Sequence record: OQ031495
Reading direction: 5' to 3' (one strand)
From: Escherichia phage MRostami-2023e
DNA: 64,000 nucleotides
In this document: positions 1 to 64,000 of the stretch, piece by piece
Position numbering within the stretch: the stretch's first letter is position 1
How the letters are laid out: the number at the start of each line of letters is the position of its first letter
Program-made: the position numbers and the translations under genes
Notes under the pieces: generated by a model
What the model was told of the DNA's origin: nothing
Seen by the model: only the letters and a program-made list of their open reading frames with translations
Databases searched by the model: none

Positions 1-377
1 CTTTAGCCGTAGCTAAAGCTGAACTTGACAGAATGATCGGACGTAAATGCAACGGTACAATTACCCTTGATGAGGCCGAAAAGCTATTTAATGAAGACGT
101 TGATAAAGCCGTTCGCGGAATCTTGGGTAATGCTAAACTTAAACCGGTATATGATTCTTTAGATGCGGTTCGTCGTTGTGCATTGGTCAATATGGTCTTC
201 CAAATGGGTGTAGCAGGCGTCGCCGGTTTTACTAATTCTCTTCGTATGCTTCAACAGAAACGTTGGGATGAAGCGGCAGTAAATCTAGCCCAATCTAAAT
301 GGTATCGTCAGACACCTAATCGCGCGAAACGCGTAATCTCAACATTTAAAACAGGAACTTGGAAAGCGTATATATGA
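1..377 (+). CDS. e: Endolysin (T4-type lysozyme), 5'-partial; coding frame enters from the window edge
   Basis: Translation ...[29 protein letters not shown]...[40 protein letters not shown]...TGTWKAYI matches the C-terminal two-thirds of T4 lysozyme; stop at 375-377. Confidence 0.9.
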
Positions 378-655
378 AAACATATAGTGAATTTTTATCA
401 GAATCTATTCTTAACGAAGCTACTGACACATTTGCAACTAAGCTAGGTGCAGCTTTGGTTGAAGCCGAAAGTCTACTAGCACGTATTTCTGAACTTGCTA
501 GTAAGATAGATACTCGCAAATTTGAACGTACTAGCGATATCGCTAAGCTTGAAGCCTTGTTACGTATGTGCAATAAACCGGAAGAAATCGCTAAGAACGG
601 CTCGCTGATGAAACAACGTCTTGAAAAATATATTTCAGGCGCTTCAGAAAAATAG
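374..655 (+). CDS. Internal-protein-like head protein with N-terminal capsid-targeting sequence
   Basis: Starts [10 protein letters not shown], like the T4 IP capsid-targeting sequence MKTYQEFIAE; ATG overlaps the e stop (ATGA). Confidence 0.55.
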
Positions 656-713
656 TGTTTACTTCCTCCAAGGGTTTTGATACTATACATTCATCAACTA
701 CTTGGAGGAAATT

Positions 714-1250
714 ATGACTCGTATCAATTTAACACTTGTTTCTGAACTGACCGACCAACATCTTATGGCTGAGTATCGTGAATTACCACGCGTATTTGGT
801 GCAGTCCGTAAACATGTTCAAAACGGTAAACGTGTAAAGGATTTTAAAATCTCTCCAACATTTATCTTAGGCACAGGTCACGTAACATTCTTTTACGACA
901 AACTTGAATTTTTACGTTTAAGACAAATCGAGCTAATCGCTGAATGTTTGAAACGTGGTTTCAAAATCAAGGACACGACAGTCCAGGATATTTCCGACAT
1001 CCCTGCCGAATTTCGTAATAATTATGTCCCGTCCGAAGCGTCCATTGCGATAAGTCAAGCACGCTTAGATGAAAAAATTGCTCAACGTCCGACTTGGTAC
1101 AAATACTATGGTAAATCAATTTACCAAGGAAAAATGAAAATGTATCAAGAATTTATCATTGAAGCAGATGCCAAAGGTCCTAAAGTAGATGTTGACGATA
1201 TTGGATACGATTTTAACAACTTCGGAATTATTTCTGGCGGTAAAGCTTAA
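714..1250 (+). CDS. denV: Endonuclease V (pyrimidine-dimer DNA glycosylase/AP lyase) with about 40-aa C-terminal extension
   Basis: [35 protein letters not shown]...[10 protein letters not shown] is near-identical to T4 DenV; SD GGAGGA at 704-709; ORF continues about 40 codons past the T4 terminus. Confidence 0.85.
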
Positions 1251-1313
1251 ATTGTTTACGCTTAAGTATTAATATGGTATAATTACTCTATCAAAACAAA
1301 CAAGGAAACAAAA

Positions 1314-1631
1314 ATGAAAACATATAAAGAATTTATCGCCGAATCTGCTGCAGGACAACGTGTAGAAGGTGGTTATATCTGGATTGAACAAGTTGAGCCG
1401 CCAAGTCGCACTTCTACAGGTAAATGGAAAATCACTGTTGATGGTCCTGGTGGTAAACGTAGGACTCTTAAAGAAATTAATGGGTACTATGAAGAAGCTC
1501 TTTCTGACGCGGGTACTTATATGATGCAAATCATGATTAAAAACCCAGAAAATCGTTTTGCGGCTAGAGTTTTCCGCCGTATTGGAAATAAGCTTTATGA
1601 TGCATATTCTAAAAACTTCCCTAAAGAATAA
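1314..1631 (+). CDS. Internal protein (IPII/IPIII-like) with capsid-targeting sequence
   Basis: Starts MKTYKEFIAE; 105 aa; sits at the T4 ipII/ipIII position next to denV. Confidence 0.6.
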   Translation: MKTYKEFIAESAAGQRVEGGYIWIEQVEPPSRTSTGKWKITVDGPGGKRRTLKEINGYYEEALSDAGTYMMQIMIKNPENRFAARVFRRIGNKLYDAYSKNFPKE

Positions 1632-1647
1632 AAATTAAAGGAAACAT

Positions 1648-1679
1648 ATGAAAACATATCAAGAATTTATTACTGAAGC
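1648..1679 (+). CDS. Internal-protein-like gene, 5' end only; body lost in masked N-run
   Basis: Starts MKTYQEFITE with SD AAAGGAAA upstream; sequence becomes N at 1680. Confidence 0.4.
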
Positions 1680-2283
1680 NNNNNNNNNNNNNNNNNNNNN
1701 NNNNNNNNNNNNNNNNNNNNNNNNNNNNNNNNNNNNNNNNNNNNNNNNNNNNNNNNNNNNNNNNNNNNNNNNNNNNNNNNNNNNNNNNNNNNNNNNNNNN
1801 NNNNNNNNNNNNNNNNNNNNNNNNNNNNNNNNNNNNNNNNNNNNNNNNNNNNNNNNNNNNNNNNNNNNNNNNNNNNNNNNNNNNNNNNNNNNNNNNNNNN
1901 NNNNNNNNNNNNNNNNNNNNNNNNNNNNNNNNNNNNNNNNNNNNNNNNNNNNNNNNNNNNNNNNNNNNNNNNNNNNNNNNNNNNNNNNNNNNNNNNNNNN
2001 NNNNNNNNNNNNNNNNNNNNNNNNNNNNNNNNNNNNNNNNNNNNNNNNNNNNNNNNNNNNNNNNNNNNNNNNNNNNNNNNNNNNNNNNNNNNNNNNNNNN
2101 NNNNNNNNNNNNNNNNNNNTATTTACATTCAAATAACATGGGAACAACCTGGACCTCATGATTCTATGAGGGATTCCCGCCAACCTGTAATAAGGTCGAG
2201 CCCAAGTGCGGTAATGGGTTTACATAGCGAGTCGAAGGACCTAACATGTGCCACGGAATGGCCCAAACCTTAAGAGAAATAAT

Positions 2284-2823
2284 ATGAGAACATTTTTAAC
2301 TGGACCTTATCTATCCCTGATGAATGCTTTTACACACCATTCTGATGCTAGAGTAGAAGAAATTTGTAAGAACGGATATGTCCCACCATTTGAAGACGTA
2401 CTCAAGCAGTACTGTACACTTCGTTTAGACGGCGGCCGACAATCAGGTAAATCAATTGCTGTGACTAACTTTGCTGCTAATTGGCTGTATGATGGTGGAA
2501 CGGTTATTGTTCTTTCTAATACTTCAGCTTATGCTAAAATTTCTGCTGGCAACATTGAAAAAGAATTTTCTCGTTATTCTAGCGACGATATTCGATTCCG
2601 TTTATTTACTGATTCTGTTCGTAGTTTTATTGGCAATGAAGGTTCTAAATTCCGTGGATTAACGCTTTCTCGTATTCTGTATATAATTGACGAGCCTATT
2701 AAAGCTCCTGATATGGATAAGATTTACAATGTCCATATTAAAACAGTACAGTACTGCTGTAAAAGCAAATATTGCATCGGCGGTAATGCTCGTCCTCAAT
2801 TTTTTGTGATTGGAATGCAATGA
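2284..2823 (+). CDS. Hypothetical protein with Walker-A-like motif
   Basis: 179-aa ORF; GGRQSGKS resembles a P-loop; track ORF begins at GTG 2248, first ATG at 2284. Confidence 0.45.
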   Translation: MRTFLTGPYLSLMNAFTHHSDARVEEICKNGYVPPFEDVLKQYCTLRLDGGRQSGKSIAVTNFAANWLYDGGTVIVLSNTSAYAKISAGNIEKEFSRYSSDDIRFRLFTDSVRSFIGNEGSKFRGLTLSRILYIIDEPIKAPDMDKIYNVHIKTVQYCCKSKYCIGGNARPQFFVIGMQ

Positions 2824-3128
2824 TGACCACTATTGAAGTTTTTGAATATTGTTATAACAGTCCAGTATGCAATAAAAGGGCCCTTGTAGAAAATTACGAG
2901 ATTTACCATTTTAAACCTAAACGATATCGTTTGACTAAAGGTCCGTTCGCAGGGCAGCAGGTTCTTTGTACTGCTCCTAATGCACGACTGATGACTAGTA
3001 TTCCACATTTCAAAATGGAATTTATTGATGGGCCATTTAAGGGATTAATCACTCAAAGTTTAATGGCGTTTAATTCCGTCCCATTTTTGATTAAAGAAAA
3101 AACTTGGATAAATTTATTTTCTAATTGA
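2820..3128 (+). CDS. Hypothetical protein
   Basis: 102-aa ORF, start overlaps upstream stop (ATGA). Confidence 0.45.
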   Translation: MMTTIEVFEYCYNSPVCNKRALVENYEIYHFKPKRYRLTKGPFAGQQVLCTAPNARLMTSIPHFKMEFIDGPFKGLITQSLMAFNSVPFLIKEKTWINLFSN

Positions 3129-3134
3129 GGTTAT

Positions 3135-3497
3135 ATGAAAGCATATCAAATTCTTGAAGGCACACACAAAGGCACTATTTATTTTGAAGACGGTACTCAA
3201 GCCCGGATTATTGTCTCTAAGACTTTTAAAGAAGACGCTATTGTAGACCCGGAAATTTTCTACGGTTTGCATGCCCGTGAAATTGAAATTGAACATCAAC
3301 CTAAAGTTAAAATTGAAGGTGGTCAACATCTGAACGTTAACGTTCTGCGTCGTGAAACTCTGGAAGATGCAGTTAAGCATCCAGAAAAATATCCGCAGTT
3401 GACCATCCGTGTATCCGGTTATGCAGTTCGCTTTAACTCTCTGACTCCGGAACAGCAGCGCGACGTTATCGCTCGTACCTTTACTGAGAGTCTATAA
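3135..3497 (+). CDS. Autonomous glycyl-radical cofactor (GrcA/YfiD-like; T4 Y06I-type)
   Basis: C-terminal [60 protein letters not shown] carries the RVSGY glycyl-radical motif; SD GAGG upstream. Confidence 0.85.
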
Positions 3498-3721
3498 TGG
3501 CTAAATTGATTATAGAAGGGTCTGAAGATGTTTTAAAATGTTTTGCCGCCTGGTTTAGTTGCTCAGGCGAGCAATCATTCATTGAAGCATTTAGAATGGG
3601 TGATATTACTGGAAACTATCCGGCAACTGATATCACTGTACGTGGATATGGTATTAATGAGCCTATCCAATTGGTCGAATATGACCTTGCCACCGATGAG
3701 GAAATTCCTTATGTCGATTGA
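3497..3721 (+). CDS. Hypothetical protein
   Basis: 74-aa ORF, start overlaps previous stop. Confidence 0.45.
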   Translation: MAKLIIEGSEDVLKCFAAWFSCSGEQSFIEAFRMGDITGNYPATDITVRGYGINEPIQLVEYDLATDEEIPYVD

Positions 3722-3977
3722 AGATATTAAAGGCTACAAGCCACATACCGACGATAAAATCGGTAAAGTGAACGCTATTAAAGATGCAGAAGTCCGTCTT
3801 GGATTGTTGTTTGATGCTCTGATTGAAGAAGCATATATCTTGAAAGAAAATGAAACAGAGCAACAAACCAAAGAAGATATGGATGCAGTACAGGCTCTTA
3901 AGTATGCTAAGCAACATCTAAAAGAAGCCAGCATGTGGGCCTGTCGTGCAGTATTTCGACCTGAGGAAAAATACTAA
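3711..3977 (+). CDS. Hypothetical protein
   Basis: 88-aa ORF from internal ATG (MSIEDIKGY...) preceded by GAGGAAA; the longer track ORF from 3543 overlaps the upstream gene. Confidence 0.4.
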   Translation: MSIEDIKGYKPHTDDKIGKVNAIKDAEVRLGLLFDALIEEAYILKENETEQQTKEDMDAVQALKYAKQHLKEASMWACRAVFRPEEKY

Positions 3978-4252
3978 TGGCTNNNNNNNNNNNNNNNNNN
4001 NNNNNNNNNNNNNNNNNNNNNNNNNNNNNNNNNNNNNNNNNNNNNNNNNNNNNNNNNNNNNNNNNNNNNNNNNNNNNNNNNNNNNNNNNNNNNNNNNNNN
4101 NNNNNNNNNNNNNNNNNNNNNNNNNNNNNNNNNNNNNNNNNNNNNNNNNNNNNNNNNNNNNNNNNNNNNNNNNNNNNNNNNNNNATCAAAGAGTAGTTTA
4201 CTTCTCCTCTAGTTGTGTTACTATAGACCTGTCAACTAGAGGAGAAATCAAA

Positions 4253-4711
4253 ATGACTATCAATTCAGACGTTTTTATCCGCCGTAATAAACTCCGTCGA
4301 ATCTTTGAAACGGAGTTCCGCAAAATAAATGCCAGTATAAAAGATGCTGCAAAGTCTCTTGGACTACCAGGCTTTCATATCAAGTATTCTCAACATCTCT
4401 TAGATCGTGCCATCCAGAGAGAAATAGATGAGAATTACGTTTTTGAATTATTTCGTAAAGTAAAAAATCATGTTAAAGAAGTTGCAGAATTTTTATCAAT
4501 GCCGGCACGTCCAGATGTTGATGAAGATTTTGTCGAAGGCGTCGAATATCGCCCAGGCCGTTTAGAAATAACTGATGGAAATCTTTGGTTAGGACTTACA
4601 GTCTGTCGCGAAAATCCAGCATTCAAAATGAAGACTCTTCAATGCAGAATGGCTATTATTAACAGTAAACGACTACCAGGAAAAGCTTCTAAAGCCGTGA
4701 TTAAAATCTAG
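4253..4711 (+). CDS. regB: Sequence-specific endoribonuclease RegB
   Basis: MTINSDVFIRRNKLRR...HIKYSQHLLDRAIQREIDE...GRLEITDGNLWLG...CRMAIINSKRLPGKASKAVIK closely matches T4 RegB; SD GAGGAGA at 4240-4246. Confidence 0.9.
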   Translation: MTINSDVFIRRNKLRRIFETEFRKINASIKDAAKSLGLPGFHIKYSQHLLDRAIQREIDENYVFELFRKVKNHVKEVAEFLSMPARPDVDEDFVEGVEYRPGRLEITDGNLWLGLTVCRENPAFKMKTLQCRMAIINSKRLPGKASKAVIKI

Positions 4712-4719
4712 AGGTAAAC

Positions 4720-5262
4720 ATGAGAAAAGCACTACTCGCTGGTCTATTTGCTCTTTCATTATCAGCACATAGCTCCGAGCATACTTTTAGTAATGTCCAA
4801 CTCGATAACTTGAATTATGCTTATCAGTTTGGGGAACAGTTTTCTAAGGATGGAAAATTTAAAACGCATGAAAATATGCATAAGAAAGGACTTGGATACA
4901 TAATGGCCGCAATACTATGGCAAGAATCATCTGCCGGTATTAATCTTAAAGATAAGAAAGGTCACCATGCGTATGGAATGTTCCAAAATTATCTACCAAC
5001 AATGAGGGCAAGAATTAACCAGCTTGGTTACAATATGACTGATGCCCAAATTAAGAAAATGCTATCTAAGCGGTCTAATTCAGCCAGATGGGCTTATATA
5101 GAATTTTCTTATTGGTTAAATATACATAACGGGGATATAAGAAAAGCTATATCCTCATATAATGCGGGATGGAAGACAAGTGCTGGAAGTAAATATGCTT
5201 CTGAAGTCCTAGAAAAGGCTAATTACCTTAAATCAAATAAACTACTGGAAATAAAAGAATGA
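4720..5262 (+). CDS. Secreted lytic-transglycosylase-like protein
   Basis: N-terminal signal peptide (MRKALLAGLFALSLSAHS); WQESSAG...AYGMFQ...YNAGW resembles SLT-domain catalytic motifs. Confidence 0.5.
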   Translation: MRKALLAGLFALSLSAHSSEHTFSNVQLDNLNYAYQFGEQFSKDGKFKTHENMHKKGLGYIMAAILWQESSAGINLKDKKGHHAYGMFQNYLPTMRARINQLGYNMTDAQIKKMLSKRSNSARWAYIEFSYWLNIHNGDIRKAISSYNAGWKTSAGSKYASEVLEKANYLKSNKLLEIKE

Positions 5263-5606
5263 CCAAAATGTTGGCTTTAATAGTTGGCTTGGTTTCATTT
5301 AACGCTCTTGCTAATACTACATATACTGATGTAACGGAGTATACAAACAGAACGGCGTCTGATTATTGTGGTAAAAGTCAAGAGTGTAAAGTAGATTTTT
5401 CACAAAAATTGTTATATGCGTATAAAGACGGAGAAAAAGATGGGGCGTCTAGTAGGTTCAAGGCGTCTACCTTAATTAAAAGATACTATAAAAAATGGCA
5501 AATATTAGAATGCTCGGTGGCGGAACCTAAAGATAAGGCAGCATGCAATTCTATGGTGGACCGTCTAGTTGACTCTTATAATAGAGGACTTGCAGCAAGT
5601 GATTAA
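5259..5606 (+). CDS. Secreted hypothetical protein
   Basis: Signal peptide MTKMLALIVGLVSFNALA; Cys-containing 115-aa ORF. Confidence 0.45.
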   Translation: MTKMLALIVGLVSFNALANTTYTDVTEYTNRTASDYCGKSQECKVDFSQKLLYAYKDGEKDGASSRFKASTLIKRYYKKWQILECSVAEPKDKAACNSMVDRLVDSYNRGLAASD

Positions 5607-6057
5607 AAACTATATCAAGGGCGATATTGTCGCCCTGTTTTCTAAAGGTAATAATATTGCTCATGGGTGTAATTGTTTTCATACAATGGGCGCCGGTGTA
5701 GCAGGCCAATTAGCAAAGGCTTATCCAAAAATTTTAGAAGCCGATAAACTTCAAACTGCATATGGAGACGAGTCTAAACTCGGGTCTTATTCGGTTTATG
5801 AAAAATATTTTAAGACCCATAAAGCTTATTGCTTTAATCTTTATACGCAGTTTGAGCCTGGACCTAATTTTGAGTACTCTGCTTTAATGAATTGTATAAT
5901 AGAATTAAATGAATTCGGAAAGAATAAGATAACAAAGCCTGTAATTTATATGCCAAGAATTGGTGCCGGTATTGGTGGTGGAAACTGGGATGTCATCGAA
6001 GAGATTTTAGATACGTATTCCACTAAACTAGAAATTGTGATTGTTGATTGGGAACCN
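5599..6057 (+). CDS. Macro-domain protein (TARG1/Poa1p-like), 3' end lost in masked run
   Basis: IAHGCNCFHTMGAGVAGQLAKAYP and MPRIGAGIGGGNWDV match macro-domain ADP-ribose-binding loops; start uncertain (GTG 5599 or TTG 5590). Confidence 0.55.
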
Positions 6058-6480
6058 NNNNNNNNNNNNNNNNNNNNNNNNNNNNNNNNNNNNNNNNNNN
6101 NNNNNNNNNNNNNNNNNNNNNNNNNNNNNNNNNNNNNNNNNNNNNNNNNNNNNNNNNNNNNNNNNNNNNNNNNNNNNNNNNNNNNNNNNNNNNNNNNNNN
6201 NNNNNNNNNNNNNNNNNNNNNNNNNNNNNNNNNNNNNNNNNNNNNNNNNNNNNNNNNNNNNNNNNNNNNNNNNNNNNNNNNNNNNNNNNNNNNNNNNNNN
6301 NNNNNNNNNNNNNNNNNNATGGACTGTTTTTTTTACTTTATGTAACGATGAAATGATATGTGATTTTGATTATTGGTGTTATTGCTATTGATACAATAAA
6401 GGATGTACAAATCATACAGGTGAAGGTTTCTATTCCGGGTTTCAACCGTATCCAGACTTTGTNNNNNNNNGTGAACCTAA

Positions 6481-6663
6481 ATGAAATTAACTAAAGAAGA
6501 GAAAGCTAAACTGTTCGAACTTATCCATGACCTATTGGACGAGCAAGCAGCCACCAATGCGTACGATGAATATGCTCCTTTAACAGATGAAGAATATCAA
6601 GCATTGATGGAATCATTTGACAGGAAAGAACAAGAACTCATTGACTACGTGAATTCACTATAA
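6481..6663 (+). CDS. Hypothetical acidic protein
   Basis: 60-aa ORF. Confidence 0.45.
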   Translation: MKLTKEEKAKLFELIHDLLDEQAATNAYDEYAPLTDEEYQALMESFDRKEQELIDYVNSL

Positions 6664-6672
6664 GGGACTCTT

Positions 6673-7254
6673 ATGGCTAGTTTAATTTTTACATATGCCG
6701 CTATGAATGCTGGTAAGTCTGCTTCATTACTTACTGCCGCACATAACTATAAAGAACGTGGCATGGGTGTATTAGTTCTTAAACCGGCTATTGATACTCG
6801 CGATTCAAAAGGTGAAATAGTCTCTCGTATTGGTATTCGTCAGGATGCCAATATAATTACAAAAGACATGGATATCTTTGAATTCTATAAATGGGCTGCA
6901 GCACAAAAGGATATTCACTGTGTATTTGTTGACGAAGCTCAGTTCTTAACTACTGAAAAGGTGTATCAACTTAGTCGTATTGTTGACGTATACAATGTGC
7001 CGGTAATGGCATATGGACTACGAACAGATTTTAAAGGTAATCTATTTGAAGGTTCTCAAGCATTAATGGCTATTGCCGATAAGCTTGTTGAACTTAAAGG
7101 TGTCTGTCATTGTGGTAAAAAGGCCACAATGGTAGCTAGAGTCACGGAAGACGGACTTCCAATTACAGATGGCAGTCAAATTGAAATTGGTGATACCGAT
7201 AGATATGTGTCATTATGCCGGAAGCATTGGAATGATTTGACAGGGTTGTTATAA
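6673..7254 (+). CDS. tk: Thymidine kinase
   Basis: MASLIFTYAAMNAGKSASLL...VFVDEAQF...CHCGKKA... near-identical to T4 Tk; P-loop and zinc-ribbon cysteines present. Confidence 0.92.
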   Translation: MASLIFTYAAMNAGKSASLLTAAHNYKERGMGVLVLKPAIDTRDSKGEIVSRIGIRQDANIITKDMDIFEFYKWAAAQKDIHCVFVDEAQFLTTEKVYQLSRIVDVYNVPVMAYGLRTDFKGNLFEGSQALMAIADKLVELKGVCHCGKKATMVARVTEDGLPITDGSQIEIGDTDRYVSLCRKHWNDLTGLL

Positions 7255-7257
7255 ATA
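7250..7257 (+). promoter_or_regulatory. Candidate T4-type late promoter (TATAAATA)
   Basis: Exact TATAAATA octamer about 25 nt upstream of the 7282 start. Confidence 0.4.
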
Positions 7258-7281
7258 CTAATATCTAACCAAGAGGTATAT

Positions 7282-7494
7282 ATGCAGCAATTAAACGAAA
7301 GACAACTTCGTAATCTTACTGTAACCCAATTGGATGAAATCCGAAGAGAATTAGGACATTCTATTTCTCATTTAAACGAGGATATCCGTCAAACTGGTTC
7401 TAAAGCTGATTATACACGCAAGCGCAAGCTGGAAAAATACCTCACAGATGTTAAGGCCGTCCAAAGGCGAAAAATAAATACTGGCCAAAATTAA
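7282..7494 (+). CDS. Hypothetical protein
   Basis: 70-aa ORF with SD GAGG upstream. Confidence 0.5.
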
Positions 7495-7506
7495 CAGGAG
7501 GCCTAT

Positions 7507-7809
7507 ATGGCCTTAAGAGCGATAGCTGTCATGGCGATGCTGGGGTTTTTTGCAGCAACAACTCCTAACGTTGGTACTGCATATGTTGACCCATATTTTG
7601 ATAACTTTATGGAATCAGGGATTAAAAACGTATATACTTTGTTTGAAATTCAAAATGTCGAGAATTCTGAAAAATTCTATAAGTATATGGCAAAGCATTA
7701 CAAAAATAGCCCCTGTGATGATGCATTTGAATGTCATGAACAAGGCATAAAAACTGCCAGACAATTTGCCGAGTTCATGAAAATAAAATTAGAGCCTACA
7801 TCTATCTAA
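7507..7809 (+). CDS. Secreted hypothetical protein
   Basis: Signal-peptide-like N-terminus MALRAIAVMAMLGFFAA; SD AGGAGG upstream. Confidence 0.5.
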   Translation: MALRAIAVMAMLGFFAATTPNVGTAYVDPYFDNFMESGIKNVYTLFEIQNVENSEKFYKYMAKHYKNSPCDDAFECHEQGIKTARQFAEFMKIKLEPTSI

Positions 7810-7815
7810 TTTACT

Positions 7816-7844
7816 AGCCCCTTCCTTATGGTTGGGGCTTTTTG
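7816..7844 (+). terminator. Rho-independent terminator
   Basis: AGCCCC / GGGGCT stem with 12-nt loop followed by TTTTT. Confidence 0.6.
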
Positions 7845-7854
7845 GCATCTATCA

Positions 7855-7905
7855 GTTTACTTCTCCTCAGGTTGTGTTATAGTAAACCTTACTTACTAGA
7901 GGAGA
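7855..7905 (+). promoter_or_regulatory. Early promoter / stem-loop cassette
   Basis: GTTTAC 7855-7860, 17-bp spacer, TATAGT 7878-7883; inverted repeat TCTCCTC / GAGGAGA places the SD in the 3' arm. Confidence 0.55.
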
Positions 7906-7910
7906 ACGTT

Positions 7911-8090
7911 ATGACACGTAAAGAAAAAATTTCTAAGTTAATGTTTTTGATTGAAGAGTACGCTAATGCGGTATCTGATTGGGAAAATGCTCATGGTTGC
8001 GAAGATGGAGACATCGACATTAACAGAGCTATGAAAAAGATGGCTGACGCCCACACCGAATTGCAAATGTATGTTAACGAGATTATGTGA
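7911..8090 (+). CDS. Hypothetical protein
   Basis: 59-aa ORF downstream of the cassette. Confidence 0.45.
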   Translation: MTRKEKISKLMFLIEEYANAVSDWENAHGCEDGDIDINRAMKKMADAHTELQMYVNEIM

Positions 8091-8097
8091 GGATATT

Positions 8098-8190
8098 ATG
8101 CTTTACGATTATACTGGAAAATCTGAAGACGGTGTACTTGAACTTTTACCTGAAAGCGCTGAAGATGATGATATGGTGGTGATGTTTTGT
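8098..8190 (+). CDS. Hypothetical protein, 5' part only (runs into masked run)
   Basis: MLYDYTGKSEDGVLELLPESAEDDDMVVMFC then N-run. Confidence 0.3.
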
Positions 8191-8571
8191 NNNNNNNNNN
8201 NNNNNNNNNNNNNNNNNNNNNNNNNNNNNNNNNNNNNNNNNNNNNNNNNNNNNNNNNNNNNNNNNNNNNNNNNNNNNNNNNNNNNNNNNNNNNNNNNNNN
8301 NNNNNNNNNNNNNNNNNNNNNNNNNNNNNNNNNNNNNNNNNNNNNNNNNNNNNNNNNNNNNNNNNNNNNNNNNNNNNNNNNNNNNNNNNNNNNNNNNNNN
8401 NNNNNNNNNNNNNNNNNNNNNNNNNNNNNNNNNNNNNNNNNNNNNNNNNNNNNNNNNNNNNNNNNNNNNNNNNNNNNNNNNNNNNNNNNNNNNNNNNNNN
8501 NNNNNNNNNNNNNNNNNNNNNNNNNNNNNNCAAGTTGAAGAACTTTATCGACATTTAAAACACAATCGGTA

Positions 8572-8601
8572 GTTTACATCTTGGTAGGATTATGTTATAG
8601 T
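8572..8601 (+). promoter_or_regulatory. Early promoter
   Basis: GTTTAC 8572-8577, about 18-bp spacer, TATAGT 8596-8601. Confidence 0.45.
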
Positions 8602-8736
8602 AGTCCTATCAAAACGAACGGAGACCAAAATGAAACTTTTGCTTATCGCTTATGTTGTAGTACAATATAATTATCCGATGTTTACTTATAACATGGTAAA
8701 CGGCATAGTGAATCTTATTGAAACGAGTATGGTAAA

Positions 8737-8916
8737 ATGACCCGTGAACAAGCTAATAAATTGATGGACCTTATCCGTGACTTACGTGAAGCCGATTCAG
8801 ATTTGAATGATGTAGCTTATCATGCGGTAAATGATAACGGAGATTTTTATGAAAATCAGGTTGACGCTTGCCAGAATGCTTTGGTGAATTTTGTTGAAAC
8901 TTTAATTGGTGAATAA
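8737..8916 (+). CDS. Hypothetical small protein
   Basis: 59-aa ORF MTREQANKLMDLIRDLREADSD...; not in the track (below 60 aa). Confidence 0.35.
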   Translation: MTREQANKLMDLIRDLREADSDLNDVAYHAVNDNGDFYENQVDACQNALVNFVETLIGE

Positions 8917-8917
8917 T

Positions 8918-9448
8918 ATGAAAACTGTAATTGAAACAACCGAGTTGTTTGGCGATTTATGTATCGAAAAACGTGGTTATGCTTACGTTCTGACACAAGA
9001 AGATGATGCTGTTACTATTCTTCCTATGGAACTGGACAAGATTTTGAAACTCAATCCGCCCGGCCATGCATCTGTAATTAACATTGATGAAGACCTTCAA
9101 GTTCGTTTTTATCACGGTCTTTATAGTGGGGTTAATATCGAAACAGAAGATGAATGCCTTTCTATCAATAATTGGAAAACATTCGTCACTAAGGTGAAAG
9201 AATTCATAGAATCTGAAACTGCCAAAAAGGCCAAACTTCAATGGGCTAAATGCCGTAATGCTTTTATTACAAATCAGGACCGCCCTGACTATACAACAGT
9301 CCTAGGCGTTAATCCTTCTTATGAAGACGGTGATGTCGTAGTTATTCGCCAAATTGATGACCTTCGTCAACATATCATTACATTAGACAAAGATGAGGCA
9401 GTTGCTCTTAAAGCTTATCTCGATTCTATTATCCCAACTTTGAAATAA
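8918..9448 (+). CDS. Hypothetical protein
   Basis: 176-aa ORF (MKTVIETTELFGD...); start right after upstream stop. Confidence 0.5.
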   Translation: MKTVIETTELFGDLCIEKRGYAYVLTQEDDAVTILPMELDKILKLNPPGHASVINIDEDLQVRFYHGLYSGVNIETEDECLSINNWKTFVTKVKEFIESETAKKAKLQWAKCRNAFITNQDRPDYTTVLGVNPSYEDGDVVVIRQIDDLRQHIITLDKDEAVALKAYLDSIIPTLK

Positions 9449-9457
9449 GGAATTATT

Positions 9458-9931
9458 ATGATTATCAATGAAAACTCTTGGCACTTTAAACTTTATGCAG
9501 CGTTCAATAGTACATGGAATCGCCCGAAAACATTATGTGCTTATTTTTGGAAAACGTTAATCCCAGTATTGGCTGTTTCAATTATTGGATTTGCGATTTT
9601 AGCAGCAGTCACAATTATTGGCCAGGAAATTTTAACTAGATTCTTTGTTTTTAGCAGTCTATGGACATTAGTTCCGGCCTCAATTGGCGTAGGCATTTTA
9701 ATGGTAGCAGTCATGGCTTTTATTTCTGTAGGGTTGGTAATTGGCCCGTCTTGGTTGTTAGACAAATATAACGACAGAAAATATTATAAAGAAATTGAGT
9801 TCATTGCACAAAACCAAGAACGAATTAAAAATGGACTTGAACCTATTGAACGTAAGAAATCATTAATAGGTGAATACCTTAAAGCTCGTAAAGAAAAAGT
9901 CTGTCCTACTCTTGAATATAAGGCTAAATGA
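9458..9931 (+). CDS. Hypothetical membrane protein
   Basis: Two long hydrophobic segments; SD AAGGAA upstream. Confidence 0.5.
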   Translation: MIINENSWHFKLYAAFNSTWNRPKTLCAYFWKTLIPVLAVSIIGFAILAAVTIIGQEILTRFFVFSSLWTLVPASIGVGILMVAVMAFISVGLVIGPSWLLDKYNDRKYYKEIEFIAQNQERIKNGLEPIERKKSLIGEYLKARKEKVCPTLEYKAK

Positions 9932-10917
9932 TGAAAACAATTATGAAAGGCTACTTTGGTAGTCACCTTTATGGAACGTCCACTCCTGAATCTGACGTCG
10001 ATTTTAAAGAAATTTATGTCCCTCATGCTCGTGATATCTTGACCGGTAACGTTAAAGAACACATGAGCAAGAACACGAATAACACATCTTCTAAGAACAC
10101 AAAAGACGACGTGGACCATGAGTTGTATAGTCTCAAATATTTCTTTAAACTAGCTGCGGATGGTGAAACTGTCGCATTAGATATGCTTCACACTCCACCA
10201 AGCCTAGTAGTTAAATCTGATTTGCCTGATGTATGGAAGTATATTCAAGATAACAGGTCTCGTTTCTATACCACTAACATGAAATCTTATTTAGGGTATG
10301 TCCGTAAGCAAGCTTCTAAATACGGTGTCAAGGGTTCTCGACTGGCTATTCTTCGACAAGCCCTTAAACGTTCTAATGAATGGGGACAATACTTTGATAA
10401 TGGTGCAGTAATTCGTTTATCACATATGAAGAATGTTCTGCCTGTAGGTGAATTTGCTTCGTGGGTTGAAACCGAAAACGAGAAAACAGGTAAGCAAACA
10501 TTCTATAATCTGTTGGACCGTAAATTCCAAGACACGTTAACCAATAAAGAGTTCAATGCCATCCTGGTTAAACTGGAAGAGAACTACGGTGAACGTGCTC
10601 GTAAGGCAGAAGCTAACGAAGGTATTGACTGGAAAGCATTGAGTCATGCGTGTCGTGGTGGACTTCAATTATTGGAAATTTACAAAACCGGCGACCTGGT
10701 TTACCCACTTCAGGATGCTCCATTTATTCTCGATGTTAAGCTTGGTAAACATACGTTTAAAACTGTACAAGAATTCCTAGAAGATATCGTTGACCAAGTT
10801 GAACATGCATCGGAACAAGCCGCTAAGAACGGTATGCAACAAAAAGTAGATATGAGTTTCTGGGATGATTTCCTTGAGCAAGTCTATCTCGAAAATCATA
10901 ATTCTTACTATAAATAA
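9928..10917 (+). CDS. Pol-beta-superfamily nucleotidyltransferase-like protein
   Basis: GSHLYGTSTPESDVDF fits the GS-x9-13-DxD nucleotidyltransferase signature; 329 aa. Confidence 0.5.
   Translation: MMKTIMKGYFGSHLYGTSTPESDVDFKEIYVPHARDILTGNVKEHMSKNTNNTSSKNTKDDVDHELYSLKYFFKLAADGETVALDMLHTPPSLVVKSDLPDVWKYIQDNRSRFYTTNMKSYLGYVRKQASKYGVKGSRLAILRQALKRSNEWGQYFDNGAVIRLSHMKNVLPVGEFASWVETENEKTGKQTFYNLLDRKFQDTLTNKEFNAILVKLEENYGERARKAEANEGIDWKALSHACRGGLQLLEIYKTGDLVYPLQDAPFILDVKLGKHTFKTVQEFLEDIVDQVEHASEQAAKNGMQQKVDMSFWDDFLEQVYLENHNSYYK
10909..10916 (+). promoter_or_regulatory. Candidate late promoter (TATAAATA)
   Basis: Exact TATAAATA overlapping the upstream stop, about 33 nt before the 10949 start. 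Confidence 0.35.
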
Positions 10918-10948
10918 ATAGATAAATAACCATTAACTTGAGGTAAAT

Positions 10949-11227
10949 ATGAAAAAATTAGTAATTGGTTTATTCGCAGTAATGATGGCATTCTCTGTTG
11001 GTGCTACCACGGGTGCAGCCAGCGGTGCAGGAGCTGGTGGTAACCAGTCTTCTGGGCCTTCCAATGGTTCGGTAAATGCATCACATTCTCAAGGTATTGA
11101 GAACATTAAATCAAGCTATATTAATAGCACGGCCGGACAAGCAACTGAAGCATGGTCAAAGGGTCGAGTAGTTACTCACTCCGTATTCTGTGATATGCCT
11201 AATTATGTTGCTAAGTGCGATAAGTAA
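10949..11227 (+). CDS. Secreted Gly/Ser-rich hypothetical protein
   Basis: Signal peptide MKKLVIGLFAVMMAFSVGA; SD GAGG upstream. Confidence 0.5.
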   Translation: MKKLVIGLFAVMMAFSVGATTGAASGAGAGGNQSSGPSNGSVNASHSQGIENIKSSYINSTAGQATEAWSKGRVVTHSVFCDMPNYVAKCDK

Positions 11228-11232
11228 ATGTG

Positions 11233-11251
11233 GGGACCTTCGGGTCCCTTT
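11233..11251 (+). terminator. UUCG-tetraloop hairpin (terminator-like)
   Basis: GGGACC ttcg GGTCCC followed by TTTAGGGGG; weak U-tract. Confidence 0.35.
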
Positions 11252-11279
11252 AGGGGGTTAAAATATTTTTAAAAAGTAG

Positions 11280-11310
11280 TGTACATGCTTTTAGGATATG
11301 TTATTATAGA
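11280..11310 (+). promoter_or_regulatory. Early promoter
   Basis: TGTACA 11280-11285 then TATTATAGA -10 region. Confidence 0.45.
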
Positions 11311-11345
11311 CCTATCGAAACGAAATGAGTAAATTGGAGAATAAA

Positions 11346-12326
11346 ATGTTCAACGTTCAAATCAAAAAAGGTATCTATCGTAATAACGAAATCTCTGGTT
11401 CTTATGTTGCCACAAAGACCTGGTTCCCAGCAAAGCTTAATCCTGAATGTTCCCACTTAGGTGACGGTAAAATTTTCGTTATGATTGATGGTTCTGAACG
11501 TGGAGTATGGGTCTTCAAATCAGACATCGTAATGGAAGGAGTTGAGACATCACCAGTTGCAGTTGTTGAAAGCACTGAAGATATGAAAACTCGTATCAAC
11601 AAACGCTTTAAAGTAATGAACATGATGACGAATGGCATTATCGATGGCAAAATTCGTTCACTCATTATTTCAGGTGCAGCCGGTATTGGTAAGACGTATT
11701 CTCTGGATAAAGCACTTAATAATGCTAATGATAATGGTTTCATCAAATACAAAAGCATTAATGGTAAAATCTCTGGTATTGGCCTTTACGAACAACTTTG
11801 GCTCAACCGTGATGCAGACAGCGTTCTCTTAATCGATGACGTTGACGTATTCTCAGATATGGACATCTTGAATCTTCTTAAAGCAGCATTAGATACTGGA
11901 GATAAACGCAAAGTTTGTTGGAGCACTGCGTCATCTTATCTCGATGATAAGGGTATTGATAAAGAATTTGAGTTTGAAGGTACTATCGTTTTCATTACAA
12001 ACGTTGATATCGATAAAGAGTTAGAACGCGGTTCGAAACTTGCTCCACACCTTCAAGCTTTAGTATCTCGCTCAGTGTATCTCGACCTTGGAGTACACTC
12101 TAATGAAGAGATTATGGTTCGAGTTGAAGATGTAATATTATCTACTGACATGATGCAGAAACGTGGTCTGACTGATGCAGAAACGTATAAAGCATTGTCC
12201 TGGATGAAGGCTAATGTATCTCGTCTTCGCAATGTATCATTACGTACCGCTCTTTATGTAGCAGATTTTATTTCAACTGATAAAGATGGTTGGGAGGAAA
12301 TCTCTGAAGTAACTTTACTGAAATAA
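11346..12326 (+). CDS. P-loop NTPase (AAA-like) with distinct N-terminal domain
   Basis: Walker A ISGAAGIGKT and Walker B VLLIDDVD; SD GGAGA before ATG 11346. Confidence 0.55.
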   Translation: MFNVQIKKGIYRNNEISGSYVATKTWFPAKLNPECSHLGDGKIFVMIDGSERGVWVFKSDIVMEGVETSPVAVVESTEDMKTRINKRFKVMNMMTNGIIDGKIRSLIISGAAGIGKTYSLDKALNNANDNGFIKYKSINGKISGIGLYEQLWLNRDADSVLLIDDVDVFSDMDILNLLKAALDTGDKRKVCWSTASSYLDDKGIDKEFEFEGTIVFITNVDIDKELERGSKLAPHLQALVSRSVYLDLGVHSNEEIMVRVEDVILSTDMMQKRGLTDAETYKALSWMKANVSRLRNVSLRTALYVADFISTDKDGWEEISEVTLLK

Positions 12327-12464
12327 GCTTATAGGAAGTTCTGAGGTAACAAAAGCCATAAAGATGAATAATCATATGGCTTACCTCAAAGAAGGACACC
12401 AGGAACCTACTGAGGGCATAGAAATATTTAAAAATAATGATGTACAAATCAAAGAGGATATGTT

Positions 12465-12752
12465 ATGGATTTTATGCAAAAAATTAAAGCCGCAGTCGAA
12501 CTCTATGCTCATCGTATGGTTAGTTCTACAATGCAATATAGCGAGGAGGTTCGCCAGGACTCTTCCTTGAAAGGAAAAACTAAAGCCTTAATTACCTTAG
12601 ACCGTTTGCAAAAGAATGCCATAGAGATGCTCCAGTACGACAAGGGTGTATATAAGAAAGAACTGGAAGAGAAACTTAAATCTGAAAAATTACAAAAAAT
12701 CCCGAAGTCTGTTTGGTTCAGTGGAAAAAATACCGAAAAAAGTTTCTTTTAG
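12465..12752 (+). CDS. Hypothetical protein
   Basis: 95-aa ORF; overlaps alternative ORF 12364-12570. Confidence 0.35.
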   Translation: MDFMQKIKAAVELYAHRMVSSTMQYSEEVRQDSSLKGKTKALITLDRLQKNAIEMLQYDKGVYKKELEEKLKSEKLQKIPKSVWFSGKNTEKSFF

Positions 12753-12754
12753 TT

Positions 12755-12789
12755 GTTTACAAGGTCTATAGTTATGTTATTATAGACCT
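12755..12789 (+). promoter_or_regulatory. Early promoter / stem-loop cassette
   Basis: GTTTAC 12755-12760, 17-bp spacer, TATTAT 12778-12783; inverted repeat AGGTCTATA / TATAGACCT around the -10. Confidence 0.55.
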
Positions 12790-12810
12790 ATCAACTACTG
12801 GAGGTAAAAC

Positions 12811-13338
12811 ATGAACGCTAAAGATATTTTCAACCTGGTAAATTATAACGACGGTAAATTTAAATCTGAAGCACAAAGCAAGTTCTTTAATGACGTTGCT
12901 TATGGTAACGAGATTACCGTGGACGGAGGTCAGATTTTCAAATCTCGCTGGAATTGGATTGTTATCATCGATTCAGTTGGAATTGTGGAAGTCTACAAAA
13001 ACACTAACAAAAAACGTACATTATTCTGGTCTCGTGAAACTAACGAGCAGTACAAAAAGGATAAAGCATCTCGTTTATCCAAAGTAACCCAGGAAGATAT
13101 CGAGTTTATCAAGAAAGATATCGAGATGTACGAAAATTTAATCGCTGAAGACCAGGCCGTACTCGATAAGTTTGATGAAATTAAAGCTTCTCGTGAAATC
13201 CCTGACTTCATGAAAGAAACAGTAAACGAACGATACGCTCTCACTTCAGAACGTATTGCAAACTATACAAAACAGAAAGCAGAACGTATTAGTACTCTTC
13301 GGAAATTTGAAGAACGTTTAAAGACGGTTCACGCATAA
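12811..13338 (+). CDS. Hypothetical protein
   Basis: 175-aa ORF with SD GGAGG upstream. Confidence 0.5.
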   Translation: MNAKDIFNLVNYNDGKFKSEAQSKFFNDVAYGNEITVDGGQIFKSRWNWIVIIDSVGIVEVYKNTNKKRTLFWSRETNEQYKKDKASRLSKVTQEDIEFIKKDIEMYENLIAEDQAVLDKFDEIKASREIPDFMKETVNERYALTSERIANYTKQKAERISTLRKFEERLKTVHA

Positions 13339-13340
13339 AC

Positions 13341-13365
13341 GCTTTACCCAAGGACGGGTTATAAT
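13341..13365 (+). promoter_or_regulatory. Middle-type (MotA-box) promoter
   Basis: GCTTTA 13341-13346, 13-bp spacer, TATAAT 13360-13365. Confidence 0.5.
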
Positions 13366-13400
13366 GGTTCTGAGTTCCAATTCAATCTGAGGAAATAGTT

Positions 13401-14396
13401 ATGAGCATTACATCTGATGCGGTAAAACATGAAATTAACGGTTTATGTGCTTCACAGATTAAAGTGTGGTTTAAAGACCATAACGATCGCAGAGCACTTA
13501 ATTATGAACAAATTGCTATCCAAGTTCATCAATTACTGGTTAGTAAATTTGATTTTCATATGCCGTCTGAAATCTATACTAATCTGCCGCGAGCACTTAT
13601 TAAAGCGTGTAAAGGTTATGGAAAATCAATGGCTGATGGAATCTTCAGCGCGCTGAATAAACTTAACGTTCTGTCGATGATTAACTCTAACAACATCCTG
13701 CGTAATCTAGGACGTACTGATTTGTTCGGTCGTGAACAGTGTAAAATGCCTTTGAAATGGATTGTTGCTCATCTTAACGAGAACCAAACACGTTTTATGG
13801 CCGTAACAGCACGCTTACAAATGGGCCTAGATCGTCAGATGAACTTTAAAACTCATCCACGTTATTCAGGTTCAACTGACTTTTATAAATGTGAGCTTCA
13901 AAAGGTTGCAGGTAAAACTGTCTTAGTAGTTCGTGTAACGTTTGAAGGACGACGTCAAGGATATTTTGACATAATCGGCTCCGGGCTTAAACATTGCGGA
14001 TTTATCGACGAAGTTGATATCAAGCGAGACGGCACCGGATATCGTATTGGGTATGTTTGTACTCTTAAAGAAGAGATTTCAGGACCAGCACCAGGACTAA
14101 AAGACGTTAGATATAAAGACGAGCTCGTTGAAGAAATAAAAGAAGTTGAATATGATATCAACCAAGAAGATGCTCTTAAAGACCTTATTGATGAACTGAA
14201 CCAAGACGTTATTCCTGTTCAGAAATTTGAATCAAAACATGCTGAGCAAATCAAATACTTTGAAGCTTTGATTAACGAACTTAATGTAACTATTCAACAG
14301 ACTGACGATGAAATCTCACGATTAGCAGGCTTAAATGGTAAAAATAAAACAGAACGAGCTAATCTTATTCAGGTAGTAAAACTTCTTAAGGAATGA
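13401..14396 (+). CDS. Hypothetical protein with C-terminal coiled-coil-like tail
   Basis: 331-aa ORF, SD GAGG upstream. Confidence 0.55.
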   Translation: MSITSDAVKHEINGLCASQIKVWFKDHNDRRALNYEQIAIQVHQLLVSKFDFHMPSEIYTNLPRALIKACKGYGKSMADGIFSALNKLNVLSMINSNNILRNLGRTDLFGREQCKMPLKWIVAHLNENQTRFMAVTARLQMGLDRQMNFKTHPRYSGSTDFYKCELQKVAGKTVLVVRVTFEGRRQGYFDIIGSGLKHCGFIDEVDIKRDGTGYRIGYVCTLKEEISGPAPGLKDVRYKDELVEEIKEVEYDINQEDALKDLIDELNQDVIPVQKFESKHAEQIKYFEALINELNVTIQQTDDEISRLAGLNGKNKTERANLIQVVKLLKE

Positions 14397-14425
14397 TGTA
14401 CAACCAAGGATGGTTGGAGTATAAT
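14397..14425 (+). promoter_or_regulatory. Early promoter with embedded hairpin (repeat copy 1 of 4)
   Basis: TGTACA, hairpin CAACCA-agga-TGGTTG, then GAGTATAAT (-10 at 14420-14425). Confidence 0.55.
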
Positions 14426-14451
14426 AAATTTTTCAACATGAGGAATATAAA

Positions 14452-15387
14452 ATGGCTTTTATTACACGTAAAGAACTTATCAAAGAATTTACCTCGAACG
14501 CATATACTCCAGGACCTAATCCTATCCGTATGCCTGTAAAGACTCCTGAAGAGATTGAGGAAGTCTGTTCATATTATGGGATTACTTCTCGTAAGTTTAC
14601 TCAATTTGAATGCGTTACTAACACACCCGTTAAAGAGTTCATTAAAAATGGTGAGTTCAGCCGTTTATTAGCCAAACAGAAACTTCGTAATTTTTGTATT
14701 GGCGGTGAAGGACAATATTTCGCTAAGCAGTTCCGGAATAACCTTAACAATCTGATGGCCATTGCTTCTCGTATTCGTCCTCAAGCAATTAACATGAAAC
14801 ATTTGAAATATACTTACGATAAGTTGGAAATCATGGTTATCAGTGAGAATGAGTTCACTCTTACGTATAAACCTAAGAATGATAACGTTGCTCGTGTATT
14901 TCACCAAGCGTTGGAAGTTTTAGGTGATAATATCCACCAGATTAAAGCAATTTATTCACGTGAGCTTAATATTATCAACCCCATCAAGAATAAGGGTCAT
15001 ATTGCTATCCAGGCTCGTGTATCTATTGGTAAAAAGGTTCCTGCGCCATGGTGGCACAAAGACTCTGAATACTATCAAAATCTTAAAAAGGAAAATGCAT
15101 TGTTTGAAGCATCGCTTACTGGAACCCCAATTGAACAGGCCGAAGTCCTAAGTGCTTATTCTACTTCTNNNNNNNNNNNNNNNNNNNNNNNNNNNAAACT
15201 AAAAGTTTCTAATGACCTTCTTCCGGCCGAAGATTACCATTACAATCAAATCAAGGCCACTATGGACCAACTGTCTGTTGAACTTGACAAAGCACAAGCT
15301 AAGCTTCGTGATGCTCAAAGTGTTGTAACGAATCTCCAGTTGCAGTATTCTAAACTTTTTAACGCAATGAATGCATTAAAATCATAA
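14452..15387 (+). CDS. Hypothetical protein (contains a 27-nt masked run)
   Basis: 311-aa ORF with SD GAGGA upstream. Confidence 0.5.
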   Translation: MAFITRKELIKEFTSNAYTPGPNPIRMPVKTPEEIEEVCSYYGITSRKFTQFECVTNTPVKEFIKNGEFSRLLAKQKLRNFCIGGEGQYFAKQFRNNLNNLMAIASRIRPQAINMKHLKYTYDKLEIMVISENEFTLTYKPKNDNVARVFHQALEVLGDNIHQIKAIYSRELNIINPIKNKGHIAIQARVSIGKKVPAPWWHKDSEYYQNLKKENALFEASLTGTPIEQAEVLSAYSTSXXXXXXXXXKLKVSNDLLPAEDYHYNQIKATMDQLSVELDKAQAKLRDAQSVVTNLQLQYSKLFNAMNALKS

Positions 15388-15391
15388 AATA

Positions 15392-15421
15392 GTTTACAAC
15401 CAAGGATGGTTGGAGTATAAT
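15392..15421 (+). promoter_or_regulatory. Early promoter with embedded hairpin (repeat copy 2 of 4)
   Basis: GTTTAC 15392-15397, CAACCA-agga-TGGTTG, TATAAT 15416-15421. Confidence 0.55.
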
Positions 15422-15449
15422 GAATCTATCTTAACGAGAGGAAAATATT

Positions 15450-16400
15450 ATGACACGTTCACATTACATTGAATACTTTGCAGGTCTTATCGCTAACGTT
15501 CACGCCCAACGTGCTTCTGGTGCACTAGGATTTGATGTTCCACACCGAGATGTAGTAAGTGGTATTCTTCGCGATTTTGGTACATACATAGGCCAAGAAA
15601 ATCATATCTGTAAAGATACTCAAAATGCGTATTCTCATTCGTTAGGGACGTTGCTTCAATGGTTCAAACGTTCTCGTTTATTATCTTCTACTGTAGCTCG
15701 CGATAACATTAAAAACTTTATGAAACCGAGCTTTATTAAATCTGTGACATCTAAAACTGATTTGGTTGAATTCACTATTGTTAATGATGTTAAAAAGACT
15801 CATTTGGCTGATTGGTTATCTACCATTCCTGAAACTAAATTTGCTGATAAATTTGCTTGTGAATTCAATAACCAAGTGAATATGCTTTTTAAACATTCTC
15901 GTAAATTATTCACAGGCGGCGATGATCGTACAAATAAAGTTCATGTTAAAGATTGGGTTACTGCAGTATTCAAACCAACCGGTAATGGTAACGCATCATT
16001 ATCAATTGATATCCAGGTTCCTTATTACTACTCACGTAATCTCGGTACCATGAAAGCCGAAGAAATTAATAAGCGCAACAAAACCATTCGTTCGCTGTCT
16101 TATAAACTTCGCATGATGTTAAGAATCATGGACGTGGTAGAAATGTATGATGAAACCGAAGATAATGGTTCAATGTTATACAGTTCTCGCATTCAAATTA
16201 AGTTGAAGAACCCTAACGAGTATAAGCCTAAGCCTATTAAAGAACCTAAAGTAGAAAAAGTTGATAACTTAAGAGAAGAACGCGAATATCTCAAATCTCG
16301 TCTGAAAGAAGTCGAAGCCCAGATTGCAGAACAAACTAAATCGTTAAAAGCTCTGAATGCGAAAGCGGATGGTTTACGAAATGCCATTGAGGTGTTATAA
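15450..16400 (+). CDS. Hypothetical protein with C-terminal coiled-coil-like tail
   Basis: 316-aa ORF, SD GAGAGG upstream. Confidence 0.55.
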   Translation: MTRSHYIEYFAGLIANVHAQRASGALGFDVPHRDVVSGILRDFGTYIGQENHICKDTQNAYSHSLGTLLQWFKRSRLLSSTVARDNIKNFMKPSFIKSVTSKTDLVEFTIVNDVKKTHLADWLSTIPETKFADKFACEFNNQVNMLFKHSRKLFTGGDDRTNKVHVKDWVTAVFKPTGNGNASLSIDIQVPYYYSRNLGTMKAEEINKRNKTIRSLSYKLRMMLRIMDVVEMYDETEDNGSMLYSSRIQIKLKNPNEYKPKPIKEPKVEKVDNLREEREYLKSRLKEVEAQIAEQTKSLKALNAKADGLRNAIEVL

Positions 16401-16705
16401 TGAAACTACGTCTTTTAGAGGATATTGATATGAGCACTAATCATGGCTTGGTTAAGTTTATTGACGATAGTTCAAAGATCGAATTTGTTCAGCGAGATAA
16501 AATCCACGGTGAAGAAGAGTTCGTTCCTCCGGCATGGAACGAAATAATGAAAATGGTTGAACGACGTGAAAATGCTGCCAAATCGGCAGCAAAACATCCA
16601 TGTCCGGAATGTGGAACTATCCAAGTCCAACTGGTTAACTGGACCAGTGATAACTTGAAATTGAAATGCCGTAAATGCTTCCACAAATTTGAGAGAACAT
16701 TATAA
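16400..16705 (+). CDS. Zinc-ribbon hypothetical protein
   Basis: CPECG...CRKC cysteine pairs; start overlaps upstream stop. Confidence 0.5.
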   Translation: MKLRLLEDIDMSTNHGLVKFIDDSSKIEFVQRDKIHGEEEFVPPAWNEIMKMVERRENAAKSAAKHPCPECGTIQVQLVNWTSDNLKLKCRKCFHKFERTL

Positions 16706-17118
16706 TGAGATATAGCCTTCGTTGTTTTATCGCAGCTTTAGTTTTTGCTATTATTCCATTCATTTGGAACAGCCAGAATACTTACATGGAAACTAAAGTA
16801 ATTCCTGTGGAGGTAGTGGAATTAATTTCAGGTCAATCTACAGGAAAATATTCTAAATTAGAATTTATTGCAGTTTATAAAGATGAGCAAGGACGAGTTT
16901 TTGACAGGCGTGTATCTCCATCATTTTATACGCTTCTGAATAAAGGTGATACGATAGCTATAGAAATTCGTGAGATGGATATCAAACAAACTACTAAAGA
17001 TAACTTGATTTGGTTCTTTGGTACAGTGTTGTTGGTTTCTATCTGTATCACAGGTTTTATTACATGTATTGTATTTGGCATTGCATATTTAATCGATGAA
17101 AGGAAAAATAATGTTTAA
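16705..17118 (+). CDS. Hypothetical membrane protein
   Basis: Hydrophobic N- and C-terminal segments. Confidence 0.5.
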   Translation: MRYSLRCFIAALVFAIIPFIWNSQNTYMETKVIPVEVVELISGQSTGKYSKLEFIAVYKDEQGRVFDRRVSPSFYTLLNKGDTIAIEIREMDIKQTTKDNLIWFFGTVLLVSICITGFITCIVFGIAYLIDERKNNV

Positions 17119-17374
17119 AGTGTACGGGTATGACTCTACTATTCATAAATGCATTTATTGTGATAATGCGAAACGATTGCTGGCTGTTAAGAAACAGCCG
17201 TTCGAATTCATTAATGTTATGCCAGAAAAAGGTGTTTTTGATGATGAGAAAATTGCTGAGCTTCTGGTTAAGCTTGGACGTGAATCACAAGTCGGATTGA
17301 CTATGCCTCAAGTGTTTGCTCCTGATGGAACTTCGATCGGTGGCTTTGACCAACTACGAGAATATTTTAAATGA
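17111..17374 (+). CDS. nrdC: Thioredoxin/glutaredoxin NrdC
   Basis: MFKVYGYDSTIHKCIYCDNAKRLL...LTMPQVFAPDG...FDQLREYFK closely matches T4 NrdC; CIYC active site; SD AGGAAA. Confidence 0.9.
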   Translation: MFKVYGYDSTIHKCIYCDNAKRLLAVKKQPFEFINVMPEKGVFDDEKIAELLVKLGRESQVGLTMPQVFAPDGTSIGGFDQLREYFK

Positions 17375-17727
17375 CATATTCATTAAATCTTAAAGATTTC
17401 CAAGATGTATACGAAGTTTGTGCCAATGAACTTGGTCCTGATGCTCCAACTATTATTGAAGTTTTAAATGTGCTCCCTTCATCATTAGCTTACGAAGCCA
17501 AATCATGGGGTTGGAACGACACTGTCGTTCGTGATGACCTTTACGTCCTGATGAACGATATGATGGTTAAAAAGGCAGAACCGGTTGCACCAATGGTTAC
17601 CATTACCGTTGAAGAATATAATCGCCTGCAAGCCATTGAAGAGCTTCTGTGGAATATTGAATGTGACCTGCCGTCAGGGCTAGAATCCTGGATTGATTAT
17701 GAAGAGCTCAATAAACTCCGGGGTTAA
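17371..17727 (+). CDS. Hypothetical protein
   Basis: 118-aa acidic ORF, start overlaps nrdC stop. Confidence 0.5.
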   Translation: MTYSLNLKDFQDVYEVCANELGPDAPTIIEVLNVLPSSLAYEAKSWGWNDTVVRDDLYVLMNDMMVKKAEPVAPMVTITVEEYNRLQAIEELLWNIECDLPSGLESWIDYEELNKLRG

Positions 17728-17776
17728 ACCGTGGTATTCTGCTCGTTGGGAGACTGTCGAGCCAGACGTTGAAACA

Positions 17777-17806
17777 GTTTACAACGACGAAGAAACGTGT
17801 TATGAT
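17777..17806 (+). promoter_or_regulatory. Early promoter
   Basis: GTTTAC 17777-17782, 18-bp spacer, TATGAT 17801-17806. Confidence 0.45.
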
Positions 17807-17855
17807 GAACCTTCAATAAATGAATTAATTGATATGGAAATGGGAAGAGATTATT

Positions 17856-18026
17856 ATGCAAGTTAAATTATTGTACCGTTTATTAAAAAATGGCAAACAT
17901 GATTGGTATTTGCTTATTAAAACCGATCCGAATTTTTTCTCTGGACAACCATTTACAGTTCGTCCTACTAAACGTCAGCTTCGCAAAGCTAAACGTTCTC
18001 ATCGTAACTTTTATAGAGAATATTGA
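17856..18026 (+). CDS. Small basic hypothetical protein
   Basis: RPTKRQLRKAKRSHR tail, shared with ORF 46429-46641. Confidence 0.4.
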   Translation: MQVKLLYRLLKNGKHDWYLLIKTDPNFFSGQPFTVRPTKRQLRKAKRSHRNFYREY

Positions 18027-18027
18027 T

Positions 18028-18441
18028 ATGAATATTTCTGAAACTCGCGGTAAATGGTTCAAGATTGTTAAAGAAGATGAAGAACTACAAGTCAAGTTTC
18101 CTGAATTAAAGAAAGATACGATCATCAAGGTAATTGGTACTACTACCGAAGATGGTTATGGCGACCATGGCATTATCGAAGTGATGTTGAACACAGGTGA
18201 GAAACTTTGCATCTATGACCGTGATACTTCTCTTTGGTGCTTCTGGGAATCCCATTCAATAGATGAACTCGAAGAAATTGACCAAGTAGTTTGTGATGGT
18301 GGACTTGGCGAATTCGAAGGTGAACGTATTTCTTATGCTTTAGCTAAATTAGCCGGACAAGAAAATAACGACGGCTATGAAGGTAACCTGATGCAAGCAG
18401 CCGCAGAATACATTGAATATTTAGAAAGACGTTTAAGTTAA
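18028..18441 (+). CDS. Hypothetical acidic protein
   Basis: 137-aa ORF MNISETRGKWFKIVKED... Confidence 0.5.
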   Translation: MNISETRGKWFKIVKEDEELQVKFPELKKDTIIKVIGTTTEDGYGDHGIIEVMLNTGEKLCIYDRDTSLWCFWESHSIDELEEIDQVVCDGGLGEFEGERISYALAKLAGQENNDGYEGNLMQAAAEYIEYLERRLS

Positions 18442-18640
18442 NNNNNNNNNNNNNNNNNNNNNNNNNNNNNNNNNNNNNNNNNNNNNNNNNNNNNNNNNNN
18501 NNNNNNNNNNNNNNNNNNNNNNNNNNNNNNNNNNNNNNNNNNNNNNNNNNNNNNNNNNNNNNNNNNNNNNNNNNNNNNNNNNNNNNNNNNNNNNNNNNNN
18601 NNNNNNNNNNNNNNNNNNNNNNNNNNTTAAGTTAATAAAT

Positions 18641-18665
18641 ACCCTTATCTATTTAAGGTAAGGGT
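18641..18665 (+). promoter_or_regulatory. Stem-loop over the gene 49 ribosome-binding region
   Basis: ACCCTTA / TAAGGGT inverted repeat ending 5 nt before the 49 start codon. Confidence 0.45.
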
Positions 18666-18670
18666 TTATC

Positions 18671-19144
18671 ATGTTATTATCAGGCGCAAAATATAAAGAA
18701 GAAAAACAAAAATTTTATGATGCACAGAACGGTAAGTGTCCTATTTGCCACCGTGAATTAGACCCTGATGTTCAAGGTAACCATCTTGACCACGACCATG
18801 AATTAAACGGGCCAAAAGCCGGTAGAGTTCGTGGATTACTCTGTAATCTGTGCAACGCAGCAGAAGGTCAAATGAAGCATAAGTTCAACCGTTCTGGTCT
18901 TAAAGGCCGTGATGTCGACTACCTAGAATGGCTTGAAGCTCTTCTCGCTTATTTGAAACAAGATTATTCTGATAATAATATCCATCCTAATTTTGTTCCA
19001 GACAAAACTAAAGAGTTCTCAAGACTAGGTAAAGAGGAAATGATGACCGAGATGCTTCAAAGAGGATTTGAATATAATGAATCAGATACTAAAACACAAT
19101 TAATAGCTTCATTCAAAAAGCAGCTTAGAAAGAGTTTAAAATGA
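18671..19144 (+). CDS. 49: Endonuclease VII (Holliday-junction resolvase)
   Basis: MLLSGAKYKEEKQKFYDAQNGKCPICHREL...HLDHDHELNGPKAGRVRGLLCNLCNAAEGQ... near-identical to T4 gp49. Confidence 0.92.
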   Translation: MLLSGAKYKEEKQKFYDAQNGKCPICHRELDPDVQGNHLDHDHELNGPKAGRVRGLLCNLCNAAEGQMKHKFNRSGLKGRDVDYLEWLEALLAYLKQDYSDNNIHPNFVPDKTKEFSRLGKEEMMTEMLQRGFEYNESDTKTQLIASFKKQLRKSLK

Positions 19145-20958
19145 AAATTGAAAAAGAAATTGAAGGATTAATTCATAAAACTAATAAAGACCTTTTAAAC
19201 GAGAATGCTAATAAAGATTCTCGTGTTTTTCCAACTCAACGGGACCTTATGGCTGGTATTGTGTCTAAGCACATTGCCAAAAATATGGTCCCGTCTTTTA
19301 TTATGAATGCGCATGAAAGCGGAATCATTCACATGCATGATATTGATTATTCTCCTGCTCTTCCATTTACTAATTGCTGTTTAGTCGATTTAAAGGGGAT
19401 GCTTGAGAATGGATTTAAATTAGGCAATGCTCAAATTGAAACGCCTAAATCTATTGGCGTTGCTACTGCAATTATGGCACAAATTACCGCACAAGTTGCT
19501 TCACACCAATATGGCGGAACTACATTTGCGAATGTCGATAAAGTTCTTTCTCCTTATGTTAAACGCACATACGCTAAACATATTGAGGACGCAGAAAAAT
19601 GGCAAATCGCTGATGCGTTGAATTATGCCCAATCTAAAACAGAAAAAGACGTATACGATGCATTCCAAGCTTATGAATATGAAGTAAATACTCTCTTTAG
19701 TTCAAACGGACAGACTCCTTTTGTAACAATTACATTTGGTACAGGAACCGACTGGACTGAACGAATGATTCAGAAAGCAATTCTTAAAAACCGCATTAAA
19801 GGCCTTGGTCGTGATGGAATAACTCCTATTTTCCCTAAGCTTGTTATGTTCGTTGAAGAAGGTGTTAATCTTTATAAAGACGATCCGAACTATGATATTA
19901 AGCAGCTTGCTTTAGAATGTGCAAGCAAAAGAATGTATCCTGACATCATTTCGGCTAAGAACAATAAAGCTATCACCGGCTCATCTATTCCTGTTTCTCC
20001 AATGGGTTGCCGTAGTTTCTTGAGCGTATGGAAAGATTCAACTGGCAATGAAATTCTTGATGGACGCAATAATCTTGGCGTTGTAACACTGAATCTTCCT
20101 CGTATTGCGTTAGATTCTTATATTGGAACACAATTCAATGAACAGAAATTTGCCGAATTGTTCAATGAACGAATGGACCTGTGTTTTGAAGCTTTGATGT
20201 GTAGAATTAGTTCCTTAAAAGGAGTTAAAGCGACTGTTGCTCCTATTCTTTACCAAGAAGGTGCATTTGGGGTTCGTCTTAAACCTGACGACGATATAAT
20301 TGAGTTATTTAAAAACGGTAGAAGTTCAGTGTCTTTAGGATACATCGGTATTCATGAATTGAATATTCTTGTCGGCCGTGATATTGGACAAGAAATTTTA
20401 ACTAAAATGAATGCTCATCTTAAACAGTGGACTGAAAGAACCGGTTTTGCTTTTAGCTTGTATTCTACTCCTGCTGAAAACCTGTGCTATCGCTTCTGTA
20501 AACTTGATACTGAAAAATATGGAAGTGTAAAAGATGTTACTGATAAAGGCTGGTACACTAACAGTTTCCATGTTTCAGTAGAAGAAAATATTACTCCGTT
20601 TGAAAAGATTTATCGCGAAGCCCCATATCATTTCATTTCGNNNNNNNNNNNNNNNNNNNNNNNNNNNNNNNNNNNNNNNNNNNNNNNNNNNNNNNNNNNN
20701 NNNNNNNNNNNNNNNNNNNNNNNNNNNNNNNNNNNNNNNNNNNNNNNNNNNNNNNNNNNNNNNNNNNNNNNNNNNNNNNNNNNNNNNNNNNNNNNNNNNN
20801 NNNNNNNNNNNNNATTTGTTTGTTCTATGTGTGGAGAAACTGATCCTAAAAAGATGAACACAATAAGAAGAACGTGTGGTTATCTTGGAAACCCGAACGA
20901 ACGCGGATTTAATCTAGGCAAAAATAAAGAAATCATGCATAGGGTTAAACACCAATGA
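19141..20958 (+). CDS. nrdD: Anaerobic ribonucleoside-triphosphate reductase (class III; 173 nt masked inside)
   Basis: 605 aa; NCCLVDLKGML and C-terminal RRTCGYLG glycyl-radical motif with zinc-ribbon cysteines. Confidence 0.9.
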   Translation: MKIEKEIEGLIHKTNKDLLNENANKDSRVFPTQRDLMAGIVSKHIAKNMVPSFIMNAHESGIIHMHDIDYSPALPFTNCCLVDLKGMLENGFKLGNAQIETPKSIGVATAIMAQITAQVASHQYGGTTFANVDKVLSPYVKRTYAKHIEDAEKWQIADALNYAQSKTEKDVYDAFQAYEYEVNTLFSSNGQTPFVTITFGTGTDWTERMIQKAILKNRIKGLGRDGITPIFPKLVMFVEEGVNLYKDDPNYDIKQLALECASKRMYPDIISAKNNKAITGSSIPVSPMGCRSFLSVWKDSTGNEILDGRNNLGVVTLNLPRIALDSYIGTQFNEQKFAELFNERMDLCFEALMCRISSLKGVKATVAPILYQEGAFGVRLKPDDDIIELFKNGRSSVSLGYIGIHELNILVGRDIGQEILTKMNAHLKQWTERTGFAFSLYSTPAENLCYRFCKLDTEKYGSVKDVTDKGWYTNSFHVSVEENITPFEKIYREAPYHFISXXXXXXXXXXXXXXXXXXXXXXXXXXXXXXXXXXXXXXXXXXXXXXXXXXXXXXXXXXFVCSMCGETDPKKMNTIRRTCGYLGNPNERGFNLGKNKEIMHRVKHQ

Positions 20959-21425
20959 ATTATGATAGAATTTATCCTTGTGATTTTGTGAATGGCCCTG
21001 GTTGCAGGGTCGTTCTTTTCGTTACAGGTTGTTTGCATAAATGTGAAGGGTGTTATAATAAATCAACATGGAATGCTAGAAATGGTATTCCATTCACTGG
21101 TGAAACACTAAAACAATTAATTGAAATTTTGAATAATGATTAAATAGAAGGATTAACTATAACTGGAGGAGACCCTCTCTATCCTGATAACCGAGATGTT
21201 ATTCATTGCATTGTTCAAACTATTAAAAATCTTTATCCCAATAAAAGCATTTGGTTGTGGACAGGATATAAGTTTGAAGATATTAAACAACTAGAAATGC
21301 TTAAATATGTTGATGTTATTATTGATGGGAAGTATGAGAAAAATCTTCCGACCAAAAAGATATGGCGAGGATCAGATAATCAGCGACTTTGGTCAAATAC
21401 CGATGGGGTGTGGAAACATGATTAA
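20955..21425 (+). pseudogene. nrdG: Anaerobic RNR activase (radical SAM) interrupted by in-frame TAA at 21141-21143
   Basis: MNYDRIYPCDFVNGPGCRVVLFVTGCLHKCEGCYN... then TAA; same frame continues IEGLTITGGDPLYP...WLWTGYKFEDIKQLEMLKYVDVIIDGKYEKNLP...WKHD, matching the rest of T4 NrdG. Confidence 0.6.
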
Positions 21426-21535
21426 ATTGAATTATATTATGGATACTATAAATGATATGATTTTTCGTTTTGGTCCAGAATTTTATTCCCAATATAGTTT
21501 AGTGCTTATCAATGCTTAGTTAATTAAGGGTAAAT

Positions 21536-21751
21536 ATGTATAAATTTCGTAAAGGTTTAGCTGATTTTCTTACAACTGTAACGTTCTTTTTGTTTATGGC
21601 AGTTGGAGCTATTTTTCTTATTCCTTTTACTGGAGTATTTTTCGTGATTAGTTTAATTTCTCCAGAAAAGGGTTTATCCTCCAGCGAATTCAATGAACGT
21701 TTGGACAAAATTACTAATAAACTGAATTCTGTTCTTGATAAAAAGGCTTAA
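21536..21751 (+). CDS. Small membrane protein
   Basis: Two hydrophobic helices. Confidence 0.45.
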   Translation: MYKFRKGLADFLTTVTFFLFMAVGAIFLIPFTGVFFVISLISPEKGLSSSEFNERLDKITNKLNSVLDKKA

Positions 21752-21753
21752 TT

Positions 21754-22071
21754 ATGATTAGTTTTGAGCGGTATGTGGTAGAGAGTTGGAAAGGTTTTGA
21801 TATGTTCGGTAATGACTATTATTTCTATGAATGTAGTCTAAATCCTAGTTTTTGGGCTGGACGTGAACGAGATCTCGAAGAAATTAATGCTCGTGCCGAA
21901 TTGTTAGGTGAATTGCCTACGGTTTATTTTACCTTTGATGAGTCTGGATTTGTTATCCAGGTTTATTTTCCTGAAGAAAACTCTGGTGAGGATTCTGTTA
22001 ATCCTCCTTATTGGGCTTACCAAGGAATTATTTCTCGTGGAACAAAACTCGAACTTAAAGAACAAGATTGA
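21754..22071 (+). CDS. Hypothetical protein
   Basis: 105-aa ORF. Confidence 0.5.
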   Translation: MISFERYVVESWKGFDMFGNDYYFYECSLNPSFWAGRERDLEEINARAELLGELPTVYFTFDESGFVIQVYFPEENSGEDSVNPPYWAYQGIISRGTKLELKEQD

Positions 22072-22360
22072 AATCTATGGCATCCCTGAAGAAGTAGGAC
22101 GTTGTCCAGGATGTTATGCTGTTACAAAACTTTTAAAGGAGCTCAATGCTCCTTATACATTTTATAAAGTCCTCACTAATAATGGTAAGATTGAATATGA
22201 CCGTCCTTTAATCGTATCTCTGGCTAAACGTGCAGGATTCACTTCACTTAATATTCGTTATCCTGTCATATTTTTAAATGATAAGAAACAAAAGAATATT
22301 GCAGAGTTTAAAAAGTCCTTGATTTCATTAGGATATGACTCTGATATCATAGAAGATTGA
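22037..22360 (+). CDS. nrdH: Glutaredoxin-like protein (NrdH-like); start codon uncertain
   Basis: IEIYGIPEEVGRCPGCYAVTKLLKEL... with CPGC redox motif; no in-frame ATG near the N-terminus (GTG at 22037 is the nearest). Confidence 0.5.
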   Translation: MEQNSNLKNKIEIYGIPEEVGRCPGCYAVTKLLKELNAPYTFYKVLTNNGKIEYDRPLIVSLAKRAGFTSLNIRYPVIFLNDKKQKNIAEFKKSLISLGYDSDIIED

Positions 22361-22383
22361 CCAGGTGCCGCCTGGTCTTCTTT
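22359..22383 (+). terminator. Terminator-like hairpin
   Basis: GACCAGG tgccg CCTGGTC followed by T-rich TCTTCTTTAT. Confidence 0.5.
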
Positions 22384-22468
22384 ATCTCATTTCTAATATA
22401 ATCCATTGGAATCTTCACTTCATTATCTCCTTGTGCCCCTCTCAAATCAAAAATATTTTCATAAAACA

Positions 22469-22498
22469 GTTTACATCCTCGATAGATATGTTAAGATT
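22469..22498 (+). promoter_or_regulatory. Early promoter
   Basis: GTTTAC 22469-22474, 18-bp spacer, TAAGAT 22493-22498. Confidence 0.45.
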
Positions 22499-22526
22499 AG
22501 CACCATCTACCACAGAGGAAAACAAA

Positions 22527-22709
22527 ATGACAATTGAAGATAAAGAAATTAAGGTTGACCAGTACTATTCTGTCAATGGTAATGCCATACAGATAACCAG
22601 AGTTTCAAGCCTGGATGTTTGGTACCGTTCAATCAAATATCCAGAAATTGGTGAAATGCTTTGTGACCGTGGTATCTTCTGTTCAATTGCGAAGGAAATT
22701 AAGCCATGA
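22527..22709 (+). CDS. Hypothetical protein
   Basis: 60-aa ORF with SD GAGGAAA upstream. Confidence 0.45.
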   Translation: MTIEDKEIKVDQYYSVNGNAIQITRVSSLDVWYRSIKYPEIGEMLCDRGIFCSIAKEIKP

Positions 22710-22954
22710 TTAGTTTAGATTCAAAGAAAGTTGTTCTAACCCTTAAAGTTGATGACGAGCGTCTGGTATTCGTTACCATTTCCGATTTGCATGTTGAAAT
22801 TGCTAATGGCGTTCGTACTTATCAAGCAAATAAAACTCAATGGGATTATATCCCGATGTTGACGCTTACTCAGCGTTTAGAATCAATCGGTCTTAAAGAC
22901 CTTTCAGTAAGTGAAGTGAATTTTATCAAACGCATTGTATCAATCAACCTCTGA
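22706..22954 (+). CDS. Hypothetical protein
   Basis: 82-aa ORF. Confidence 0.5.
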   Translation: MISLDSKKVVLTLKVDDERLVFVTISDLHVEIANGVRTYQANKTQWDYIPMLTLTQRLESIGLKDLSVSEVNFIKRIVSINL

Positions 22955-22961
22955 GGTACTT

Positions 22962-23255
22962 ATGGGTAAAACATATCGTCGTAAAGATTTGAAAGTTCGC
23001 GATTACGACTATTTTGGTAAGCGTAAAGCTCCTGACGGTGTTAGCCACAAAGACATGGTTGAAAACATTTTCCGCTCAGATAAATGGAAACGTATGAAAG
23101 GCGTTGATTCTGAAGTCAAGAATGAAATGAATCGACAACTCCGCAAAGAAGTTCGTAAGTTGAAAAAAGATGTTTACAGTAAAGAAGATTATGATTATAA
23201 TACTTCTCATACTGAAGCCAAACGTAAAGCTAACGAATGTTATCGTTACAGTTGA
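22962..23255 (+). CDS. Hypothetical basic protein
   Basis: 97-aa Lys/Arg-rich ORF. Confidence 0.5.
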   Translation: MGKTYRRKDLKVRDYDYFGKRKAPDGVSHKDMVENIFRSDKWKRMKGVDSEVKNEMNRQLRKEVRKLKKDVYSKEDYDYNTSHTEAKRKANECYRYS

Positions 23256-23262
23256 GGAAATT

Positions 23263-23397
23263 ATGAATATCAAACGAATGCTTTTTAAGCAGGGATTATA
23301 TACTTTAAATGTTAATCCAAAGGGCGATACAACTAAATGGTCTGTAAATGACTGGATTAAGTTCATCGATGAAAATGGGGCGTGGAACACAAAATGA
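23263..23397 (+). CDS. Small hypothetical protein
   Basis: 44-aa ORF with SD GAGGAAA. Confidence 0.3.
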   Translation: MNIKRMLFKQGLYTLNVNPKGDTTKWSVNDWIKFIDENGAWNTK

Positions 23398-23594
23398 ATC
23401 CTGAAAATATTGTGTCATGGCAACTTCGTGAAGAACGTGCCGAATTCTTTGCCAATATGAAACTCAACGGCGTTGAGGATGAAGACTTCTTACGCTGGTT
23501 CTGGATTTACAAATACAAAGAATGCCAGCACGTTGTACTACTGACTTGTGCAGTTATGTACGAAGGCTGGAAAGGCGCTAAAAAGTTCGGTTAA
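23394..23594 (+). CDS. Hypothetical protein
   Basis: 66-aa ORF, start overlaps upstream stop. Confidence 0.45.
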   Translation: MNPENIVSWQLREERAEFFANMKLNGVEDEDFLRWFWIYKYKECQHVVLLTCAVMYEGWKGAKKFG

Positions 23595-23597
23595 TAA

Positions 23598-23637
23598 TGT
23601 ACAACGATAGGAAGACATGTTATTATCTTCCTATCGT
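23598..23637 (+). promoter_or_regulatory. Early promoter / stem-loop cassette
   Basis: TGTACA 23598-23603; 12-bp inverted repeat ACGATAGGAAGA / TCTTCCTATCGT with TATTAT in the loop. Confidence 0.55.
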
Positions 23638-23657
23638 CTTAAAATGAGTAAAATATC

Positions 23658-23897
23658 ATGGCCCAAGAATTAGATTTTATCAAATTCAAAAAACACCTCG
23701 ACGTTAAAATTGGGGATTCAATTGTTAGGATTGAGTATGACATTTTAACAGATGCTATTACTGTTAGTTGTGATGGAAATAGTTTCAGCTTCGATACAAC
23801 CGAAAACAAATACCCAATCTATAAAGGCATCTTTGATATGGGTGTTGATATTACTCCACGTGATACAAATTACTTACTTTTCATGCTTAAAAAATAA
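23658..23897 (+). CDS. Hypothetical protein
   Basis: 79-aa ORF. Confidence 0.5.
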   Translation: MAQELDFIKFKKHLDVKIGDSIVRIEYDILTDAITVSCDGNSFSFDTTENKYPIYKGIFDMGVDITPRDTNYLLFMLKK

Positions 23898-23932
23898 TAT
23901 ACAAACTCTTGAGAGATGAGTATAATTCTCTC
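23898..23932 (+). promoter_or_regulatory. Early promoter with inverted repeat around the -10
   Basis: GAGAGA / TCTCTC flanking TATAAT 23921-23926. Confidence 0.4.
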
Positions 23933-23963
23933 GTTGGATAATAAAATAACCGAGGAAAATAAT

Positions 23964-24296
23964 ATGTCTACTAAAATCAAAAACGTAGTTAATTCTTTCG
24001 CTTTCGATAAAGTTGTTGCTCTTCTGGAATCCGGCAATATTGTTACTCCTCAAGTTCTTGACGCGTGGGAATTCCGTCTTTATGAAATCATGCAAAAACA
24101 CGACCAGAAAATTGGACGTAATTCTATTCGTGAAATTCTAGTACAATATATTCTTTCTGAATTTGACGTTGCTGCATTTGGTGTTGAATCTAAAGCTTAT
24201 CAGAAACATGAAATCTCTGAAAAGACTATCCGTCGTATGAAAAATCAACGTAAGAAAAAATTCGTTGACCTGAAAATTGTTAAGGCGGTAAAATGA
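23964..24296 (+). CDS. Hypothetical protein
   Basis: 110-aa ORF with SD GAGGAAA. Confidence 0.5.
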   Translation: MSTKIKNVVNSFAFDKVVALLESGNIVTPQVLDAWEFRLYEIMQKHDQKIGRNSIREILVQYILSEFDVAAFGVESKAYQKHEISEKTIRRMKNQRKKKFVDLKIVKAVK

Positions 24297-24520
24297 GCGT
24301 ATTAACAGAAACTTTGATTAATGACCTGCGTCTAGCTGGTTACGAAGTTGGTACAAATAGCCTAGGTCTTCCTCAGATTGAAGGGCCTGGATTTATCCTA
24401 GAATACGAATTCAAACAATGGTGGTTATATGCTACGGTTGACGATGCGTTGAATATTGATTTCGTTGACCAATTTGATTCGCTGGATGCTGCTCTTGAAG
24501 CAGCAAAGGAACTAGAATGA
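24293..24520 (+). CDS. Hypothetical acidic protein
   Basis: 75-aa ORF. Confidence 0.5.
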   Translation: MSVLTETLINDLRLAGYEVGTNSLGLPQIEGPGFILEYEFKQWWLYATVDDALNIDFVDQFDSLDAALEAAKELE

Positions 24521-24786
24521 AAATAACTCGAATCAGTATAACTGAAGAAAAGCTGGGCGAATTTTATGTTGACGAATACATGAAAGTCACGTATTTTCCA
24601 TTCGTTAAAGGTGTTGGTTTTTGGGAAACTCATGTATCTCAATTAAACGAAGGCGACTATAACGAAACACATGAGAACTTTTTAGATTTTCTTTATAATG
24701 CCGGTCTTACCGAGCTTTATATCGATATCCATGAGTTCAAACGTTTAATGGAAAAAGTGTTTCAGGCTTATTGTTTGATCCGATAG
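24517..24786 (+). CDS. Hypothetical protein
   Basis: 89-aa ORF. Confidence 0.5.
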   Translation: MKITRISITEEKLGEFYVDEYMKVTYFPFVKGVGFWETHVSQLNEGDYNETHENFLDFLYNAGLTELYIDIHEFKRLMEKVFQAYCLIR

Positions 24787-24793
24787 TATCTCG

Positions 24794-24837
24794 TGCTTTA
24801 AGATAGGTCTCTAAATATTATGATATAATAGACCTAT
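24794..24837 (+). promoter_or_regulatory. Promoter region for gene 55 (MotA-box-like GCTTTA plus TATAAT inside an inverted repeat)
   Basis: GCTTTA 24795-24800; ATAGGTCT / AGACCTAT flanking TATAAT 24824-24829. Confidence 0.45.
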
Positions 24838-24858
24838 GAATTGAGCCAAGAGGTACTT

Positions 24859-25416
24859 ATGACTGAACAAAAACCTAAAAATAACTATGTGAATAATAAA
24901 GAGCTTCTCGCCGCTATAATCGAGTGGAAAAAGGAGCTCTTAAATAATAAAGACCCAAACAAAATTATTCGTCAGAATGATACCATCGGTTTAGCAATTA
25001 TGCTTATCGCCGAAGGCCTGTCCAAACGTTTCAACTTTTCAGGATATACCCAGTCTTGGAAGCAGGAGATGATTGCAGATGGGATTGAAGCCTCTATTAA
25101 GGGACTTCATAATTTCGACGAAACTAAGTACAATAACCCACATGCATACATAACTCGAGCTTGTTTTAATGCTTTTGTCCAACGTATCAAAAAAGAACGT
25201 AAGGAAGTTGCAAAGAAATATAGTTACTTCGTTCATAATGTCTACGACAGTCATGACGATGATATGGTAGCGTTGGTAGATGAAACGTTTATTCAAGACA
25301 TCTACGATAAAATGACGCATTATGAAGAATCCGCTTATAAAGCTCCTGGGGCTGAAAAGAAGGAAGTTGTTAGCGATTCGCCTAGTTTGGATTTTTTATA
25401 TGAGGATGACAATTGA
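24859..25416 (+). CDS. 55: Late-transcription sigma factor gp55
   Basis: ...[27 protein letters not shown]...[48 protein letters not shown]... matches T4 gp55. Confidence 0.92.
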
Positions 25417-25615
25417 CATCTCTAACTACTTAGAAGAACCTTTTGACGAAGCAATCCCTTATTTGGTAAAACTGTTGGGTCGTGAATTTAAAATTAATTT
25501 TGACATCGACCCTTTGAACCCACATGACGTGTCATTTTCGATAAATGGGACTCCGGTTGAGTACGAGTTCTGCATTGAAGAGGACGGACGTTTTTATTTT
25601 AATTTAATGAGATAA
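25406..25615 (+). CDS. Hypothetical protein
   Basis: 69-aa ORF, start overlaps the gene 55 end. Confidence 0.4.
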
Positions 25616-25616
25616 T

Positions 25617-25940
25617 ATGACTACCGAGATTATTGAAAATAAAGAAGCAGAAGATGCAGTAGCTAAAATGCTACAAGAAATCCAAAAGAAAAATGAAGCT
25701 GAAGCACGTAAAAAATCCGAAAAGATTCTTAAAAAGAATCGTTTTGAACTAAACCGTCTTTATGCTCATGCTCAAGAAGCAGCAATTCAAAACAACTTCG
25801 AAGCTTACGAATATGCTATTAAGAAATCTCGGGATATTCTACGACAACCATATAATGACAAGTTAATTAAAATCCAGTGGGTTACTACTCGTCAGGCTAT
25901 TGAGGACATCATTAATGGCGCTAGTTCAAACAAAGTTTAA
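25617..25940 (+). CDS. Hypothetical protein
   Basis: 107-aa ORF. Confidence 0.5.
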   Translation: MTTEIIENKEAEDAVAKMLQEIQKKNEAEARKKSEKILKKNRFELNRLYAHAQEAAIQNNFEAYEYAIKKSRDILRQPYNDKLIKIQWVTTRQAIEDIINGASSNKV

Positions 25941-26121
25941 ACGTCTTAAGCTGAATGCAGGGTTCACCCTTAAATTGGGAGGTCCTCTTTGTGTTAAAAT
26001 TTCTGAAAAGGAATATCACGACGGTTCTATTACAGAAATTTGTCCGCCTATTGTAAAGGCAGACCCAAAACAACTCGTATGGGTTGATTCATTTCAAGTT
26101 AAGAAATGGTGGAAACGATGA
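25915..26121 (+). CDS. Hypothetical protein
   Basis: 68-aa ORF. Confidence 0.4.
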   Translation: MALVQTKFKRLKLNAGFTLKLGGPLCVKISEKEYHDGSITEICPPIVKADPKQLVWVDSFQVKKWWKR

Positions 26122-26160
26122 GAGAAATCGATTTAGGCATTTTCTGAGAGGTGCTTATGC

Positions 26161-26334
26161 ATGACGAACATCCCGACTTCTGAAAATTTCGATAAAATCC
26201 GTAAAGGCAAAGCAGAAAGAATGAGACGTTTTAAAGAGTCTTATGATAAAGCTAAAGCCGAAGGAACTATTACGTACAAGCCCATTCGATTTAAAAGTTC
26301 AAATGAGCCTCTGTACGGTGTACTATGTGGATAG
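26161..26334 (+). CDS. Small hypothetical protein
   Basis: 57-aa ORF (MTNIPTSENFDKIRKGKAERMRRFKES...) with SD GAGAGG; terminator follows; below track cutoff. Confidence 0.35.
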   Translation: MTNIPTSENFDKIRKGKAERMRRFKESYDKAKAEGTITYKPIRFKSSNEPLYGVLCG

Positions 26335-26357
26335 GAACTCTTCGGAGTTCCTTTTTT
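26334..26357 (+). terminator. Rho-independent terminator
   Basis: GGAACTC ttcg GAGTTCC followed by TTTTTT. Confidence 0.65.
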
Positions 26358-26403
26358 GCTTTATAAACGGATGATAGAATGAATTAACTAATGAGGAAAT
26401 AAT

Positions 26404-27423
26404 ATGAAAATTTTGCACTTAGGCGATTGGCATTTAGGTGTTAAAGCCGATGATGAGTGGGTTCAATCTATTCAGCTGGATGGAATTAAACAAGCAATAG
26501 AATATTCTAAGAAAAACGGAATTACTGTATGGATTCAATACGGCGATATTTTTGATGTGCGAAAAGCAATCACACATAAAACTATGGAGTTCGCTCGTGA
26601 AATAGTTCAAATGCTTGATGATGCTGGTATTACCCTACATACTGTTGTAGGAAACCATGATATGCACTTTAAAAATACTTTAACTCCAAATGCTTCTACT
26701 GAGCTTTTGGCTAAATATCCTAATGTTAAAGTATATGATAAGCCAACTACTGTAGATTTTGACGGATGTCTGATTGATATCGTTCCATGGATGTGTGAAG
26801 AAAATACAGGTGAAATCTTAGAGCACATCAAGACTTCTTCCGCAGCGTATTGTGTTGGTCACTGGGAACTGAATGGCTTTTATTTCTATAAAGGAATGAA
26901 GTCTCATGGGCTTGAACCTGATTTCTTAAAGACTTATAAACAAGTCTGGTCTGGCCACTTCCACACAATCTCTGAAGCTGCTAACGTCAAATATATTGGG
27001 ACACCATGGACCCTTACTGCAGGTGATGAGAACGATCCGCGCGGATTCTGGGTATTTGACACTGATGTTGAACGTATGGAATTTATTCCTAATGAAACAA
27101 CATGGCATCGACGAATCACTTATCCGTTTAAAGGCAAAATTAATTATTCTGATTATACTAATCTAGCCGTACGTGTTATAGTATCAGAAATTGATTCAGA
27201 GTTGACTAAGTTTGAATCTGAACTTGAAAAAGTAGTTCACTCTCTTCGTATGGTTTCTAAAGTTGATAACAGTGTTGAATCTGATGACGACCAGGAAATC
27301 GAGATTAAATCACTTCAAGATATCATTAAAGAATATATTGACGCGATTCCAGATATCTCAGACGAAGACAGAGAAGCGCTGGTCAAATATTCCAACGAAC
27401 TTTATATTGAGGCAACACAATGA
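26404..27423 (+). CDS. 47: Recombination nuclease subunit gp47 (Mre11-like)
   Basis: MKILHLGDWHLG...GNHDMH...GHWELNG...GHFH phosphoesterase motifs; matches T4 gp47. Confidence 0.92.
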   Translation: MKILHLGDWHLGVKADDEWVQSIQLDGIKQAIEYSKKNGITVWIQYGDIFDVRKAITHKTMEFAREIVQMLDDAGITLHTVVGNHDMHFKNTLTPNASTELLAKYPNVKVYDKPTTVDFDGCLIDIVPWMCEENTGEILEHIKTSSAAYCVGHWELNGFYFYKGMKSHGLEPDFLKTYKQVWSGHFHTISEAANVKYIGTPWTLTAGDENDPRGFWVFDTDVERMEFIPNETTWHRRITYPFKGKINYSDYTNLAVRVIVSEIDSELTKFESELEKVVHSLRMVSKVDNSVESDDDQEIEIKSLQDIIKEYIDAIPDISDEDREALVKYSNELYIEATQ

Positions 27424-27677
27424 CTTTAGATGAATTTAACAATGCTGGACTCAACCTTGAAGTTGAAATTGACGTTAAAGATGATGATGGATTCGAGAAC
27501 ACTATCAAGTATTGGATTGAGCCATTACGCGTTGAAGGCAATGAAGTTAAAGCAGTTAATGTCTGCACCGACTGGGCTATTGAATTTAGCTTTAATATAA
27601 TGGACAACGATACTCCTGGCTCTATTCTTAAAATGGCTGAAGCGTGTATTGAGGATGCGTATAATGACGAAGACTGA
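27420..27677 (+). CDS. Hypothetical acidic protein
   Basis: 85-aa ORF. Confidence 0.5.
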   Translation: MTLDEFNNAGLNLEVEIDVKDDDGFENTIKYWIEPLRVEGNEVKAVNVCTDWAIEFSFNIMDNDTPGSILKMAEACIEDAYNDED

Positions 27678-27903
27678 TTATGAAATCCATCGTCATGAAT
27701 TTAGTATTGGTGACGGTTATATTGGTATCGTTGAATGGACCGAGAATTACGAGGAATCAACTCCTCGTTTCTTTGGAACAATGTATGTTACCTGTGAGTA
27801 CGCCCCAGGTGTTGTTATGTATGCAGAACTAGATGAATATTTTGCTGATAGGGATGACATGTTAAAATATGTAGAGGACTTCATTCGAAGAGAATACATA
27901 TGA
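27664..27903 (+). CDS. Hypothetical protein
   Basis: 80-aa ORF; start chosen at ATG after SD GAGGA. Confidence 0.45.
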   Translation: MTKTDYEIHRHEFSIGDGYIGIVEWTENYEESTPRFFGTMYVTCEYAPGVVMYAELDEYFADRDDMLKYVEDFIRREYI

Positions 27904-29588
27904 AATCATTTAAATTAAATCGTGTTCGTTATCAAAATATCATGTCGGTAGGTGGGAATCCTATTGATATCCAATTAGATAAAGTCCAAAAGACATTAAT
28001 CACTGGTAAAAATGGTGGTGGTAAATCTACGATGTTAGAAGCCATCACTTTTGGACTTTTCGGTAAACCATTTCGTGATGTTAAGAAAGGACAAATCATT
28101 AATAGCACGAACAAGAAAGAGCTCTTAGTTGAGCTTTGGATGGAATTCGATGATAAAAAATACTTCATTAGACGTGGCCAAAAGCCCAATATTTTCGAAA
28201 TCTCCGTTGACGGTGTTCGTCTCGATGAATCTGCCAGCAGTCGTGACTTCCAAGAAGAATTTGAACGTAGCATCGGAATGTCATACGCGTCTTTTAAACA
28301 GATCGTTGTGCTTGGGACGGCAGGGTATACCCCTTTCATGGCTCTTAGCACCCCTGCTCGTAGAAAACTTGTCGAAGACCTTTTAGAAGTCGGCACACTC
28401 GCTGAAATGGATAAAATCAATAAGTCTCAAGTTCGAGAACTTAATTCCCAGGGACAAGTTCTCGATGCCAAGAAAGATGGTGTTATCCAACAAATTAAGA
28501 TTTATAACGAGAATATCGAACGTCAAAAGAAATTATCTGGTGATAATGTAGCGCGTCTACAGAATATGTATGACGACCTAGCCAAAGAAGCTCGTTCATT
28601 AAAAGCAGAAATCGAAGAAGCTAATGAGCGACTACTTAATATCGTTCTTGATGAAGACCCTACTGAGGCATTCAACAAGATCGGACAAGAAGCATTCTTG
28701 ATTAAATCTAAAATCGACTCATATAACAAAGTTATTAAGATGTATCATGATGGTGGTACATGTCCTACTTGTGCATCACAGTTGCACCAGGGTGATCCTA
28801 TTGTCTCTAAGATTACCGATAAGCTTCACGAATGTAATCACTCATTCGAGCAACTTACATGTCACAGAGATAACCTGAGTGTCCTAGTGGACGAATATAG
28901 AGCTAATGTTAAGACTAAACAGGACCTTGCATCTGATATTCGTACCAAGAAACAAGCAATGATTGCCACTATTGATAAAGCTAAGAAAGTTAAAGCTGCA
29001 ATAGAACAAGCCTCGGCGGAATTTATCGACCATGCCGATGAGATAGCTTTGCTTCAAAAAGAACTTGATAAAATCATTAAAACAAAATCGGATATCGTTC
29101 TTGAAAAATACCATCGTGGTATTATCACAGATATGTTAAAAGATTCTGGTATTAAAGGTGCTATCATTAAAAAATATGTGCCTTTGTTCAATAAGCAGAT
29201 TAACCAGTATCTTAAAATCATGGAAGCTGATTACGTGTTTTCTATTGATGAAGAATTCAATGAATCTATAAAATCACGTGGTCGTGAAGATTTTAGTTAT
29301 GCTTCATTTAGTCAAGGTGAAAAGGCACGTATCGATATCGCATTGTTGTTTACATGGCGAGATATTGCTGAAAAGGTTTCTGGTGTTAAAATCAACACGT
29401 TGATTCTTGATGAGGTTTTTGATGGTGCTGTCGATTCTGAGGCTGTTAAGGCTATAGATACCATTCTTGGAAGTTTACAAAATACTAATGTGTTCATTAT
29501 CTCTCATCGAGACCATGACCCTCAACGTTATGGACAACATCTTCAGATGAGCAAAGTTGGACGATTTACGGTAATGACTGTTTCATAA
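27900..29588 (+). CDS. 46: Recombination ATPase gp46 (Rad50/SbcC-like)
   Basis: Walker A TGKNGGGKST, zinc hook CPTC, signature FSQGEK, Walker B LILDEVFDG. Confidence 0.92.
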   Translation: MKSFKLNRVRYQNIMSVGGNPIDIQLDKVQKTLITGKNGGGKSTMLEAITFGLFGKPFRDVKKGQIINSTNKKELLVELWMEFDDKKYFIRRGQKPNIFEISVDGVRLDESASSRDFQEEFERSIGMSYASFKQIVVLGTAGYTPFMALSTPARRKLVEDLLEVGTLAEMDKINKSQVRELNSQGQVLDAKKDGVIQQIKIYNENIERQKKLSGDNVARLQNMYDDLAKEARSLKAEIEEANERLLNIVLDEDPTEAFNKIGQEAFLIKSKIDSYNKVIKMYHDGGTCPTCASQLHQGDPIVSKITDKLHECNHSFEQLTCHRDNLSVLVDEYRANVKTKQDLASDIRTKKQAMIATIDKAKKVKAAIEQASAEFIDHADEIALLQKELDKIIKTKSDIVLEKYHRGIITDMLKDSGIKGAIIKKYVPLFNKQINQYLKIMEADYVFSIDEEFNESIKSRGREDFSYASFSQGEKARIDIALLFTWRDIAEKVSGVKINTLILDEVFDGAVDSEAVKAIDTILGSLQNTNVFIISHRDHDPQRYGQHLQMSKVGRFTVMTVS

Positions 29589-29590
29589 AC

Positions 29591-29623
29591 GCTTTAACAC
29601 GATGTGGTTATAATGACCACATC
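29591..29623 (+). promoter_or_regulatory. Middle-type (MotA-box) promoter with inverted repeat around the -10
   Basis: GCTTTA 29591-29596, 12-bp spacer, TATAAT 29609-29614; GATGTGGT / ACCACATC flank the -10. Confidence 0.5.
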
Positions 29624-29642
29624 AAATTAAATGGAGAACAAC

Positions 29643-29831
29643 ATGGAGTATTCAACCGGTCAACATCTTCTCGTTGTCCCTGAAATTAAAAAATATGTTT
29701 TGACCAATACGTTTTCAGGTGAAGAACATATTGTTACTGAACAAATGCTCAAATCTGCTTTTAAAGATGAGTATAATAAAATAATGTCTAATCGCAATTC
29801 CGCATGGACAGTTACCGACTTCTACGAATAA
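29643..29831 (+). CDS. Hypothetical protein
   Basis: 62-aa ORF with SD GGAGA upstream. Confidence 0.45.
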   Translation: MEYSTGQHLLVVPEIKKYVLTNTFSGEEHIVTEQMLKSAFKDEYNKIMSNRNSAWTVTDFYE

Positions 29832-29843
29832 GAGAGAAATAAT

Positions 29844-30260
29844 ATGTTTACTACTGCTAAAGGTTTCACTGCTGCTGATCTGAAAGTTACTTCTATCCGT
29901 ACTGACGCTAACCCACATAACCATAATCGTGTTCGTAAAGCATGGGTCCTGCATTGTGATGACGCAAGTGCTAAAAAACTCCAATCTTTGCCACAAGAAA
30001 CTCGTTTTATGATTTATGGTTTTATTGATAACGATGTATCTGATATGTGGATTCATCTGATGCGTAAGCATTATAAAGATTCTATTGAAGCTGGCGGAAA
30101 AATCGTTCTTGATAAAGACGGTTCTGAGCGTCTTGAAGATTTCTACTGTGTTGATGCCGACGAACAACTAATTGCAGCTGGTGAAATTGTTGCTTCTAAA
30201 ATTCCAGAATATATTGAATCACTGCCTGAAGCTATTAAAAAGCAGATGGTTGCTGCATAA
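29844..30260 (+). CDS. rpbA: RNA-polymerase-binding protein RpbA-like (by position)
   Basis: 138-aa ORF between 46 and 45, the T4 rpbA position. Confidence 0.45.
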   Translation: MFTTAKGFTAADLKVTSIRTDANPHNHNRVRKAWVLHCDDASAKKLQSLPQETRFMIYGFIDNDVSDMWIHLMRKHYKDSIEAGGKIVLDKDGSERLEDFYCVDADEQLIAAGEIVASKIPEYIESLPEAIKKQMVAA

Positions 30261-30302
30261 TAAATTTGTTATAAACTTTGAATTGTCTTGAAAGGAAATA
30301 AA

Positions 30303-30989
30303 ATGAAACTGTCTAAAGATACTATCGCTATTCTGAAAAACTTTGCCTCTATTAACTCCGGCATTCTGCTGAGTCAAGGTAAATTTATTATGACTCGTGC
30401 AGTTAATGGCACCACTTATGCGGAAGCAAATATCTCTGATGAAATTGATTTTGACGTAGCACTTTATGATTTGAATAGCTTCTTAAGCATTTTGAGTCTA
30501 GTGTCTGATGATGCTGAAATTTCAATGCACACTGATGGCAACATTAAAATTGCAGATACACGTTCCACAGTTTATTGGCCTGCCGCTGACAAGAGCACCA
30601 TTGTTTTTCCTAATAAGCCAATTCAATTCCCAGTGGCTTCTGTGATTACTGAAATTAAAGCTGAAGACCTTCAACAATTGCTTCGAGTTTCACGTGGTCT
30701 TCAGATTGATACAATTGCTATTACAAATAAAGATGGTAAAATTGTTATCAACGGTTACAATAAAGTTGAAGATTCTGGCTTGACTCGTCCTAAGTATTCT
30801 TTGACTCTTACTGATTATGATGGTTCTAACAACTTTAACTTCGTAATCAATATGGCTAATATGAAAATCCAGCCAGGTAACTATAAAGTAATGTTGTGGG
30901 GAGCTGGTGATAAAGTTGCAGCTAAGTTTGAAAGCTCTCAAGTGAGTTATGTTATTGCGATGGAAGCCGATTCTACTCACGACTTCTAA
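30303..30989 (+). CDS. 45: Sliding clamp gp45
   Basis: MKLSKDTIAILKNFASINSGILL...VASVITEIKAEDLQQLLRVSRGLQIDTIAIT... matches T4 gp45. Confidence 0.92.
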   Translation: MKLSKDTIAILKNFASINSGILLSQGKFIMTRAVNGTTYAEANISDEIDFDVALYDLNSFLSILSLVSDDAEISMHTDGNIKIADTRSTVYWPAADKSTIVFPNKPIQFPVASVITEIKAEDLQQLLRVSRGLQIDTIAITNKDGKIVINGYNKVEDSGLTRPKYSLTLTDYDGSNNFNFVINMANMKIQPGNYKVMLWGAGDKVAAKFESSQVSYVIAMEADSTHDF

Positions 30990-30994
30990 GTCAA

Positions 30995-31038
30995 AGCTTT
31001 ACGTTTAATGTAGTACGATTATGGAGGAGAAATCCTCC
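30995..31038 (+). promoter_or_regulatory. Candidate middle promoter and leader hairpin for gene 44
   Basis: GCTTTA 30995-31000 with TACGAT 13 bp downstream; GGAGG / CCTCC hairpin 31024-31038 in the leader. Confidence 0.35.
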
Positions 31039-31064
31039 AGTTTAATGATAATGAGGAAAATTAC

Positions 31065-32027
31065 ATGATTACTATCAATTCCAAAGAACACATTCTAGAA
31101 CAGAAATATCGTCCTTCTTCCATTGACGAATGTATTCTGCCTGCGTATGACCATGAAACATTCAAGTCTTTAGTATCTAAAGGAAAACTTCCTCATATTA
31201 TTTTGCACTCTCCTTCTCCTGGCACCGGTAAAACAACCGTAGCAAAAGCATTATGTAACGATATCAACGCTGAAATGATGTTCGTCAACGGTTCTGATTG
31301 TAAAATTGATTTTGTACGCGGTCCGTTAACTGCATTCGCTCGTTCAGTCTCAATGGAAGGCAAGCCGAAAGTTATCGTTATCGATGAATTTGACCGTAGT
31401 GGCCTCGCCGAATCACAACGTCACCTTCGTACGTTTATGGAAGAATTCTCTAGTAACTGTTCTATTATTATTACTGCCAACAACATCGATGGAATTATCG
31501 AACCGTTACGTAGTCGTTGTCGAGTTATCGAATTCGGACGTCCAACCGAAGAAGATAAAATCTCGATGATGAAGAAAATGATTCATCGTATGGTTGAAAT
31601 CTGTAAGAATGAAAATATCGAAATCGCTGATATGAAAGTTGTTGCAGCTCTGGTTAAAAAGAACTTCCCGGACTTTCGTCGTACAATTGGTCAATTAGAC
31701 CAGTACTCGTCTAAAGGTGTTCTTGATGCAGGTATTTTGTCTATCGTAACTAATGACCGTGGCACAGTCTCTGATGTTATCGAAGCAATGAAGAACAAAG
31801 ATATCAAACAACTTCGTGCATTAGCTCCAAAATACGCCGCAGATTATTCATGGTTCATCGATAAATTAGTTTCAGAATGTTATGACCAAGTTGCACCTGG
31901 TAAAAGTATTATTTCGCTTTACGAAATTGCAGGCGAAAATAATAAGTTTCATGGACTAGCAAGTAATATTGAATTACATGTTATGTATATGCTTCTTCAA
32001 CTGACCTGCGAACTGACTTGGAAATAA
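31065..32027 (+). CDS. 44: Clamp-loader large subunit gp44
   Basis: [17 protein letters not shown]...[11 protein letters not shown]...VIVIDEFDR... matches T4 gp44. Confidence 0.92.
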
Positions 32028-32028
32028 T

Positions 32029-32592
32029 ATGAACTTATTTGATGATGACGTCCAACTTAACGAGCACCAAATCGCATGGAAGTCTAATGACGCTGATGCG
32101 ATTCAAAAATGTGCTGACATGTTTAAAGAAAAACCTGAGAATGAATTCTTTAAAATCATTAATGCTATTAATGAAAAGAAATCTGTGTCAATTGCTCAGG
32201 TCGACTACTCAAAATTTATGGTTGAGAACTCATTATCCCAGTTCCCGGAATGTATGCCAGCTGTTTACATGATGAACTTAGTCGGTTCTGAATTAAGTGA
32301 TGAAGCGCACTTCAACTATATGATGGCGGCAATTCCACGTGGCCGACGATTCTCTAAATGGGCTAAACTAGTCGAAGACACTTCAGAGTTACTAGTTATC
32401 AAACTGTTGATGAAACGTTACACAATCAACATGAATGATGCTACCGAGTATAAGCGGCTCCTTGAAAAAAATAACAAGCTGCCAATAGTCCTTAAAGAAC
32501 TGAAGGCCATGGTCACTGATGAGTTTCTCAAAGAAGTTACAAAAAATGTGAAAGAACAAAAACAATTTAAAAAATTAGCATTGGAATGGTAA
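32029..32592 (+). CDS. 62: Clamp-loader small subunit gp62
   Basis: 187-aa ORF immediately after 44; position and size as T4 gp62. Confidence 0.85.
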
Positions 32593-32594
32593 AA

Positions 32595-32963
32595 ATGATC
32601 GAAATTAAATTGAAGAACCCCGAAGATTTTCTTAAAGTCAAAGAGACTCTGACCCGTATGGGCATCGCTAATAACAAGGATAAAGTTCTTTATCAGTCCT
32701 GTCATATCCTCCAAAAGCAAGGTAAATATTACATCGTCCACTTTAAAGAAATGTTGCGTATGGACGGGCGTCAAGTTGATATTGATGGTGAAGACTACCA
32801 ACGACGTGATTCGATTGCCCAGTTGCTTGAAGACTGGGGATTGATTGTTATTGAAGACTCTGCTCGTGAAGATCTGTTTGGCCTGACTAATAACTTCCGA
32901 GTTATCTCTTTTAAACAGAAAGATGACTGGACTTTGAAAGCAAAATATACAATTGGTAATTAA
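32595..32963 (+). CDS. regA: Translational repressor RegA
   Basis: MIEIKLKNPEDFLKVKETLTRMGIANNKDKVLYQSCHILQKQGKYYIVHFKEMLRMDGRQV... matches T4 RegA. Confidence 0.9.
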   Translation: MIEIKLKNPEDFLKVKETLTRMGIANNKDKVLYQSCHILQKQGKYYIVHFKEMLRMDGRQVDIDGEDYQRRDSIAQLLEDWGLIVIEDSAREDLFGLTNNFRVISFKQKDDWTLKAKYTIGN

Positions 32964-32967
32964 AGCA

Positions 32968-32997
32968 ATGGGACTTCGGTCCCATTTGGAGTATAAT
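32968..32997 (+). promoter_or_regulatory. UUCG hairpin followed by -10-like element upstream of gene 43
   Basis: ATGGGAC ttcg GTCCCAT then GGAGTATAAT 32988-32997. Confidence 0.4.
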
Positions 32998-33044
32998 AAG
33001 TTCATCAACAAACAAAAGACAATAACTCGTCTAAAGGAAATTAA

Positions 33045-35756
33045 ATGAAAGAATTTTACTTAACGGTTGAACAGATTGGTGATTCAATTTTTGAACGTTA
33101 CATCGATTCTAATGGCCGTGAACGTACTCGTGAAGTAGAATATAAACCATCACTGTTTGCTCATTGTCCAGAAAGTCAGGCTACGAAATATTTCGATATC
33201 TACGGTAAGCCGTGTACTCGTAAGTTGTTCGCCAATATGCGTGATGCCTCCCAATGGATTAAACGCATGGAAGATATCGGACTTGAAGCACTTGGCATGG
33301 ACGATTTCAAATTGGCGTATTTGTCTGACACTTATAACTATGAAATCAAATACGACCATACAAAAATTCGTGTGGCTAACTTCGACATCGAAGTAACATC
33401 TCCGGATGGGTTCCCTGAGCCTTCACAAGCAAAACATCCTATTGATGCTATCACCCATTATGACTCAATTGACGACAGGTTCTACGTATTTGATCTATTG
33501 AATTCTCCATATGGTAATGTAGAAGAATGGTCTATTGAAATCGCTGCTAAGCTTCAAGAACAAGGCGGTGATGAAGTTCCATCTGAAATTATCGATAAAA
33601 TCATTTATATGCCGTTCGATAACGAAAAAGAATTGTTGATGGAATATCTCAACTTCTGGCAACAGAAAACTCCTGTCATTTTGACTGGATGGAACGTTGA
33701 GTCATTTGATATTCCATATGTGTATAACAGAATCAAGAATATTTTTGGCGAATCTACTGCGAAACGGTTGTCACCACATCGTAAAACTCGTGTTAAAGTT
33801 ATCGAAAACATGTATGGTTCTCGTGAAATCATTACATTGTTCGGTATCTCTGTTCTTGATTACATTGACCTTTACAAAAAATTCTCTTTCACAAACCAAC
33901 CGTCGTATTCTCTGGATTACATTTCAGAATTTGAATTGAACGTTGGTAAACTGAAATATGACGGCCCTATTTCTAAGCTTCGTGAAAGCAATCACCAACG
34001 ATATATTTCTTATAACATTATCGACGTGTATCGTGTATTGCAAATTGATGCTAAGCGTCAGTTCATCAACTTGAGTTTAGACATGGGTTATTATGCTAAG
34101 ATACAGATTCAATCTGTGTTTAGCCCAATTAAAACATGGGATGCTATTATTTTTAATAGCCTTAAAGAGCAGAACAAGGTGATTCCACAAGGTCGTTCGC
34201 ATCCAGTTCAACCTTACCCGGGTGCTTTTGTTAAGGAACCTATTCCAAATCGATACAAATATGTAATGAGTTTCGACCTTACATCTCTGTATCCAAGTAT
34301 TATTCGCCAAGTGAATATTAGCCCAGAAACAATAGCAGGAACGTTTAAAGTAGCTCCATTGCATGATTATATTAACGCTGTTGCTGAACGTCCTTCAGAT
34401 GTGTACAGTTGCTCTCCTAACGGCATGATGTATTATAAAGACCGTGACGGTGTAGTTCCAACTGAAATCACTAAGGTCTTTAATCAACGTAAAGAACATA
34501 AAGGTTACATGCTTGCAGCTCAACGTAATGGTGAAATAATTAAAGAGGCATTGCATAATCCTAATCTTTCTGTTGACGAACCATTAGATGTTGATTATCG
34601 TTTCGACTTCAGCGATGAGATTAAAGAAAAGATTAAAAAGTTGTCTGCTAAATCTCTTAATGAAATGTTGTTTAGAGCTCAACGTACTGAAGTTGCAGGT
34701 ATGACTGCCCAAATTAACCGTAAATTGCTTATCAACTCACTTTATGGTGCACTTGGAAACGTTTGGTTCCGTTATTACGATTTGCGTAATGCAACTGCAA
34801 TCACAACATTTGGTCAAATGGCTTTACAGTGGATTGAACGTAAAGTTAATGAATATCTGAATGAAGTTTGTGGTACAGAAGGTGAAGCTTTCGTTCTTTA
34901 TGGTGATACAGACTCTATTTACGTATCTGCTGATAAAATTATCGATAAGGTTGGTGAATCTAAATTCCGTGATACTAACCATTGGGTAGACTTCTTAGAT
35001 AAGTTTGCACGTGAACGTATGGAACCAGCTATTGATAGAGGTTTCCGTGAAATGTGTGAATACATGAACAATAAACAACACTTAATGTTCATGGACCGAG
35101 AAGCTATCGCTGGTCCTCCACTCGGTTCTAAAGGTATTGGTGGATTCTGGACTGGTAAGAAACGTTATGCATTAAACGTGTGGGATATGGAAGGTACTCG
35201 TTACGCTGAGCCTAAACTCAAAATCATGGGTCTAGAGACTCAGAAATCTTCGACCCCTAAAGCAGTACAGAAAGCTCTTAAAGAATGTATTCGTCGTATG
35301 CTTCAAGAAGGTGAAGAATCATTACAAGAATATTTTAAAGAGTTTGAAAAAGAATTCCGTCAATTGAATTATATTAGCATCGCGTCGGTATCTTCTGCGA
35401 ATAACATTGCTAAATATGACGTCGGTGGATTCCCTGGTCCCAAATGCCCGTTCCATATTCGTGGAATTCTGACGTATAACCGGGCTATCAAAGGTAATAT
35501 CGATGCGCCGCAAGTTGTAGAAGGTGAAAAAGTATATGTTCTGCCTTTACGTGAAGGAAACCCATTCGGTGATAAATGTATCGCATGGCCTTCTGGTACT
35601 GAAATCACAGATTTAATTAAAGACGACGTACTTCATTGGATGGACTACACTGTTCTCCTTGAGAAGACATTTATTAAACCACTTGAAGGATTCACATCAG
35701 CAGCGAAACTCGATTACGAGAAGAAAGCATCTCTGTTCGATATGTTCGATTTTTGA
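33045..35756 (+). CDS. 43: DNA polymerase gp43 (family B)
   Basis: 903 aa; exonuclease FDIE, polymerase motifs SLYPSII and YGDTDS. Confidence 0.95.
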   Translation: MKEFYLTVEQIGDSIFERYIDSNGRERTREVEYKPSLFAHCPESQATKYFDIYGKPCTRKLFANMRDASQWIKRMEDIGLEALGMDDFKLAYLSDTYNYEIKYDHTKIRVANFDIEVTSPDGFPEPSQAKHPIDAITHYDSIDDRFYVFDLLNSPYGNVEEWSIEIAAKLQEQGGDEVPSEIIDKIIYMPFDNEKELLMEYLNFWQQKTPVILTGWNVESFDIPYVYNRIKNIFGESTAKRLSPHRKTRVKVIENMYGSREIITLFGISVLDYIDLYKKFSFTNQPSYSLDYISEFELNVGKLKYDGPISKLRESNHQRYISYNIIDVYRVLQIDAKRQFINLSLDMGYYAKIQIQSVFSPIKTWDAIIFNSLKEQNKVIPQGRSHPVQPYPGAFVKEPIPNRYKYVMSFDLTSLYPSIIRQVNISPETIAGTFKVAPLHDYINAVAERPSDVYSCSPNGMMYYKDRDGVVPTEITKVFNQRKEHKGYMLAAQRNGEIIKEALHNPNLSVDEPLDVDYRFDFSDEIKEKIKKLSAKSLNEMLFRAQRTEVAGMTAQINRKLLINSLYGALGNVWFRYYDLRNATAITTFGQMALQWIERKVNEYLNEVCGTEGEAFVLYGDTDSIYVSADKIIDKVGESKFRDTNHWVDFLDKFARERMEPAIDRGFREMCEYMNNKQHLMFMDREAIAGPPLGSKGIGGFWTGKKRYALNVWDMEGTRYAEPKLKIMGLETQKSSTPKAVQKALKECIRRMLQEGEESLQEYFKEFEKEFRQLNYISIASVSSANNIAKYDVGGFPGPKCPFHIRGILTYNRAIKGNIDAPQVVEGEKVYVLPLREGNPFGDKCIAWPSGTEITDLIKDDVLHWMDYTVLLEKTFIKPLEGFTSAAKLDYEKKASLFDMFDF

Positions 35757-35796
35757 TATAATGCCATGGACGGTAAACTAATTAAATGAGAGAAAT

Positions 35797-36432
35797 ATGA
35801 AAACTACTCCTATTACTATCGCTATTGACGCAATCATAAAACAAGCTTCTTCTTTGGCCGCTATGGCCAAAGTAATTAGTCAAAACCCTGCTCGTTATAA
35901 TGCTATTCTAGAAACTCTTCGACGCCCTGGACTTAGTAATTATGAAAGCCGAGTAATTATTACAGGTGTTGGTAAGAATGCTAATATTGCAACTAAAGCG
36001 TCTGAGACATTTGCTTCACTCGGTATCCCGAGTATGTACTTGAACACTGGGCATTATTCTCACGGTGATGCAGGATTTATTGCGCCTAATGATGTGTTGA
36101 TTCATATTAGTCGTTCTGGTAAAACTGAAGAAATGATAGGCGTGGCTAAGCATCTTAAAATGATTCGCCCGAACGTCAAACAGATTCTGTTGCATTGTAA
36201 CCCAGACATTCCACAAGAATACGAAGCCCTTTTTGATTACTCTTTCTGTACAGGCATCGCGGTAGAAGTTGATGAGAATTCTCTGGCTCCGACTATGTCC
36301 ACTACATTGTTGTTAGCGCTTATCGATACGTTTGCTATCAACCTTTCGTCTGAACGTGGATTTACCTCTAATGACTTCCTTAAGTTCCACCCTGGCGGTG
36401 CACTAGGTGCCATGTTACGAGGCGAACAATGA
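35797..36432 (+). CDS. SIS-domain sugar-phosphate isomerase, KdsD/GutQ-like (putative D-arabinose-5-phosphate isomerase)
   Basis: VIITGVGKNANIA...GHYSHGDAG...HISRSGKTEE...LAPTMSTTLLLAL...HPGGALG align with the KdsD SIS domain as recalled; no CBS domains. Confidence 0.75.
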   Translation: MKTTPITIAIDAIIKQASSLAAMAKVISQNPARYNAILETLRRPGLSNYESRVIITGVGKNANIATKASETFASLGIPSMYLNTGHYSHGDAGFIAPNDVLIHISRSGKTEEMIGVAKHLKMIRPNVKQILLHCNPDIPQEYEALFDYSFCTGIAVEVDENSLAPTMSTTLLLALIDTFAINLSSERGFTSNDFLKFHPGGALGAMLRGEQ

Positions 36433-36572
36433 AAGCAATAACAATAGGACTTTTACTATTGATGCTTGTCATGACTATCTACTGGAGCTTAACGGCTCCA
36501 GTAATGATTCCAACACTTGTAATTGGATGGATTATGATTGGACTACAAGCAAAGTATGAATGCTTTAACTAG
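36429..36572 (+). CDS. Small hydrophobic protein
   Basis: 47-aa ORF with two hydrophobic stretches; below track cutoff. Confidence 0.3.
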   Translation: MKAITIGLLLLMLVMTIYWSLTAPVMIPTLVIGWIMIGLQAKYECFN

Positions 36573-36613
36573 AATAGTGTACAATACTCCTACTTACCAA
36601 TGAGGACCACAAC

Positions 36614-38299
36614 ATGAAAAAAGCTGTTATTCTTGGTGCTGGACTGGCAACTCGTTTGTATCCAATAACGCATCATATTCCTAAGGTGCTTGTTAACTAT
36701 AAACAAGACACTATTCTGAGCAATTTGTATACAATTTATTCTGACCTTGGCGCAGATGAAATTATTGTAGTAGTTCATTCAAAATTTGCTGAAACTGTTC
36801 GAGCTTATTGTGAGCAAGAAGGGTTCAATGTGACTATTCGTACAGTTGATGAAGCGTATGGTTCTGCTTATGCTCTTGCTAAATTACACAAAGATTTAGA
36901 CGGCCATAATGTAATTGTTAACTGGTGTGATATTATTCCGGATTTTGGTTCATGGTCTTGGAATGTTAACGCAATCTATGTTAAGGGTGACGAATGTCGA
37001 TATAATTTCGACGGTGAAAATATCACTAACGTAGGTTCAACAGGTGGTAATGTTGTAGGAATTTATCAGTTCAAAGACTGGGAATTCTATATGGGTTCTA
37101 CCGATGAGGAAATTCATGAATACTGCAAAGGACGTGATTTCGTAGAATTCCTTTACGGCAGCGCATTCAATAAATCAGAGCTTATGAATCTAATTGATTT
37201 AGGTGATATGCCTAAACTTGAAAAAGCTCATGAAGTTCGTGAACTTAATCGTAGTTTTAATGCAGTTGAAATTGGTGAAGAAACTGTAACTAAATTCGCA
37301 TTAACCGAACAGGGTCGAGCTCTTCAGAAAGATGAGATTTCATGGTATCTTAAAGTGAAATCAGATTCAGTTCCTCAGTTAGTTTCTGTTAATGAAAATA
37401 ACTTTGAAATGGAACGCATTAAAGGTAAGCCGGCATTTGAATATATTAAATCAAAATCAAGTCTTGCTCGTCCACAAATTATTGATGCAATTTTAGATGC
37501 ACTGAAATTCAGCACAGACACTTATTTTGTAAGTCCTGAAACTGTTCGCCGTGATTTCACTAAAGAATTCTATACGAAAGTTATTGATCGTTGTGAAAGT
37601 ATTCAACCATTGATTGATTCATTTGGTAAAATCACACATGTGAACTACACTAAGATTGGGCGTCTGAAGCCAATGTTGAAACAAGCTTTAGAACATCTTA
37701 TTCGTTATCATAACCGTTCTCAGGGACAGTACTCTGTTATTCACGGTGACCCGAACTTCAGTAATACTATGATTACTGATAACGGCGAAGTCAAGTTTAT
37801 CGACCCTCGTGGATATTTTGGCGAAACCAAGATTTACGGGCCAAAATTGTATGATGAAGCTAAAGTGCTTTATGCTGTTTCAGGTTATGATGAATTCAAT
37901 GCTAATCCGGCCTGGGGACAGTTTACTATTGATGAAACAACTTGTAATGTGACTATTAACATCAATCCATTAGTTTACAAATATGGAAAGATGAGTTCGT
38001 TTAACGAGTATCATCATTTGGCAGTGGCAATTATCTGGATTGCATTAGGTGGTTATTTCAAGAATAATCCACTTAAAGCGGTTGCCGCATATTATAAAGG
38101 TATGGAACTTCTGACTAAGCAATTACGTAACATGGGCCGTGTACTTCAAGACGGCTCTATTAGTTATGACGTAGCAGAACCTGTAACGGCTACTCTGATT
38201 ACAAAAAATCCGGGTAAATGGGTACTAACTGATAAAGAAACTGGTGTTTCCTATCGTCCAATCGGTGGCGATATCACTCATCAATGGGAACGAATCTAA
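36614..38299 (+). CDS. Bifunctional sugar-1-phosphate nucleotidyltransferase / sugar kinase
   Basis: N-terminal AVILGAGLATRL nucleotidyltransferase signature; C-terminal VIHGDPNFSN and VKFIDPRG kinase motifs (APH/choline-kinase type). Confidence 0.7.
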   Translation: MKKAVILGAGLATRLYPITHHIPKVLVNYKQDTILSNLYTIYSDLGADEIIVVVHSKFAETVRAYCEQEGFNVTIRTVDEAYGSAYALAKLHKDLDGHNVIVNWCDIIPDFGSWSWNVNAIYVKGDECRYNFDGENITNVGSTGGNVVGIYQFKDWEFYMGSTDEEIHEYCKGRDFVEFLYGSAFNKSELMNLIDLGDMPKLEKAHEVRELNRSFNAVEIGEETVTKFALTEQGRALQKDEISWYLKVKSDSVPQLVSVNENNFEMERIKGKPAFEYIKSKSSLARPQIIDAILDALKFSTDTYFVSPETVRRDFTKEFYTKVIDRCESIQPLIDSFGKITHVNYTKIGRLKPMLKQALEHLIRYHNRSQGQYSVIHGDPNFSNTMITDNGEVKFIDPRGYFGETKIYGPKLYDEAKVLYAVSGYDEFNANPAWGQFTIDETTCNVTININPLVYKYGKMSSFNEYHHLAVAIIWIALGGYFKNNPLKAVAAYYKGMELLTKQLRNMGRVLQDGSISYDVAEPVTATLITKNPGKWVLTDKETGVSYRPIGGDITHQWERI

Positions 38300-38685
38300 T
38301 GCACCGTGTAGAAAACATGCTTAATCTTTATTTTGATGTCGATGATTGTATAACAGAGTGGAATAACAATCGTGATTACGTGAACTTCAAGCCAGACGTC
38401 GAAATGGTGTCTGCCATTAATGCCCTGTATGATGCAGGGCATACCATAACGCTTTACACTGCTCGCGGTATGAAGTCAGTAGGTCCTGGACGTATAGCAA
38501 TTGACATTCTCCCAAGTCTGATTCAGAACTTGGCAAACATTGGCTTGAAGTACCATAATTTGCTAACACATAAACCAGTATATGATTGGATTATCGACGA
38601 CAAAGCTATGCGTCCTGACGAATTCAAAGCTCTTATGAATAAAGGCGAATTCGAAACATTTAAATCATATAAACCGAATCTATAA
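38299..38685 (+). CDS. Small HAD-like phosphatase (KdsC-like)
   Basis: LYFDVDDCITEW (DxD motif I), ITLYTARG (motif II), HKP...WIIDDKA (K and DD motifs); 128 aa. Confidence 0.5.
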   Translation: MHRVENMLNLYFDVDDCITEWNNNRDYVNFKPDVEMVSAINALYDAGHTITLYTARGMKSVGPGRIAIDILPSLIQNLANIGLKYHNLLTHKPVYDWIIDDKAMRPDEFKALMNKGEFETFKSYKPNL

Positions 38686-38742
38686 TAATTTAAGTAAGAC
38701 CTGCAAAAACCATCGCATCAATTAACGTGAGATGCAAAAAAA

Positions 38743-39903
38743 ATGAATACTTTTAAAATCGGAACGAATTTTGATTTAGCTCTTCTTGATAAAATCGTAG
38801 AGCTCAATAAAACTTATCCTAATAGCTTGATAAACGAAGTATACGGCTCTACAAGAGAAATGGCTTTTGTAGCAGCCAGACCTGATTTTAGGCTTCCTGA
38901 CGTTGACAAAAAGATGTTAGAAGATTACGTTAAACGTTGTAACGAATTAGGTATTTGCTTTAACTATACACTCAACACGATAAATCCGGGTTCAAAAAGA
39001 GAACTAGTTGAGTGGAAGAAGAAAGCTATTCAGGACTATGTTCAGTATCTTTGGTCAATAGGCGTATGGCGTATTACTATCGCTAACCCTGTTGTTATGG
39101 AAATTGTTCGTGAAGTCAATAAAGACATTGAGATTGAAGTTTCAACAATTCTACATGTCGATGCTGTAACTCAAATCAAATACTTGCATGACCAGTATAA
39201 TATCAAAAAGGTCTGCTGTGGAATTCATAAGAACCGTTCAGTTTCTTTCCTGAAGCGTGCAGCAGAGTTTTGCAATAAGAACAATATAATATTTGAAGTT
39301 CTTGTAAATGAGTTCTGTTCTAATGCTGGTAAAGGGTATACAACACATTGTAGCTATCGTGACTCTTGCTATATTTTCCATAGTACTGATGTTACAGCTG
39401 ATGATGCTAAATCCTTAAATGGATATCCTATGCAGCACTGTATTAAAGCTCGTGATACAGACCCATTTAACTGGTTGAGAACTCGTTTTGTTCGTCCACA
39501 AGATTTGAAACTTTATAATGATATTGGTATCACTCAATTTAAAGTTTCGGGACGTACAGGTAGCACAGACTACATTTTGAAAGTTCTTGAAGCATACGCT
39601 TCTGAAAAGTTTGAAGGTAATTTGTTAGAATTGTGGAAGCCTTTAGAGACCATTTTCACTCTTGAAAATGAGACCGAGTTTTCACATACGGTAAATATTG
39701 AAACCTCTTTGTTAGATGGCTTTTTAGAAAAAAGGTGGTTCAGACATCCAGATTTCGATTGTGCTAATGAAATCTGCGGGACGACGTGTACATATTGTGA
39801 AAGATATTATAAACGTCAGTTATCTAAAAACGGGTTAGCAGAAAACTCTATATCTATTATTGATATAACTAACTCTGATGACGCTTTGAGGTACCCGGAA
39901 TGA
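38743..39903 (+). CDS. Cys-rich hypothetical protein (possible U32-like Fe-S fold)
   Basis: 386 aa; EVLVNEFCSNAGKGYTTHCSYRDSC and C-terminal CANEICGTTCTYC clusters. Confidence 0.5.
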   Translation: MNTFKIGTNFDLALLDKIVELNKTYPNSLINEVYGSTREMAFVAARPDFRLPDVDKKMLEDYVKRCNELGICFNYTLNTINPGSKRELVEWKKKAIQDYVQYLWSIGVWRITIANPVVMEIVREVNKDIEIEVSTILHVDAVTQIKYLHDQYNIKKVCCGIHKNRSVSFLKRAAEFCNKNNIIFEVLVNEFCSNAGKGYTTHCSYRDSCYIFHSTDVTADDAKSLNGYPMQHCIKARDTDPFNWLRTRFVRPQDLKLYNDIGITQFKVSGRTGSTDYILKVLEAYASEKFEGNLLELWKPLETIFTLENETEFSHTVNIETSLLDGFLEKRWFRHPDFDCANEICGTTCTYCERYYKRQLSKNGLAENSISIIDITNSDDALRYPE

Positions 39904-40139
39904 TTTCTAGAAAAACTTTTAATTATAATCTTAACGAAGAGATTTTGACTATTAAACTGAACACTAACGAACAAATTCTTAAAAAGGCCCTTATGGGCCT
40001 GTTTGAAACCAAAGCGGCTAAAGTGATTAAAGAACCTGTTCAATTGGAATACTACACTGATGCATTCCTTCATAGTGTTCTTGGAAGTATAGATTCTGAA
40101 GCTTTACGTTATATCAACATTGCCAAGAAATTCAAATAA
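39900..40139 (+). CDS. Hypothetical protein
   Basis: 79-aa ORF. Confidence 0.45.
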   Translation: MISRKTFNYNLNEEILTIKLNTNEQILKKALMGLFETKAAKVIKEPVQLEYYTDAFLHSVLGSIDSEALRYINIAKKFK

Positions 40140-40180
40140 GCTTTATGAATTGAGTATATAATAACTGTATTGAGGTAAAC

Positions 40181-40897
40181 ATGGGAAAACATAACACAAT
40201 GAAATATATCAAAGCCGCAGATTTTCAAACCGCATTTAAAGCAGTCAATCGTGAAATTTTAGAAAACCCGGAATTCGTAACTGATTCTCGTATTGGACGT
40301 TGTAATGAAATTGGGTCTATGACAGTAGTTGTTGACACTCCATCATCATTCAAAATGACCGACCCACGTATTAACCGCATCTCTTATGAATATGCCGAAG
40401 ACTTCTGGAAGTTTATGATTTCTGGTGGTACTGATGCAGAAGAAGCGTTTAAGGCATATCCTAATGTCGCTAAATTTATTTCTAAACCTAAATCAGACGC
40501 TTTGCCTGCAAACTTCAACACTTTCTACGGTCCTCGCATTGCGGCCCAATTACCGGCTCTTCTAAAAGAACTTAAAGAGAAGCCTAACTCTCGAAGAGTT
40601 GTGTTCCAAATTCTAGAAAGTTCTGATCAGGCTTTGCTTGATTCGGACGAAACGCTTGAATATCCATGTACTGACTCAGTGACTTATTATATTCGCGATG
40701 GTAAGCTTTATACCCACTGTCATATGCGTTCTCAGAACTGTGCTGTTGTTATGCAGTTGGATTTTTATCTCCAAGGAAAATTACTTCATTATATCGCTAA
40801 CGAATGTGGTGTAGAAGTTGGTGATTATACTCATACCATGGTAAGTGCCCATGTGTTTGAACGTGATTTTGATTATGTTAAAGGGTTTCTTGACTAA
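40181..40897 (+). CDS. 42: dCMP hydroxymethylase (thymidylate-synthase fold)
   Basis: TS-like core with nucleophile Cys in YPCTDSVTYY and RSQNCAVVMQLDF carrying Asp at the pyrimidine-specificity position; T4 gene 42 position. Confidence 0.7.
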   Translation: MGKHNTMKYIKAADFQTAFKAVNREILENPEFVTDSRIGRCNEIGSMTVVVDTPSSFKMTDPRINRISYEYAEDFWKFMISGGTDAEEAFKAYPNVAKFISKPKSDALPANFNTFYGPRIAAQLPALLKELKEKPNSRRVVFQILESSDQALLDSDETLEYPCTDSVTYYIRDGKLYTHCHMRSQNCAVVMQLDFYLQGKLLHYIANECGVEVGDYTHTMVSAHVFERDFDYVKGFLD

Positions 40898-41796
40898 TGG
40901 CTATTTTCCGCGTACCTATTTTGAGTATGCGGTCTTATGAAACTGGACAGTATGCTATCCTTAAGGATGGCAACTTCCAACTTCATTTGCACCGTGCTAA
41001 TCCAGGCGATGTGATTACATATCCACGTAATGCATCTGATATTAAAGAATGTGAACGTCTTTTCCCAGAATTTAAGTTTGTTCCATTATGGTATAAAGAT
41101 AACGCGTATAACACTCGTAAATATTTCTGGTCTGAAAATGAATTTGTGGTTGATTCATTAATTGCTTATTATGATTGTGATTTTCTAATCACAGATATCA
41201 CTGGATATGATGGCGCTTTTGACGTAGAATTCAATTTCAATATCACTGCAGACCCTAATAAACCACGTTTTTATATTGACGAATTCTTAAAAACCGACAT
41301 GTTGTCGGTTAATCGTTCACTTCAAACTACTGTGTTGAATGAACGTCAAAAAGAAGTGCTGGTTAACGCAGGTGCAGATGGTAATAAGATTATCGTAACG
41401 CAGAAAGTTATACGTCCTTCCGTCATGCAGCGTCTTGTAGGTGATTTGGCTCCTATTCATCTAGATGGTATTTTTCATCCATTTCGAATTAGTGACCCAT
41501 GCTATCGTTTTGAACAAGTTGTTGAATGCGCAATTCAATTAGGTCAACCGCTTTATATAACTGATCCAAATAATAGTTTCGACAGAAATAAGTATCCTGA
41601 AGAAGCGCTGATTCGAATTTTTAATCCAACTAAAACTGAGTACTATCAAATTCTTAAAGGACGTCCGAAGATTCAATATTTCGAAAATCCTGAAGAAGTA
41701 TTCCATCCAGGTCTTGGTGAGTTCATCTACTTTAACGCTTTAATTTCTTCGCCGTATAATATACCTAAATACGAAGATGTCGTAATCGAGGAATAA
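40897..41796 (+). CDS. Hypothetical protein at the T4 beta-glucosyltransferase position
   Basis: 299-aa ORF, no resemblance to T4 Bgt by eye. Confidence 0.5.
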   Translation: MAIFRVPILSMRSYETGQYAILKDGNFQLHLHRANPGDVITYPRNASDIKECERLFPEFKFVPLWYKDNAYNTRKYFWSENEFVVDSLIAYYDCDFLITDITGYDGAFDVEFNFNITADPNKPRFYIDEFLKTDMLSVNRSLQTTVLNERQKEVLVNAGADGNKIIVTQKVIRPSVMQRLVGDLAPIHLDGIFHPFRISDPCYRFEQVVECAIQLGQPLYITDPNNSFDRNKYPEEALIRIFNPTKTEYYQILKGRPKIQYFENPEEVFHPGLGEFIYFNALISSPYNIPKYEDVVIEE

Positions 41797-41797
41797 A

Positions 41798-42346
41798 ATG
41801 GCTAAAATTATTTTAGTAGATGGCCCAGATAATGCTGGTAAAACAACTTTCATTAATGACATAATGGAAATTAGTGAAAGATATGTAAAGATTGATTTCC
41901 CTAAACGAACAGTTGATGGACGTTTCGATGTTAAGTCTCGAAATGAAGTTGGCTGTTTCGAAACGATGTTGAATTATTTAGACCCTACTAAGATTTATCT
42001 GTTAGACCGTGGATATATTAGTAACTGGGTTTATGGACGTATTCGACAAGATGCGGATTCGGTTCTTGACGTTTATGAACAGGATTATATTCGTCTTTGC
42101 CAAAACCATGATGTGTTCACAATTATTTTAACACGTAACGAAATGACTGAAAGTTTTGAAGACGACCTTATTACTTTGTCTTCATTCGGTTTTAATACAG
42201 TCATTTCACATTTTGAAGAGTTTGCAATTCATAACAAAATCCAAACGTATCAATTACTTAATCATGATGGTGCTAACAAAGTTATAGGATTTAATGCAAG
42301 CGAACGTAATGATTTGATTACAGAAATCATCAAATGGGCTCGTTAA
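41798..42346 (+). CDS. P-loop kinase-like protein
   Basis: ILVDGPDNAGKTT Walker A near N-terminus, 182 aa. Confidence 0.5.
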   Translation: MAKIILVDGPDNAGKTTFINDIMEISERYVKIDFPKRTVDGRFDVKSRNEVGCFETMLNYLDPTKIYLLDRGYISNWVYGRIRQDADSVLDVYEQDYIRLCQNHDVFTIILTRNEMTESFEDDLITLSSFGFNTVISHFEEFAIHNKIQTYQLLNHDGANKVIGFNASERNDLITEIIKWAR

Positions 42347-42444
42347 GAGCCATTTAAAGTTTTAAATGCTGTATAACCATTAGTATATAATCGTCTTATC
42401 TTTTAAACATGAGTAAAATATAATGATGCCTATGGAAAAATACA

Positions 42445-43617
42445 ATGTCTGATTTAAAATCTCGTCTGATTAAAGCTTCTACTTCTAAAATGACTGCAGA
42501 CTTGACTAAGTCTAAGCTGTTTAATAATCGTGATGAAGTCCCTACTCGTATTCCGATGTTGAATATCGCACTAGGTGGTGCTCTGAATGCAGGATTGCAA
42601 TCAGGCTTGACTATTTTTGCTGCTCCTTCTAAACACTTTAAAACGTTGTTTGGGCTGACTATGGTCGCAGCGTATATGAAGAAATATAAAGATGCAATCT
42701 GTTTGTTTTATGACTCAGAATTCGGTGCTTCAGAATCTTATTTTCGTTCAATGGGTGTTGATTTAGACCGTGTAGTTCATACTCCGATTCAATCTGTCGA
42801 ACAACTTAAAGTTGATATGACTAATCAGCTTGACGCGATTGAACGCGGTGATAAAGTTATTATCTTTATCGATTCAATTGGTAATACTGCATCTAAGAAA
42901 GAAACCGAAGATGCGTTGAACGAGAAAGTTGTAGGTGATATGTCTCGTGCTAAGGCACTTAAATCTCTTTTCCGTATTGTGACTCCTTATCTGACTATTA
43001 AAGATATTCCGTGTGTTGCAATCAACCATACAGCAATGGAAATCGGCGGACTATATCCTAAAGAGATTATGGGTGGCGGTACAGGTATTCTTTACTCTGC
43101 TAACACTGTATTCTTTATCTCTAAACGTCAGGTTAAAGAAGGTACAGAATTGACCGGTTATGACTTCACGTTGAAAGCAGAAAAATCTCGTACAGTTAAA
43201 GAGAAATCTACTTTCCCGATCACGGTTAATTTTGATGGCGGTATTGATCCATTCAGTGGCTTGTTAGAAATGGCAACTGAAATTGGTTTTGTAGTTAAGC
43301 CTAAAGCTGGTTGGTATGCTCGTGAATTCCTTGACGAAGAAACAGGTGAAATGATTCGTGAAGAGAAATCGTGGCGTGCTAAAGCTACTGATTGTGTAGA
43401 ATTCTGGGGTCCGTTGTTTAAACACAAACCTTTCCGAGATGCAATTGAAACTAAATATAAACTAGGTGCTATCTCTTCTATTAAAGAAGTTGATGACGCT
43501 GTTAATGACCTTATTAATTGCAAAGCAACAACTAAAGTTCCTGTTAAAACTTCTGATGCTCCGTCTGCAGCAGATATAGAAAACGACCTTGACGAAATGG
43601 AAGATTTCGATGAATAA
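42445..43617 (+). CDS. uvsX: Recombinase UvsX (RecA-like)
   Basis: MSDLKSRLIKAS...IPMLNIALGG...FAAPSKHFKT...; 390 aa, matches T4 UvsX. Confidence 0.95.
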   Translation: MSDLKSRLIKASTSKMTADLTKSKLFNNRDEVPTRIPMLNIALGGALNAGLQSGLTIFAAPSKHFKTLFGLTMVAAYMKKYKDAICLFYDSEFGASESYFRSMGVDLDRVVHTPIQSVEQLKVDMTNQLDAIERGDKVIIFIDSIGNTASKKETEDALNEKVVGDMSRAKALKSLFRIVTPYLTIKDIPCVAINHTAMEIGGLYPKEIMGGGTGILYSANTVFFISKRQVKEGTELTGYDFTLKAEKSRTVKEKSTFPITVNFDGGIDPFSGLLEMATEIGFVVKPKAGWYAREFLDEETGEMIREEKSWRAKATDCVEFWGPLFKHKPFRDAIETKYKLGAISSIKEVDDAVNDLINCKATTKVPVKTSDAPSAADIENDLDEMEDFDE

Positions 43618-43951
43618 TCTCGATGATTTAAATCTAGAAATCGTTGATGAATCCCCTTCTTCGGAAGGGGAAGACTTTCGCAAAGAACGAGTGTTTAATG
43701 AATCTCTTAAAATTGTCCGTTCAGCAATGGAAAATGTCATTCAAGAGATTCTGATTACGCTTGAAGATGGTTCTCATCATATAGTCTATATTACAAAACT
43801 AGACTGGGTTGATGGTAAAATCGTAATGGACTTTGCAGTTCTTGACCAGGACAGAAAAGCAGAACTTGCACCACATGTTGAAAAATGTGTTACAATGCAA
43901 GTACAACAAGCTTTTAATGAACGAACCAAGAAAAAATTTAAATTCTTTTAA
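43610..43951 (+). CDS. 40: Head-assembly protein gp40 (by position)
   Basis: 113-aa ORF between uvsX and 41. Confidence 0.5.
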   Translation: MNNLDDLNLEIVDESPSSEGEDFRKERVFNESLKIVRSAMENVIQEILITLEDGSHHIVYITKLDWVDGKIVMDFAVLDQDRKAELAPHVEKCVTMQVQQAFNERTKKKFKFF

Positions 43952-43960
43952 GGAGTTATC

Positions 43961-45403
43961 GTGGTAGAAATTATTTTGTCTCATCTAGTATACGACCAGG
44001 CTTATTTTTCTAAGGTCTGGCCTTATATGGATTCTGAGTATTTTGAGCGTGGACCGGCAAAAAATGTCTTTAAAATTATAAAGAGCCACGTTAACGAATA
44101 TAATGCAATGCCATCTATCAATGCGTTAAAGGTGGCTTTAGATAACAGTTCTTTAACTGAAGCCGAATATAAAGGAACTTCAGACCTAATTGAAAAATTG
44201 GCTGATACTCCTGAAGACCATGAATGGCTGGTTAAAGAAACTGAGAAATATGTCCAGCAAAAAGCGATGTATAATGCTACATCCAAAATCATTGAGATTC
44301 AGTCTAATGCTGAACTACCTCCAGAACAACGTAACAAGAAAATGCCTGATGTAGGAGCTATTCCTGATATTATGCGTCAAGCACTTTCAATTTCGTTTGA
44401 TAGTTATGTTGGACATGACTGGATGGAAGACTACGAAGCACGCTGGCTTTCTTATCTAAATAAAGCACGTAAGGTCCCGTTCAAATTAAACATTCTGAAT
44501 AAAATCACTAAAGGTGGTGCTGAAACCGGTACACTGAATGTTTTAATGGCCGGTGTTAACGTTGGTAAATCTTTAGGCCTTTGTTCACTTGCTGCAGATT
44601 ATCTTCAAACAGGTCATAATGTTCTTTATATTTCCATGGAAATGGCTGAAGAAGTTTGTGCTAAGCGTATAGATGCAAACATGCTTGACGTATCGCTCGA
44701 TGATATCGATGATGGTAACGTATCTTATGCTGAATATAAAGCCAAGATGGAAAAATGGCGTTCAAAATCCACATTAGGACGTTTAGTAGTTAAACAGTAT
44801 CCTACTGGTGGAGCTAATGCTAATACATTCCGTGCATTGCTTAATGAGTTAAAACTTAAGAAGAACTTTGTGCCGTCTGTAATCATGGTTGATTACTTAG
44901 GTATTTGTGGGTCTTGTCGTATCAGAGTTTACACTGAAAATAGCTACACATTAGTTAAAGCTATCGCAGAAGAACTTCGTGCATTAGCAGTAGAATCTGA
45001 AACAGTTCTATGGACTGCAGCTCAAGTAGGACGTGCAGCATGGGATGCTTCAGACATGAACATGAGTGATATCGCAGAATCAGCAGGTTTACCAGCAACG
45101 GCAGATTTCATGTTGGCCGTAATTGAAACCGAAGAACTTGCACAAGCTGAACAACAACTTATCAAACAAATAAAATCACGATATGGTGATAAGAATAAGT
45201 GGAATAAATTCCTGATGGGTGTACGTAAAGGCAACCAGAAATGGATTGAGATTGAGCAAGAAGGCATGAACACACCTAACACAGTAAATGAAAACGCAGG
45301 TGCTCAGATGCGTCAGGCAGAGGTGAATCGTACGGAACGCGTAGGTAAAGCCAAAGCAACACGTGCTGACCTAGATAGCTTAGCCAATGAGTTAAAATTT
45401 TAA
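43961..45403 (+). CDS. 41: Replicative DNA helicase gp41 (DnaB-like)
   Basis: GTG start; MVEIILSHLVYDQAYFSKVWPYMDSEYF...GVNVGKSLGLCSLAADY...YISMEMAEE matches T4 gp41. Confidence 0.93.
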   Translation: MVEIILSHLVYDQAYFSKVWPYMDSEYFERGPAKNVFKIIKSHVNEYNAMPSINALKVALDNSSLTEAEYKGTSDLIEKLADTPEDHEWLVKETEKYVQQKAMYNATSKIIEIQSNAELPPEQRNKKMPDVGAIPDIMRQALSISFDSYVGHDWMEDYEARWLSYLNKARKVPFKLNILNKITKGGAETGTLNVLMAGVNVGKSLGLCSLAADYLQTGHNVLYISMEMAEEVCAKRIDANMLDVSLDDIDDGNVSYAEYKAKMEKWRSKSTLGRLVVKQYPTGGANANTFRALLNELKLKKNFVPSVIMVDYLGICGSCRIRVYTENSYTLVKAIAEELRALAVESETVLWTAAQVGRAAWDASDMNMSDIAESAGLPATADFMLAVIETEELAQAEQQLIKQIKSRYGDKNKWNKFLMGVRKGNQKWIEIEQEGMNTPNTVNENAGAQMRQAEVNRTERVGKAKATRADLDSLANELKF

Positions 45404-45409
45404 TAAAAA

Positions 45410-45428
45410 GGAGACTTCGGTCTCCTTT
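45410..45428 (+). terminator. UUCG hairpin (terminator-like)
   Basis: GGAGAC ttcg GTCTCC followed by TTT. Confidence 0.4.
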
Positions 45429-45433
45429 CGGGG

Positions 45434-45462
45434 TTTACATCTTCCTCTAGGCATGATATGAT
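45434..45462 (+). promoter_or_regulatory. Early promoter
   Basis: GTTTAC 45434-45439, 17-bp spacer, TATGAT 45457-45462. Confidence 0.5.
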
Positions 45463-45491
45463 GTACTTACACAAACCAAGAGGAAAACATT

Positions 45492-45866
45492 ATGAATATG
45501 TCTCAAGCAATTTTTACTGCAATCACCGAAAACACAACTGTTGAAGTAGTTTCTCCGCTGGCAACCTACGTTATTCTTGCTCCTAAAACTATTGTATCTC
45601 GTATGGAAAACATGGGCAAACGTATCGTACAAATAGTTGGAGCTGGAAATCAAAAACTTGATTATCTGCGAACCATCAAAGCTTATGAACATTTCCAACT
45701 CGAAAAAGGTTCTCCTATCCAGGTAGAACTCGTAAATGGTGATATCGTTCGAGCAATGTTCCATCATTTCTATGCATTGAATGACCCATCTAAAGCGGTT
45801 CGTTTAATTGCATATGACGCGAACCAAAACGAAATCAACGCAGATATATCTAAATTACGTTTTTAA
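45492..45866 (+). CDS. Hypothetical protein
   Basis: 124-aa ORF with SD AGAGGAAA. Confidence 0.5.
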   Translation: MNMSQAIFTAITENTTVEVVSPLATYVILAPKTIVSRMENMGKRIVQIVGAGNQKLDYLRTIKAYEHFQLEKGSPIQVELVNGDIVRAMFHHFYALNDPSKAVRLIAYDANQNEINADISKLRF

Positions 45867-45867
45867 G

Positions 45868-45915
45868 TTTACTTCTCCAGTAGTTGTGTTATTATAGACC
45901 TATCAACTACTGGAG
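45868..45915 (+). promoter_or_regulatory. Early promoter / stem-loop cassette
   Basis: GTTTAC 45868-45873; TCCAGTAGTTG / CAACTACTGGA inverted repeat flanking TATTATAGACC. Confidence 0.55.
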
Positions 45916-45921
45916 AACAAA

Positions 45922-46239
45922 ATGAAAACCATCGATTGTAAAGCAGAATTTAAGATTTTTTATCACGGTTCAAGTAGTTCAGCTAACATCGAAAACATGC
46001 TTTGTCCTCCTGAGGAAACAGGAGTTCTGTCTGAAACTGGACGTAAGAAAAACTTGGATCGTGTATTCTTTACTGAAGATATCGGTTTAGCAAAGATTTA
46101 TGCAGGACGAGCTGCACGCTCTTATGGAGGTGAACCACGTCTCTATCGAGTAATTTCTCCGGTAGATGTAGTTCAAATGAATGATACTAAAGGTGCTACA
46201 GTTTATCACGCTGAATGGGCATTTTGCGAGGAAATATGA
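45922..46239 (+). CDS. Hypothetical protein
   Basis: 105-aa ORF (FYHGSSSSANIENM...); no confident family call. Confidence 0.5.
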   Translation: MKTIDCKAEFKIFYHGSSSSANIENMLCPPEETGVLSETGRKKNLDRVFFTEDIGLAKIYAGRAARSYGGEPRLYRVISPVDVVQMNDTKGATVYHAEWAFCEEI

Positions 46240-46427
46240 GCAAATTAACTAAAGTTACTTTTATCGGTTGGTTTAAAAGCGGTGAGATGTTCACTAAAGA
46301 TATCATGTTATCAGGTGATCGCGAAGAAATCGAGTGGGTTACGGTACAACTTGCTGAAGTGAACAAAGCATTAGTTAAAGCATTTGTTAATGACGAGAAA
46401 GTTTTCGAAGCTGATTTCAGAGGATAA
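46236..46427 (+). CDS. Hypothetical protein
   Basis: 63-aa ORF overlapping upstream stop. Confidence 0.4.
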   Translation: MSKLTKVTFIGWFKSGEMFTKDIMLSGDREEIEWVTVQLAEVNKALVKAFVNDEKVFEADFRG

Positions 46428-46428
46428 T

Positions 46429-46641
46429 ATGTATTCAACTGTGTTTAAACCATCAACATACGAATTTGCATCAACTACACAATGGAAAGCTCTTATTCTA
46501 GAAGGATGGGAACTAATGATGGACTGTGAAGCATCTGAAAAGTTTCCACACGGCAAAGTGGACTTCGTTAAATTTGCTGTACGTCCGACTAAACGACAAA
46601 TTCGTCAAGAAAAACGCAAATTTCGCAAAAGTTTAAAATAG
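46429..46641 (+). CDS. Small basic hypothetical protein
   Basis: RPTKRQIRQEKRKFRK tail, paralogous to 17856-18026. Confidence 0.45.
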   Translation: MYSTVFKPSTYEFASTTQWKALILEGWELMMDCEASEKFPHGKVDFVKFAVRPTKRQIRQEKRKFRKSLK

Positions 46642-46643
46642 CT

Positions 46644-46673
46644 GTTTACAAGCCCCACATACTGTGTTACTAT
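46644..46673 (+). promoter_or_regulatory. Early promoter
   Basis: GTTTAC 46644-46649, 18-bp spacer, TACTAT 46668-46673. Confidence 0.5.
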
Positions 46674-46701
46674 CTTTCTATCAACTACAGAGGAAATTGA
46701 A

Positions 46702-47070
46702 ATGAAAAAATTAATCGCTTTAGCAATGGTATTCGGATTAACCGGATGTGGTGCCCATGGCTTTATCCCTAATAACGTTGGCCAACTGATTTACAATCCA
46801 AATGTTAAACAGTATGACCAACCTAAAGTTGAAGTGGAAGACCCAGTTACTGTAGGTAATCGAATGATTCAAGCTGATGCTCATGCTCAACGTTATCGTG
46901 ACTCTGATACTGTAGCATTGTCAAAAGAACAACGCGTTAAAGAACATTGTCTACAGGCTACTGAAATCGCATTCATTCGCTATGTTGAAACAACCGGTAA
47001 AGAGCCTACCCAGAAACAAATCGCGAATAACTACATCCAGTGTATTGAACGTTTAAACAAATTTAACTAA
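46702..47070 (+). CDS. Putative lipoprotein
   Basis: Signal peptide with lipobox-like LTGC. Confidence 0.5.
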   Translation: MKKLIALAMVFGLTGCGAHGFIPNNVGQLIYNPNVKQYDQPKVEVEDPVTVGNRMIQADAHAQRYRDSDTVALSKEQRVKEHCLQATEIAFIRYVETTGKEPTQKQIANNYIQCIERLNKFN

Positions 47071-47131
47071 TTGGTTTACGCCAAAGCCAAAACAAGATAT
47101 TATAAACATAACAAATCAAGAGGAAATTAAC

Positions 47132-47380
47132 ATGGAATTATTCGTAGCTAGTTCAATAGCAGTTTTAATCGCAGGTATTGGTTCAATCATCATTTACATG
47201 TTGCCTTGGGTAATCGCACTTATTCGTGGCACAAAAAGCACAACAGCAATCTTCTTTGTATCTTTACTCTTTAACTGGACGATGGTTGGTTGGATTGGAA
47301 CTTTAATTTGGTCTATCGTTGCCGAAAAGAAATCTGCTCAGCAGCCTCAACAAGTAATTATTATTCGCGAAAAAGAATAA
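47132..47380 (+). CDS. Small membrane protein
   Basis: Two hydrophobic helices, 82 aa. Confidence 0.5.
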   Translation: MELFVASSIAVLIAGIGSIIIYMLPWVIALIRGTKSTTAIFFVSLLFNWTMVGWIGTLIWSIVAEKKSAQQPQQVIIIREKE

Positions 47381-47383
47381 ACT

Positions 47384-47413
47384 TGTTTACATTATAGATG
47401 GACTATAGTATAG
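47384..47413 (+). promoter_or_regulatory. Early promoter / stem-loop cassette
   Basis: GTTTAC 47384-47389; GGACTAT / ATAGTCC inverted repeat around TATAGT. Confidence 0.5.
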
Positions 47414-47443
47414 TAGTCCTATCAAATCAACTAAGGAGTTAAA

Positions 47444-47737
47444 ATGAAAAAGTTATCATTGGCAGCAATCTTACTTGCAGTATCATGTGCACCAGCTCCA
47501 GTTACGGCAGGTTATGATAAAGACCTCTGTGAGTGGTCAATGACTGCAAATCAAGAAGATGTTGAACAACAAATCTTCTCTGATATCATGAACATCACTA
47601 AACGAGACCGTCCTAATATGGTTAATAAAGTTGTTGAACAACTTAAGTCTGGCGGTATCATGCAGTACAATTATGTTTTGTATTGTGACCCTAATTTCGA
47701 TAACAAAGATATCGTAACCGAAATCACAGGTGAATAA
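47444..47737 (+). CDS. sp: Secreted protein, possibly Spackle-like
   Basis: 97-aa ORF with signal peptide MKKLSLAAILLAVSCAPAPVTA, between 41 and 61 where T4 sp lies; assigned by size and position only. Confidence 0.4.
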   Translation: MKKLSLAAILLAVSCAPAPVTAGYDKDLCEWSMTANQEDVEQQIFSDIMNITKRDRPNMVNKVVEQLKSGGIMQYNYVLYCDPNFDNKDIVTEITGE

Positions 47738-47738
47738 T

Positions 47739-48389
47739 ATGATTTATTACATGCACAAAAACGCACCATTTAAATATGGTAAATTTCCTAATGCACAATG
47801 TTATAATATAACGCCGAATGAAAATAATAACGGATACCATATTGGTGTAATTTTTGTAATTGTTAAAGATAACGAAATCGTTGCCTGGGCAGATTTTAAA
47901 GGTACAACATATGATGTTAATCCTGTGCCTTTCACGTATTACAATATAATGGATTTGGCATATGATTATAATTGGTTTACTCATGACACGTTGGCTCATA
48001 TTGAAGGTGTAGGATTTGACATCTCTTATTCTAGTTATTCATTATGTCCTATGAGCCGAGCTCACGGTAAAGATGTATCATATCTTTCAATTCGGAAACG
48101 TGTAAACTTCAAACGTAGCACAGAGTATGTTGGTGGACTCTTTGTTAAAGATAATAAAATAATCCGTATTAGTTATCCTTTAAGTGTAGGTCAAAAAGAT
48201 GTTGATGTTGATTTAGACTTAACCGAAAATAACATTAATCGTATTGCTTCTGTATATTTTGATATCGATGAAAAAATTGTAGTGTGTGGATACGAATTAC
48301 CACCTGAAGAAAAGGCTGAAGCAATTGAAGTCGAATTAGAAATTTCTGTTGATGACCAAATATTTAATGCATTTATGAATCGAGGTTAA
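47739..48389 (+). CDS. Hypothetical protein
   Basis: 216-aa ORF. Confidence 0.5.
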   Translation: MIYYMHKNAPFKYGKFPNAQCYNITPNENNNGYHIGVIFVIVKDNEIVAWADFKGTTYDVNPVPFTYYNIMDLAYDYNWFTHDTLAHIEGVGFDISYSSYSLCPMSRAHGKDVSYLSIRKRVNFKRSTEYVGGLFVKDNKIIRISYPLSVGQKDVDVDLDLTENNINRIASVYFDIDEKIVVCGYELPPEEKAEAIEVELEISVDDQIFNAFMNRG

Positions 48390-48390
48390 A

Positions 48391-48588
48391 ATGACTACTG
48401 CAATTTGCACTGGTTCTAAAATTAGTGTTTTTACAAGTTTTGAAGATTATGAAGTTGTTTCAAAACACCAATACCATATTAGCGTAAAAGCTAATGATGG
48501 GGTAATTTGGAATATTCCACAGTATGAAGGCACTACATATGAAGTCACAGATATAAATGGTGACAAAGCAATCTTTGTAATTGATTAA
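48391..48588 (+). CDS. Hypothetical protein
   Basis: 65-aa ORF. Confidence 0.45.
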   Translation: MTTAICTGSKISVFTSFEDYEVVSKHQYHISVKANDGVIWNIPQYEGTTYEVTDINGDKAIFVID

Positions 48589-48607
48589 ATATACTCAGGA
48601 GGTACCT

Positions 48608-49075
48608 ATGGGTATTATTAACACTGCAATAGATTCTGTTTATGCATATAAGTTTATTCGACTAATGCAAAAACCTTTTACCGAATGGAAAGCATACGAA
48701 GCCAAAATCATCGATGAACGTGGAAGTGTTCTTAAACGTCCTTCTACTCCCGAAGAAAAAGCGGCGTATACACCTTTTCATGCTTCAGTTCGTTCAATGA
48801 AGCGAATGATGAGCACTGTTCCAGGTCTTAATGGAATGGCCTCAATGATGTCTGCCTGGAGTGCTGTAGCTTCACGCTATAACATTACGGAAGAACAACA
48901 GAAAGAAATATTTAAAGAACTCCCTTTATTTGAGGATATGGTTGCTGGTGATTCAGGTGGCAACCCTCAAGCTATTGCATCAGGAACTACTTCAGGTGCA
49001 GTCGTAAATAAAGGTCCAGAACAAATTCCTTCCAAGAAAAGAAAGCGAATTAAAGTAAATATTAATAAGTTGTGA
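48608..49075 (+). CDS. Hypothetical protein
   Basis: 155-aa ORF with SD AGGAGG. Confidence 0.5.
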   Translation: MGIINTAIDSVYAYKFIRLMQKPFTEWKAYEAKIIDERGSVLKRPSTPEEKAAYTPFHASVRSMKRMMSTVPGLNGMASMMSAWSAVASRYNITEEQQKEIFKELPLFEDMVAGDSGGNPQAIASGTTSGAVVNKGPEQIPSKKRKRIKVNINKL

Positions 49076-49114
49076 TATGATGGCCTTAAATTAATAAGGC
49101 CTCTGGAGAATACT

Positions 49115-50137
49115 ATGGCTGAATGGATAGATAATGAATTTGCTTATCGTGCGTTTTCTCACCTACCTCGTTTTAGACAAATCAATAATTCAAGCACATT
49201 TAAATTAACATTTCGATGTCCAGTTTGTGGCGACTCCCAGACAGATGCAATGAAAGCTCGCGGATGGTATTATGGCGGTACTCCTGGTAATGTACATTGT
49301 TATAACTGTCAATACCATAATACAATTTCCGGATACTTAAAAGAGTATGATGAAGAGCTTTATCGTGAGTATCTAATGGAAGTTCGTAAAGAAAAAGCTA
49401 GAATGGAACCAAAGATTGAAAAGGTTTCTGAACATAAACCAGAACCGGAGAAAAAGACTATAAATTCTTTGCCGTCTTGTTCTCGTCTGGACAAGCTGCC
49501 TGAAGAGCATCCTATTGTGAAATATGTTAAGTCTAGATGCATTCCTAAAGAATCATGGAACAGATTATGGTTCACATTAGAATGGCCTAAATTGGTCAAC
49601 AAGATTCAACCTGGTACGTATAAGAAAGAGATTCCCGAACCACGTTTAGTTATTCCTATTTTTAATAAAGATGGGAAGGCCGAGTCATTTCAAGGACGTG
49701 CACTTCGTAAAGATGCTCCTCAGAAATATATCACTATTAAAGCGTTTGAGTCTGCAACAAAAATTTATGGTGTTGAACGTGTTAAGGAAGGAGACGTCTG
49801 GGTAATGGAAGGCCCTATTGATAGTTTATTCATACCCAATGCAATCGCTATTACAGGCGGCTCAATAGATTTAGATGTGGTACCATTTAAAGAGCGTCGG
49901 GTATGGGTAATGGATAATGAACCTAGGCATCCGGATACTATAGCTCGTATGAAGCGATTAGTTGATGCAGGCGAACGTGTCATGTTCTGGGACCGAGCTC
50001 CATGGAGATCAAAGGATGTGAATGATATGGTAATGAAAGAAAATGCAACACCACAAGAAATTTTAGAATATATGAAACAGAATATTTCAAGTGGGTTGCA
50101 TGCTAAAATGAGATTATCTCGTTATTCGAAGATTTAA
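49115..50137 (+). CDS. 61: DNA primase gp61
   Basis: N-terminal zinc ribbon CPVCGDS...CYNC and TOPRIM region; matches T4 gp61. Confidence 0.9.
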   Translation: MAEWIDNEFAYRAFSHLPRFRQINNSSTFKLTFRCPVCGDSQTDAMKARGWYYGGTPGNVHCYNCQYHNTISGYLKEYDEELYREYLMEVRKEKARMEPKIEKVSEHKPEPEKKTINSLPSCSRLDKLPEEHPIVKYVKSRCIPKESWNRLWFTLEWPKLVNKIQPGTYKKEIPEPRLVIPIFNKDGKAESFQGRALRKDAPQKYITIKAFESATKIYGVERVKEGDVWVMEGPIDSLFIPNAIAITGGSIDLDVVPFKERRVWVMDNEPRHPDTIARMKRLVDAGERVMFWDRAPWRSKDVNDMVMKENATPQEILEYMKQNISSGLHAKMRLSRYSKI

Positions 50138-50331
50138 ACAAGCCCTATAATAGCAAAGGCCAAATCAACTACAGTATCCAATGGAACAGAAGGAACTATA
50201 ATACCATGGGCAACTAACAATGGTGCAATCCCGAAGTTCCATGAAATAATGCCACCTACAACTATTGCAGCGATAGCAGTTTTCTTTTTATTGCCTTTAA
50301 TAGCGTTGATTAACGATGGAAGTTTAAACAT
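50134..50331 (-). CDS. Small membrane protein (only convincing minus-strand gene)
   Basis: 65-aa ORF, two hydrophobic helices; reverse-strand SD GGAGA 7 nt before ATG; sits in the 61-56 intergenic gap. Confidence 0.45.
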   Translation of the reverse strand: MFKLPSLINAIKGNKKKTAIAAIVVGGIISWNFGIAPLLVAHGIIVPSVPLDTVVDLAFAIIGLV

Positions 50332-50362
50332 AATATCTCCTTAGTTACCTATTATTTATTAC

Positions 50363-50386
50363 GCTTTATAAAATTAATGTTAGAAT
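50363..50386 (+). promoter_or_regulatory. Candidate middle promoter for gene 56
   Basis: GCTTTA 50363-50368, 12-bp spacer, TAGAAT 50381-50386. Confidence 0.4.
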
Positions 50387-50419
50387 TAACTCTCTTATAC
50401 TGAATTGAAAGGAAAAATA

Positions 50420-50941
50420 ATGGCACACTTTAACGAATGTTCACAACTTATTTCTGGTGTTGATAAAGCAGAAGAAGCTTATTTTAATGCTCTGATTCAC
50501 GAAGATAAAGACCCACTGCAGGTAATGCTTGATATGCAGAAATCTTTACAGGTTCGTCTGGCAAATGACAAGCCTGAACATAACAAACATCCTGATGAAT
50601 TGGCTACCGCTGGTGATGTTGTTGATTGGCTGCGTAATCAGAAAGATTATATTGATGATGAATTCCGCGAACTGCTGACTTCTCTTGGTGGTATGAGCAA
50701 TGGCGAAAAAGCCGCCAGCAGTGTATGGAAGCCGTGGAAGGCACAACATGCTGAATATCGAAATCGTCGTATCGATGAACTGTCTCCTGAAGACCAGCTT
50801 GAAATTAAATTCGAGATGATTGATATCCTCCACTTTGTTCTGAATATGTTCCAAGGTCTGGGTCTTTCCGCTGAAGAAATCTTTAAACTTTACTACTTGA
50901 AAAACCAACACAACTTTGAACGTCAGGATAATGGTTACTGA
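50420..50941 (+). CDS. 56: dCTP/dCDP pyrophosphatase gp56 (MazG-like)
   Basis: MAHFNECSQLISGVDKAEE...DPLQVMLDMQ...DVVDWLRNQKDYIDDEFRELLTSLGG...EIFKLYYLKN matches T4 gp56. Confidence 0.9.
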   Translation: MAHFNECSQLISGVDKAEEAYFNALIHEDKDPLQVMLDMQKSLQVRLANDKPEHNKHPDELATAGDVVDWLRNQKDYIDDEFRELLTSLGGMSNGEKAASSVWKPWKAQHAEYRNRRIDELSPEDQLEIKFEMIDILHFVLNMFQGLGLSAEEIFKLYYLKNQHNFERQDNGY

Positions 50942-50986
50942 TTAAGTTATAAATACACCTGTAATTAAACAACAAAGGAGTTAATT

Positions 50987-51223
50987 ATGGGTGGTTATGT
51001 AAACATCAAAACCTTTACGCATCCTGCTGGTGAAGGTAAAGAAGTTAAAGGTATGGAAGTTTCTGTACCGTTTGAGATTTATTCAAACGAACATCGGATT
51101 GCAGATTCTCATTACCAAATCTTTCCATCAGAAAAGGCAGCTTATTCTACTGTAGTTTCTGATGCAGCTGACTGGAAAACTAAGAACGCTGCAATGTTTA
51201 CCCCTACACCAGTAAGTGGTTAA
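50987..51223 (+). CDS. soc: Small outer capsid protein Soc
   Basis: GYVNIKTF...HYQIFPSEKAAYSTV resembles T4 Soc; 78 aa; strong terminator follows. Confidence 0.75.
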   Translation: MGGYVNIKTFTHPAGEGKEVKGMEVSVPFEIYSNEHRIADSHYQIFPSEKAAYSTVVSDAADWKTKNAAMFTPTPVSG

Positions 51224-51232
51224 ATAATTTAA

Positions 51233-51261
51233 GGAATCCTTCGGGATTCCTTTTTTTTTTT
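51233..51261 (+). terminator. Rho-independent terminator
   Basis: GGAATCC ttcg GGATTCC followed by 11 T. Confidence 0.8.
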
Positions 51262-51270
51262 GTTTCTACA

Positions 51271-51300
51271 GTTTACAACCACTAAAAACTGTGTTAAGAT
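51271..51300 (+). promoter_or_regulatory. Early promoter
   Basis: GTTTAC 51271-51276, 18-bp spacer, TAAGAT 51295-51300. Confidence 0.5.
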
Positions 51301-51328
51301 ATTCTTACTTACTCAAGAGGAGAACAAT

Positions 51329-51556
51329 ATGTTAAATCGTTGGATTAAACCTAATAACACATTAGGTGCTTTGATTGCTCAAGAAGTTTCGTTGAAATAC
51401 GGTCTTGGATATTACGATGATGTAGTCGTACACTCATTTATGATGGATGGTGAAGACGTCAAATTTAATGCCGAAATCCGTTGGGATGATGGTGGTGTTC
51501 GTTTTGTTCGAGGAACAATTAATGCTTACGATACTGAAGAAGTTATTTGCTGTTAA
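51329..51556 (+). CDS. Hypothetical protein
   Basis: 75-aa ORF with SD AGAGGAGAA. Confidence 0.45.
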   Translation: MLNRWIKPNNTLGALIAQEVSLKYGLGYYDDVVVHSFMMDGEDVKFNAEIRWDDGGVRFVRGTINAYDTEEVICC

Positions 51557-51569
51557 ACCAGGCGAAGGT

Positions 51570-51770
51570 ATGATGCCTATTCCTGATACACACGAAAAAA
51601 GTTGGGAATACATTGGTGACGGAATGATGGAAGAAGTTGTTCGTCCAAAAACAAAACAGGTTAATGCTTCAAGCTCTTCAAGTTATGATCATTCATACGT
51701 ATCGTCTTGGCCTGGTGATTCTGGGTCAAGTTATTCTGATTGTGGTTCAAGCTCAGGGAGCTGCGAATGA
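51570..51770 (+). CDS. Hypothetical Ser-rich protein
   Basis: 66-aa ORF with Ser-rich C-terminus. Confidence 0.4.
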   Translation: MMPIPDTHEKSWEYIGDGMMEEVVRPKTKQVNASSSSSYDHSYVSSWPGDSGSSYSDCGSSSGSCE

Positions 51771-51946
51771 ACAAGATAGTTAAATGGTTTAAAAGCTGGG
51801 ACGATGGTGTCGGTCCAGAAGATTGGCTGGATGTTCTTGAAGAGAATATGGCTAAAGAATTCCAGAAACACGAAGAGAAGCTCGTCGAAGATGAAGGCGA
51901 ACGTATTGTAAAACTTTATATGGGTGAACCATCGAGGAAATTATAA
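51767..51946 (+). CDS. Hypothetical protein
   Basis: 59-aa ORF overlapping upstream stop. Confidence 0.4.
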   Translation: MNKIVKWFKSWDDGVGPEDWLDVLEENMAKEFQKHEEKLVEDEGERIVKLYMGEPSRKL

Positions 51947-52410
51947 TGGATGCTATGTTATTTAAAATGTACTTGCTTGAAGCCAAGTCGTTTAAACATA
52001 TACCAGTAGAAGATAAGACTCCACTAGAAATAGCTATTCTCATTAACAAAAGTCTAAATAATCCGCAATATATCGTAGAAGAATTCTGCAAATTGCAGAT
52101 TCCTAAAGGTTACAAAATTCGTGTAGAGCGAGTTGGAGCTATTACTCATTCTAAAAATTCTCCGTTTAGTCTTGAAGAAGGCATAAAGGACTTAGGTTAT
52201 GAATCTACGGAAAATGCCGTTTATGTGAATCCAGAAAAGCGTTTAGACCTGTTTGAAAAGCGAGACCATAAGTATTTTGCCAAAAAATACTTTATTACAT
52301 CATTAGCAGATTTAACCCATTTGCAACGAGCTATTTGGAAATTTTTTAAGACAAAAGGTGTAGCGCTAGAAACATTCTCCGAGCAGCCTAGTTTTTATTT
52401 AGGTGAATAA
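51946..52410 (+). CDS. Hypothetical protein
   Basis: 154-aa ORF. Confidence 0.5.
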   Translation: MDAMLFKMYLLEAKSFKHIPVEDKTPLEIAILINKSLNNPQYIVEEFCKLQIPKGYKIRVERVGAITHSKNSPFSLEEGIKDLGYESTENAVYVNPEKRLDLFEKRDHKYFAKKYFITSLADLTHLQRAIWKFFKTKGVALETFSEQPSFYLGE

Positions 52411-52411
52411 T

Positions 52412-52591
52412 ATGGACCTTATGAGTATGTTTGACGAGCCTGAAGTTGAGGCTCCTAAAGTGCATCGTAGTGAACTTGTTGATGAACTAGATAGTATTAT
52501 ACAACGACACGGCTTTAGTTTACCTGTTGAAGCCCTGAAAGACCTTGCCTCTTATTATGACGACCCTCCACCATGGAGTCCTTGGAAATGA
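52412..52591 (+). CDS. Hypothetical acidic protein
   Basis: 59-aa ORF. Confidence 0.4.
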   Translation: MDLMSMFDEPEVEAPKVHRSELVDELDSIIQRHGFSLPVEALKDLASYYDDPPPWSPWK

Positions 52592-52752
52592 AAGAGAAAT
52601 TTAAAGAGAAATTCTTACTAGAAATCAAGGAAAAAGACTTTGAGACATGGTATCGAATGGTGAAAGGGTTGACATTGCTTTTTAAAGCATCGTTATTCAT
52701 GTTAGAACAACCTGGCCCTGATGGACCTTTAGTAGGAAAGCTTAAAAAGTAG
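52588..52752 (+). CDS. Small hypothetical protein
   Basis: 54-aa ORF overlapping upstream stop; below track cutoff. Confidence 0.3.
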   Translation: MKEKFKEKFLLEIKEKDFETWYRMVKGLTLLFKASLFMLEQPGPDGPLVGKLKK

Positions 52753-52780
52753 TTTACATTCCCTCCTCTCGTGTTATGAT
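52753..52780 (+). promoter_or_regulatory. Early promoter
   Basis: GTTTAC 52753-52758, 16-bp spacer, TATGAT 52775-52780. Confidence 0.5.
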
Positions 52781-52807
52781 AGGCTTATCTTTAAATGGAG
52801 GTCTATC

Positions 52808-53389
52808 ATGACATGTCAATCTGAACTTCAAGAACGTGAATACCTAACAAATCTGATTGATAGCAAATTCACCCGCCAAGAACAAAACATTCTCTGGGCT
52901 TGCACCGATTCTAAGGAAGACCCGGATTTCCACTATGAATTAGACCATCTTGTTCGTAAGCATATGACTTCTACAGTACCAGTAGAACTCTACCGTGGTG
53001 TAACTCCAGAAGAAGTAGAACGTCTTTCCCTTCTTTCTGTTGGATGCCATTGGTCTCCTGGGCGAGTAACATCGTTCACAACTGATTTCAGTACAGCTCG
53101 TCAATTCTCTGGGAGATGGGAATATCAGACGTACACTATTCTTAGTCTCAGGAATGCTCCATTCATTTTTGATTACTACCAAAACATGATTAACATTGTA
53201 CTCGCCGGAAAGAACCCTAAGCATGTTATGGAAGAAACGCGTGTTGACGTCCTAGATATGATTGAATCTGAACAAGAGTACATGGTCTCAGGCATCTCTC
53301 GATTTGAGATTGTGGAAATTGAAGACTTAGAATATGACCCTTTATCTCGATTATACAAAATCATTCATTTGAAAATGTTGAATTTTTAG
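52808..53389 (+). CDS. ADP-ribosyltransferase, ModA/ModB-like (paralog 1)
   Basis: R-S-E triad candidates: LYRGV, FSTARQF, EQEYMVSG; 193 aa. Confidence 0.6.
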   Translation: MTCQSELQEREYLTNLIDSKFTRQEQNILWACTDSKEDPDFHYELDHLVRKHMTSTVPVELYRGVTPEEVERLSLLSVGCHWSPGRVTSFTTDFSTARQFSGRWEYQTYTILSLRNAPFIFDYYQNMINIVLAGKNPKHVMEETRVDVLDMIESEQEYMVSGISRFEIVEIEDLEYDPLSRLYKIIHLKMLNF

Positions 53390-53418
53390 TGTACAAACTC
53401 TTTAGATGATGATACTAT
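53390..53418 (+). promoter_or_regulatory. Early promoter
   Basis: TGTACA 53390-53395, 17-bp spacer, TACTAT 53413-53418. Confidence 0.5.
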
Positions 53419-53446
53419 ACCTTTATCAACCACAGGAGAAACCTAA

Positions 53447-54055
53447 ATGTTTATGCCGTATAACGAGTGTGAAATTGAAGAAATGGTTCGTCGTGCTCAA
53501 AACCCCGAATATCAAGATGTATTGCAGTACGAAATTGATAGTCAATTCAACGATAATGAACAAAGCATCCTTTGGCAGTGTATGGAAAACAAGCCAGACT
53601 GTATTCAACAGGAGTTAAGTTCAATCGTTCGTAGAAATTGGACGTCTTCTGTTCCTGAGACAATGTATCGTGGAATCTCTAAGAAAACTATGGCCACACT
53701 TGATGATAAAGGCATTGGTAGTATTATTAAATTTGACAGAGTAATGAGCTTCAGCCCAGTGTTCGGTGTAGCACGTAACTTTGCTTCGTATAATTTTTAC
53801 GGAACATTTAATATGTTCTGCATCAAAGATGCACCATTTGCTTTCAACTTCCGTGAACATATGCTTAACATGATTCTGGCTGCGCCATCTTGTGAGTTCA
53901 ATGGAGCTTTCCCTGAAGCGACAAGACGGTCTAATGCTAGACTTATATCTGACGAATGTGAATTTATGCTCCCTATAGGGACTACACTGCGTGTAGATTC
54001 TATTATTCAAGATGGACGTTATACAATCTGGAATCTGTCTATTGTCAGTTACTGA
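53447..54055 (+). CDS. ADP-ribosyltransferase, ModA/ModB-like (paralog 2)
   Basis: MYRGI, MSFSPVFGVARNF, DECEFMLP; colinear with 52808-53389; 202 aa. Confidence 0.6.
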   Translation: MFMPYNECEIEEMVRRAQNPEYQDVLQYEIDSQFNDNEQSILWQCMENKPDCIQQELSSIVRRNWTSSVPETMYRGISKKTMATLDDKGIGSIIKFDRVMSFSPVFGVARNFASYNFYGTFNMFCIKDAPFAFNFREHMLNMILAAPSCEFNGAFPEATRRSNARLISDECEFMLPIGTTLRVDSIIQDGRYTIWNLSIVSY

Positions 54056-54089
54056 CTGAATTGGAATAACCGGATGGAACTCAGAACCA

Positions 54090-54113
54090 TTATAACACAT
54101 AAAAAATTAAAGC
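54090..54113 (-). promoter_or_regulatory. Candidate minus-strand middle-type promoter (antisense to the upstream ADP-ribosyltransferase gene)
   Basis: On the reverse strand GCTTTA (54113-54108), 12-bp spacer, TATAAT (54095-54090); 54076-54096 is the reverse complement of the start region at 13358-13378. Confidence 0.3.
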
Positions 54114-54130
54114 ATTTTATGAAAAAAGAG

Positions 54131-54159
54131 TGTACACTACCTGAGGGCATGATATTATA
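54131..54159 (+). promoter_or_regulatory. Early promoter
   Basis: TGTACA 54131-54136, 17-bp spacer, TATTAT 54154-54159. Confidence 0.45.
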
Positions 54160-54208
54160 AGCTTATCAGCTAAATGACCTTAACGTCCGTAAGACAGAGG
54201 AAAATATT

Positions 54209-54955
54209 ATGTTATCAAATAATAAAATTAACAAAATCAATCGTCGTCTTGACCACACCAGAGCTTCTGCGAAGAGACGCTCTAAGGATTTTAACTTAGA
54301 CTTTAATTACCTTAAAAACATTCTTGATCAAAAGGTCTGCGCTTACTCAGGTGAATCTTTTAATAACTCTGTTGAAGGTGAGAAATTATCCTTAGAACGT
54401 TTTAATAATGATATAGGCTACATTAAAGGTAATGTCATCCCAGTTAAGAAAAAATATAACACGGCTCGTTCTGATTTAACATTAGAAGAACTTATTGAGA
54501 AACGTGATGCCATTGCAAGACGTATCGCTAATCCTTCTGCCCGTAAAGTAGAGAAACTTAATCTCGACGAGAAGAAATGGGCCCAAATTAAAAAGGTTTA
54601 TGGCACTATTTTAAAAATCCGAGCAAAACGTGAAAATCGTGTTAAGCATATGGCGAACATGATGAAAAATCAACCTTTATCTAACGAATCTAAACTTAGA
54701 ATTGTTGCTTTGAAAGCACGCATTAATGGCTCACATCAAGCAGAAGGCCATGAACTTACTAAACTCAATGTTCTTCTTAAAGGCTCTGACTGGAAAACTA
54801 AAACTAAATTAACTGACGCTGAATCGCTTTTCGATACATATGATAAAGTTATCCAAGGTCTGCAACGTTTTGAAAAGATTGGTTTCATTGGTAAATTAAA
54901 ATTGAAACGTGGCTTACCACTTAGCGCATCATTATTCCAACTGATTAAAGGTTAA
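54209..54955 (+). CDS. Hypothetical basic protein at the T4 srd position
   Basis: 248 aa; N-terminal CAYSG...LERFNNDIGYIKGNVIPV is loosely HNH-like but lacks the catalytic His. Confidence 0.45.
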   Translation: MLSNNKINKINRRLDHTRASAKRRSKDFNLDFNYLKNILDQKVCAYSGESFNNSVEGEKLSLERFNNDIGYIKGNVIPVKKKYNTARSDLTLEELIEKRDAIARRIANPSARKVEKLNLDEKKWAQIKKVYGTILKIRAKRENRVKHMANMMKNQPLSNESKLRIVALKARINGSHQAEGHELTKLNVLLKGSDWKTKTKLTDAESLFDTYDKVIQGLQRFEKIGFIGKLKLKRGLPLSASLFQLIKG

Positions 54956-54957
54956 TT

Positions 54958-55269
54958 ATGGTTTATGTATATGCAATAGTTTATCGAGATATGGAAGGAT
55001 TTACTGTCCCGGTTCCACTTGATGAGCATCGTCCTGCAGTATTTTTTAGAAAGGATATTGCAGATAAAGTTTTCGATACTTTGAAAACACAGTATAAAAC
55101 AGATTTAAAAATGGGAGTTCTAAGAATGGTCGAAACTCCGCGTAAGTTCTGGTTTAATAAGCTCGAAATGAAACACATTAAACTAGATGCGGAGACGCAA
55201 AGGTTGTATCAACGAATCCTGGACACAGGCCGTATTGTTAGTATTCCAATTGCAGGGACTTTACGATGA
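54958..55269 (+). CDS. Hypothetical protein
   Basis: 103-aa ORF. Confidence 0.5.
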   Translation: MVYVYAIVYRDMEGFTVPVPLDEHRPAVFFRKDIADKVFDTLKTQYKTDLKMGVLRMVETPRKFWFNKLEMKHIKLDAETQRLYQRILDTGRIVSIPIAGTLR

Positions 55270-56579
55270 CATTTGATGATTTGACTGAAGGCCAGAAAAA
55301 CGCCTTCAACGTTGTTATGAAAGCTATTAAAGAAAAGAAACATCACGTAACTATTAATGGGCCTGCTGGTACAGGTAAAACAACCCTTACTAGATTCATC
55401 GTTGAAGCTCTTATTTCTGCCGGAGAATCAGGTATTATTTTAGCAGCCCCTACACATGCTGCTAAAAAGGTTCTAAGCAAACTTGCAGGTCAAGAAGCAT
55501 CGACTATTCATAGCATTCTTAAAATCAACCCAACTACATACGAAGAAAACGTATTGTTTGAACAGAAAAAGGTTCCCGACTTAGCCTTGTGTCGTGTACT
55601 GTTATTTGATGAAGCGTCAATGTGCGACCGTTCTCTGTTTAAAATAATGTTAGCTAGTATCCCTAAATGGTGTACAGTAATTGGAATCGGCGACCGATGC
55701 CAAATTCGTCCGGTAGACCCAGGCGAATCAACTGCGTATCTAAGTCCTTTCTTCACTCACAAAGACTTCGTGCAATGCAACCTTACAGAAGTTAAACGTA
55801 GCAATGCACCAATTATTGATGTTGCGACCGATATTCGTAATGGCAAATGGATTTACGATAAAGTAGTTGATGGACATGGTGTTCATGGATATACAGACCT
55901 TAAATCGTATATGATGAACTATTTTAACGTCGTTAAAACTCCTGAAGACCTTTTCGAAAATCGAATGATGGCATTCACAAATAAGTCGGTGGACAAGTTG
56001 AATTCAATTATTCGCCGAAAACTTCTTGAAACAGAAAAACCATTTATTAAAGACGAAGTCATTGTTCTACAAGAGCCGTTTACTAAGACATATAAGCTAG
56101 ATGGTAAAAATATGACTGAAATGCTTTTCAATAATGGGCAATTCGTTCGTATTCGAGATGCTGTAGAAACGTCTACATTCGTTAAAGCACGTGGTGTTTC
56201 AGGCGAATATATGATACGATACTGGAATCTTACAGTAGAAACATATGGTGATGATGAAGAATATATCCGAGAAGATATAAAGGTTATTTCTTCTGAAGAA
56301 GAGCTTTATAAATTCAATTTGTTTTTGGCTAAGACCGCAGAAACATACAAATTCTGGAATAAAGGTGGTAAAGCTCCATGGAGCGAATTCTGGGATGCTA
56401 AACGTATGTTCACTAAGGTGAAGGCACTACCGGTATCAACCTTCCATAAGGCCCAGGGTATGTCTGTTGACACTGCCTTTGTTTATACACCGTGTATCCA
56501 TTATGCCGATTCAGAATTAGCTAAACAGCTATTGTATGTCGGCACAACTCGTGGTCGTTTTGACGTCCATTTTATTTGA
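55266..56579 (+). CDS. dda: DNA helicase Dda (SF1B)
   Basis: MTFDDLTEGQKNAFNVVMKAIKEKKHHVTINGPAGTGKTTL... matches T4 Dda. Confidence 0.92.
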   Translation: MTFDDLTEGQKNAFNVVMKAIKEKKHHVTINGPAGTGKTTLTRFIVEALISAGESGIILAAPTHAAKKVLSKLAGQEASTIHSILKINPTTYEENVLFEQKKVPDLALCRVLLFDEASMCDRSLFKIMLASIPKWCTVIGIGDRCQIRPVDPGESTAYLSPFFTHKDFVQCNLTEVKRSNAPIIDVATDIRNGKWIYDKVVDGHGVHGYTDLKSYMMNYFNVVKTPEDLFENRMMAFTNKSVDKLNSIIRRKLLETEKPFIKDEVIVLQEPFTKTYKLDGKNMTEMLFNNGQFVRIRDAVETSTFVKARGVSGEYMIRYWNLTVETYGDDEEYIREDIKVISSEEELYKFNLFLAKTAETYKFWNKGGKAPWSEFWDAKRMFTKVKALPVSTFHKAQGMSVDTAFVYTPCIHYADSELAKQLLYVGTTRGRFDVHFI

Positions 56580-56588
56580 GAGAAAATT

Positions 56589-57266
56589 ATGAGCACTGAT
56601 GTTATTATAGATTTTGAAACATTCGGCAATACATCAAAAGCGGCTGTTATTGACCTTGCGGTTATTGCATATAATTCCGACCCTGAAGTTGTTGAATCAT
56701 TTGAAGAACTTGTTCAACGTGGTAAGCGAATTAAATTTAATTTAGCTTCTCAGAAAGGGAAGCGAGTTTTCGCTAAATCCACTATGAAATGGTGGAAAGA
56801 ACAATCGGCTGAAGCACGTAAAAACTTGGCCCCGTCTGAAGACGATGTCACTACGCTTGAAGGCATTAAAATCTTTTTAGATTATTGTCGAGCTAATAAA
56901 GTTGACCAATGGAAATCACAGATGTGGTGCCGTGGTATGAGCTTTGACTTCCCGATATTGGTCGATTTGATTCGTGACCTCTATCGTGATGAAGGTGTTC
57001 TTGAACCAGAGATTGATACTGATAAATTAGAACCGGTTAAATTCTGGGCTCAACGCGATATTCGTACGGCAATCGAAGCTTACTCGTTGACACGAGGATT
57101 AAGTATGTGTCCATTACCGATGGGTACGCTAAAAGGATTCGTTGCCCATGATAGTATTCATGATTGTGCTAAAGATATTTTGATGTTAAAATATGCTCAA
57201 CGTTATGCGCTTGGCCTTGAAGATGTCCCTGAGAATCCTGACCCGTTAAGTGTAAAACAGCGATAA
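56589..57266 (+). CDS. dexA: Exonuclease A (DEDD family)
   Basis: VIIDFETFGN exonuclease motif I; adjacent to dda as in T4. Confidence 0.8.
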   Translation: MSTDVIIDFETFGNTSKAAVIDLAVIAYNSDPEVVESFEELVQRGKRIKFNLASQKGKRVFAKSTMKWWKEQSAEARKNLAPSEDDVTTLEGIKIFLDYCRANKVDQWKSQMWCRGMSFDFPILVDLIRDLYRDEGVLEPEIDTDKLEPVKFWAQRDIRTAIEAYSLTRGLSMCPLPMGTLKGFVAHDSIHDCAKDILMLKYAQRYALGLEDVPENPDPLSVKQR

Positions 57267-57271
57267 AATCA

Positions 57272-57301
57272 GTTTACAACCAAGGATGGTTGGAGTATAA
57301 T
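57272..57301 (+). promoter_or_regulatory. Early promoter with embedded hairpin (repeat copy 3 of 4)
   Basis: GTTTAC 57272-57277, CAACCA-agga-TGGTTG, TATAAT 57296-57301. Confidence 0.55.
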
Positions 57302-57331
57302 CTTTCTATCTTAACCAAACTGGAAAACATT

Positions 57332-57826
57332 ATGAATATCAATACTACGGCTACTTACATCCTGAAAGATGAAAAACAAATTAACTGGTACGGTGCTTCA
57401 GTGCGAGCTTATGAAAAGTTTTGTGAAATTTTAGGTGCCACTCAAGGTAATAGTTTCACTATTGTTAACTTCATCAAACAAGCTGAAGGCCCTTGGTTAT
57501 TCTTAGAAATTAAAAATTCATATGGTACAATTTCTACTACCGCCCTTCCAAGCACCGACTTTGAACTGTTGATTGAAGAAGTAGAACCCGTTAAAGACAT
57601 CTGTATTGATATGGATATCGCTTGTATGTACGGTACTCTGATTAAGCCTATTGAGCCTACTGATTTGTTGTGTAAAGCTGTTTCAATTCGACGTCCGTTC
57701 GCAGGTCCAGTGAGTGGATGGGTAACTGATCAGTGGATTGAAGACGGTGTTGAACTTCTGAACGTTGTTCATGCAGGTGATTTTAGTGTAGTTCCACGTA
57801 GTGCTGTGGTTAATATTCTAAATTAA
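57332..57826 (+). CDS. Hypothetical protein, tandem paralog family member 1
   Basis: C-terminal GWVTDQWIEDGVELLNVVHAGDFSVVP shared with 57889 and 58363 ORFs. Confidence 0.5.
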   Translation: MNINTTATYILKDEKQINWYGASVRAYEKFCEILGATQGNSFTIVNFIKQAEGPWLFLEIKNSYGTISTTALPSTDFELLIEEVEPVKDICIDMDIACMYGTLIKPIEPTDLLCKAVSIRRPFAGPVSGWVTDQWIEDGVELLNVVHAGDFSVVPRSAVVNILN

Positions 57827-57829
57827 TGT

Positions 57830-57858
57830 TGTACATCCAAGGATGGATGGAGTATAAT
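57830..57858 (+). promoter_or_regulatory. Early promoter with embedded hairpin (repeat copy 4, compensatory variant)
   Basis: TGTACA, hairpin CATCCA-agga-TGGATG (both arms changed, pairing preserved), TATAAT 57853-57858. Confidence 0.55.
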
Positions 57859-57888
57859 GAATTCAACTTAAACAAAGAGAGAAAAATT

Positions 57889-58353
57889 ATGATTACTATT
57901 GGTGAAATTAAGCGTGTATCAACTGCATCCCGTTCTAAAGCCGCAGGTCGTCTGGTTGAAGTTGTCGGACTTCGCACAAATGGCATGGGACGTATTAAAG
58001 AAGTTAAAGTTCGAATCATTCCTAGCTTTGGACGTCAGGATACTCAGTACGCTTACGTAAGTCCTAAATTCCTGGAATCTCGTGTGAGTGCCCACTTTGC
58101 TTCAAGCGATATCGTTGAGCCTACTACACAGTTCAAATGGGCCTTGTGTAAAGGTGTTGAATTCCAGACTGATAAAGAATTTGACTTCATCGATGAATAC
58201 GGTTATCCAAACAAAACTGATATTATGTGTGGCTTCATTAGTGACCAATGGGTTGAAGATGGTGAAAAGTTATACAATATCGTATTCTTAGGTGACTTCC
58301 GAGTTGTTAAAGAATCTGAAATCACTCGCTATGTGTCTCCTCGTAAAGCTTAA
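57889..58353 (+). CDS. Hypothetical protein, tandem paralog family member 2
   Basis: IKRVSTASRSKAAGRLVEV...GFISDQWVEDGEKLYNIVFLGDFRVV. Confidence 0.5.
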   Translation: MITIGEIKRVSTASRSKAAGRLVEVVGLRTNGMGRIKEVKVRIIPSFGRQDTQYAYVSPKFLESRVSAHFASSDIVEPTTQFKWALCKGVEFQTDKEFDFIDEYGYPNKTDIMCGFISDQWVEDGEKLYNIVFLGDFRVVKESEITRYVSPRKA

Positions 58354-58362
58354 GGAATTATT

Positions 58363-58782
58363 ATGAATATTGTAAATCTCTCTACAGGTGATTACGTATA
58401 TGTATCTGTTGCTTCTCGCTCTAAAGTTGCCGGGAAGTTGGTTGAAGTTCTTTCTGTGAGTGATCCGGTTTTTGGTCGTAACGAAGTTAAAGTTCGTGAC
58501 GCCGATGGTAACATTGGTTACGTTAAAAGCCAATTCATTGAACCAGAAGAAAAAGCGTTCAAATGGGGACTATGCAGATCAGTTTCTGTTGAAAAAGACC
58601 ATGAATTCACTATTGCTGCGGCAACTGATGGAACACCGTGGAAAACTAAGCAAATCGCCGGATTTATTAGCGACCGTTGGGTAGAAGATGGTGTTAAGCT
58701 TTATAACATCGTTTTCGCTGGACAGTTCATGGTAGTTCCTGAATTCCAAATTAAAAAATATAGCCCAGCTGCTTTCGCATAA
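58363..58782 (+). CDS. Hypothetical protein, tandem paralog family member 3
   Basis: VSVASRSKVAGKLVEV...GFISDRWVEDGVKLYNIVFAGQFMVVP. Confidence 0.5.
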   Translation: MNIVNLSTGDYVYVSVASRSKVAGKLVEVLSVSDPVFGRNEVKVRDADGNIGYVKSQFIEPEEKAFKWGLCRSVSVEKDHEFTIAAATDGTPWKTKQIAGFISDRWVEDGVKLYNIVFAGQFMVVPEFQIKKYSPAAFA

Positions 58783-58786
58783 AATT

Positions 58787-58836
58787 GTTTACTTCTCCTC
58801 TGGTTTTGATATTATAACCATATCAACCAGAGGAGA
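58787..58836 (+). promoter_or_regulatory. Early promoter / stem-loop cassette
   Basis: GTTTAC 58787-58792, 17-bp spacer, TATTAT; inverted repeat TCTCCTCTGGTT / AACCAGAGGAGA with SD in the 3' arm. Confidence 0.55.
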
Positions 58837-58841
58837 ATAAT

Positions 58842-59366
58842 ATGTTAGTTTACCGCGTAGAACGTAGTTTTTGTACTCAACGTGAATCATTACCGGGAAT
58901 TGCTATCGAAGACGGTAAAGCCGTCAGAATTTGGGAAACCTCTTGGAATAAAGAACCTCGTTCGCCATATGGTTGGTCGGGCACCGACAACTCTGAAGAA
59001 ACATGGGAGTTCCTTGATAAGCATGGAATACTCTCAGGTAACTTCTACCATCACGGCGACAACTATAACGTCCCTAATCGTCCTACAGTAAATGAAGACA
59101 AAATCCTTGAACAAAATATCTTAAGATACTATAGAATTGAGCACACATTTGAATTGAGTGAAGATTGGGCTCAAGGGTTCTATTTTGGATTTGAAAGTGT
59201 TGACGCGGTTTATGCATGGTTTGATGACCAGGTGGATGTTGAACTCTTGAAAGCTAAAGGATACTACATCGCTGTCTATGAAGCACCTGATTTCATCCTC
59301 GGAAGTTGTCAATTAATGTTTAGACGTTCATTGGCAGAACAAGTTGATTTTATTTTGCTAAAATGA
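58842..59366 (+). CDS. Hypothetical protein
   Basis: 174-aa ORF. Confidence 0.5.
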   Translation: MLVYRVERSFCTQRESLPGIAIEDGKAVRIWETSWNKEPRSPYGWSGTDNSEETWEFLDKHGILSGNFYHHGDNYNVPNRPTVNEDKILEQNILRYYRIEHTFELSEDWAQGFYFGFESVDAVYAWFDDQVDVELLKAKGYYIAVYEAPDFILGSCQLMFRRSLAEQVDFILLK

Positions 59367-59400
59367 TGTACAACAACTATGGTCTATGATACTATAGACC
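59367..59400 (+). promoter_or_regulatory. Early promoter / stem-loop cassette
   Basis: TGTACA 59367-59372, 17-bp spacer, TACTAT; GGTCTAT / ATAGACC inverted repeat. Confidence 0.5.
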
Positions 59401-59423
59401 TATCAAAACAAGAGGAGAATATT

Positions 59424-59651
59424 ATGAAACGTCAAATCATTAAAAACGTAACTACTGATTCAAACATCGATGAGTTTGAAGATGTTCTGTTTAATCCTGA
59501 TTTAGTTGTTGTACAGAAAAACTGGACCGAATTTTTATGCTACACCGAAGTGGTTTACGTTTACGAAAAACTCGGTGATGAAATGCCTATCTATGGTATT
59601 TTCCGTGAAATCACTGAAAACGGTACAACTTATTGGAAGGAAACTTACTAA
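59424..59651 (+). CDS. Hypothetical protein
   Basis: 75-aa ORF with SD AGAGGAGAA. Confidence 0.45.
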
Positions 59652-60064
59652 TGGCTAATAAATTTGAAGTTAATAAATGGTATCAGTTCATAGATAAACG
59701 TGCCCAAGAAGAGTTTATTAAAGACCACACTGATAATGGGATTTATGCACGCCGTCTTGGCATGGAGCCATTTAAAGTATTAGATGTTGACCATCTTGGA
59801 CGTCCTACTAAACTTGTGACATCTACTGGCATGGTTGGATACGCAACAGGCGGTGATATTCTTGATGAAAACTTTATCTGGCTCTCCACGAATGAAGCAG
59901 AGTTCTTTGACGAAGTTGGAAATCCGTATCAAGCGTCCGAAGAGCAAGATTCTGATGAACTTGGCGAATTGTCTGAATTTCCTGCGATGACGATTACTAT
60001 CAAAAATAACGACCAGGCATGGTCTTTGTATCAAATGTTGAAAGCTCACTTTAAGGAACAATAA
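59651..60064 (+). CDS. Hypothetical protein
   Basis: 137-aa ORF. Confidence 0.5.
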
Positions 60065-60243
60065 TGCCGTTATACGACTATAAATGTCAATCTGAAGATT
60101 GTGGTCATGAATATGAAAAAATTAAAAGGATTTCTGAACGAGAAAACGATGTTTGCCCTGAATGTCATCGTCTGTCTACTCGTCGGGTTTCTGCTCCTAA
60201 ACATGTGAACGGTGGTTTTTACGACTTACTTAAGAAGGGTTAA
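60064..60243 (+). CDS. Small zinc-ribbon protein
   Basis: 59-aa ORF with CxxxxC...CxxC (YDYKCQSEDCGHEY...DVCPECHR); below track cutoff. Confidence 0.4.
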   Translation: MPLYDYKCQSEDCGHEYEKIKRISERENDVCPECHRLSTRRVSAPKHVNGGFYDLLKKG

Positions 60244-60245
60244 TT

Positions 60246-60671
60246 ATGGCTTTTAAAGGTTTTGAAGTTGGTAAGAAATATCGTATTATCAAAGGACAGG
60301 AAGATAATTTCTTGAGAATTCTTAATACGACTGGTAAACGTCTTAATACTAATCTGCATACTACTTTATTGTCTAAAGATTTTATTGTGGAAGAGATGAT
60401 TGGTTATGGTGTTTCAGTGATTGCCGTAGAAGCCGTAGGCGATTATGGCCGAACTATTCATAGTATGCAAGGTGATATTCTGATTTATGGTGCAGAATTT
60501 AAATTCTTTGAAGAAGTTCCGGAACCAGATACAGCTGTCGATTTCAAAAAAGGCTCTATAGAATTTGTTGATGGTTCGGTGATCGTATCAGGCGATGTGG
60601 TCATTACGGTTAAAAGTGAACAAGGGCGTTTAGCTGCAATTGATACACTTCAGAAAATTAAATTTAAATAA
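60246..60671 (+). CDS. Hypothetical protein
   Basis: 141-aa ORF. Confidence 0.5.
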   Translation: MAFKGFEVGKKYRIIKGQEDNFLRILNTTGKRLNTNLHTTLLSKDFIVEEMIGYGVSVIAVEAVGDYGRTIHSMQGDILIYGAEFKFFEEVPEPDTAVDFKKGSIEFVDGSVIVSGDVVITVKSEQGRLAAIDTLQKIKFK

Positions 60672-60688
60672 GGGCTCCGGCCCTTTTT
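60671..60688 (+). terminator. Rho-independent terminator
   Basis: AGGGC tccg GCCCT followed by TTTTT. Confidence 0.6.
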
Positions 60689-60734
60689 GCTTTAGATTTC
60701 GGATGATAGAATACCTTCATAACGAGGAGACAAC

Positions 60735-62552
60735 ATGATTAAAAATGAAATTAAGGTATTGTCGGATGTAGAACATATTAAGAAACGTAGTGGTATGTAT
60801 ATTGGTTCTTCGGCCAAAGAAGCACATGAGCGTTTTTTGTTTGGTAAATATCAACAAGTTGAATATGTTCCTGGTCTGGTTAAATTAATCGATGAGATTA
60901 TTGACAACTCGGTTGATGAAGCTATTCGTACATCATTTAAGTTTGCAAATAAAATTGATGTGCAAATTAAAAATAATCAAGTTTCTGTGGAAGATAACGG
61001 ACGTGGTATTCCTCAAGGTTTAGTTACCGACCAAACAGGTGAACAAATTCCTGGGCCTGTAGCAGCCTGGACTATTCCAAAGGCTGGTGGTAACTTTGGT
61101 GACGACTCTGAACGCAAGACTGGTGGTATGAACGGCGTCGGGAGTAGTTTAACTAATATCTTCTCTACGTTGTTTACAGGCATTACGTCAGATGGTGAAA
61201 ATGAAATCACTGTTAACTGTTCAAACGGAATGGAAAACAAATCATGGTCTTCTAAGAAATCTAAAGGTAAAGGCACTAAAGTAATCTTCACTCCTGATTT
61301 CACTTCATTTGAAGAGCATAATTTATCTCAAATTTATTTAGATATTACTTTAGACCGACTTCAAACATTGGCAGTCGTTTATCCTGACATCAAGTTCACA
61401 TTTAATGGTAAAAAGGTTGATGGTAATTTTAAACGATTTGCTAAACAATTTGGTGAAGATAATATCATTCAAGAAAATGATAAAGTCTCTATAGCATTCA
61501 CAACATCGCCAGATGGCTTCCGTCATTTAACTTATGTGAATAACATCCATACTAAAAATGGTGGTCATCATGTTGAATGCGTAATGGATGATATCTGCGA
61601 ACATCTTTTGCCCGGTATTAAAAAGAAATATAAGGGTATTGAAGTCACTAAAGCTCGTGTTAAAGAATGTCTCACAATGTTGATGTTTATTAGAGACATG
61701 AGCAACATGCGTTTTGATTCTCAGACTAAAGAACGTTTAACGTCAACGTATGGTGATATTCGTAATCATATCCAATTAGATGCTAAGAAAATTGCTCAGG
61801 CACTTCTTAAAAACGAAGCCTTGATTATGCCTATTGTTGAAGCAGCATTAGCTCGTAAATTGGCGGCAGAAAAGGCTGCAGAAACTAAAGCAGCTAAAAA
61901 GGCAACTAAAGCTAAGGTTCATAAGCATATTAAAGCTAACCAATGCGGTAAAGATGCAGATACGACATTGTTCTTAACAGAAGGTGATTCGGCAATTGGT
62001 TATCTCATTGATGTTCGTGACCGTGAACTACACGGTGGATTCCCATTACGTGGTAAGGTGATGAATAGCTGGGGTATGTCATATGCTGATATGATGAAGA
62101 ACAAAGAGCTCTTTGATATCTGTGCTATCACAGGTCTTATTCTTGGTGAAAAGGCAGAGAATACGAACTATCGTAATATTGCAATTATGACCGATGCCGA
62201 TCATGACGGTCTTGGAAGTATTTACCCGGCTTTGCTTGCTTTCTTTAGTAATTGGCCTGAATTGTTTGAACAAGGACGTATTCGCTTTGTTAAAACGCCT
62301 GTAATTATTGCACAAATTGGCAAAACTCAAAAATGGTTTTATACTGTAGCTGAGTATGAAGAAGTTAAAGATACACTGCCTAAGCATAGTATTAGATACA
62401 TCAAGGGATTAGGCTCCCTTGAAAAGTCAGAATATCGTGAAATGATTCAGAACCCTGTGTACGACGTAGTTAAACTTCCTGAAAATTGGAAAGAACTCTT
62501 TGAAATGTTGTTGGGTGATGATTCAGAACTTCGTAAAGAATGGATGTCCTAA
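60735..62552 (+). CDS. 39: DNA topoisomerase II large subunit (ATPase + TOPRIM), unsplit 39/60-type
   Basis: 605 aa; GHKL ATPase N-terminus and TOPRIM motifs LFLTEGDSA and IMTDADHDG in one reading frame. Confidence 0.9.
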   Translation: MIKNEIKVLSDVEHIKKRSGMYIGSSAKEAHERFLFGKYQQVEYVPGLVKLIDEIIDNSVDEAIRTSFKFANKIDVQIKNNQVSVEDNGRGIPQGLVTDQTGEQIPGPVAAWTIPKAGGNFGDDSERKTGGMNGVGSSLTNIFSTLFTGITSDGENEITVNCSNGMENKSWSSKKSKGKGTKVIFTPDFTSFEEHNLSQIYLDITLDRLQTLAVVYPDIKFTFNGKKVDGNFKRFAKQFGEDNIIQENDKVSIAFTTSPDGFRHLTYVNNIHTKNGGHHVECVMDDICEHLLPGIKKKYKGIEVTKARVKECLTMLMFIRDMSNMRFDSQTKERLTSTYGDIRNHIQLDAKKIAQALLKNEALIMPIVEAALARKLAAEKAAETKAAKKATKAKVHKHIKANQCGKDADTTLFLTEGDSAIGYLIDVRDRELHGGFPLRGKVMNSWGMSYADMMKNKELFDICAITGLILGEKAENTNYRNIAIMTDADHDGLGSIYPALLAFFSNWPELFEQGRIRFVKTPVIIAQIGKTQKWFYTVAEYEEVKDTLPKHSIRYIKGLGSLEKSEYREMIQNPVYDVVKLPENWKELFEMLLGDDSELRKEWMS

Positions 62553-62575
62553 GCTCCTTTGGGAGCTTCATTTTA
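62552..62575 (+). terminator. Terminator-like hairpin
   Basis: AGCTCC tttg GGAGCT followed by TCATTTT. Confidence 0.5.
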
Positions 62576-62594
62576 ATTTTAATAAGGCTTAATT

Positions 62595-63695
62595 ATGAAA
62601 GTTATGTTTATCCCATCTCGCGCAGTCCCATTTAATCCTGACCGTGTACAAGGTGGCCTTGAAGCAGTACATTTAAATGTGTTGAAATATTTAGTTTCTA
62701 TTGGTGCTGATATTGATTATATCGGCTTTGATAATGACACGTTTGGTGACTGGAAAGTTACACACCATCCTGTTGGTCATCTGACAAAATTCAGTCTAGG
62801 TATGAGTTATACTATGGCTCGTAAGATTGTTGAACTAGCCGGCATCCATGAATACGATTTTGTTGTTACTATGGAACCGACTAAACTAACCGTTCAGGCA
62901 ATTAAAGACGCAGGTCTCTCTAAAGTTCATAAGAATTTTATGGCAACACCATTTGAACCGGTATCTCGTGGTATTGTTCAAATTTGGGACCAGACTATTC
63001 AAATTCATAAGAATGGTGGTAAGAGTTATGCTCCCACTAAAGCCTTCCGTGAATTTGAACGCAAATATTGTTATATGACTTCAGGTCTGACTGACAAAAT
63101 TGATTATGATTATTGGCGAGCAAATCCGTTGTTTGAAGCCGAAGATTATCCGGTTATTTGTTTGAATGAGAAACCTGAAGTTCTTCCGGCGACTGATCTG
63201 ATTATTAGTGCACAACGTTATGACACTAAAATGCGTCGTACTGATGTTGCTCTTGAAGCAATTAAAGCACTAGGCGAAAATGGTATTGGTTATTGTCCTA
63301 GTAAATGGGCACCACCAGCTAAATATCCTGTTATTATTGATGCTCCACACAGTGAAATTATGGAACGTCTTAAAACAGCTAAAGCACTTATTAATACGTG
63401 TCCTGACACAGGTACGGTAGAGAATAGTTCTATTGAAGCCATCTCTAAAGGTGTCCCTGTAATCCAGTTAGTTTTTAAGGATTATCCTCATGCGACATTC
63501 GAATACGACCCAGATACTGTGCGTGTAGAAATTGATTCCTCTACTCCTAAGAAAGAAGTAGTTGCGCTTTACACAAAAGCTGTATTAGAATTCACTGACA
63601 CATACGAAGCTAGAGTTAAACGTGCTGAAGCAGTATGGAAGAAGTATAACCGAGATGCAGTTGTTGCGATGTGGGATAAAATCTTCACAGCGTAA
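62595..63695 (+). CDS. GT-B-fold glycosyltransferase (candidate DNA hydroxymethylcytosine glycosyltransferase)
   Basis: 366 aa; N-terminal MKVMFIPSRAVPFNPDRVQGGLEAVHLNVLKYL and C-terminal GTVENSSIEAISKGVPVI resemble GT4-type donor-binding motifs. Confidence 0.55.
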   Translation: MKVMFIPSRAVPFNPDRVQGGLEAVHLNVLKYLVSIGADIDYIGFDNDTFGDWKVTHHPVGHLTKFSLGMSYTMARKIVELAGIHEYDFVVTMEPTKLTVQAIKDAGLSKVHKNFMATPFEPVSRGIVQIWDQTIQIHKNGGKSYAPTKAFREFERKYCYMTSGLTDKIDYDYWRANPLFEAEDYPVICLNEKPEVLPATDLIISAQRYDTKMRRTDVALEAIKALGENGIGYCPSKWAPPAKYPVIIDAPHSEIMERLKTAKALINTCPDTGTVENSSIEAISKGVPVIQLVFKDYPHATFEYDPDTVRVEIDSSTPKKEVVALYTKAVLEFTDTYEARVKRAEAVWKKYNRDAVVAMWDKIFTA

Positions 63696-63787
63696 ATCCT
63701 GAATAGCCTGAGGCACTATTACACATAAGATGATAGATTATATGGTCTTTAGTAATAGTGCCCTAGGAATCTACTGAAGAGAATATT

Positions 63788-63988
63788 ATGAGAACATATA
63801 ACGTGGACTTGGAACTTTTTGATAAAGCAGTGCTCCGGGAATTCCGGCTTATCCAAAGATTTTTTGATATCGAGTCGGCAGAGTCCTTTAAAGAACGCTT
63901 TAAAGAAATTCGATATAAAATACAAACCGATACAGCTACTAAAGAAGAACTTCTTGAAGTAGCAGAAATTTTTAAACGTAACTTGTGA
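63788..63988 (+). CDS. Hypothetical protein
   Basis: 66-aa ORF with SD AGAGAA upstream. Confidence 0.45.
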   Translation: MRTYNVDLELFDKAVLREFRLIQRFFDIESAESFKERFKEIRYKIQTDTATKEELLEVAEIFKRNL

Positions 63989-64000
63989 TGAGAGAAAAAT

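Follow-up and report, generated by a model that had tools for sequence, protein, structure and literature searches.

A Mosigvirus locus with four putative capsid-targeting internal-protein genes and a probable recent cassette swap at the end of the targeting leader

The DNA analyzed here is a 64,000-nt stretch of Escherichia phage MRostami-2023e (OQ031495), referred to as the window. Its closest matches were Mosigvirus genomes, with ~96% identity overall, and the flanks of the locus described below were 100% identical to phage vB_EQ1. On this sequence comparison the window is assigned to a Mosigvirus, an RB69/JS09-like T-even phage and a near-clone of vB_EQ1. The gene order is syntenic with T4 nudE-e...vs.8-vs.7-vs.6. 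Within it, the order e – IP – denV – IP – IP – IP – vs.8 (IP, internal protein) was found, which is the usual Mosigvirus layout, and the variable locus ends on the right at the conserved vs.8 homologue (Table 1). An initial annotation had noticed at least three genes with a capsid-targeting sequence (CTS) flanking denV. These ORFs (IP-A, IP-C and IP-D) are present as described, the third being cut by a run of Ns, and a fourth, IP-B38, had been missed. It was also correctly seen that a single IP gene, IP-A, lies between e and denV; its start codon overlaps the TGA stop of e (ATGA at 374-377). The late-promoter sequence TATAAATA was not found in 1-3600, so early promoters, or a start upstream of the window, must account for late expression. 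A search of 1-5000 against Rfam gave no match. An Acb2 anti-CBASS homologue is located 2 kb downstream of the locus. The prohead protease gp21 and the scaffold protein gp22 are encoded by core genes of all T4-related phages (PMC9026906), and these head genes sit outside the 64-kb window.

Table 1. Features of the e-denV-vs.8 locus in the window.
Feature	Position	Strand	Evidence
Gene e, 3' part (T4-type lysozyme)	1..377	+	ORF 33-377; relatives annotate lysozyme/endolysin; 100% to vB_EQ1
IP-A, 93-aa CTS protein, leader then S	374..655	+	phrog_3499 'internal head protein', E = 5e-46
denV (endonuclease V, pyrimidine-dimer glycosylase), 137 codons	714..1124	+	PF03013, E = 4e-14; phrog_1183, E = 4e-62
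Lost denV stop codon, CAA (TAA in relatives)	1125..1127	+	comparison with relatives
IP-B38, fourth CTS ORF, 38 aa, leader then A	1134..1250	+	phrog_35655, E = 2e-30
Junction of 144-bp in-frame deletion in IP-B	1176..1184	+	GGTCCTAAA direct repeat flanks the deleted segment in vB_EQ1
Promoter-like site, sigma-70/T4-early type (TTTACG-17-TATAAT, with TG), upstream of IP-C	1255..1283	+	consensus match only
IP-C (Ip10), 105-aa CTS protein	1314..1631	+	phrog_3966, E = 6e-34
Putative recombination crossover, end of CTS leader (codons 9-10)	1340..1343	+	diagnostic bases in five-way DNA alignment; identity by segment
IP-D: leader MKTYQEFITE/A (1648-1679), then 440-nt N-run (1680-2119)	1648..2119	+	spacer and leader comparison
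Putative scar left by an older second denV copy: its 3' end (TATTTACATT, TAA now CAA) and downstream bases	2120..2136	+	matches denV 3' ends of L089 and L022
vs.8 homologue	2284..2823	+	phrog_1488, E = 3e-78; aligned with T4 vs.8; 100% to vB_EQ1

The leader pattern occurred four times in the window, always on the + strand and at the starts of IP-A, IP-B38, IP-C and IP-D. On the DNA level, ATGAAAAYRTATNNNGAATTTNTNNNNGAA gave exactly 4 matches in 64 kb compared to 0.00 expected from 100 shuffles. All four leaders have the form MKTY-x-EF-(L/I)-x-E and retain Tyr4, Phe7, Leu/Ile8 and Glu10, of which the first two are the targeting residues and the last two the residues for processing by gp21 (PMC9026906). 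The gp21 cleavage motif (L/I)-x-E at residues 8-10 is followed by a small residue in 4/4 leaders (LSE/S, IIE/A, IAE/S and ITE/A, with the slash at the predicted cleavage site), and IP-C begins with MKTYKEFIAE/S. Together with the PHROG assignment of IP-A and the near identity of IP-C to a known Ip10, the retained leader residues support the assignment of the four ORFs as putative T4-type CTS internal-protein genes, as the initial annotation had proposed for three of them. The family trait is a small basic mature protein; the calculated pI was 9.6 for the mature part of IP-C (95 aa), 7.8 for that of IP-A (83 aa) and 4.3 for IP-B38, IP-D being masked. In RB69 leaders are damaged, since IP-A reads MKTYMNFYQN and the last IP has E10A. 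Literature searches on Mosigvirus IPs turned up neither virion proteomics nor data on N-terminal processing.

Internal proteins are diverse and have the CTS as their sole common part (PMC3012670, PMC9026906). The three ORFs that can be read have mutually unrelated mature parts, which fall into separate BLASTP clusters and into the separate PHROGs 3499, 35655 and 3966. The earlier statement that unrelated sequence follows the leader therefore holds for the readable mature parts, while the ORF at 1648 can be read in its leader only. Among 36 Tevenvirinae loci from IMG/VR, 0-5 CTS ORFs were present per locus, often on both sides of denV, and the one conserved leader was joined to mature domains of at least 15 unrelated families; members of the ipII and ipIII families occurred on either side of denV. 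The description of the locus as expanded thus singles out nothing special, as the same order of e, four IP genes, denV and vs.8 is found in RB69 (ORF127c/ORF125c/ORF124c/ORF123c), JS09, ST0, moskry, pEK20 and JK36. RB69 has had this layout since 2003, and the GenBank labels are those of internal head proteins (Ip10, IpIV, ipII, ipIII). Several CTS genes around denV are already known: this is textbook T-even biology and the default layout of the genus. The IP-A gene is also present in RB69 (ORF127c), ST0, moskry, pEK20 and vB_EQ1. Compared with RB69-type Mosigvirus, IP-A and IP-B are the same genes with 94-99% DNA identity, but in the window the IP-B allele is short and denV has lost its stop codon, a change otherwise seen only in vB_EQ1.

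In T4, the leader MKTYQEFIAE/A has the same critical residues, the neighborhood is the same (nudE-e-...-denV-vs.8-vs.7-vs.6) and the small proteins likewise stand behind strong ribosome-binding sites. However, in T4 ipIII and ipII both lie between e and denV (nudE-e-ipIII-ipII-denV-vs.8, with ipI elsewhere) and none follows denV, whereas the window has one before and three after it. The difference from the T4 order had been seen the wrong way round, as it lies in the IP genes after denV and not in the one before it. In addition, the readable mature domains of the window are not homologous to IPI, IPII or IPIII.

IP-C was identical to Ip10 of PP01 at 104/105 residues and 70% identical to Ip10 of Shigella phage SP18, in line with its Ip10 family (phrog_3966), and exactly this protein is encoded in Tequatrovirus-type genomes. 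On the DNA level the locus is a mosaic. Segments 1-1184, 1185-1301 and 2120-3982 each matched vB_EQ1 at 100%, the first two being separated in vB_EQ1 by a further 144 nt. For 1401-1679, identity to Tequatrovirus-type genomes was 99-100%, but the flanks of those genomes reach only 77-82% identity with the window. The markers upstream of 1340-1343 were of vB_EQ1 type and the sequence downstream was of Tequatrovirus type. Judged from these alignments, a very recent cassette swap took place exactly at the targeting tag, and the mature IP-C is the Tequatrovirus Ip10 allele on a Mosigvirus backbone. What it replaces is either the allele resident in Mosigvirus (91-92% identical) or the ipIII-like gene of vB_EQ1. 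In PP01, EC121, Sf25, SH7 and other Tequatrovirus genomes the ip10-ipIV pair shares this segment including the 17-nt spacer and the next leader, but stands directly after e or after a divergent denV (~68% DNA identity), whereas in the window the backbone is that of Mosigvirus and the IpIV position is masked.

In a deep HMMER search of 1.84 billion representatives, IP-C had one true relative (P0004). The other five matches were multi-repeat proteins (RTX, filamin repeats) and were treated as noise, as were marginal filamin- and CsgH-like signals (E = 0.09-0.35) in Pfam and PDB. IP-A, IP-B and IP-C had no significant match when searched by sequence against PDB, and an AlphaFold2 model of IP-C, made with three homologues, had a mean pLDDT of 49.7, too poor for a fold comparison.

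The 17-nt spacer and the IP-D leader matched the Tequatrovirus Ip10-IpIV junction at 78/79 positions; the mask covers the rest of IP-D and the crossover on the right. It had been suggested that the masked run could hide more cargo, but by comparison with relatives it has room for about one gene. Candidates are an IpIV-like DUF7412 (PF24183) protein, 157 aa in relatives, or an ipII orthologue (phrog_7857) with a denV remnant as in pEK20/JS09. ST0 and pEK20 carry the ipII orthologue, which in the window may or may not be under the mask. The spacing fits the ipII type, with TATTTAC 472 nt from the IP-D start in the window vs 473 in pEK20, and also the IpIV type, with ATGGGAAC at 490 vs 487 nt, the N-run length being nominal and possibly different from the true one, as at the other N-runs of the window the corresponding stretch of vB_EQ1 is not of the same length. 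An in-frame ORF at 1648-2136 was considered as proof of a 162-aa IP-D and dropped, because vB_EQ1 lacks such a gene and yet is identical at 2120-2136; for the same identity, 2120-2283 was dropped as a possible intron or RNA remnant.

The segment 2120-2136 is instead interpreted as the scar of an older denV copy, and this would be why the IP genes appear 'downstream' of denV. pEK20 retains GGCAAAAATATTTACATT and a 99-nt 5' fragment of denV, and in T4 the same block of downstream bases stands directly after the denV stop. In the denV gene of the window at 714-1124, loss of the stop codon leads to in-frame read-through to 1250, giving a predicted product of 178 aa, 41 residues longer, in which DenV is fused to the 38-aa IP-B38. 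An 81-nt stretch around this site matched 194 phage records, of which vB_EQ1 was the only identical one, and the exact DNA pattern did not occur in IMG/VR, JGI metagenomes or GTDB genomes. Look-ups with the exact proteins gave no match for the DenV fusion or for IP-A, and for vs.8 only JK36, whose locus has the usual layout. Since vB_EQ1 and the window belong to one lineage, differ in structure and yet share the stop loss, this change is at least tolerated. That the DenV-(QGK)-CTS-peptide fusion docks on the scaffolding core via its internal CTS, is packaged, released by gp21 at IIE/A and injected with the DNA is extremely improbable; if it were true, the virion would come pre-loaded with an enzyme for the repair of UV damage in phage genomes. 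The rare DenV read-through fusion in the window is of minor value.

IP-B38 is preceded by an AAGGA ribosome-binding site of its own and is a truncated allele of ORF125c, the 86-aa IP of RB69; this gene is long in ST0, moskry, RB69 and vB_EQ1 and short in pEK20. With 28 aa after processing and an acidic pI, unlike the basic IPs, it may be a dead remnant, as the deletion takes out 48/76 mature IP-B residues. More broadly, the locus could be partly decaying, with IP-B38, and perhaps the DenV extension too, as non-functional debris of recombination and deletion and not cargo. The stop loss upstream, which shows relaxed constraint at the gene boundary, and the further scars (the pEK20 denV fragment, 2120-2136 in the window and the damaged RB69 leaders) agree with this. 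However, the deletion is in frame and leaves the leader, the ribosome-binding site and the C-terminal 23 residues intact, and the short allele has its own PHROG (35655) and is kept in several independent isolates (single-piece matches in pEK20, TU01 and UGJNEcP1/2), so that decay is a serious but doubtful reading. Sequencing error or chimeric assembly of a mixed lysate, as a source of the stop loss and/or the mosaic, is very unlikely. The stop loss is indeed a single base seen only in the window and the near-identical vB_EQ1, and the N-runs fall exactly where the window differs from vB_EQ1, which could reflect assembly problems. But CAA is present in two assemblies of different local structure (long/short IP-B; ipIII/Ip10), which argues against one copied record, the sequence runs without a break on either side of the 30-nt patch that contains the crossover, and such mosaics are the documented norm at this locus.

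That IPs are anti-restriction cargo is the standing hypothesis of the field (PMC3012670). By analogy with IPI* of T4, which acts on GmrSD, each IP of the window might inhibit a modification-dependent (type IV) restriction enzyme and the locus be an unusually expanded arsenal. IPI* is a proven precedent that reviews extend to diverse IPs (PMC3012670, PMC9026906), a target exists in the GmrSD-family enzyme BrxU, which cuts Mosigvirus DNA with its arabosylated 5-hydroxycytosine (PMC13390438), and the Acb2 homologue marks an accessory, counter-defence neighborhood. On the other hand, an IPI homologue of RB69 is reported at another locus, gp155 (PMC13326640), and of the T4 proteins, IPII and IPIII have no known anti-restriction role, IPIII affecting head assembly (PMC9026906). 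T4 IPI remained a singleton when clustered by BLASTP together with all CTS proteins of the locus, the readable IPs had no significant Pfam or PDB family match (in Pfam none above the cut-off), and the locus is not expanded relative to the genus. The initial annotation had taken over the IPI* role by analogy from T4, and none of the proteins here clusters with IPI. The Ip10 cassette is moreover 99-100% identical in Tequatrovirus, with glucosyl-hmC DNA, and in the Mosigvirus of the window, with arabinosyl DNA, which argues against a modification-specific target and hints that Ip10 acts on no one particular DNA modification. Taken together, an anti-restriction arsenal is unlikely. To our knowledge, only T4 IPI* has a demonstrated target.

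The best overall explanation, which is very probably correct, is that of an e-denV-vs.8 IP cassette locus of Mosigvirus with four CTS ORFs and a cassette swap at the leader. By extension from T4 biochemistry, the 10-residue leader would bind the prohead scaffolding core, with Tyr4 and Phe7 as key residues, gp21 would cleave after Glu10 of (L/I)-x-E, and the mature IPs would remain in the head with the DNA and be injected together with it into the next host cell. That the injected cargo counters host defenses is the leading hypothesis. The ribosome-binding site and the 30-nt leader form a conserved patch before every cassette that is used as a site of homologous recombination, so that mature domains are exchanged as units. 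In the window, a vB_EQ1-type ipIII-like cassette was probably replaced by a Tequatrovirus Ip10 cassette, possibly including IpIV, through a crossover in the last leader codons. The IP-B deletion between repeats, the TAA to CAA stop loss and the older-denV scar are side events in the same hotspot.

The locus type itself is ordinary, being annotated already in hundreds of genomes, and as stated it raises no new question; the functions of IPs beyond IPI* are made no more testable by the window than by RB69-like isolates in culture collections. Repoila et al. (1994, as cited in PMC3012670) reportedly described modular exchange of IP genes among T-even phages, in polymorphic regions where short conserved sequences border the variable genes. 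The exchange in the window is conceptually the same, but appears very recent, and its leader crossover is resolved to the base. What it offers is a base-resolved natural swap of a cargo domain at the end of the leader, between genera with different DNA modifications, which supports the plug-and-play view of the CTS.

The capsid targeting sequence (CTS) leaders that the initial annotation had placed at 374, 1314 and 1648 are real, and a fourth, which it had missed, was identified at 1134. Written as a degenerate DNA pattern, the leader matches exactly 4 times in 64 kb, with 0.00 matches expected by chance, and Tyr4, Phe7, Leu/Ile8 and Glu10 are present in 4/4 leaders. Mutagenesis of T4 IPIII showed that positions 4 and 7 govern head targeting and positions 8 and 10 processing by the prohead protease gp21 (PMC9026906). 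The genes were thus rightly recognized as CTS internal-protein (IP) genes, and the observation of the locus is correct and far beyond chance. Past the leader, the 3 readable proteins are mutually unrelated and fall in separate BLASTP clusters and separate PHROGs (3499 'internal head protein', 35655 and 3966). Window 1-4000 carries genes on the + strand only.

Genes of window 1-4000 and N-runs of the window
Feature	Position	Strand	Remark
e (lysozyme), 3' part	ends 377	+	
93-aa ORF (IP-A)	374-655	+	ATG overlaps e stop (ATGA)
denV	starts 714	+	
38-aa ORF (IP-B)	1134-1250	+	
105-aa ORF (IP-C)	1314-1631	+	
ORF from 1648 (IP-D)	from 1648	+	enters N-run 1680-2119
vs.8 homologue (T4)	2284-2823	+	
vs.7 homologue (T4)	2820-3128	+	
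vs.6/GrcA homologue (T4)	3135-3497	+	
vs.4/Acb2 homologue (T4)	3711-3977	+	88 aa
N-run	1680-2119		
N-run	3983-4184		
N-run	6057-6318		with 6463-6470
N-run	8191-8530		

The layout e - IP - denV - IP - IP - IP - vs.8 is common to RB69 (sequenced 2003), ST0, moskry, pEK20 and JK36, where RefSeq labels most of the IPs 'internal head protein' or 'internal virion protein', so the locus cannot be called expanded. The order in T4 is nudE - e - ipIII - ipII - denV - vs.8. An IP gene between e and denV, previously taken as a departure from T4, is therefore a T4-like trait, and it is the IP genes downstream of denV that distinguish the window from T4. Among 36 Tevenvirinae loci around denV from IMG/VR, 0-5 CTS ORFs were found per locus, often flanking denV on both sides. 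Across these loci the mature domains form no fewer than 15 unrelated families, and members of the ipII family, like those of the ipIII family, can lie on either side of denV, depending on the genome. In the locus of RB69, two leaders are damaged (1775-2056 and 3200-3529): that of IP-A is MKTYMNFYQNLSLNE, which resembles a compensated frameshift across the CTS, and the last IP starts with MKTYQEFIAAV, in which Glu10 is changed to Ala and the gp21 site is lost. Packaging or processing in this type phage may therefore involve fewer IPs than in its relatives.

The best full-length matches were Mosigvirus genomes (AV110, moskry, ST0, JS09, pEK20 and RB69, ~96% identity). Escherichia phage vB_EQ1 (PQ516281) shares 100.0% identity with the window over 1-1184, 1185-1301, 2120-3982, 4186-6056 and 6473-8190, indicating that the window is a near-clone of vB_EQ1 that differs at few spots. 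The N-runs coincide with spots where the two differ in content or length, and they hide variable, possibly mobile, segments whose lengths are not to be assumed equal to those of relatives. Window 6057-6472 holds ~416 nt extra compared with vB_EQ1, and 340 N in the window correspond to 72 nt in vB_EQ1.

Compared with vB_EQ1, IP-B carries a clean 144-bp in-frame deletion between GGTCCTAAA repeats, which shortens it from 86 to 38 aa. The second change is the replacement of an ipIII-like gene (192 aa). Window 1401-1679 matches Tequatrovirus-type genomes such as EC121 and PP01 at 99/100, 100/100 and 78/79 positions. The flanks of these genomes show just 77-82% identity to the window, and resident Mosigvirus alleles of the IP-C gene reach just 91-92%. 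IP-C matches the PP01 protein annotated Ip10 at 104/105 residues, and many Tequatrovirus-type assemblies encode the 105-aa IP-C sequence exactly. In a five-way alignment, vB_EQ1-specific bases were found at 1322, 1337 and 1340 and Tequatrovirus-specific bases from 1343 on, which places the crossover within leader codons 9-10. The mature domain was thus swapped exactly at the gp21 cleavage site.

ST0, moskry, pEK20, RB69 and two IMG/VR genomes end denV with TAA; in the window and vB_EQ1 this position (1125-1127) is CAA. The surrounding 81 nt are matched by 194 phage records, of which only vB_EQ1 is identical, and searches of IMG/VR, JGI metagenomes and GTDB genomes gave no match to the stop-loss pattern. 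Through the CAA, DenV gains QGK and the 38-aa IP-B remnant, giving 178 aa; the fused ORF of vB_EQ1 has 226 aa and is annotated endonuclease V. Since an AAGGA ribosome-binding site is still present in front of the short ORF, both the fusion and the separate 38-aa IP-B are likely made. We regard the stop loss as a mutation that is tolerated, in a gene that is not essential; loading of DenV into heads by the internal CTS is an unsupported possibility.

Directly past the N-run, 2120-2136 reads TATTTACATTCAAATAA, identical in vB_EQ1. It matches the denV 3' ends of two other denV-bearing loci, L089 and L022 (...AATATTTACATT-TAA), but with CAA in place of the stop, after which it continues with bases found downstream of denV in L022. 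More of a second denV is retained in pEK20 and JS09 (promoter, 99 nt of 5' coding sequence and GGCAAAAATATTTACATT). The scar at 2120-2136 of the window is followed by the conserved block GGGAACAACCTGGACC..., which in T4 begins directly past the denV stop. Together, these scars, on which several genomes agree, suggest that an older denV stood immediately before vs.8, as in T4, and was later eroded, the functional denV now lying further upstream. The decayed copy, at 5015-5113 of the pEK20 locus and in JS09 (hits H32/H33), lies downstream of an ipII orthologue, comprises promoter, 32 codons and 3' end, and is named 'endonuclease V N-glysidase' in GenBank. In seven Tequatrovirus-type loci (e.g., EC121, PP01) denV is absent and e is immediately followed by ip10-ipIV-vs.8; four close relatives carry denV between e and ip10. 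denV itself is a dispensable, mobile member of the hotspot.

Behind the IP cassettes and ahead of vs.8 lies a G+C-rich block of ~125 nt (2137-2265, +) whose DNA sequence is conserved across T4, Tequatrovirus and Mosigvirus. Its T4 counterpart immediately follows the denV stop and carries the annotation of an N-terminal vs.8 extension. In the window the block does not read in frame into vs.8, and a separate 35-aa ORF (2166-2273) is present. RNAalifold on 12 variants predicted a nested hairpin, GGGAA..(CCTCATG/CATGAGG)..TTCCC, with two compensatory pairs, and no Rfam family matched the block, which may be a structured RNA or processing element.

The suggestion that the N-run at 1680-2119 could hide more cargo holds for about one gene, for which there is room; the spacing in relatives speaks against a hidden arsenal. 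In the Tequatrovirus donors, ip10 is followed by the same 17-nt spacer and a 157-aa CTS protein, IpIV (Pfam DUF7412), and the last slot of JS09 and pEK20 is taken by a T4 ipII orthologue and a denV fragment. Landmark distances match both options within 1-3 nt (IP-D start to TATTTAC, 472 nt in the window and 473 in pEK20; to ATGGGAAC, 490 nt and 487 in the IpIV type), with a mask length that may be inexact, as the other N-runs differ in length from their vB_EQ1 counterparts. Donor-type sequence continues to 1679 in the imported tract, which somewhat favors an IpIV-like gene; ipII is a considerably less probable occupant.

From the leader and T4 biochemistry, these IPs would be targeted to the head and processed by gp21; no virion proteomics for Mosigvirus IPs was found in the literature. 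An anti-restriction role has been proven for one IP only, IPI*. BLASTP clustering gave no likeness to IPI* among the mature domains, and Pfam and PDB searches with the IPs returned nothing significant. An IPI homologue of RB69 has been reported elsewhere in its genome (PMC13326640). The AF2 model of IP-C was poor (mean pLDDT 50), and an HMMER scan of 1.84 billion representatives gave one true relative, which indicates that the family is confined to T-even phages. The arabinosylated DNA of Mosigvirus is cut by BrxU, a GmrSD-family enzyme (PMC13390438). The Ip10 allele is 99-100% identical between phages whose DNA is glucosylated and phages whose DNA is arabinosylated. This identity speaks for a target, if one exists, that is independent of the DNA modification type. 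The vs.4 homologue is homologous to Acb2/Tad1, an anti-CBASS cyclic-nucleotide sponge (PF24729, E = 4e-18), so the IP cassettes have a known counter-defense gene 2 kb downstream.

T-even IPs have already been reviewed as a diverse set with the CTS as sole shared part (PMC3012670, PMC9026906). The genus is known to carry this locus, which is already annotated; what the leader crossover, the stop-loss fusion and the denV scar add is small and at the strain level.

Follow-up and report, generated by a model that had tools for sequence, protein, structure and literature searches.

An extended denV reading frame fused in frame to an internal-protein gene remnant in an Escherichia phage of the RB69 group

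The denV region and its neighbours

The stretch of DNA analysed here (the window) comprises 64,000 nucleotides of Escherichia phage MRostami-2023e (OQ031495) and is assigned by megablast, among the T4-type phages, to the RB69 group (Mosigvirus). Its first 3 kb carry, in order, the 3′ end of the lysozyme gene e, an internal-protein (IP) gene of 93 aa, denV, a small ORF, an Ip10-like gene, another gene with a capsid-targeting sequence (CTS) and vs.8. The features that the argument requires are as follows.

374..655, + strand: internal head protein gene bearing a CTS, 93 aa, upstream of denV (phrog_3499, E 5e-46)
714..1250, + strand: extended denV ORF, 178 aa, made up of DenV and a 41-aa extension; TAA stop at 1248-1250
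714..1124, + strand: complete DenV domain (T4 endonuclease V, pyrimidine-dimer DNA glycosylase), residues 1-137
1125..1127, + strand: CAA (Gln138) in place of the denV TAA of relatives, T-to-C at 1125
1126..1130, + strand: AAGGA, a Shine-Dalgarno-like sequence serving the minigene, spaced 3 nt from ATG 1134 and 9 nt from ATG 1140
1134..1250, + strand: IP-like minigene of 38 aa (36 aa if started at 1140), nested in frame in the extended denV
1134..1163, + strand: CTS-like decapeptide; predicted gp21-type cleavage (I-x-E) after codon 1161-1163
1179..1184, + strand: CCTAAA microhomology at the junction where 144 bp are deleted in frame by comparison with vB_EQ1, SA79RD and RB69
1255..1283, + strand: strong promoter-like site (TTTACG, 17-nt spacer, TG, TATAAT), 10/12 matches
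1314..1631, + strand: CTS-bearing (MKTYKEFIAE) Ip10-like gene, 105 aa (phrog_3966, E 5.8e-34; annotated 'Ip10' in JS09)
from 1648, + strand: another CTS gene, N-masked from 1680 (to 2119), so that most of it is hidden

The extended ORF starts at ATG 714. Its residues 1-137 match PDB 2END end to end (E 1.8e-81) and also 1VAS (E about 1e-81), and the domain is recognized by PF03013 (Pyr_excise; 53 bits against a cut-off of 23) and by phrog_1183 (E 3.7e-62). In DenV, Thr2 supplies the α-amine nucleophile once Met has been removed, so that a free N-terminal amine is needed for catalysis; Glu23 is likewise catalytic, Arg3, Arg22, Arg26, Arg117 and Lys121 are basic DNA-binding residues and, according to mutagenesis, the WYKYY segment near the C-terminus of T4 endonuclease V has a part in dimer-specific DNA binding. 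A 31-sequence alignment shows that the window protein keeps all the family-invariant residues T2, R3, E23, R26, R117, W128 and Y129, together with the invariant M1 and the nearly invariant R22 and K121. Members of PF03013 usually measure about 137-138 aa and end shortly after WYKYY; the protein encoded here has 178 aa, the domain itself being complete. In all the sequence features tested, apart from length and terminus, the DenV half thus qualifies as a member of PF03013. The original prediction that DenV homology stops while the ORF runs on holds, the match to 2END ending at residue 137 of 178; the C-terminal extension that it described as 40 aa long is real, but measures 41 aa (Q138-A178). 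As read from the ORF alone, the product would be a protein of 20.5 kDa consisting of intact DenV, Q-G-K, the CTS-like decapeptide and a 28-aa acidic tail. The exact 178-aa protein corresponds to one entry in the public protein collection, whose source is a 169,098-bp NCBI genome.

A second intact denV copy, which would make the fused one redundant, was not found in the window by tblastn. In JS09, a second denV fragment (138 nt, JS09_060) is present at 3167-3304, downstream of ipII and at the position occupied by denV in T4, which hints that denV may have moved or been duplicated inside the IP cluster.

The tail itself belongs to a known gene. Its 38 residues match phrog_35655 over 38/38 positions (E 2.4e-30); the full-length homologue matches phrog_2667, 'internal head protein', with an E value of 1.8e-20, and the remnant does so with 3.4e-4. 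Thirty contigs carry the 36-aa protein in identical form. In relatives the minigene is annotated separately, either with 36 aa, counted from the second ATG (JS09_057, 172859UKE1_253, UGJNECP1_00032), or, in PhAPEC2, with 38 aa, counted from the first. The 38-aa IP-like minigene starting at 1134, which had been proposed as an alternative to a fusion, therefore exists in relatives as a separate gene of 36 or 38 aa, preceded by an AAGGA of its own. The same AAGGA arrangement precedes the other CTS genes. Here it overlapped the former stop codon (TAAGGA became CAAGGA by mutation) and is itself intact, so that the minigene could still be translated alone, nested within the longer ORF. We consider that it probably is also translated in this way.

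The capsid-targeting sequence of T4 IPII and IPIII is MKTYQEFIAE. The decapeptide of the window, which corresponds to residues 141-150 of the 178-aa fusion and would be N-terminal in the 38-aa product if ATG 1134 is the start, shares 8/10 residues with it, including Y4, F7, I8 and E10. In the six-frame translation of the 64-kb window, the pattern MK.Y.EF[ILVMF].[ED] occurs at four sites (374, 1134, 1314 and 1648), all on the + strand and all in this cluster; the likeness is therefore one of homology and not of chance, and the embedded CTS-like motif of the original prediction is upheld, its pattern being found otherwise in the flanking IP genes alone. Within the CTS, Y4 and F7 are reported to matter for targeting, I8 and E10 for processing (PMC9026906). 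With e on one side and vs.8 on the other, in a cluster that holds three further CTS genes, the minigene has the location of the IP class. The predicted mature 28-aa peptide has a pI of 4.3, at odds with the small basic proteins typical of this class. By motif, homology and location, the tail can accordingly be assigned to the CTS-bearing IP genes, but it is truncated and acidic, and its CTS is not N-terminal in the fusion.

The ATG of the 93-aa IP gene overlaps the TGA stop of e (ATGA, 374-377), suggesting that translation of this internal protein may be coupled to that of e. Just after the fused ORF and upstream of the next IP gene, the promoter-like site at 1255-1283 closes the denV-minigene unit; its counterpart in SA79RD bears the annotation of a T4 early/middle-type promoter. 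No terminator-like site was detected between e and this promoter-like site. A T4 late promoter near denV or the minigene was dismissed: the exact motif TATAAATA is absent from the first 7 kb of the window, the nearest copy lying at 7250, and the vicinity of the two genes contains one-mismatch variants alone. A structured RNA in or near the region was likewise dismissed, because Rfam gave no match anywhere in the window and the predicted folding of 2120-2290 was no better than that of shuffled sequence (z = 0.47). The segment preceding vs.8 (2120-2283) appears by eye richer in G+C than its surroundings and holds just a 35-aa ORF, hypothetical in vB_EQ1. The window contains eight runs of N (1680-2119, 3983-4184, 6057-6318, 6463-6470, 8191-8530, 15169-15195, 18442-18626 and 20641-20813), several of which coincide with gaps in the alignment with vB_EQ1.

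Origin and distribution of the stop-loss allele

The junction was aligned with JS09, UFV13 and SA79RD, these three and vB_EQ1 were translated across it, and RB69, 172859UKE1 and UGJNEcP1 were compared with the window segment by segment. In JS09, UFV13, SA79RD and RB69 (aligned or translated), positions equivalent to 1125-1127 read TAA between identical flanks; the junction of relatives is ...TCA ATT TAC TAA GGA AAA ATG AAA ATG..., and the window has CAA for TAA. 172859UKE1 and UGJNEcP1 agree with the window at 100% of positions between 1126 and 1253, which leaves base 1125 as the sole difference from those phages in the junction and minigene. In every relative examined, 6 nt separate the denV stop from the next ATG, in frame, and the second ATG follows at 12 nt. 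Owing to this in-frame spacer, any sense mutation of the denV stop fuses both genes. Loss of the denV stop and in-frame fusion had been predicted, with a stop codon at the canonical DenV terminus of related genomes named as refuting evidence; relatives do have that stop, and it is precisely this which demonstrates the loss. The partner in the fusion was misjudged: not the 5′ end of an IP gene but a whole minigene has been joined to denV, and this minigene is itself what a 144-bp deletion has left. Judged from these alignments, the two alternatives initially offered, a stop-loss fusion and a minigene, are both true at once.

The mutated junction CAAGGAAA (1125-1133) is identical to the leader CAAGGAAA that precedes the next IP gene (1300-1313; ATG 1314). 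As an alternative to a simple point mutation, the T-to-C change could have been introduced by gene conversion between paralogous IP leaders over a very short tract.

Comparison with full-length homologues indicates that the minigene is the remnant of an 86-aa ipII-like gene, shortened by a 144-bp in-frame deletion between CCTAAA repeats; against vB_EQ1, the BLAST pieces 1-1184 and 1179-1342 overlap by the 6 nt concerned. Full-length 86-aa forms, of the IPII type (phrog_2667), are found in RB69 (RB69ORF125c), SA79RD (SA79RD_123), vB_EQ1 and P0141-P0146. The deletion allele is common to the window, JS09, 172859UKE1 and UGJNEcP1.

The window has a sister in Escherichia phage vB_EQ1 (PQ516281.1), which is 100% identical to it over most of the first 15 kb, including 1-1184, and 99.7% identical over the remaining 42 kb (about 100 substitutions). 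The 226-aa 'endonuclease V' of vB_EQ1 (XPQ48255.1) has the same DenV sequence and the same TAA-to-CAA change, but the undeleted 86-aa ipII-like gene is kept, so that its tail measures 89 aa. The exception to the near-identity of the two genomes is the IP cassette beside denV. Where the window has the Ip10-like gene of 105 aa and another CTS gene (1314-2119), vB_EQ1 has a single 192-aa internal virion protein (2874-3460; phrog_5341). Identity between the two stops 29 nt into the CTS-coding sequence (1342/1343) and returns at 2120, a pattern that suggests cassette exchange with the conserved CTS and leader as the recombination site. No donor of the IP cassette was found among JS09, UFV13, SA79RD, 172859UKE1, UGJNEcP1 and RB69, the Ip10-like segment being just 88-93% identical.

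Outside the window genome, the CAA allele was encountered in vB_EQ1 only. The 81-nt junction matches 194 phage records, among which vB_EQ1 alone is identical to the window, and vB_EQ1 was again the one match when 50,697 phage records were searched by megablast with an allele-specific 41-mer, centred on the C so that every 28-nt seed includes it. Searches with 40-, 29- and 24-mers gave no exact match to the allele in IMG/VR, where the TAA version is present, in JGI metagenome contigs or in 185,579 GTDB genomes; as these searches require exact 24-40-mers, a stop-loss allele with a second substitution nearby would escape them. With the pattern scans empty and megablast returning vB_EQ1 alone, a wider spread of the allele was dismissed. 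Among 5.8 billion proteins, no other stop-loss fusion of DenV to an IP was returned, the sole related case being the deletion chimera P0152.

A single-base difference from almost 200 relatives might reflect an error of base calling, assembly or consensus at 1125, the true base giving TAA. However, the separately deposited vB_EQ1, set apart by its ~100 substitutions over 42 kb and by its other IP cassette, carries the same base, and its annotators called the 226-aa ORF. Position 1125, moreover, lies outside any homopolymer run. Since two distinct assemblies share the C, a random sequencing error is unlikely; it was ruled out as the main explanation, and we regard an artefact of any kind as the least probable account of the junction.

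The locus is unstable in other relatives as well. In UFV13 (about 2400-2430), a 2-bp deletion frameshifts and splits the 86-aa gene. A larger deletion, seen in P0152 (Logan contig, 54 aa), has placed the last 24 residues of the IP gene directly and in frame behind DenV residues 1-30. Shortened forms of the ipII-like gene occur in P0144, P0147 and P0149, and the downstream gene is visibly decaying in relatives. In another Logan contig, P0151 (60 aa; ~window 1070-1250), the ORF begins within the denV 3′ end, in a different frame, and enters the minigene; this implies that the A-run preceding ATG 1134 differs there in length by 1 nt, either as a real variant or through a homopolymer error.

Taken together, these observations lead us to favour, with good though incomplete confidence, a recent, lineage-specific and near-neutral stop-loss fusion of denV to an IP remnant in a plastic IP locus. 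A single T-to-C transition at 1125 would have converted TAA into CAA (Gln) in the common ancestor of the present phage and vB_EQ1, after which translation of denV would continue through the entire downstream gene, in the window as far as the stop at 1248-1250. The 144-bp in-frame deletion between CCTAAA repeats would account for the 38-aa remnant of the 86-aa gene. The fusion would then probably be a by-product of a very plastic IP locus and not an adaptation.

Probable consequences for the DenV protein

In the AlphaFold model, the DenV domain has pLDDT values of 82-98; the tail (137-178) stays below 50 and makes no confident contact with the domain. As the catalytic N-terminus and the conserved residues are untouched and the tail is modelled with low confidence and no predicted packing, DenV probably stays active. 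Natural homologues point in the same direction. Thirteen of the best 120 DenV homologues are at least 150 aa long. Unrelated natural C-terminal tails were seen in the eight that were inspected (171-242 aa, with two of 142 aa in addition); tail length ranges from 5 to about 100 residues, and several tails are acidic. A search of the literature on RB69ORF125c and on the DenV C-terminus yielded nothing directly useful.

The acidic character of the tail (pI 4.6), which begins six residues after WYKYY and is attached to a protein with a DNA-binding surface, may hint at a different outcome: by disturbing the DNA-binding segment or folding, the tail could represent a first step in the pseudogenization of denV. 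This gene is non-essential in T4, and the denV deletion in P0152, at the same locus, indicates that its loss occurs in nature. Yet the DenV part shows no other defect and all family-invariant residues are kept; homologues bear natural tails that include acidic ones, the modelled tail does not pack confidently on the domain, and Chlorella-virus cv-pdg, engineered with a C-terminal NLS tag, was expressed and purified to serve as a repair enzyme (PMC5768739). Loss of function is for these reasons held to be unlikely, though somewhat less so than the other alternatives. Since an acidic tail so near WYKYY could reduce activity, the near-neutral character of the favoured stop-loss fusion is tentative; the persistence of the allele in two genomes with different downstream cassettes is compatible with neutrality, and also with some benefit.

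Such a benefit can be imagined. The CTS-like decapeptide might send the DenV fusion into the prohead core, where cleavage by gp21 after ...EFIIE would leave DenV with 13 additional residues (150 aa) in the capsid, to be injected with the DNA; a repair enzyme would thus be at hand to incise pyrimidine dimers in the entering genome ahead of all phage gene expression. The four residues Y4, F7, I8 and E10 are all present in the decapeptide. Being small and basic (pI 9.5; 9.4 for the 150-aa product), DenV resembles typical internal proteins. Because catalysis uses the free N-terminal amine, a C-terminal CTS would be the only placement leaving the enzyme active, and this is the placement found here. 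In T4, foreign proteins enter the head by means of CTS fusions that are trimmed by gp21 (PMC3012670, PMC9026906), and a C-terminal site in Alt is processed by gp21 too (PMC9026906). The retention of the allele in two genomes with different cassettes and the lack of a terminator between the late-expressed gene e and denV would also be in line with packaging. On the other hand, the CTS is N-terminal in all CTS experiments found in the literature, and no exact late promoter (TATAAATA) is available in the first 7 kb. Two more gp21-type motifs within DenV, IAE75 and LDE120, both in modelled helices, could themselves be cut. The restriction of the allele to one shallow lineage is what a recent accident would produce, and the visible decay of the downstream gene in relatives also argues against a gain of function. 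Such a gain is accordingly considered quite improbable, and a tolerated stop-loss fusion is retained as the preferred explanation.

Significance and comparison with known systems

Read-through fusions that follow stop-loss are already known, and so is the plasticity of the IP locus. The fusion of DenV to an IP appears in GenBank just as an uncommented long 'endonuclease V', in vB_EQ1. The case illustrates how, with the tight in-frame packing of T4-type early regions, one point mutation can make a chimeric protein, and how the IP locus is reshaped by deletion, frameshift, cassette swap and stop-loss within a handful of near-identical genomes. It also has a bearing on annotation, the 178-aa and 226-aa 'endonuclease V' entries being fusions in which the nested minigene has been left unannotated.

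Residues 1-137 of the window protein align end to end with T4 endonuclease V (138 aa) and share with it Thr2, Glu23, the basic residues and WYKYY. T4 DenV and nearly all its close relatives end at residue 137/138, whereas the protein described here continues with Gln and then with unrelated residues, over a 41-aa extension. In JS09 (JS09_057), 172859UKE1 (172859UKE1_253) and UGJNEcP1 (UGJNECP1_00032), the same protein as the tail from M141 is encoded, but as a free-standing gene after the denV TAA; RB69 itself has the full-length 86-aa form (RB69ORF125c) and not the remnant. The tailed DenV homologues of jumbo and other phages (P0058, 171 aa; P0043, 179 aa; P0052, 242 aa) also have tens of extra C-terminal residues and so show that the fold tolerates tails. 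Their tails are nevertheless unrelated to the present one, lack the CTS motif and are conserved within clades (134 members for P0058), unlike a stop-loss confined to one lineage.

A parallel to the tail is found in the engineered T4 CTS fusions (Hong and Black 1993; Mullaney and Black 1996, 1998; reviewed in PMC9026906 and PMC3012670), in which, as here, an enzyme is linked to an IPII/IPIII-type decapeptide with a gp21 I-x-E site. In those constructs the CTS precedes the cargo, whereas in the window it follows the cargo and is internal. Should the fusion be packaged after all, it would constitute a natural counterpart to the T4 CTS packaging vectors made by engineering. DenV would then be the first enzyme of DNA repair known to travel as a T4-type internal protein, and it would give the first indication that a CTS can work away from the N-terminus. 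The present phage and vB_EQ1 together offer a ready natural test both of a non-N-terminal CTS and of the delivery of a repair enzyme with the DNA.

Follow-up and report, generated by a model that had tools for sequence, protein, structure and literature searches.

The closest described systems to the gene studied here are vs.6 of phage T4, which encodes Y06I, and grcA (yfiD) of Escherichia coli. In the account of Wagner et al. (Knappe's group; 2001, BBRC 285:456) given in PMC8683613, T4 Y06I was activated by the pyruvate formate-lyase (PFL)-activating enzyme and restored PFL that had been cleaved by O2, as E. coli YfiD/GrcA does. The same source treats G102 of GrcA as the equivalent of the radical site G734 of PflB (PMC8683613). 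A second point of comparison is psbA and psbD of cyanophages, where segments of host metabolic genes were exchanged by intragenic recombination in lytic T4-like phages, resulting in mosaic genes (PMC1484495).

The vs.6 gene examined here lies in a window (i.e., the whole 64-kb stretch of DNA that was analyzed) belonging to a T4-like phage. Over the 1.8 kb tested, Escherichia phage vB_EQ1 was 100% identical to it. As in T4, the gene is positioned between vs.7 and vs.5, encodes 120 amino acids, and is a mosaic with E. coli grcA. Very probably, it joins an old phage-specific 5' half to a conversion tract that was copied from host grcA and, most likely, renewed repeatedly. The predicted features of the gene, with nrdD as context, were as follows:

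3135..3497, + strand: 120-aa ORF, vs.6/Y06I orthologue, GrcA-type autonomous glycyl radical cofactor
3127..3130, + strand: Shine-Dalgarno GAGG, 4 nt 5' of the vs.6 ATG and overlapping the vs.7 TGA stop, as read from the sequence
3135..3312, + strand: 5' part of phage lineage, running through codon 59 and most of codon 60, from dS and dN vs. E. coli and from informative sites
3313..3487, + strand: host-derived conversion tract from Escherichia grcA; the megablast match started at 3313 in every E. coli genome
3417..3419, + strand: GGT codon for Gly95 in RVSGYAV, the glycyl-radical site, from translation and alignment to 6OWR and PFL 1H16
3488..3497, + strand: 3' junction, from base 3 of codon 118 (GAG) through AGT CTA to the stop codon, based on codon comparison among phages
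19141..20958, + strand: nrdD, anaerobic class III ribonucleotide reductase (RNR), from Pfam NRDD (E = 4e-146) plus Gly_radical; context only

Judged by domain, motif, size, and orthology, the ORF at 3135-3497 is the T4 vs.6 (Y06I) orthologue and a predicted GrcA/YfiD-type cofactor. The window and T4 genes were 93.7% identical over 363 nt and their proteins 96% identical (115/120 residues), the C-terminal 60 residues being the same in both. Synteny with T4 was kept around the gene across the vs.8-vs.7-vs.6-vs.5-vs.4 block, and the window protein carried the phage-type N-terminus MKAYQILEG. The window gene differed from T4 vs.6 as follows: its 5' half was a Mosigvirus-type allele (17 nt and 5 aa differences), its tract had three private substitutions, and its 3' junction lay one codon further upstream (GAG AGT CTA vs. 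GAA AGT TTG in T4).

The Pfam Gly_radical domain (PF01228) was found on residues 60-101 of the product (E = 2e-18; 67 bits vs. a cut-off of 22), in agreement with the glycyl-radical domain that the original prediction had placed in the C-terminal half. The RVSGYAV motif spanned residues 92-98, and the G102/G734 equivalence, when applied to this motif, pointed to Gly95 as the radical glycine. The closest solved structure was E. coli GrcA (PDB 6OWR, E = 2e-42), with PFL residues 696-759 second. Alignments were limited to those PFL residues (1H16) and to residues 27-127 of GrcA (full-length); the vs.6 protein is small and stand-alone (~14 kDa) and is without the catalytic barrel of PFL. NCBIfam TIGR04365 gave it 158.6 bits, below the equivalog cut-off of 170 (E. 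coli GrcA scored 233.9), because its N-terminal half is divergent. When searched alone, this half matched no family.

E. coli GrcA/YfiD (TIGR04365, IPR011140, 6OWR) is of the same fold family and function class as the vs.6 protein and is identical to it over the last 60 residues; the phage protein is 7 residues shorter. The vs.6 gene belongs to a virulent phage and would be translationally coupled to vs.5, the stop of one and the ATG of the other overlapping (TAATG), whereas host grcA lies between ung and eamB. A promoter and terminator scan of the vs.6 region returned nothing above shuffled expectation. Runs of N occurred in the window at 1680-2119, 3983-4184, 6057-6318, 6463-6470, 8191-8530, 15169-15195, 18442-18626, and 20641-20813. 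Among the genes partly hidden by these runs were one for an internal protein, the gene that follows vs.4, a tk.4-like phosphatase ORF, and nrdD; vs.6 was untouched.

The original prediction had described the product as a spare part for oxygen-damaged PFL, acting alongside a phage anaerobic RNR, and nrdD was indeed present in the window. We infer the spare-part function of the window's vs.6 protein from its T4 orthologue Y06I. Under this function, the host PFL-activating enzyme PflA would put the radical on Gly95, and the radical-bearing protein would dock on PFL that oxygen had cleaved at Gly734, restoring its activity. With PFL activity restored, the flux from pyruvate to acetyl-CoA and formate would continue and be kept up in microaerobic infection. 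Formate would serve as the reductant of the phage class III RNR, and on our own reasoning a link between vs.6 and NrdD through formate supply is plausible. Directly upstream of nrdD, as in T4, were a PinA protease-inhibitor homologue (17890-18441) and endonuclease VII gene 49 (18671-19144).

The last 60 codons of vs.6 (3315-3494) were compared with E. coli grcA in a codon alignment. They matched at 174 of 180 nt (96.7%) and at 60 of 60 residues; all six differences were synonymous. The same 60 residues written in the window's codon usage gave an expected identity of 78.2 +/- 2.3%. In total, 54 of the 60 codons were identical to those of grcA, against 25.4 expected (P = 3.6e-18). The host-like character first noticed in the 3' half was thus confirmed, with a stronger signal than had been described, and nucleotide identity was higher than protein conservation predicts.

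The tract was found in 5,426 of 5,426 E. coli genomes by blastn. In 5,426 complete E. coli genomes, megablast of the whole window matched one place per genome, 3313-3502/3505, which corresponded to grcA; no other host-like DNA was found in the window by this search. The longest exact run between the window and grcA was 88 nt (3400-3487). T4 vs.6 and grcA of E. coli B (BL21) shared an exact run of 178 nt, and the tract cores of T4 and RPN187 had zero differences from E. coli grcA. Private substitutions in the window's tract were found at 3329 (C>T), 3383 (G>A), and 3399 (C>T).

Composition was dropped as a test of host origin in favor of this direct codon and nucleotide comparison, the GC3 of the 3' half being within the normal range of the window. 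GC3 was 0.383 in the 3' half and averaged 0.303 in the window (sd 0.069; z ~1.2). This value was not significant alone because 13% of 60-codon windows in other ORFs reached it, and the compositional signal on which the original prediction had relied is weak. The host-preferred codons that had been named were a mixed case. CTG was enriched (4/6 Leu codons vs. 12% in the window), as described; CGT was the phage's own preferred Arg codon (59%) and hence not diagnostic; and GCG was absent, the Ala codons of the tract being GCA, GCA, and GCT.

The 5' half had a different relationship to the host gene. Against E. coli grcA, dS was 1.6 (saturated) in codons 1-60 vs. 0.147 in codons 61-120, and dN in the 5' half was 0.84; dS in the 3' part of the T4 gene was 0.046. 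Within the N-terminal 60 residues, identity to the N-terminal half of GrcA was ~35% over the 40 alignable residues, with the DNA saturated there. This half was divergent and phage-like, as the original prediction had stated. Because the N-terminal halves are still detectably homologous, the whole of vs.6 is an old relative of grcA. The 5' half grouped with vs.6 of Jiaodavirus, Slopekvirus, and RB43 (MKAYQILEG...). Its between-clade dN/dS was 0.056/0.417 (0.13) and, by this ratio, it is under purifying selection among phages.

A three-sequence test, in which window vs.6 was treated as a child of Jiaodavirus vs.6 and E. coli grcA, placed a breakpoint between 3312 and 3320 (Fisher P = 1.6e-12). 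Left of the breakpoint, 65 of 82 informative sites were phage-type and 17 of 82 were host-type; right of it, 2 sites were phage-type and 28 were host-type. The host-type sites included 26 consecutive ones between 3320 and 3485. In the last three codons, phage-type and host-type synonymous states were mixed, in combinations that varied by phage (e.g., T4 GAA AGT TTG and REP4 GAG AGC CTG).

The spread of the tract among phages was surveyed by querying phage records with the E. coli grcA locus and 100-nt flanks. Matches came from 752 phage records, and identity was 95% or above in 624. Tracts with matching boundaries were found in ~645 independently sequenced Tequatrovirus and Mosigvirus genomes and also in metagenomic contigs. 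In all full-tract phage matches listed, the match started at, or no more than 5 nt from, the same base, 2 nt 5' of the GAA codon of EGGQ. The sole other match listed, a fragment of 43 nt, lay at the beginning of a record, and none of the matches listed extended over the phage vs.6 5' half or the flanks. A recent single transfer private to this phage does not fit a tract that is common to so many genomes and looks recurrent.

For the clade comparison, 10 T4-type and 8 Mosigvirus-type sequences were used, the window being Mosigvirus-type. Between-clade nucleotide divergence was 10-61% in vs.7, with many fixed differences, and 6-16% in the vs.6 5' half, with seven fixed differences and a dS of 0.42. 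In the tract (3309-3488) divergence was 2-3%, with zero fixed differences and a dS of 0.097. Divergence in vs.5 was 24-31%, with many fixed differences and a dS of ~2. The 60-nt bins adjoining the tract contained 2 and 12 fixed clade differences. Within-clade dS values in the tract (0.094 and 0.086) were equal to the between-clade value.

The tract has a history decoupled from the phage genome around it, because clade differentiation was nil inside the tract and large in its flanks. We conclude from these divergences that the tract is younger than the split of the T4-type and Mosigvirus-type clades. The C-terminal 60 residues were invariant in 19 of 19 Tequatrovirus and Mosigvirus sequences and nearly so across hosts. 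Tract variants were scattered and mostly private, forming a star around the E. coli sequence. Additionally, the 5' part of vs.7 (2835-2950) was 48-61% divergent between T4-type and Mosigvirus-type phages, with 10-17% at the vs.7 3' end; this looks like a separate module replacement adjoining vs.6.

The haplotype comparison covered 12 host alleles and 19 phage tracts; two of the alleles had been chosen as best phage matches and so carry ascertainment bias. Phage Ozark had the complete set of three derived sites that marks E. coli allele 2013C-4282 {12G, 24A, 150T}, and EcNP1 had the complete set of allele LH50-c {24A, 105A, 156T}. The {102A} allele, obtained from four gut-metagenome contigs, was the same as the PYps32T core, and the K-12 allele {39C} was seen in four phages. 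For a given allele, the probability of finding its three sites together among the variants of a phage was 3e-5 to 2e-4. Altogether, 9 of 24 phage variant states were also host allele states. A pooled site-overlap test gave P = 1.4e-4 with 130 synonymous changes equally available and P = 0.09 with ~57 transition-type changes. The three haplotype matches (Ozark, EcNP1, and PYps32T) come from a small, partly ascertained allele sample, with overlap P values from 1.4e-4 to 0.09. More than one import of the tract from the host is the most likely history.

The strongest alternative is a single host-to-phage conversion, followed by mutation and by phage-to-phage spread between T4-type and Mosigvirus-type phages, with no continuing host exchange. 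Such a history would agree with the 5' junction at nearly the same base in the full-tract matches listed, with the private substitutions that several phages carry with a mild GC-to-AT bias (including those at 3329, 3383, and 3399 in the window), and with the overlap P of 0.09 under the transition-only model. It is nevertheless less parsimonious. It requires phage-to-phage transfer of precisely the 175 bp homologous to the host and nothing more, next to bins that hold 2 and 12 fixed differences. The three-site haplotypes that phages share with distinct E. coli alleles would have to have arisen by chance, and the Mosigvirus tract dS of 0.086 exceeds that of the flanks (0.034-0.064). We consider a single conversion unlikely, and repeated import from the host remains the preferred reading.

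Phages named for other hosts also carried the tract. Tracts of Yersinia phages (PYps32T and others) and the Serratia phage PhiZZ30 were 96-98% identical to E. coli grcA, and a Hafnia phage also had an E. coli-type tract, 93.5% identical to window vs.6. Over the same stretch, Serratia and Yersinia grcA were ~81-88% identical to E. coli grcA. These identities suggest that E. coli is, now or recently, the main host of the Yersinia-, Serratia-, and Hafnia-named phages that have the tract.

Among the bacterial genera sampled, the nearest other one over the 180 nt was Citrobacter amalonaticus, which was 92.8% identical to E. coli and 89.4% identical to the window. Salmonella and Klebsiella grcA were ~84-87% identical to E. 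coli grcA, with dS from 0.36 to 1.0 (Salmonella: ~84%, dS 1.0). Because E. coli differs to this extent from C. amalonaticus and Salmonella, the donor lies within Escherichia and the synonymous sites of the tract are unconstrained. With a 3' end that matched the grcA tract at only ~80%, the pflB gene was rejected as a donor. The phage tract has its place in the bacterial gene tree and is an outsider among phage sequences, which indicates transfer from host to phage. By these nucleotide comparisons, 3313-3487 is a gene-conversion tract of Escherichia origin that falls inside Escherichia diversity.

The same host sequences bear on the possibility that there was no recombination, i.e., that the whole gene was acquired once long ago and that its 3' half stayed host-like by protein and nucleotide constraint (codon optimization or RNA function). 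The invariant C-terminal 60 residues in the 19 Tequatrovirus and Mosigvirus sequences and the codon bias of grcA would be in keeping with this. Constraint cannot explain the identity, however, because the tract differs at 13-29 synonymous codons between hosts whose proteins are almost identical, and other phage genera that encode the same or nearly the same 60 residues have a nucleotide identity of only 80-84%, the chance level (78%), and of 80-89% to any sampled host. The tract was also nearer to E. coli than any other sampled bacterial genus is. Convergent codon optimization was excluded as well (P ~ 4e-18 for the shared codons); it fails to explain the match because the non-optimal codons AAG, CAT, TAT, and TTT are among those common to the tract and E. 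coli grcA. Constraint without recombination is therefore highly improbable. The 3' segment had been introduced as either a recent recombinant or strongly constrained; the first part stands (96.7% identity vs. 78%) and the second does not, given the dS of 1.0 between E. coli and Salmonella.

A consensus artefact, in which host reads from the lysate were assembled or polished into the phage sequence where host and phage are alike, is scarcely credible: the tract does coincide with the stretch on which host reads could map in a phage assembly, and 100% identity to a host allele is seen in several phages, but the tract recurs in ~645 independent genomes from many laboratories and platforms, in metagenomic contigs, and in T4 itself, many phages (the window included) have private substitutions absent from 5,426 E. 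coli genomes, and phage coverage in lysates is vastly greater than host coverage.

Other phages of E. coli had grcA homologues with lower identity: RB43 81.7%, Krischvirus 74%, and T5-like phages ~71%. Because RB43, Krischvirus, and T5-like phages show no such identity as the tract does, a host-like tract is not the product of a general process. Host tracking was also sought in Jiaodavirus, Slopekvirus, Pseudotevenvirus, Krischvirus, T5-like phages, and IMG/VR, where the nearest host differed at no fewer than 16 of 180 positions in a host sample that did not include Klebsiella pneumoniae. The T5-like phages (Demerecviridae; slur09 and Salmonella phage S124, both at 270-638) carried a grcA homologue that starts with MKAYQ, where host GrcA starts with MITGIQ. 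The 3' parts of these homologues were only ~71-75% identical to any host. The shared start suggests that MKAYQ-type grcA is one phage gene family found across unrelated phage groups.

Klebsiella phages KP1079 and Matisse, together with the metagenomic sequences L190 and L191, encoded ...ETLLDAVEH..., as in Klebsiella and Salmonella GrcA; E. coli phages encoded ...ETLEDAVKH..., as in E. coli GrcA. The nearest sampled host of L190, which is Jiaodavirus-like, was Raoultella/Klebsiella with 16-22 differences in 180 positions, K. pneumoniae grcA being outside the sample. Such matching of residues to the host could be an earlier imprint of the process proposed for the tract. One candidate second example, IMGVR_UViG_2706794630_000006 (245-697), was rejected. 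It encoded a full-length host-type GrcA (MITGIQITK...) with a tract 91% identical to Yersinia artesiana grcA, and is probably bacterial, mis-binned or prophage-adjacent DNA and not a phage grcA.

Under repeated conversion from the host, fragments of host DNA released during infection would recombine with vs.6 through the homologous-recombination machinery of T4. Crossovers would be limited to the ~180 bp of phage-host homology, and because they could fall only inside this stretch, the 5' junction would be constant and the last codons patchy. Once a tract was identical to that of the host, further conversion would be favored. If conversion recurs, the host gene would act as an external template that overwrites phage mutations and imports host alleles. 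The resulting protein would combine a phage-specific N-terminal half with a radical domain identical to that of the host, which would make this domain fully compatible with the PflA and PflB of the host. It is an even call whether the host chromosome is a standing template in this sense, with T-even phages repeatedly copying the last ~175 bp of grcA into vs.6 in natural infections and thereby matching their current host population.

In marker rescue and insertion-substitution experiments, T4 recombination copies short cloned homologous DNA into the phage genome. The proposed conversion of vs.6 would be a natural equivalent, with the difference that the donor would be the single-copy host chromosome under degradation and not a plasmid. 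As expected of an intragenic recombination tract of the cyanophage psbA kind, vs.6 has an abrupt switch of parent, a supported breakpoint, and an identity beyond protein and codon expectation that is specific to one donor lineage. Unlike psbA and psbD, vs.6 has one sharp tract of ~175 bp beside a phage-specific half, and this tract is up to 100% identical to present host alleles and is undifferentiated between two phage genera; the E. coli/T-even system is, moreover, genetically testable.

The gene and its biochemical role were already known, and the new element is evolutionary, namely a host-templated mosaic. The searchable literature on Y06I, vs.6, grcA, and yfiD contained no description of a vs.6/grcA nucleotide mosaic; key T4 reviews lie outside that coverage, and a prior mention in them is possible. 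The vs.6 case is an instance of intragenic recombination between host and phage in auxiliary metabolic genes, best described for cyanophage psbA/psbD; its tract is unusually sharp, recent, and experimentally accessible.

In the best-studied pair of virulent phage and host, one sharply delimited segment of a phage gene reproduces a host chromosomal gene almost letter for letter, with 178 nt exact in T4. Phages that degrade host DNA would thus still recombine with it at short homologies, and a phage protein that needs to fit host PflA and PflB could stay matched by such copying. T4 and hosts with a barcoded grcA could be used for measuring rates of host-to-phage gene conversion. If the host chromosome does act as a standing template, three things would follow: the tract would be a running record ("barcode") of the grcA allele of recent hosts and a possible host tracer; the Yersinia-, Serratia-, and Hafnia-named phages with an E. 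coli-type tract would have E. coli as a recent natural host; and gene conversion from host to lytic phage would be frequent enough for laboratory measurement.

Follow-up and report, generated by a model that had tools for sequence, protein, structure and literature searches.

Early-promoter cassettes of an RB69-like phage resemble promoter-early stem-loops, and about one-third are predicted to gate the Shine-Dalgarno sequence

RESULTS

Early-promoter cassettes ahead of accessory genes

The window, by which we mean the whole 64,000-nucleotide stretch of Escherichia phage MRostami-2023e (OQ031495) that was analyzed, carries all of its genes on the + strand, and every feature described below lies on that strand as well. 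Judged by its sequence, the source is an RB69-like (Mosigvirus) T4-type phage, with 99.7 to 100% identity to vB_EQ1 and ~98% to RB69. The promoter pattern TTTACN{13,16}TGNTANNNT matched 15 times, on the + strand only, compared to the 1.4 ± 1.1 matches expected from shuffles; a wider regular expression matched 20 times on the + strand and never on the - strand, and a position matrix gave 27 matches of at least 12 bits on the + strand and 0 on the - strand. The refined matrix set comprises 25 sites, namely 24 solid cassettes (named here by the position of the promoter site) and one doubtful promoter-like match at 17777..17806 (site 17778), which lies within a small ORF 5' of pin, lacks an SD/ATG at the usual distance, and is to be read against the ~0.7 chance matches expected on this strand. 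The distance from the -10 hexamer to the start codon is 27 to 32 nt in 22 of the 24 cassettes.

The initial annotation had spoken of about twenty such elements, a slight undercount, and its list of 15 missed the sites at 658, 1255, 14397, 15393, 45434, 47075, 54131, 57273, and 57830. All 15 that it did list are T4-type early promoters and have GTTTAC or TGTACA together with a -10 hexamer, nearly always with TGn directly before the latter. The spacer, given as 16 to 18 bp, proved to be 16 to 17 bp, and the stated TAnnAT hexamer is instead TATAGT in the elements at 7855, 8572, and 47384.

As had been noted, the cassettes sit ahead of accessory early genes; the core replication block (21.7 kb, 23.7 to 45.4 kb) contains none (P ~3e-4 given gene boundaries). 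The RegB site consensus GGAGRAYARAA (PMC3014915) occurs in the initiation regions of 8/24 cassettes versus 3/59 controls (p = 0.0016). Stretches of at least 12 bp recur identically in both members of 24/276 cassette pairs, compared to 7/1653 control pairs; cassettes 14397, 15393, and 57273 have 27 identical bp in common, and 15393 and 57273 have 31.

Stem classes and predicted sequestration of the Shine-Dalgarno sequence

Most elements had been said to carry an inverted repeat reaching from the spacer to the Shine-Dalgarno sequence (SD) of the downstream gene. With transcription starts assumed from T4-type promoter geometry, an arm 5' of the start pairs with the SD (class A) in only ~8 of the 25 and in 4 to 6 of the 15 listed (4 strong, 1 moderate, and 1 variant). 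The spacer-SD duplex beats spacer shuffles (p ≤ 0.007) at 658, 4197, 7856, 45434, 45868, and 58788 and does so moderately at 22470 (p = 0.027).

Perfect 13-bp stems are found at the cassettes of regB (4196..4255, site 4197; TTCTCCTCTAGTT / AACTAGAGGAGAA), the ORF040c homolog (45867..45924, site 45868; TTCTCCAGTAGTT / AACTACTGGAGAA), and motB.2 (58787..58844, site 58788; TTCTCCTCTGGTT / AACCAGAGGAGAA), with MFEs of -21.6, -21.1, and -23.9 kcal/mol and z = -5.0, -5.9, and -7.9, respectively. The predicted probability that the SD is unpaired is 0.00 in read-through RNA for each of these and 0.80, 0.74, and 0.35 in the cassette's own transcript. In the denV cassette (657..716, site 658), the spacer arm TTCCTCCAAG pairs with CTTGGAGGAA, inside which the SD lies (MFE -19.1 kcal/mol, z = -4.3; unpaired probability 0.00 in read-through RNA versus 0.38 in the own transcript), and the mobD.2a cassette (7855..7913, site 7856) has an imperfect stem, TTCTCCTC / GAGGAGAA, with extra pairs (z = -1.8; 0.00 versus 0.78). 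The cassette of the 55.6 homolog (22469..22529, site 22470) is a moderate member, TCCTC...GAGGA with an inner stem (MFE -11.5 kcal/mol, z = -4.5), at a locus where the allele of five relatives pairs better. That of the ORF041c homolog (45433..45494, site 45434; CTTCCTCT / AGAGGAAA) is weak (spacer-SD p = 0; z = -1.9), its SD not being clearly sequestered in a longer context (0.37). The modB cassette (52752..52810, site 52753) is a variant in which the -10/discriminator segment ATGATAGGC pairs with the SD and ATG, GGTCTATCAT (MFE -13.1 kcal/mol, z = -2.4; 0.06 versus 0.35).

Taken together, class A has a predicted SD accessibility of ~0 in read-through RNA and of 0.35 to 0.8 in cassette-initiated RNA, with z from -4.3 to -7.9 at 658, 4197, 22470, 45868, and 58788. 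The probability of an unpaired SD is below 0.05 for 7/18 cassette genes versus 5/58 other genes (Fisher p = 0.005). The proposal that read-through transcripts alone have a hidden SD survives as a prediction for about one-third of the cassettes but not for the rest.

The other stems leave the SD alone. A palindrome across the -10 hexamer with the SD untouched (class B, 5 to 6 cassettes) is present ahead of a 36-amino-acid ORF (8572..8632, site 8573; TTGGTAGGATTAT...ATAGTAGTCCTATCAA; MFE -15.7 kcal/mol, z = -3.2), nrdC.8 (12755..12813, site 12756; AGGTCTATA / TATAGACCT; MFE -14.0 kcal/mol, z = -2.4), the RB69ORF075c homolog (23597..23660, site 23598; 11-bp arms ACGATAGGAAG / CTTCCTATCGT; MFE -18.6 kcal/mol, z = -4.9), sp (47385..47446, site 47386; GGACTATA / TATAGTCC; z = -1.7), and, weakly, cef (59366..59426, site 59367; GGTCTATGATACTATAGACC; z = -1.5), whose SD is free in both read-through RNA and its own transcript. 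A 5-bp hairpin entirely within the spacer (class C) characterizes four cassettes, those of nrdC.5 (14396..14454, site 14397; AACCA-AGGA-TGGTT), nrdC.3 (15392..15452, site 15393; z = -1.3), motB.1 (57272..57334, site 57273), and motB (57829..57891, site 57830), the last with the compensatory change ATCCA-AGGA-TGGAT. The gating mechanism proposed below does not explain these 9 to 10 cassettes.

Structure above shuffles is absent from the cassettes of an internal-protein-like gene (1254..1316, site 1255; RB69ORF124c homolog, N terminus MKTYKEF; no hairpin, z = +0.2), imm.1 (46644..46704, site 46645; no hairpin, z = +1.4), imm (47074..47134, site 47075; neither hairpin nor TGn, MFE 0 kcal/mol), mrh.2 (51271..51331, site 51272; no hairpin of its own, z = +0.2), and srd (54130..54211, site 54131), which has a long leader of 51 nt from -10 to ATG and no promoter-embedded arm. 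Pairing at modA (53389..53449, site 53390) is weak or not significant (p = 0.10; -6.5 kcal/mol).

Separate terminator-like hairpins also occur 5' of four cassettes. Two of them, a G+C-rich hairpin with a run of T's after it (7816..7845; AGCCCC...GGGGCTTTTTGG) and AAAGGAGAC-TTCG-GTCTCCTTT (45407..45428), lie directly 5' of the class A cassettes 7856 and 45434, so read-through may be limited there. Another, GGGGACCTTCGGGTCCC (11232..11248), lies 5' of cassette 11280, and an intrinsic-terminator-like hairpin, AAGGAATCC-TTCG-GGATTCCTT followed by T10 (51231..51252), lies between soc and cassette 51272.

Covariation of the anti-SD stems

Covariation, whose absence the initial annotation had named as a refutation, was found both among paralogs and across the regB and denV lineages. 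Among the paralogous stems, 95.7% of cells are paired versus at most 61% with slid partners, and 3 pairs are altered on both sides. In T4, the regions ahead of regB, denV, motB.2, and modB are built alike, although their stems differ in sequence. For regB, 7/8 lineages fold with an SD hairpin, and cognate arms give -19 to -23 kcal/mol versus a mean of -12 for non-cognate arms. In 24 denV upstream regions with a T4-type promoter, the SD has an unpaired probability of at most 0.1 in 24/24 read-through RNAs and in 0/24 own transcripts, and the arms average -14.4 kcal/mol when cognate versus -9.0 kcal/mol when not. On these alignments and foldings, the anti-SD subclass looks to be under selection.

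Gene-content changes at cassettes

Comparison with seven Mosigvirus genomes yielded 25 indel or replacement events, 4 of which have hybrid-cassette junctions. The nrdC.10 cassette (11279..11348, site 11280) is itself a hybrid of the two cassettes found on either side of ORF102c in RB69, LNA2, and RPN187, with the crossover inside the shared ATGTTATTATAGACCTATC; ORF102c was lost twice at different crossover points, the second and independent loss, in phiEC1, having its crossover at the SD. Deletion of ORF041c likewise left a hybrid of cassettes 45434 (left) and 45868 (right), and deletion of motB.1 in RPN187 left a hybrid of 57273 (left) and 57830 (right). Forms without ORF041c and without motB.1 recur in other isolates.

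The ORF-A indel seen in comparison with RB69 is bounded on its right by hairpin 11232..11248, a 340- versus 72-bp polymorphism ends 42 bp 5' of cassette 8573, and the 61.4 indel ends 24 bp 5' of cassette 46645. Allele replacement of the internal-protein-like gene in relatives begins ~44 nt into the ORF. Dhakavirus homology begins at cassette 45868, Tequatrovirus homology stops at the -35 of cassette 57830, and phiEC1 carries an exact inversion of the loop that separates the two arms of palindrome 23598.

The description of the cassettes as recombination hotspots holds only in part. Breakpoints are strongly enriched at cassettes relative to random sequence but marginally relative to all gene boundaries (p = 0.04) and not significantly relative to those of the plastic regions (p = 0.34), and the comparison of gene content with relatives, which places 4 events at hybrid cassettes, also includes ~14/25 events with no cassette at either end. 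Some deletions adjoining cassettes, as at modB, used plain microhomology. Cassettes are one contributor to gene-content change, occasionally seen at work, and not the dominant one.

DISCUSSION

We consider it probable, at about three chances in four, that these elements are the T-even version of promoter-early stem-loop (PeSL) cassettes, that a third of them gate the SD, and that they serve as occasional crossover points. The unit spans 55 to 65 bp, with an A/T-rich upstream region, a -35 (GTTTAC or TGTACA), a 16- to 17-bp spacer, TGn, and a -10 (TAnnnT), followed by a conserved AGACCTATCAA-like start region, a GGAG-type SD, and the ATG. From what is known of T4, host sigma-70 RNA polymerase would initiate ~7 nt past the -10 and thereby give every accessory early gene a separate transcript with a ~20-nt leader. 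In about one-third of cassettes, a segment 5' of the start (the spacer or, for modB, the -10/discriminator) is complementary to the SD region, and RNA arriving from upstream promoters would form a hairpin of -13 to -24 kcal/mol in which the SD is buried. RNA started at the cassette itself has no 5' arm and, as folding and covariation suggest, would be translatable. Through the directly oriented identical stretches of 12 to 31 bp, the recombination system of the phage occasionally crosses over between neighboring cassettes and deletes or inserts the intervening gene, as is seen from the hybrid junctions. If the gating is true, regB, denV, motB.2, modB, and some ORFans would be made only while their own early promoter fires and would be insulated from middle and late read-through RNA. 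The initial observation was real but overstated, and we regard it as partly confirmed and its interpretation as partly supported.

Other roles for the stems can be envisaged. They might be transcription terminators or attenuators that isolate cassettes from upstream transcription, with SD burial incidental; this is the function given to PeSL stem-loops in RB49/phi1, where one placed before lacZ matched the rrnB T1 terminator in lowering expression. G+C-rich hairpins with T runs, distinct from the cassette stems, lie directly 5' of four cassettes (at 7816, 11232, 45407, and 51231), and the class B and C hairpins, being off the SD, need some other role. Yet class A loops are 20 nt long and the stems are followed by A-rich sequence without a U run, the published lacZ assay cannot tell termination from translational effects, and the SD is always in the 3' arm (24/24 denV, 7/8 regB) despite differing stems, which a pure terminator does not need. 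We regard termination as the principal role as unlikely. Still less probable is action of the repeats as DNA, through cruciforms or hairpins or as protein-binding palindromes serving recombination or promoter regulation such as early-promoter shut-off, whose mechanism is unexplained in the literature. The exact loop inversion at 23598 in phiEC1 means that a DNA repeat itself can drive rearrangement, class B is centered on the -10 and class C lies wholly in the non-transcribed spacer, and the PeSL authors speculated about a stem-loop-binding protein. What makes this idea very doubtful is that the palindromes covary and differ between promoters with no common operator, that class A arms 20 to 22 nt apart are unfavorable to cruciform extrusion, and that the observed crossovers lie between direct repeats (promoter, start region, and SD) rather than at hairpin tips.

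The hairpin might instead mainly protect the GGAG in long transcripts against the RegB endonuclease, acting on mRNA stability rather than on translation. RegB cuts GGAG in early SDs and is blocked by secondary structure, the RegB/S1 consensus is enriched in cassette initiation regions, and the best-conserved hairpin sits at regB itself. However, the T4 denV SD is RegB resistant in vivo for sequence reasons, yet the denV hairpin is the most widely conserved, and a buried SD is untranslatable anyway, so that protection brings the downstream gene little. Although shielding as the main role is distinctly unlikely, it is compatible with SD gating, and the two are not exclusive. The remaining reading, a functionless by-product of composition (pyrimidine-rich spacer, purine-rich SD) or of recent duplication of a single palindromic cassette, is extremely improbable. 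It does draw on a proximal CTCC/GGAG stem forced by the SD, on the clear paralogy of 4197, 7856, 45868, and 58788, and on the 10% of permuted spacer/SD pairs that reach -10 kcal/mol or lower. But spacer shuffles match the observed energy in only 0 to 2 of 300 trials at six cassettes, the distal stem halves, needed by neither promoter nor SD, are altered on both sides, and orthologous promoters of other genera still pair with unrelated stem sequences; this reading is already largely refuted.

The preferred reading, SD gating within PeSL-type cassettes, can be set beside several known systems. T4 early "uber" promoters (UP, -35, TGn, and -10; Hinton 2010, PMC2988021) have the same element set and consensus, including conserved positions beyond the sigma-70 hexamers, and the T4 early genes regB, denV, motB, modA/B, cef, imm, and sp are orthologous to window genes. 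The cassette genes are enriched for a GGAG SD with an A-rich tract behind it, which likens them to the early initiation regions sensitive to RegB (GGAGRAYARAA; Durand et al. 2006, PMC1702504). The window phage belongs to another genus than T4, and its promoter activity and RegB cleavage are predicted from sequence. The shuffling of internal-protein genes among T-even phages (Repoila et al. 1994, cited through PMC2839356 and PMC4122927) has a counterpart at the single such locus in the window, which is partly N masked: after cassette 1255 and the conserved first ~15 codons (MKTYKEF...) comes sequence that gives way to different alleles in relatives.

The closest likeness in organization is to the PeSLs of RB49/phi1 (Arbiol et al. 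2010, PMC2839356) and of PST/T4 and nt-1/KVP40 (Comeau et al. 2014, PMC4122927), which the initial annotation had correctly invoked. Both are intergenic repeats of an A/T-rich region, -35, -10, stem-loop, SD, and ATG, clustered in hyperplastic regions 5' of small non-essential ORFs. The window sites conform to the PST/T4 consensus TTTACW-N17-TAYWAT, RB49 stem-loops likewise lie between -35 and -10 or overlap the -10, and the hybrid crossovers (-10 to SD/ATG, or at the SD) fall at the positions sequenced in RB49 PeSL mini-circles. The stems differ, being G(n)...C(n) in RB49 and placed just 5' of the promoter in PST/T4, whereas in the window and in T4 itself many link the spacer or the -10 with the SD. 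PeSL promoter, terminator, and mini-circle activities were shown by experiment, while those of the window cassettes are predicted from sequence. In both PeSL papers the stem-loops are taken to be terminators and translation goes unmentioned (PMC2839356, PMC4122927), so SD gating was added by the initial annotation and does not belong to PeSLs as published.

For the gating itself, the parallel is with the SD-hiding hairpins with an internal promoter at T4 e, soc, 49, and I-TevI (Uzan and Miller 2010, PMC3014915), which were established by experiment, while gating in the window is predicted from folding and covariation. In both, transcripts from upstream promoters hold the SD/AUG in a helix, and initiation at a promoter that lies within or before the 5' arm yields a shorter, helix-free RNA that is translated (in the window, by prediction). 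The cassettes themselves are of the known PeSL kind, and conserved, early-promoter-gated SD sequestration is possibly the sole part not reported before. At the T4 genes the internal promoters are late (gp55) and expression is delayed to late times; in the window the internal promoter is of the early sigma-70 type, with its own spacer or -10 as the 5' arm, so the logic would be inverted and expression confined to early times.

Early-promoter cassettes precede accessory genes

The window matches Escherichia phage vB_EQ1 (reverse strand) at 99.7 to 100% identity and RB69 at about 98%; its equivalent in RB69 is the early region at roughly 2.4 to 66.4 kb. All genes of the window lie on the plus strand, in the order e/denV, regB, tk, nrdC, nrdD, 55, 46, 45, 43, uvsX, and 41, then dda, motB, cef, and 39. 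The initial annotation had placed about twenty early-promoter cassettes in this region and listed 15 of them. All 15 have a GTTTAC or TGTACA element, a spacer of 16 to 17 bp, and a -10 hexamer, with TGn ahead of the hexamer at nearly every site, although the TAnnAT form that had been claimed is absent in three, which read TATAGT. The pattern TTTACN{13,16}TGNTANNNT has 15 matches, on the plus strand only, against 1.4 ± 1.1 expected; a wider regular expression gives 20 plus-strand matches and a position matrix 27, and neither gives any on the minus strand. A generic sigma-70 scan of the window found no enrichment (68 sites versus 63 ± 8 in shuffles), so the specificity lies in the T4-type pattern with its TGn and conserved start region.

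The estimate of twenty proved a slight undercount, as there are 24 solid cassettes (one of them added via a deletion junction) and one doubtful intragenic match at 17778. These 25 sites, all on the plus strand and none on the minus strand, have an A/T-rich upstream region and T4-early -35 and -10 elements. A 3' Shine-Dalgarno (SD) sequence and start codon follow, the ATG lying 27 to 32 nucleotides (nt) from the -10 hexamer in 22 of the 24. The cassettes sit in hyperplastic regions ahead of nonessential ORFs, and the accessory early genes behind them (names from the RB69 annotation) are denV, an internal-protein gene, regB, mobD.2a, nrdC.10, nrdC.8, nrdC.5, nrdC.3, 55.6, ORF075c, ORF041c, ORF040c, imm.1, imm, sp, mrh.2, modB, modA, srd, motB.1, motB, motB.2, and cef. 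None occurs in the conserved replication block, which spans genes 55 to 41 (23.7 to 45.4 kb; P of about 3 × 10−4 given gene boundaries), and the eight N-masked stretches of the window, with EP02SG sequence as a proxy, contain no further ones. Motif counts, ATG spacing, and location together confirm that these are early-promoter cassettes.

Some database start codons fall inside the cassettes, namely those of cef (59379) and motB (57826) in vB_EQ1 and of 55.6 (22490) in RB69. These GenBank starts are probably wrong, since ATGs with a proper SD sequence are found at 59424, 57889, and 22527, respectively. Separately, TGCTT occurs in the spacer of the cassette at 11280 (CATGCTTTTA; 11286 to 11294) and in that of the second cassette flanking ORF102c in RB69 and LNA2 (TTTGCTTTA). 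It resembles a MotA box, and early and middle promoters may overlap there.

Inverted repeats fall into three classes

An inverted repeat is present in about 17 of the 25 cassettes; 8 of these repeats reach the SD sequence (class A), 5 or 6 straddle the -10 hexamer (class B), and 4 stay in the spacer (class C). The strong class A cassettes, designated like the others by window position, are 658, 4197, 45868, and 58788, whose stems of 10 to 13 bp (−19 to −24 kcal/mol; z of −4.3 to −7.9) hold the SD sequence inside the 3' arm. Spacer and SD sequence also pair in 22470 (z of −4.5) and in 7856 and 45434 (z of about −1.9), while in the modB cassette, 52753, it is the -10/discriminator region that pairs with both SD and ATG (z of −2.4). 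Class B consists of 8573, 12756, 23598, 47386, 59367, and in part 11280, all with a palindrome across the -10 hexamer that does not include the SD sequence. Class C (14397, 15393, 57273, and 57830) has a 5-bp hairpin wholly inside the spacer. Nothing above shuffles was seen at 1255, 46645, 47075, 51272, and 54131, and the signal at 53390 is weak; in all, five cassettes have no stem-loop, and several do not exceed shuffles. Separate terminator-like hairpins precede four cassettes (7856, 11280, 45434, and 51272). An Rfam scan of the window returned no family matches.

Most cassettes had been thought to pair a spacer arm with the SD sequence. Among the 15 listed sites, this is true only of four strong class A cases, one moderate case, and the modB variant. 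The palindromes were also considered as a common operator for a repressor of early promoters, an explanation that we reject because their sequences differ from promoter to promoter. One of them, at 23604 to 23637, has 11-bp arms and a 12-nt loop, ACATGTTATTAT, that holds the TGn and -10 elements. In phiEC1 (KY608965) exactly this loop is reverse-complemented to ATAATAACATGT, an inversion across the inverted repeat that should destroy the promoter; the start codon downstream is GTG in that phage.

Predicted burial of the ribosome-binding site in read-through RNA

For class A, the predicted probability that the SD sequence is unpaired is 0.00 to 0.06 in RNA begun 40 nt upstream of the -35 element, compared with 0.35 to 0.80 in RNA begun 7 nt after the -10 hexamer. 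The cassettes at or below 0.06 are 658, 4197, 7856, 22470, 45868, 52753, and 58788. With 95 nt of upstream context, SD accessibility falls below 0.05 for 7 of 18 cassette genes, compared with 5 of the 58 remaining genes in the window (Fisher p = 0.005), and at six cassettes the energy of the spacer:SD duplex is reached by only 0 to 2 of 300 spacer shuffles. The 5' arm of class A always lies upstream of the presumed start point, start points being assumed throughout. The prediction is thus of a promoter within a hairpin, in which the SD sequence, the AUG, or both are paired in RNA started upstream and the 5' arm is missing from the cassette's own transcript. The proposal that read-through RNA buries the ribosome-binding site and that cassette-initiated RNA frees it is accordingly borne out by prediction for class A but does not extend to most cassettes.

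The initiation regions also bear on the RegB nuclease. GGAGRAYARAA, the RegB/S1 consensus (PMC3014915), occurs with at most two mismatches at 8 of 24 cassettes and at 3 of 59 controls (p = 0.0016), the other cassettes deviating from it. GGAG is protected from RegB by secondary structure, which is compatible with a gating role for the class A hairpins.

The anti-SD arm covaries and recurs in other genera

Stem covariation had been proposed as a check, and both paralogous stems and stems of other genera do covary. In an alignment of the paralogous cassettes 4197, 7856, 45868, and 58788 with their ortholog variants, from which the denV-type cassette 658 was excluded because its stems are out of register, 95.7% of stem cells are paired, compared with at most 61% when the partners are slid, and three stem pairs have changes on both sides.

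The strongest evidence for the predicted class A pairing is its conservation in other genera. T4 itself has the same design at regB (TTTTCCTCTTGACTG/CAGTTAAGAGGAGAA), denV (TCTCCTGTAG/CTACAGGAGA), and motB.2 (TCCTCGGTTAG/CTACTGAGGA), and at T4 modB the -10 region pairs with SD and ATG, in every case through a stem unlike that of the window. For the regB orthologs, cognate and noncognate arm duplex energies were compared in place of column-wise covariation counting, because MAFFT misaligns stems from different lineages relative to one another. The SD sequence is folded into such a hairpin in seven of eight regB lineages from IMG/VR, with cognate arms at −19 to −23 kcal/mol versus a noncognate mean of −12. 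Across 24 distinct denV upstream regions having a T4-type promoter, predicted SD accessibility is at or below 0.1 in 24 of 24 read-through RNAs and in 0 of 24 own transcripts. The denV ribosome site is covered by two designs that are interchangeable by lineage, either spacer with SD or -10/discriminator with SD and ATG. Upstream of the denV homologs on jumbo-phage contigs of 345 to 378 kb there is a terminator and then a promoter of a different type, and in these the arrangement and the sequestration are absent. Covariation among the paralogs, together with the same design built from different stems in other genera, indicates that class A pairing is under selection.

Cassettes as occasional recombination substrates

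The cassettes had further been claimed as recombination hotspots at module boundaries. In seven Mosigvirus genomes (EQ1, RB69, EP02SG, phiEC1, LNA2, mar005p1, and RPN187), we counted as an event any indel or replacement of at least 30 bp in homologous regions and found 25, four of them with hybrid-cassette junctions. EP02SG has lost ORF041c through a crossover at the SD sequences of cassettes 45434 and 45868, and the form without this gene occurs in roughly 20 of the Mosigvirus records, which number about 150. ORF102c lies between two cassettes in RB69, LNA2, and RPN187 and is missing from the window, where cassette 11280 is the hybrid left by its loss, with the crossover inside a common 19-bp sequence, ATGTTATTATAGACCTATC; phiEC1 lost the gene independently, by a crossover at the SD sequence. 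In LNA2 there is a 213-bp insertion flanked by cassettes. In RPN187, motB.1 was deleted by a crossover between 57273 and 57830 (JK45 also has the motB.1-less form). Identical stretches between cassettes run up to 31 bp. On a wider scale, Dhakavirus homology starts exactly at cassette 45868, and Tequatrovirus homology stops exactly at 57830. Neighboring cassettes can therefore recombine and so add or remove single genes, as the sequenced hybrid junctions confirm.

Against this, 14 of the 25 events lack a cassette at both ends, and some cassette-adjacent deletions, as at modB, arose by plain microhomology. Breakpoints within 40 bp of a cassette (16 of 50) exceed the 21% expected from random gene boundaries (p = 0.04) but not clearly the 28% expected from boundaries in plastic regions (p = 0.34); the far larger excess over random sequence positions (p of about 4 × 10−12) mostly reflects intergenic location. 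Because the hybrid junctions are real while cassette-free events, microhomology deletions, and weak boundary enrichment accompany them, we regard the cassettes as genuine but occasional recombination substrates, with weak quantitative support for the hotspot claim. This modest role, bypassed by most indels between close relatives, tempers the picture of mobile regulatory cassettes. The initial annotation thus overstated both the number of SD-burying copies and the strength with which cassettes mark module boundaries.

Other variation was seen among the relatives. Most of the N-masked stretches (1680 to 2119, 3983 to 4184, 6057 to 6318, 8191 to 8530, and 18442 to 18626) are segments present, absent, or replaced among them: that at 8191 to 8530 is 340 or 72 bp long, and that at 18442 to 18626 corresponds to the variably present ORF087c. 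At 1177 to 1184, inside an internal-protein-like reading frame after denV, 136 to 138 bp are missing from the window. Six of the seven relatives compared have this segment, among them vB_EQ1, which is otherwise identical; the phiEC1 alignment runs through this point with no gap. The flanks overlap by 6 to 8 bp, and the denV ORF continues to 1250, making a 178-amino-acid fusion. In the area from gene 46/47 to 45.2, phiEC1 and mar005p1 have insertions of 826 and 806 bp at 27685 to 27901 and 29577 to 29645, the size of homing endonuclease genes and with no associated cassette. Between gene 56 and soc (50904 to 50947), RB69, EP02SG, and phiEC1 have an extra 232 to 410 bp, with no early cassette nearby.

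A gating model and its relation to known systems

In T4 e, soc, 49, and I-TevI, the ribosome site is freed by a late promoter inside the hairpin, and the sequestration cases listed in the T4 reviews consulted are all of this late-promoter kind. By analogy with these genes, we infer that class A pairing would gate translation. With an early promoter in the hairpin, translation would be limited to the time when that promoter is active and would be insulated from read-through RNA. The source of this RNA would be the heavily expressed internal-protein genes in the case of denV and the vs genes in the case of regB. A more general rule for T-even phages can be proposed, namely that regB, denV, motB.2, modB, and some ORFans have early promoters that encode an anti-SD strand in the spacer or the -10/discriminator region, so that only RNAs started there are translated and read-through RNA is silent. 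We give this rule a probability of about 0.45, slightly short of even odds. If it is true, the cassettes would be translationally insulated, and a shuffled cassette would function whatever its new genomic surroundings. Such gating would explain the immediate-early-only schedule of single genes in tightly packed, multiply promoted early regions, and it would offer a simple blueprint for expression cassettes that do not depend on context. Conservation of the anti-SD arm, with covariation, extends from RB69-like phages to T4 and further, and the rule is testable directly in T4 with the tools available for regB and denV.

The suggested match to the promoter-early stem-loop (PeSL) cassettes of T4-type phages holds at the level of sequence definition, and the elements described here are of a known kind, now recognized in a new phage. 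The window cassettes fit the PST/T4 consensus TTTACW-N17-TAYWAT; promoter, terminator, and mini-circle activities of RB49-type PeSLs were established by reporter fusions and inverse PCR (Arbiol 2010, PMC2839356). The crossover positions reported for RB49 PeSL mini-circles match those at the hybrid junctions of the window and its relatives. As a catalogue entry, an RB69-like phage that also has PeSL or T-even early-promoter cassettes is ordinary. In the PeSL papers, the T-even stem-loops are located immediately ahead of the promoter and read as terminators, with translation unmentioned. Neither those papers nor the T4 reviews consulted, among which older work such as the 2003 genome review is not included, describe an anti-SD strand encoded by an early promoter. 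The sole part that may be new is the covarying anti-SD arm in the regB, denV, motB.2, and modB early promoters across T-even genera. The class A elements would work like the e/soc/49/I-TevI family without being strict members of it: there, a late promoter (gp55, TATAAATA) delays expression, whereas the internal promoters of the window are early promoters of the sigma-70 type (-35, TGn, and -10). The effect would be reversed because the promoter here is early rather than late, and the T-even rule, if true, mirrors the late-promoter hairpins found at e, soc, 49, and I-TevI.
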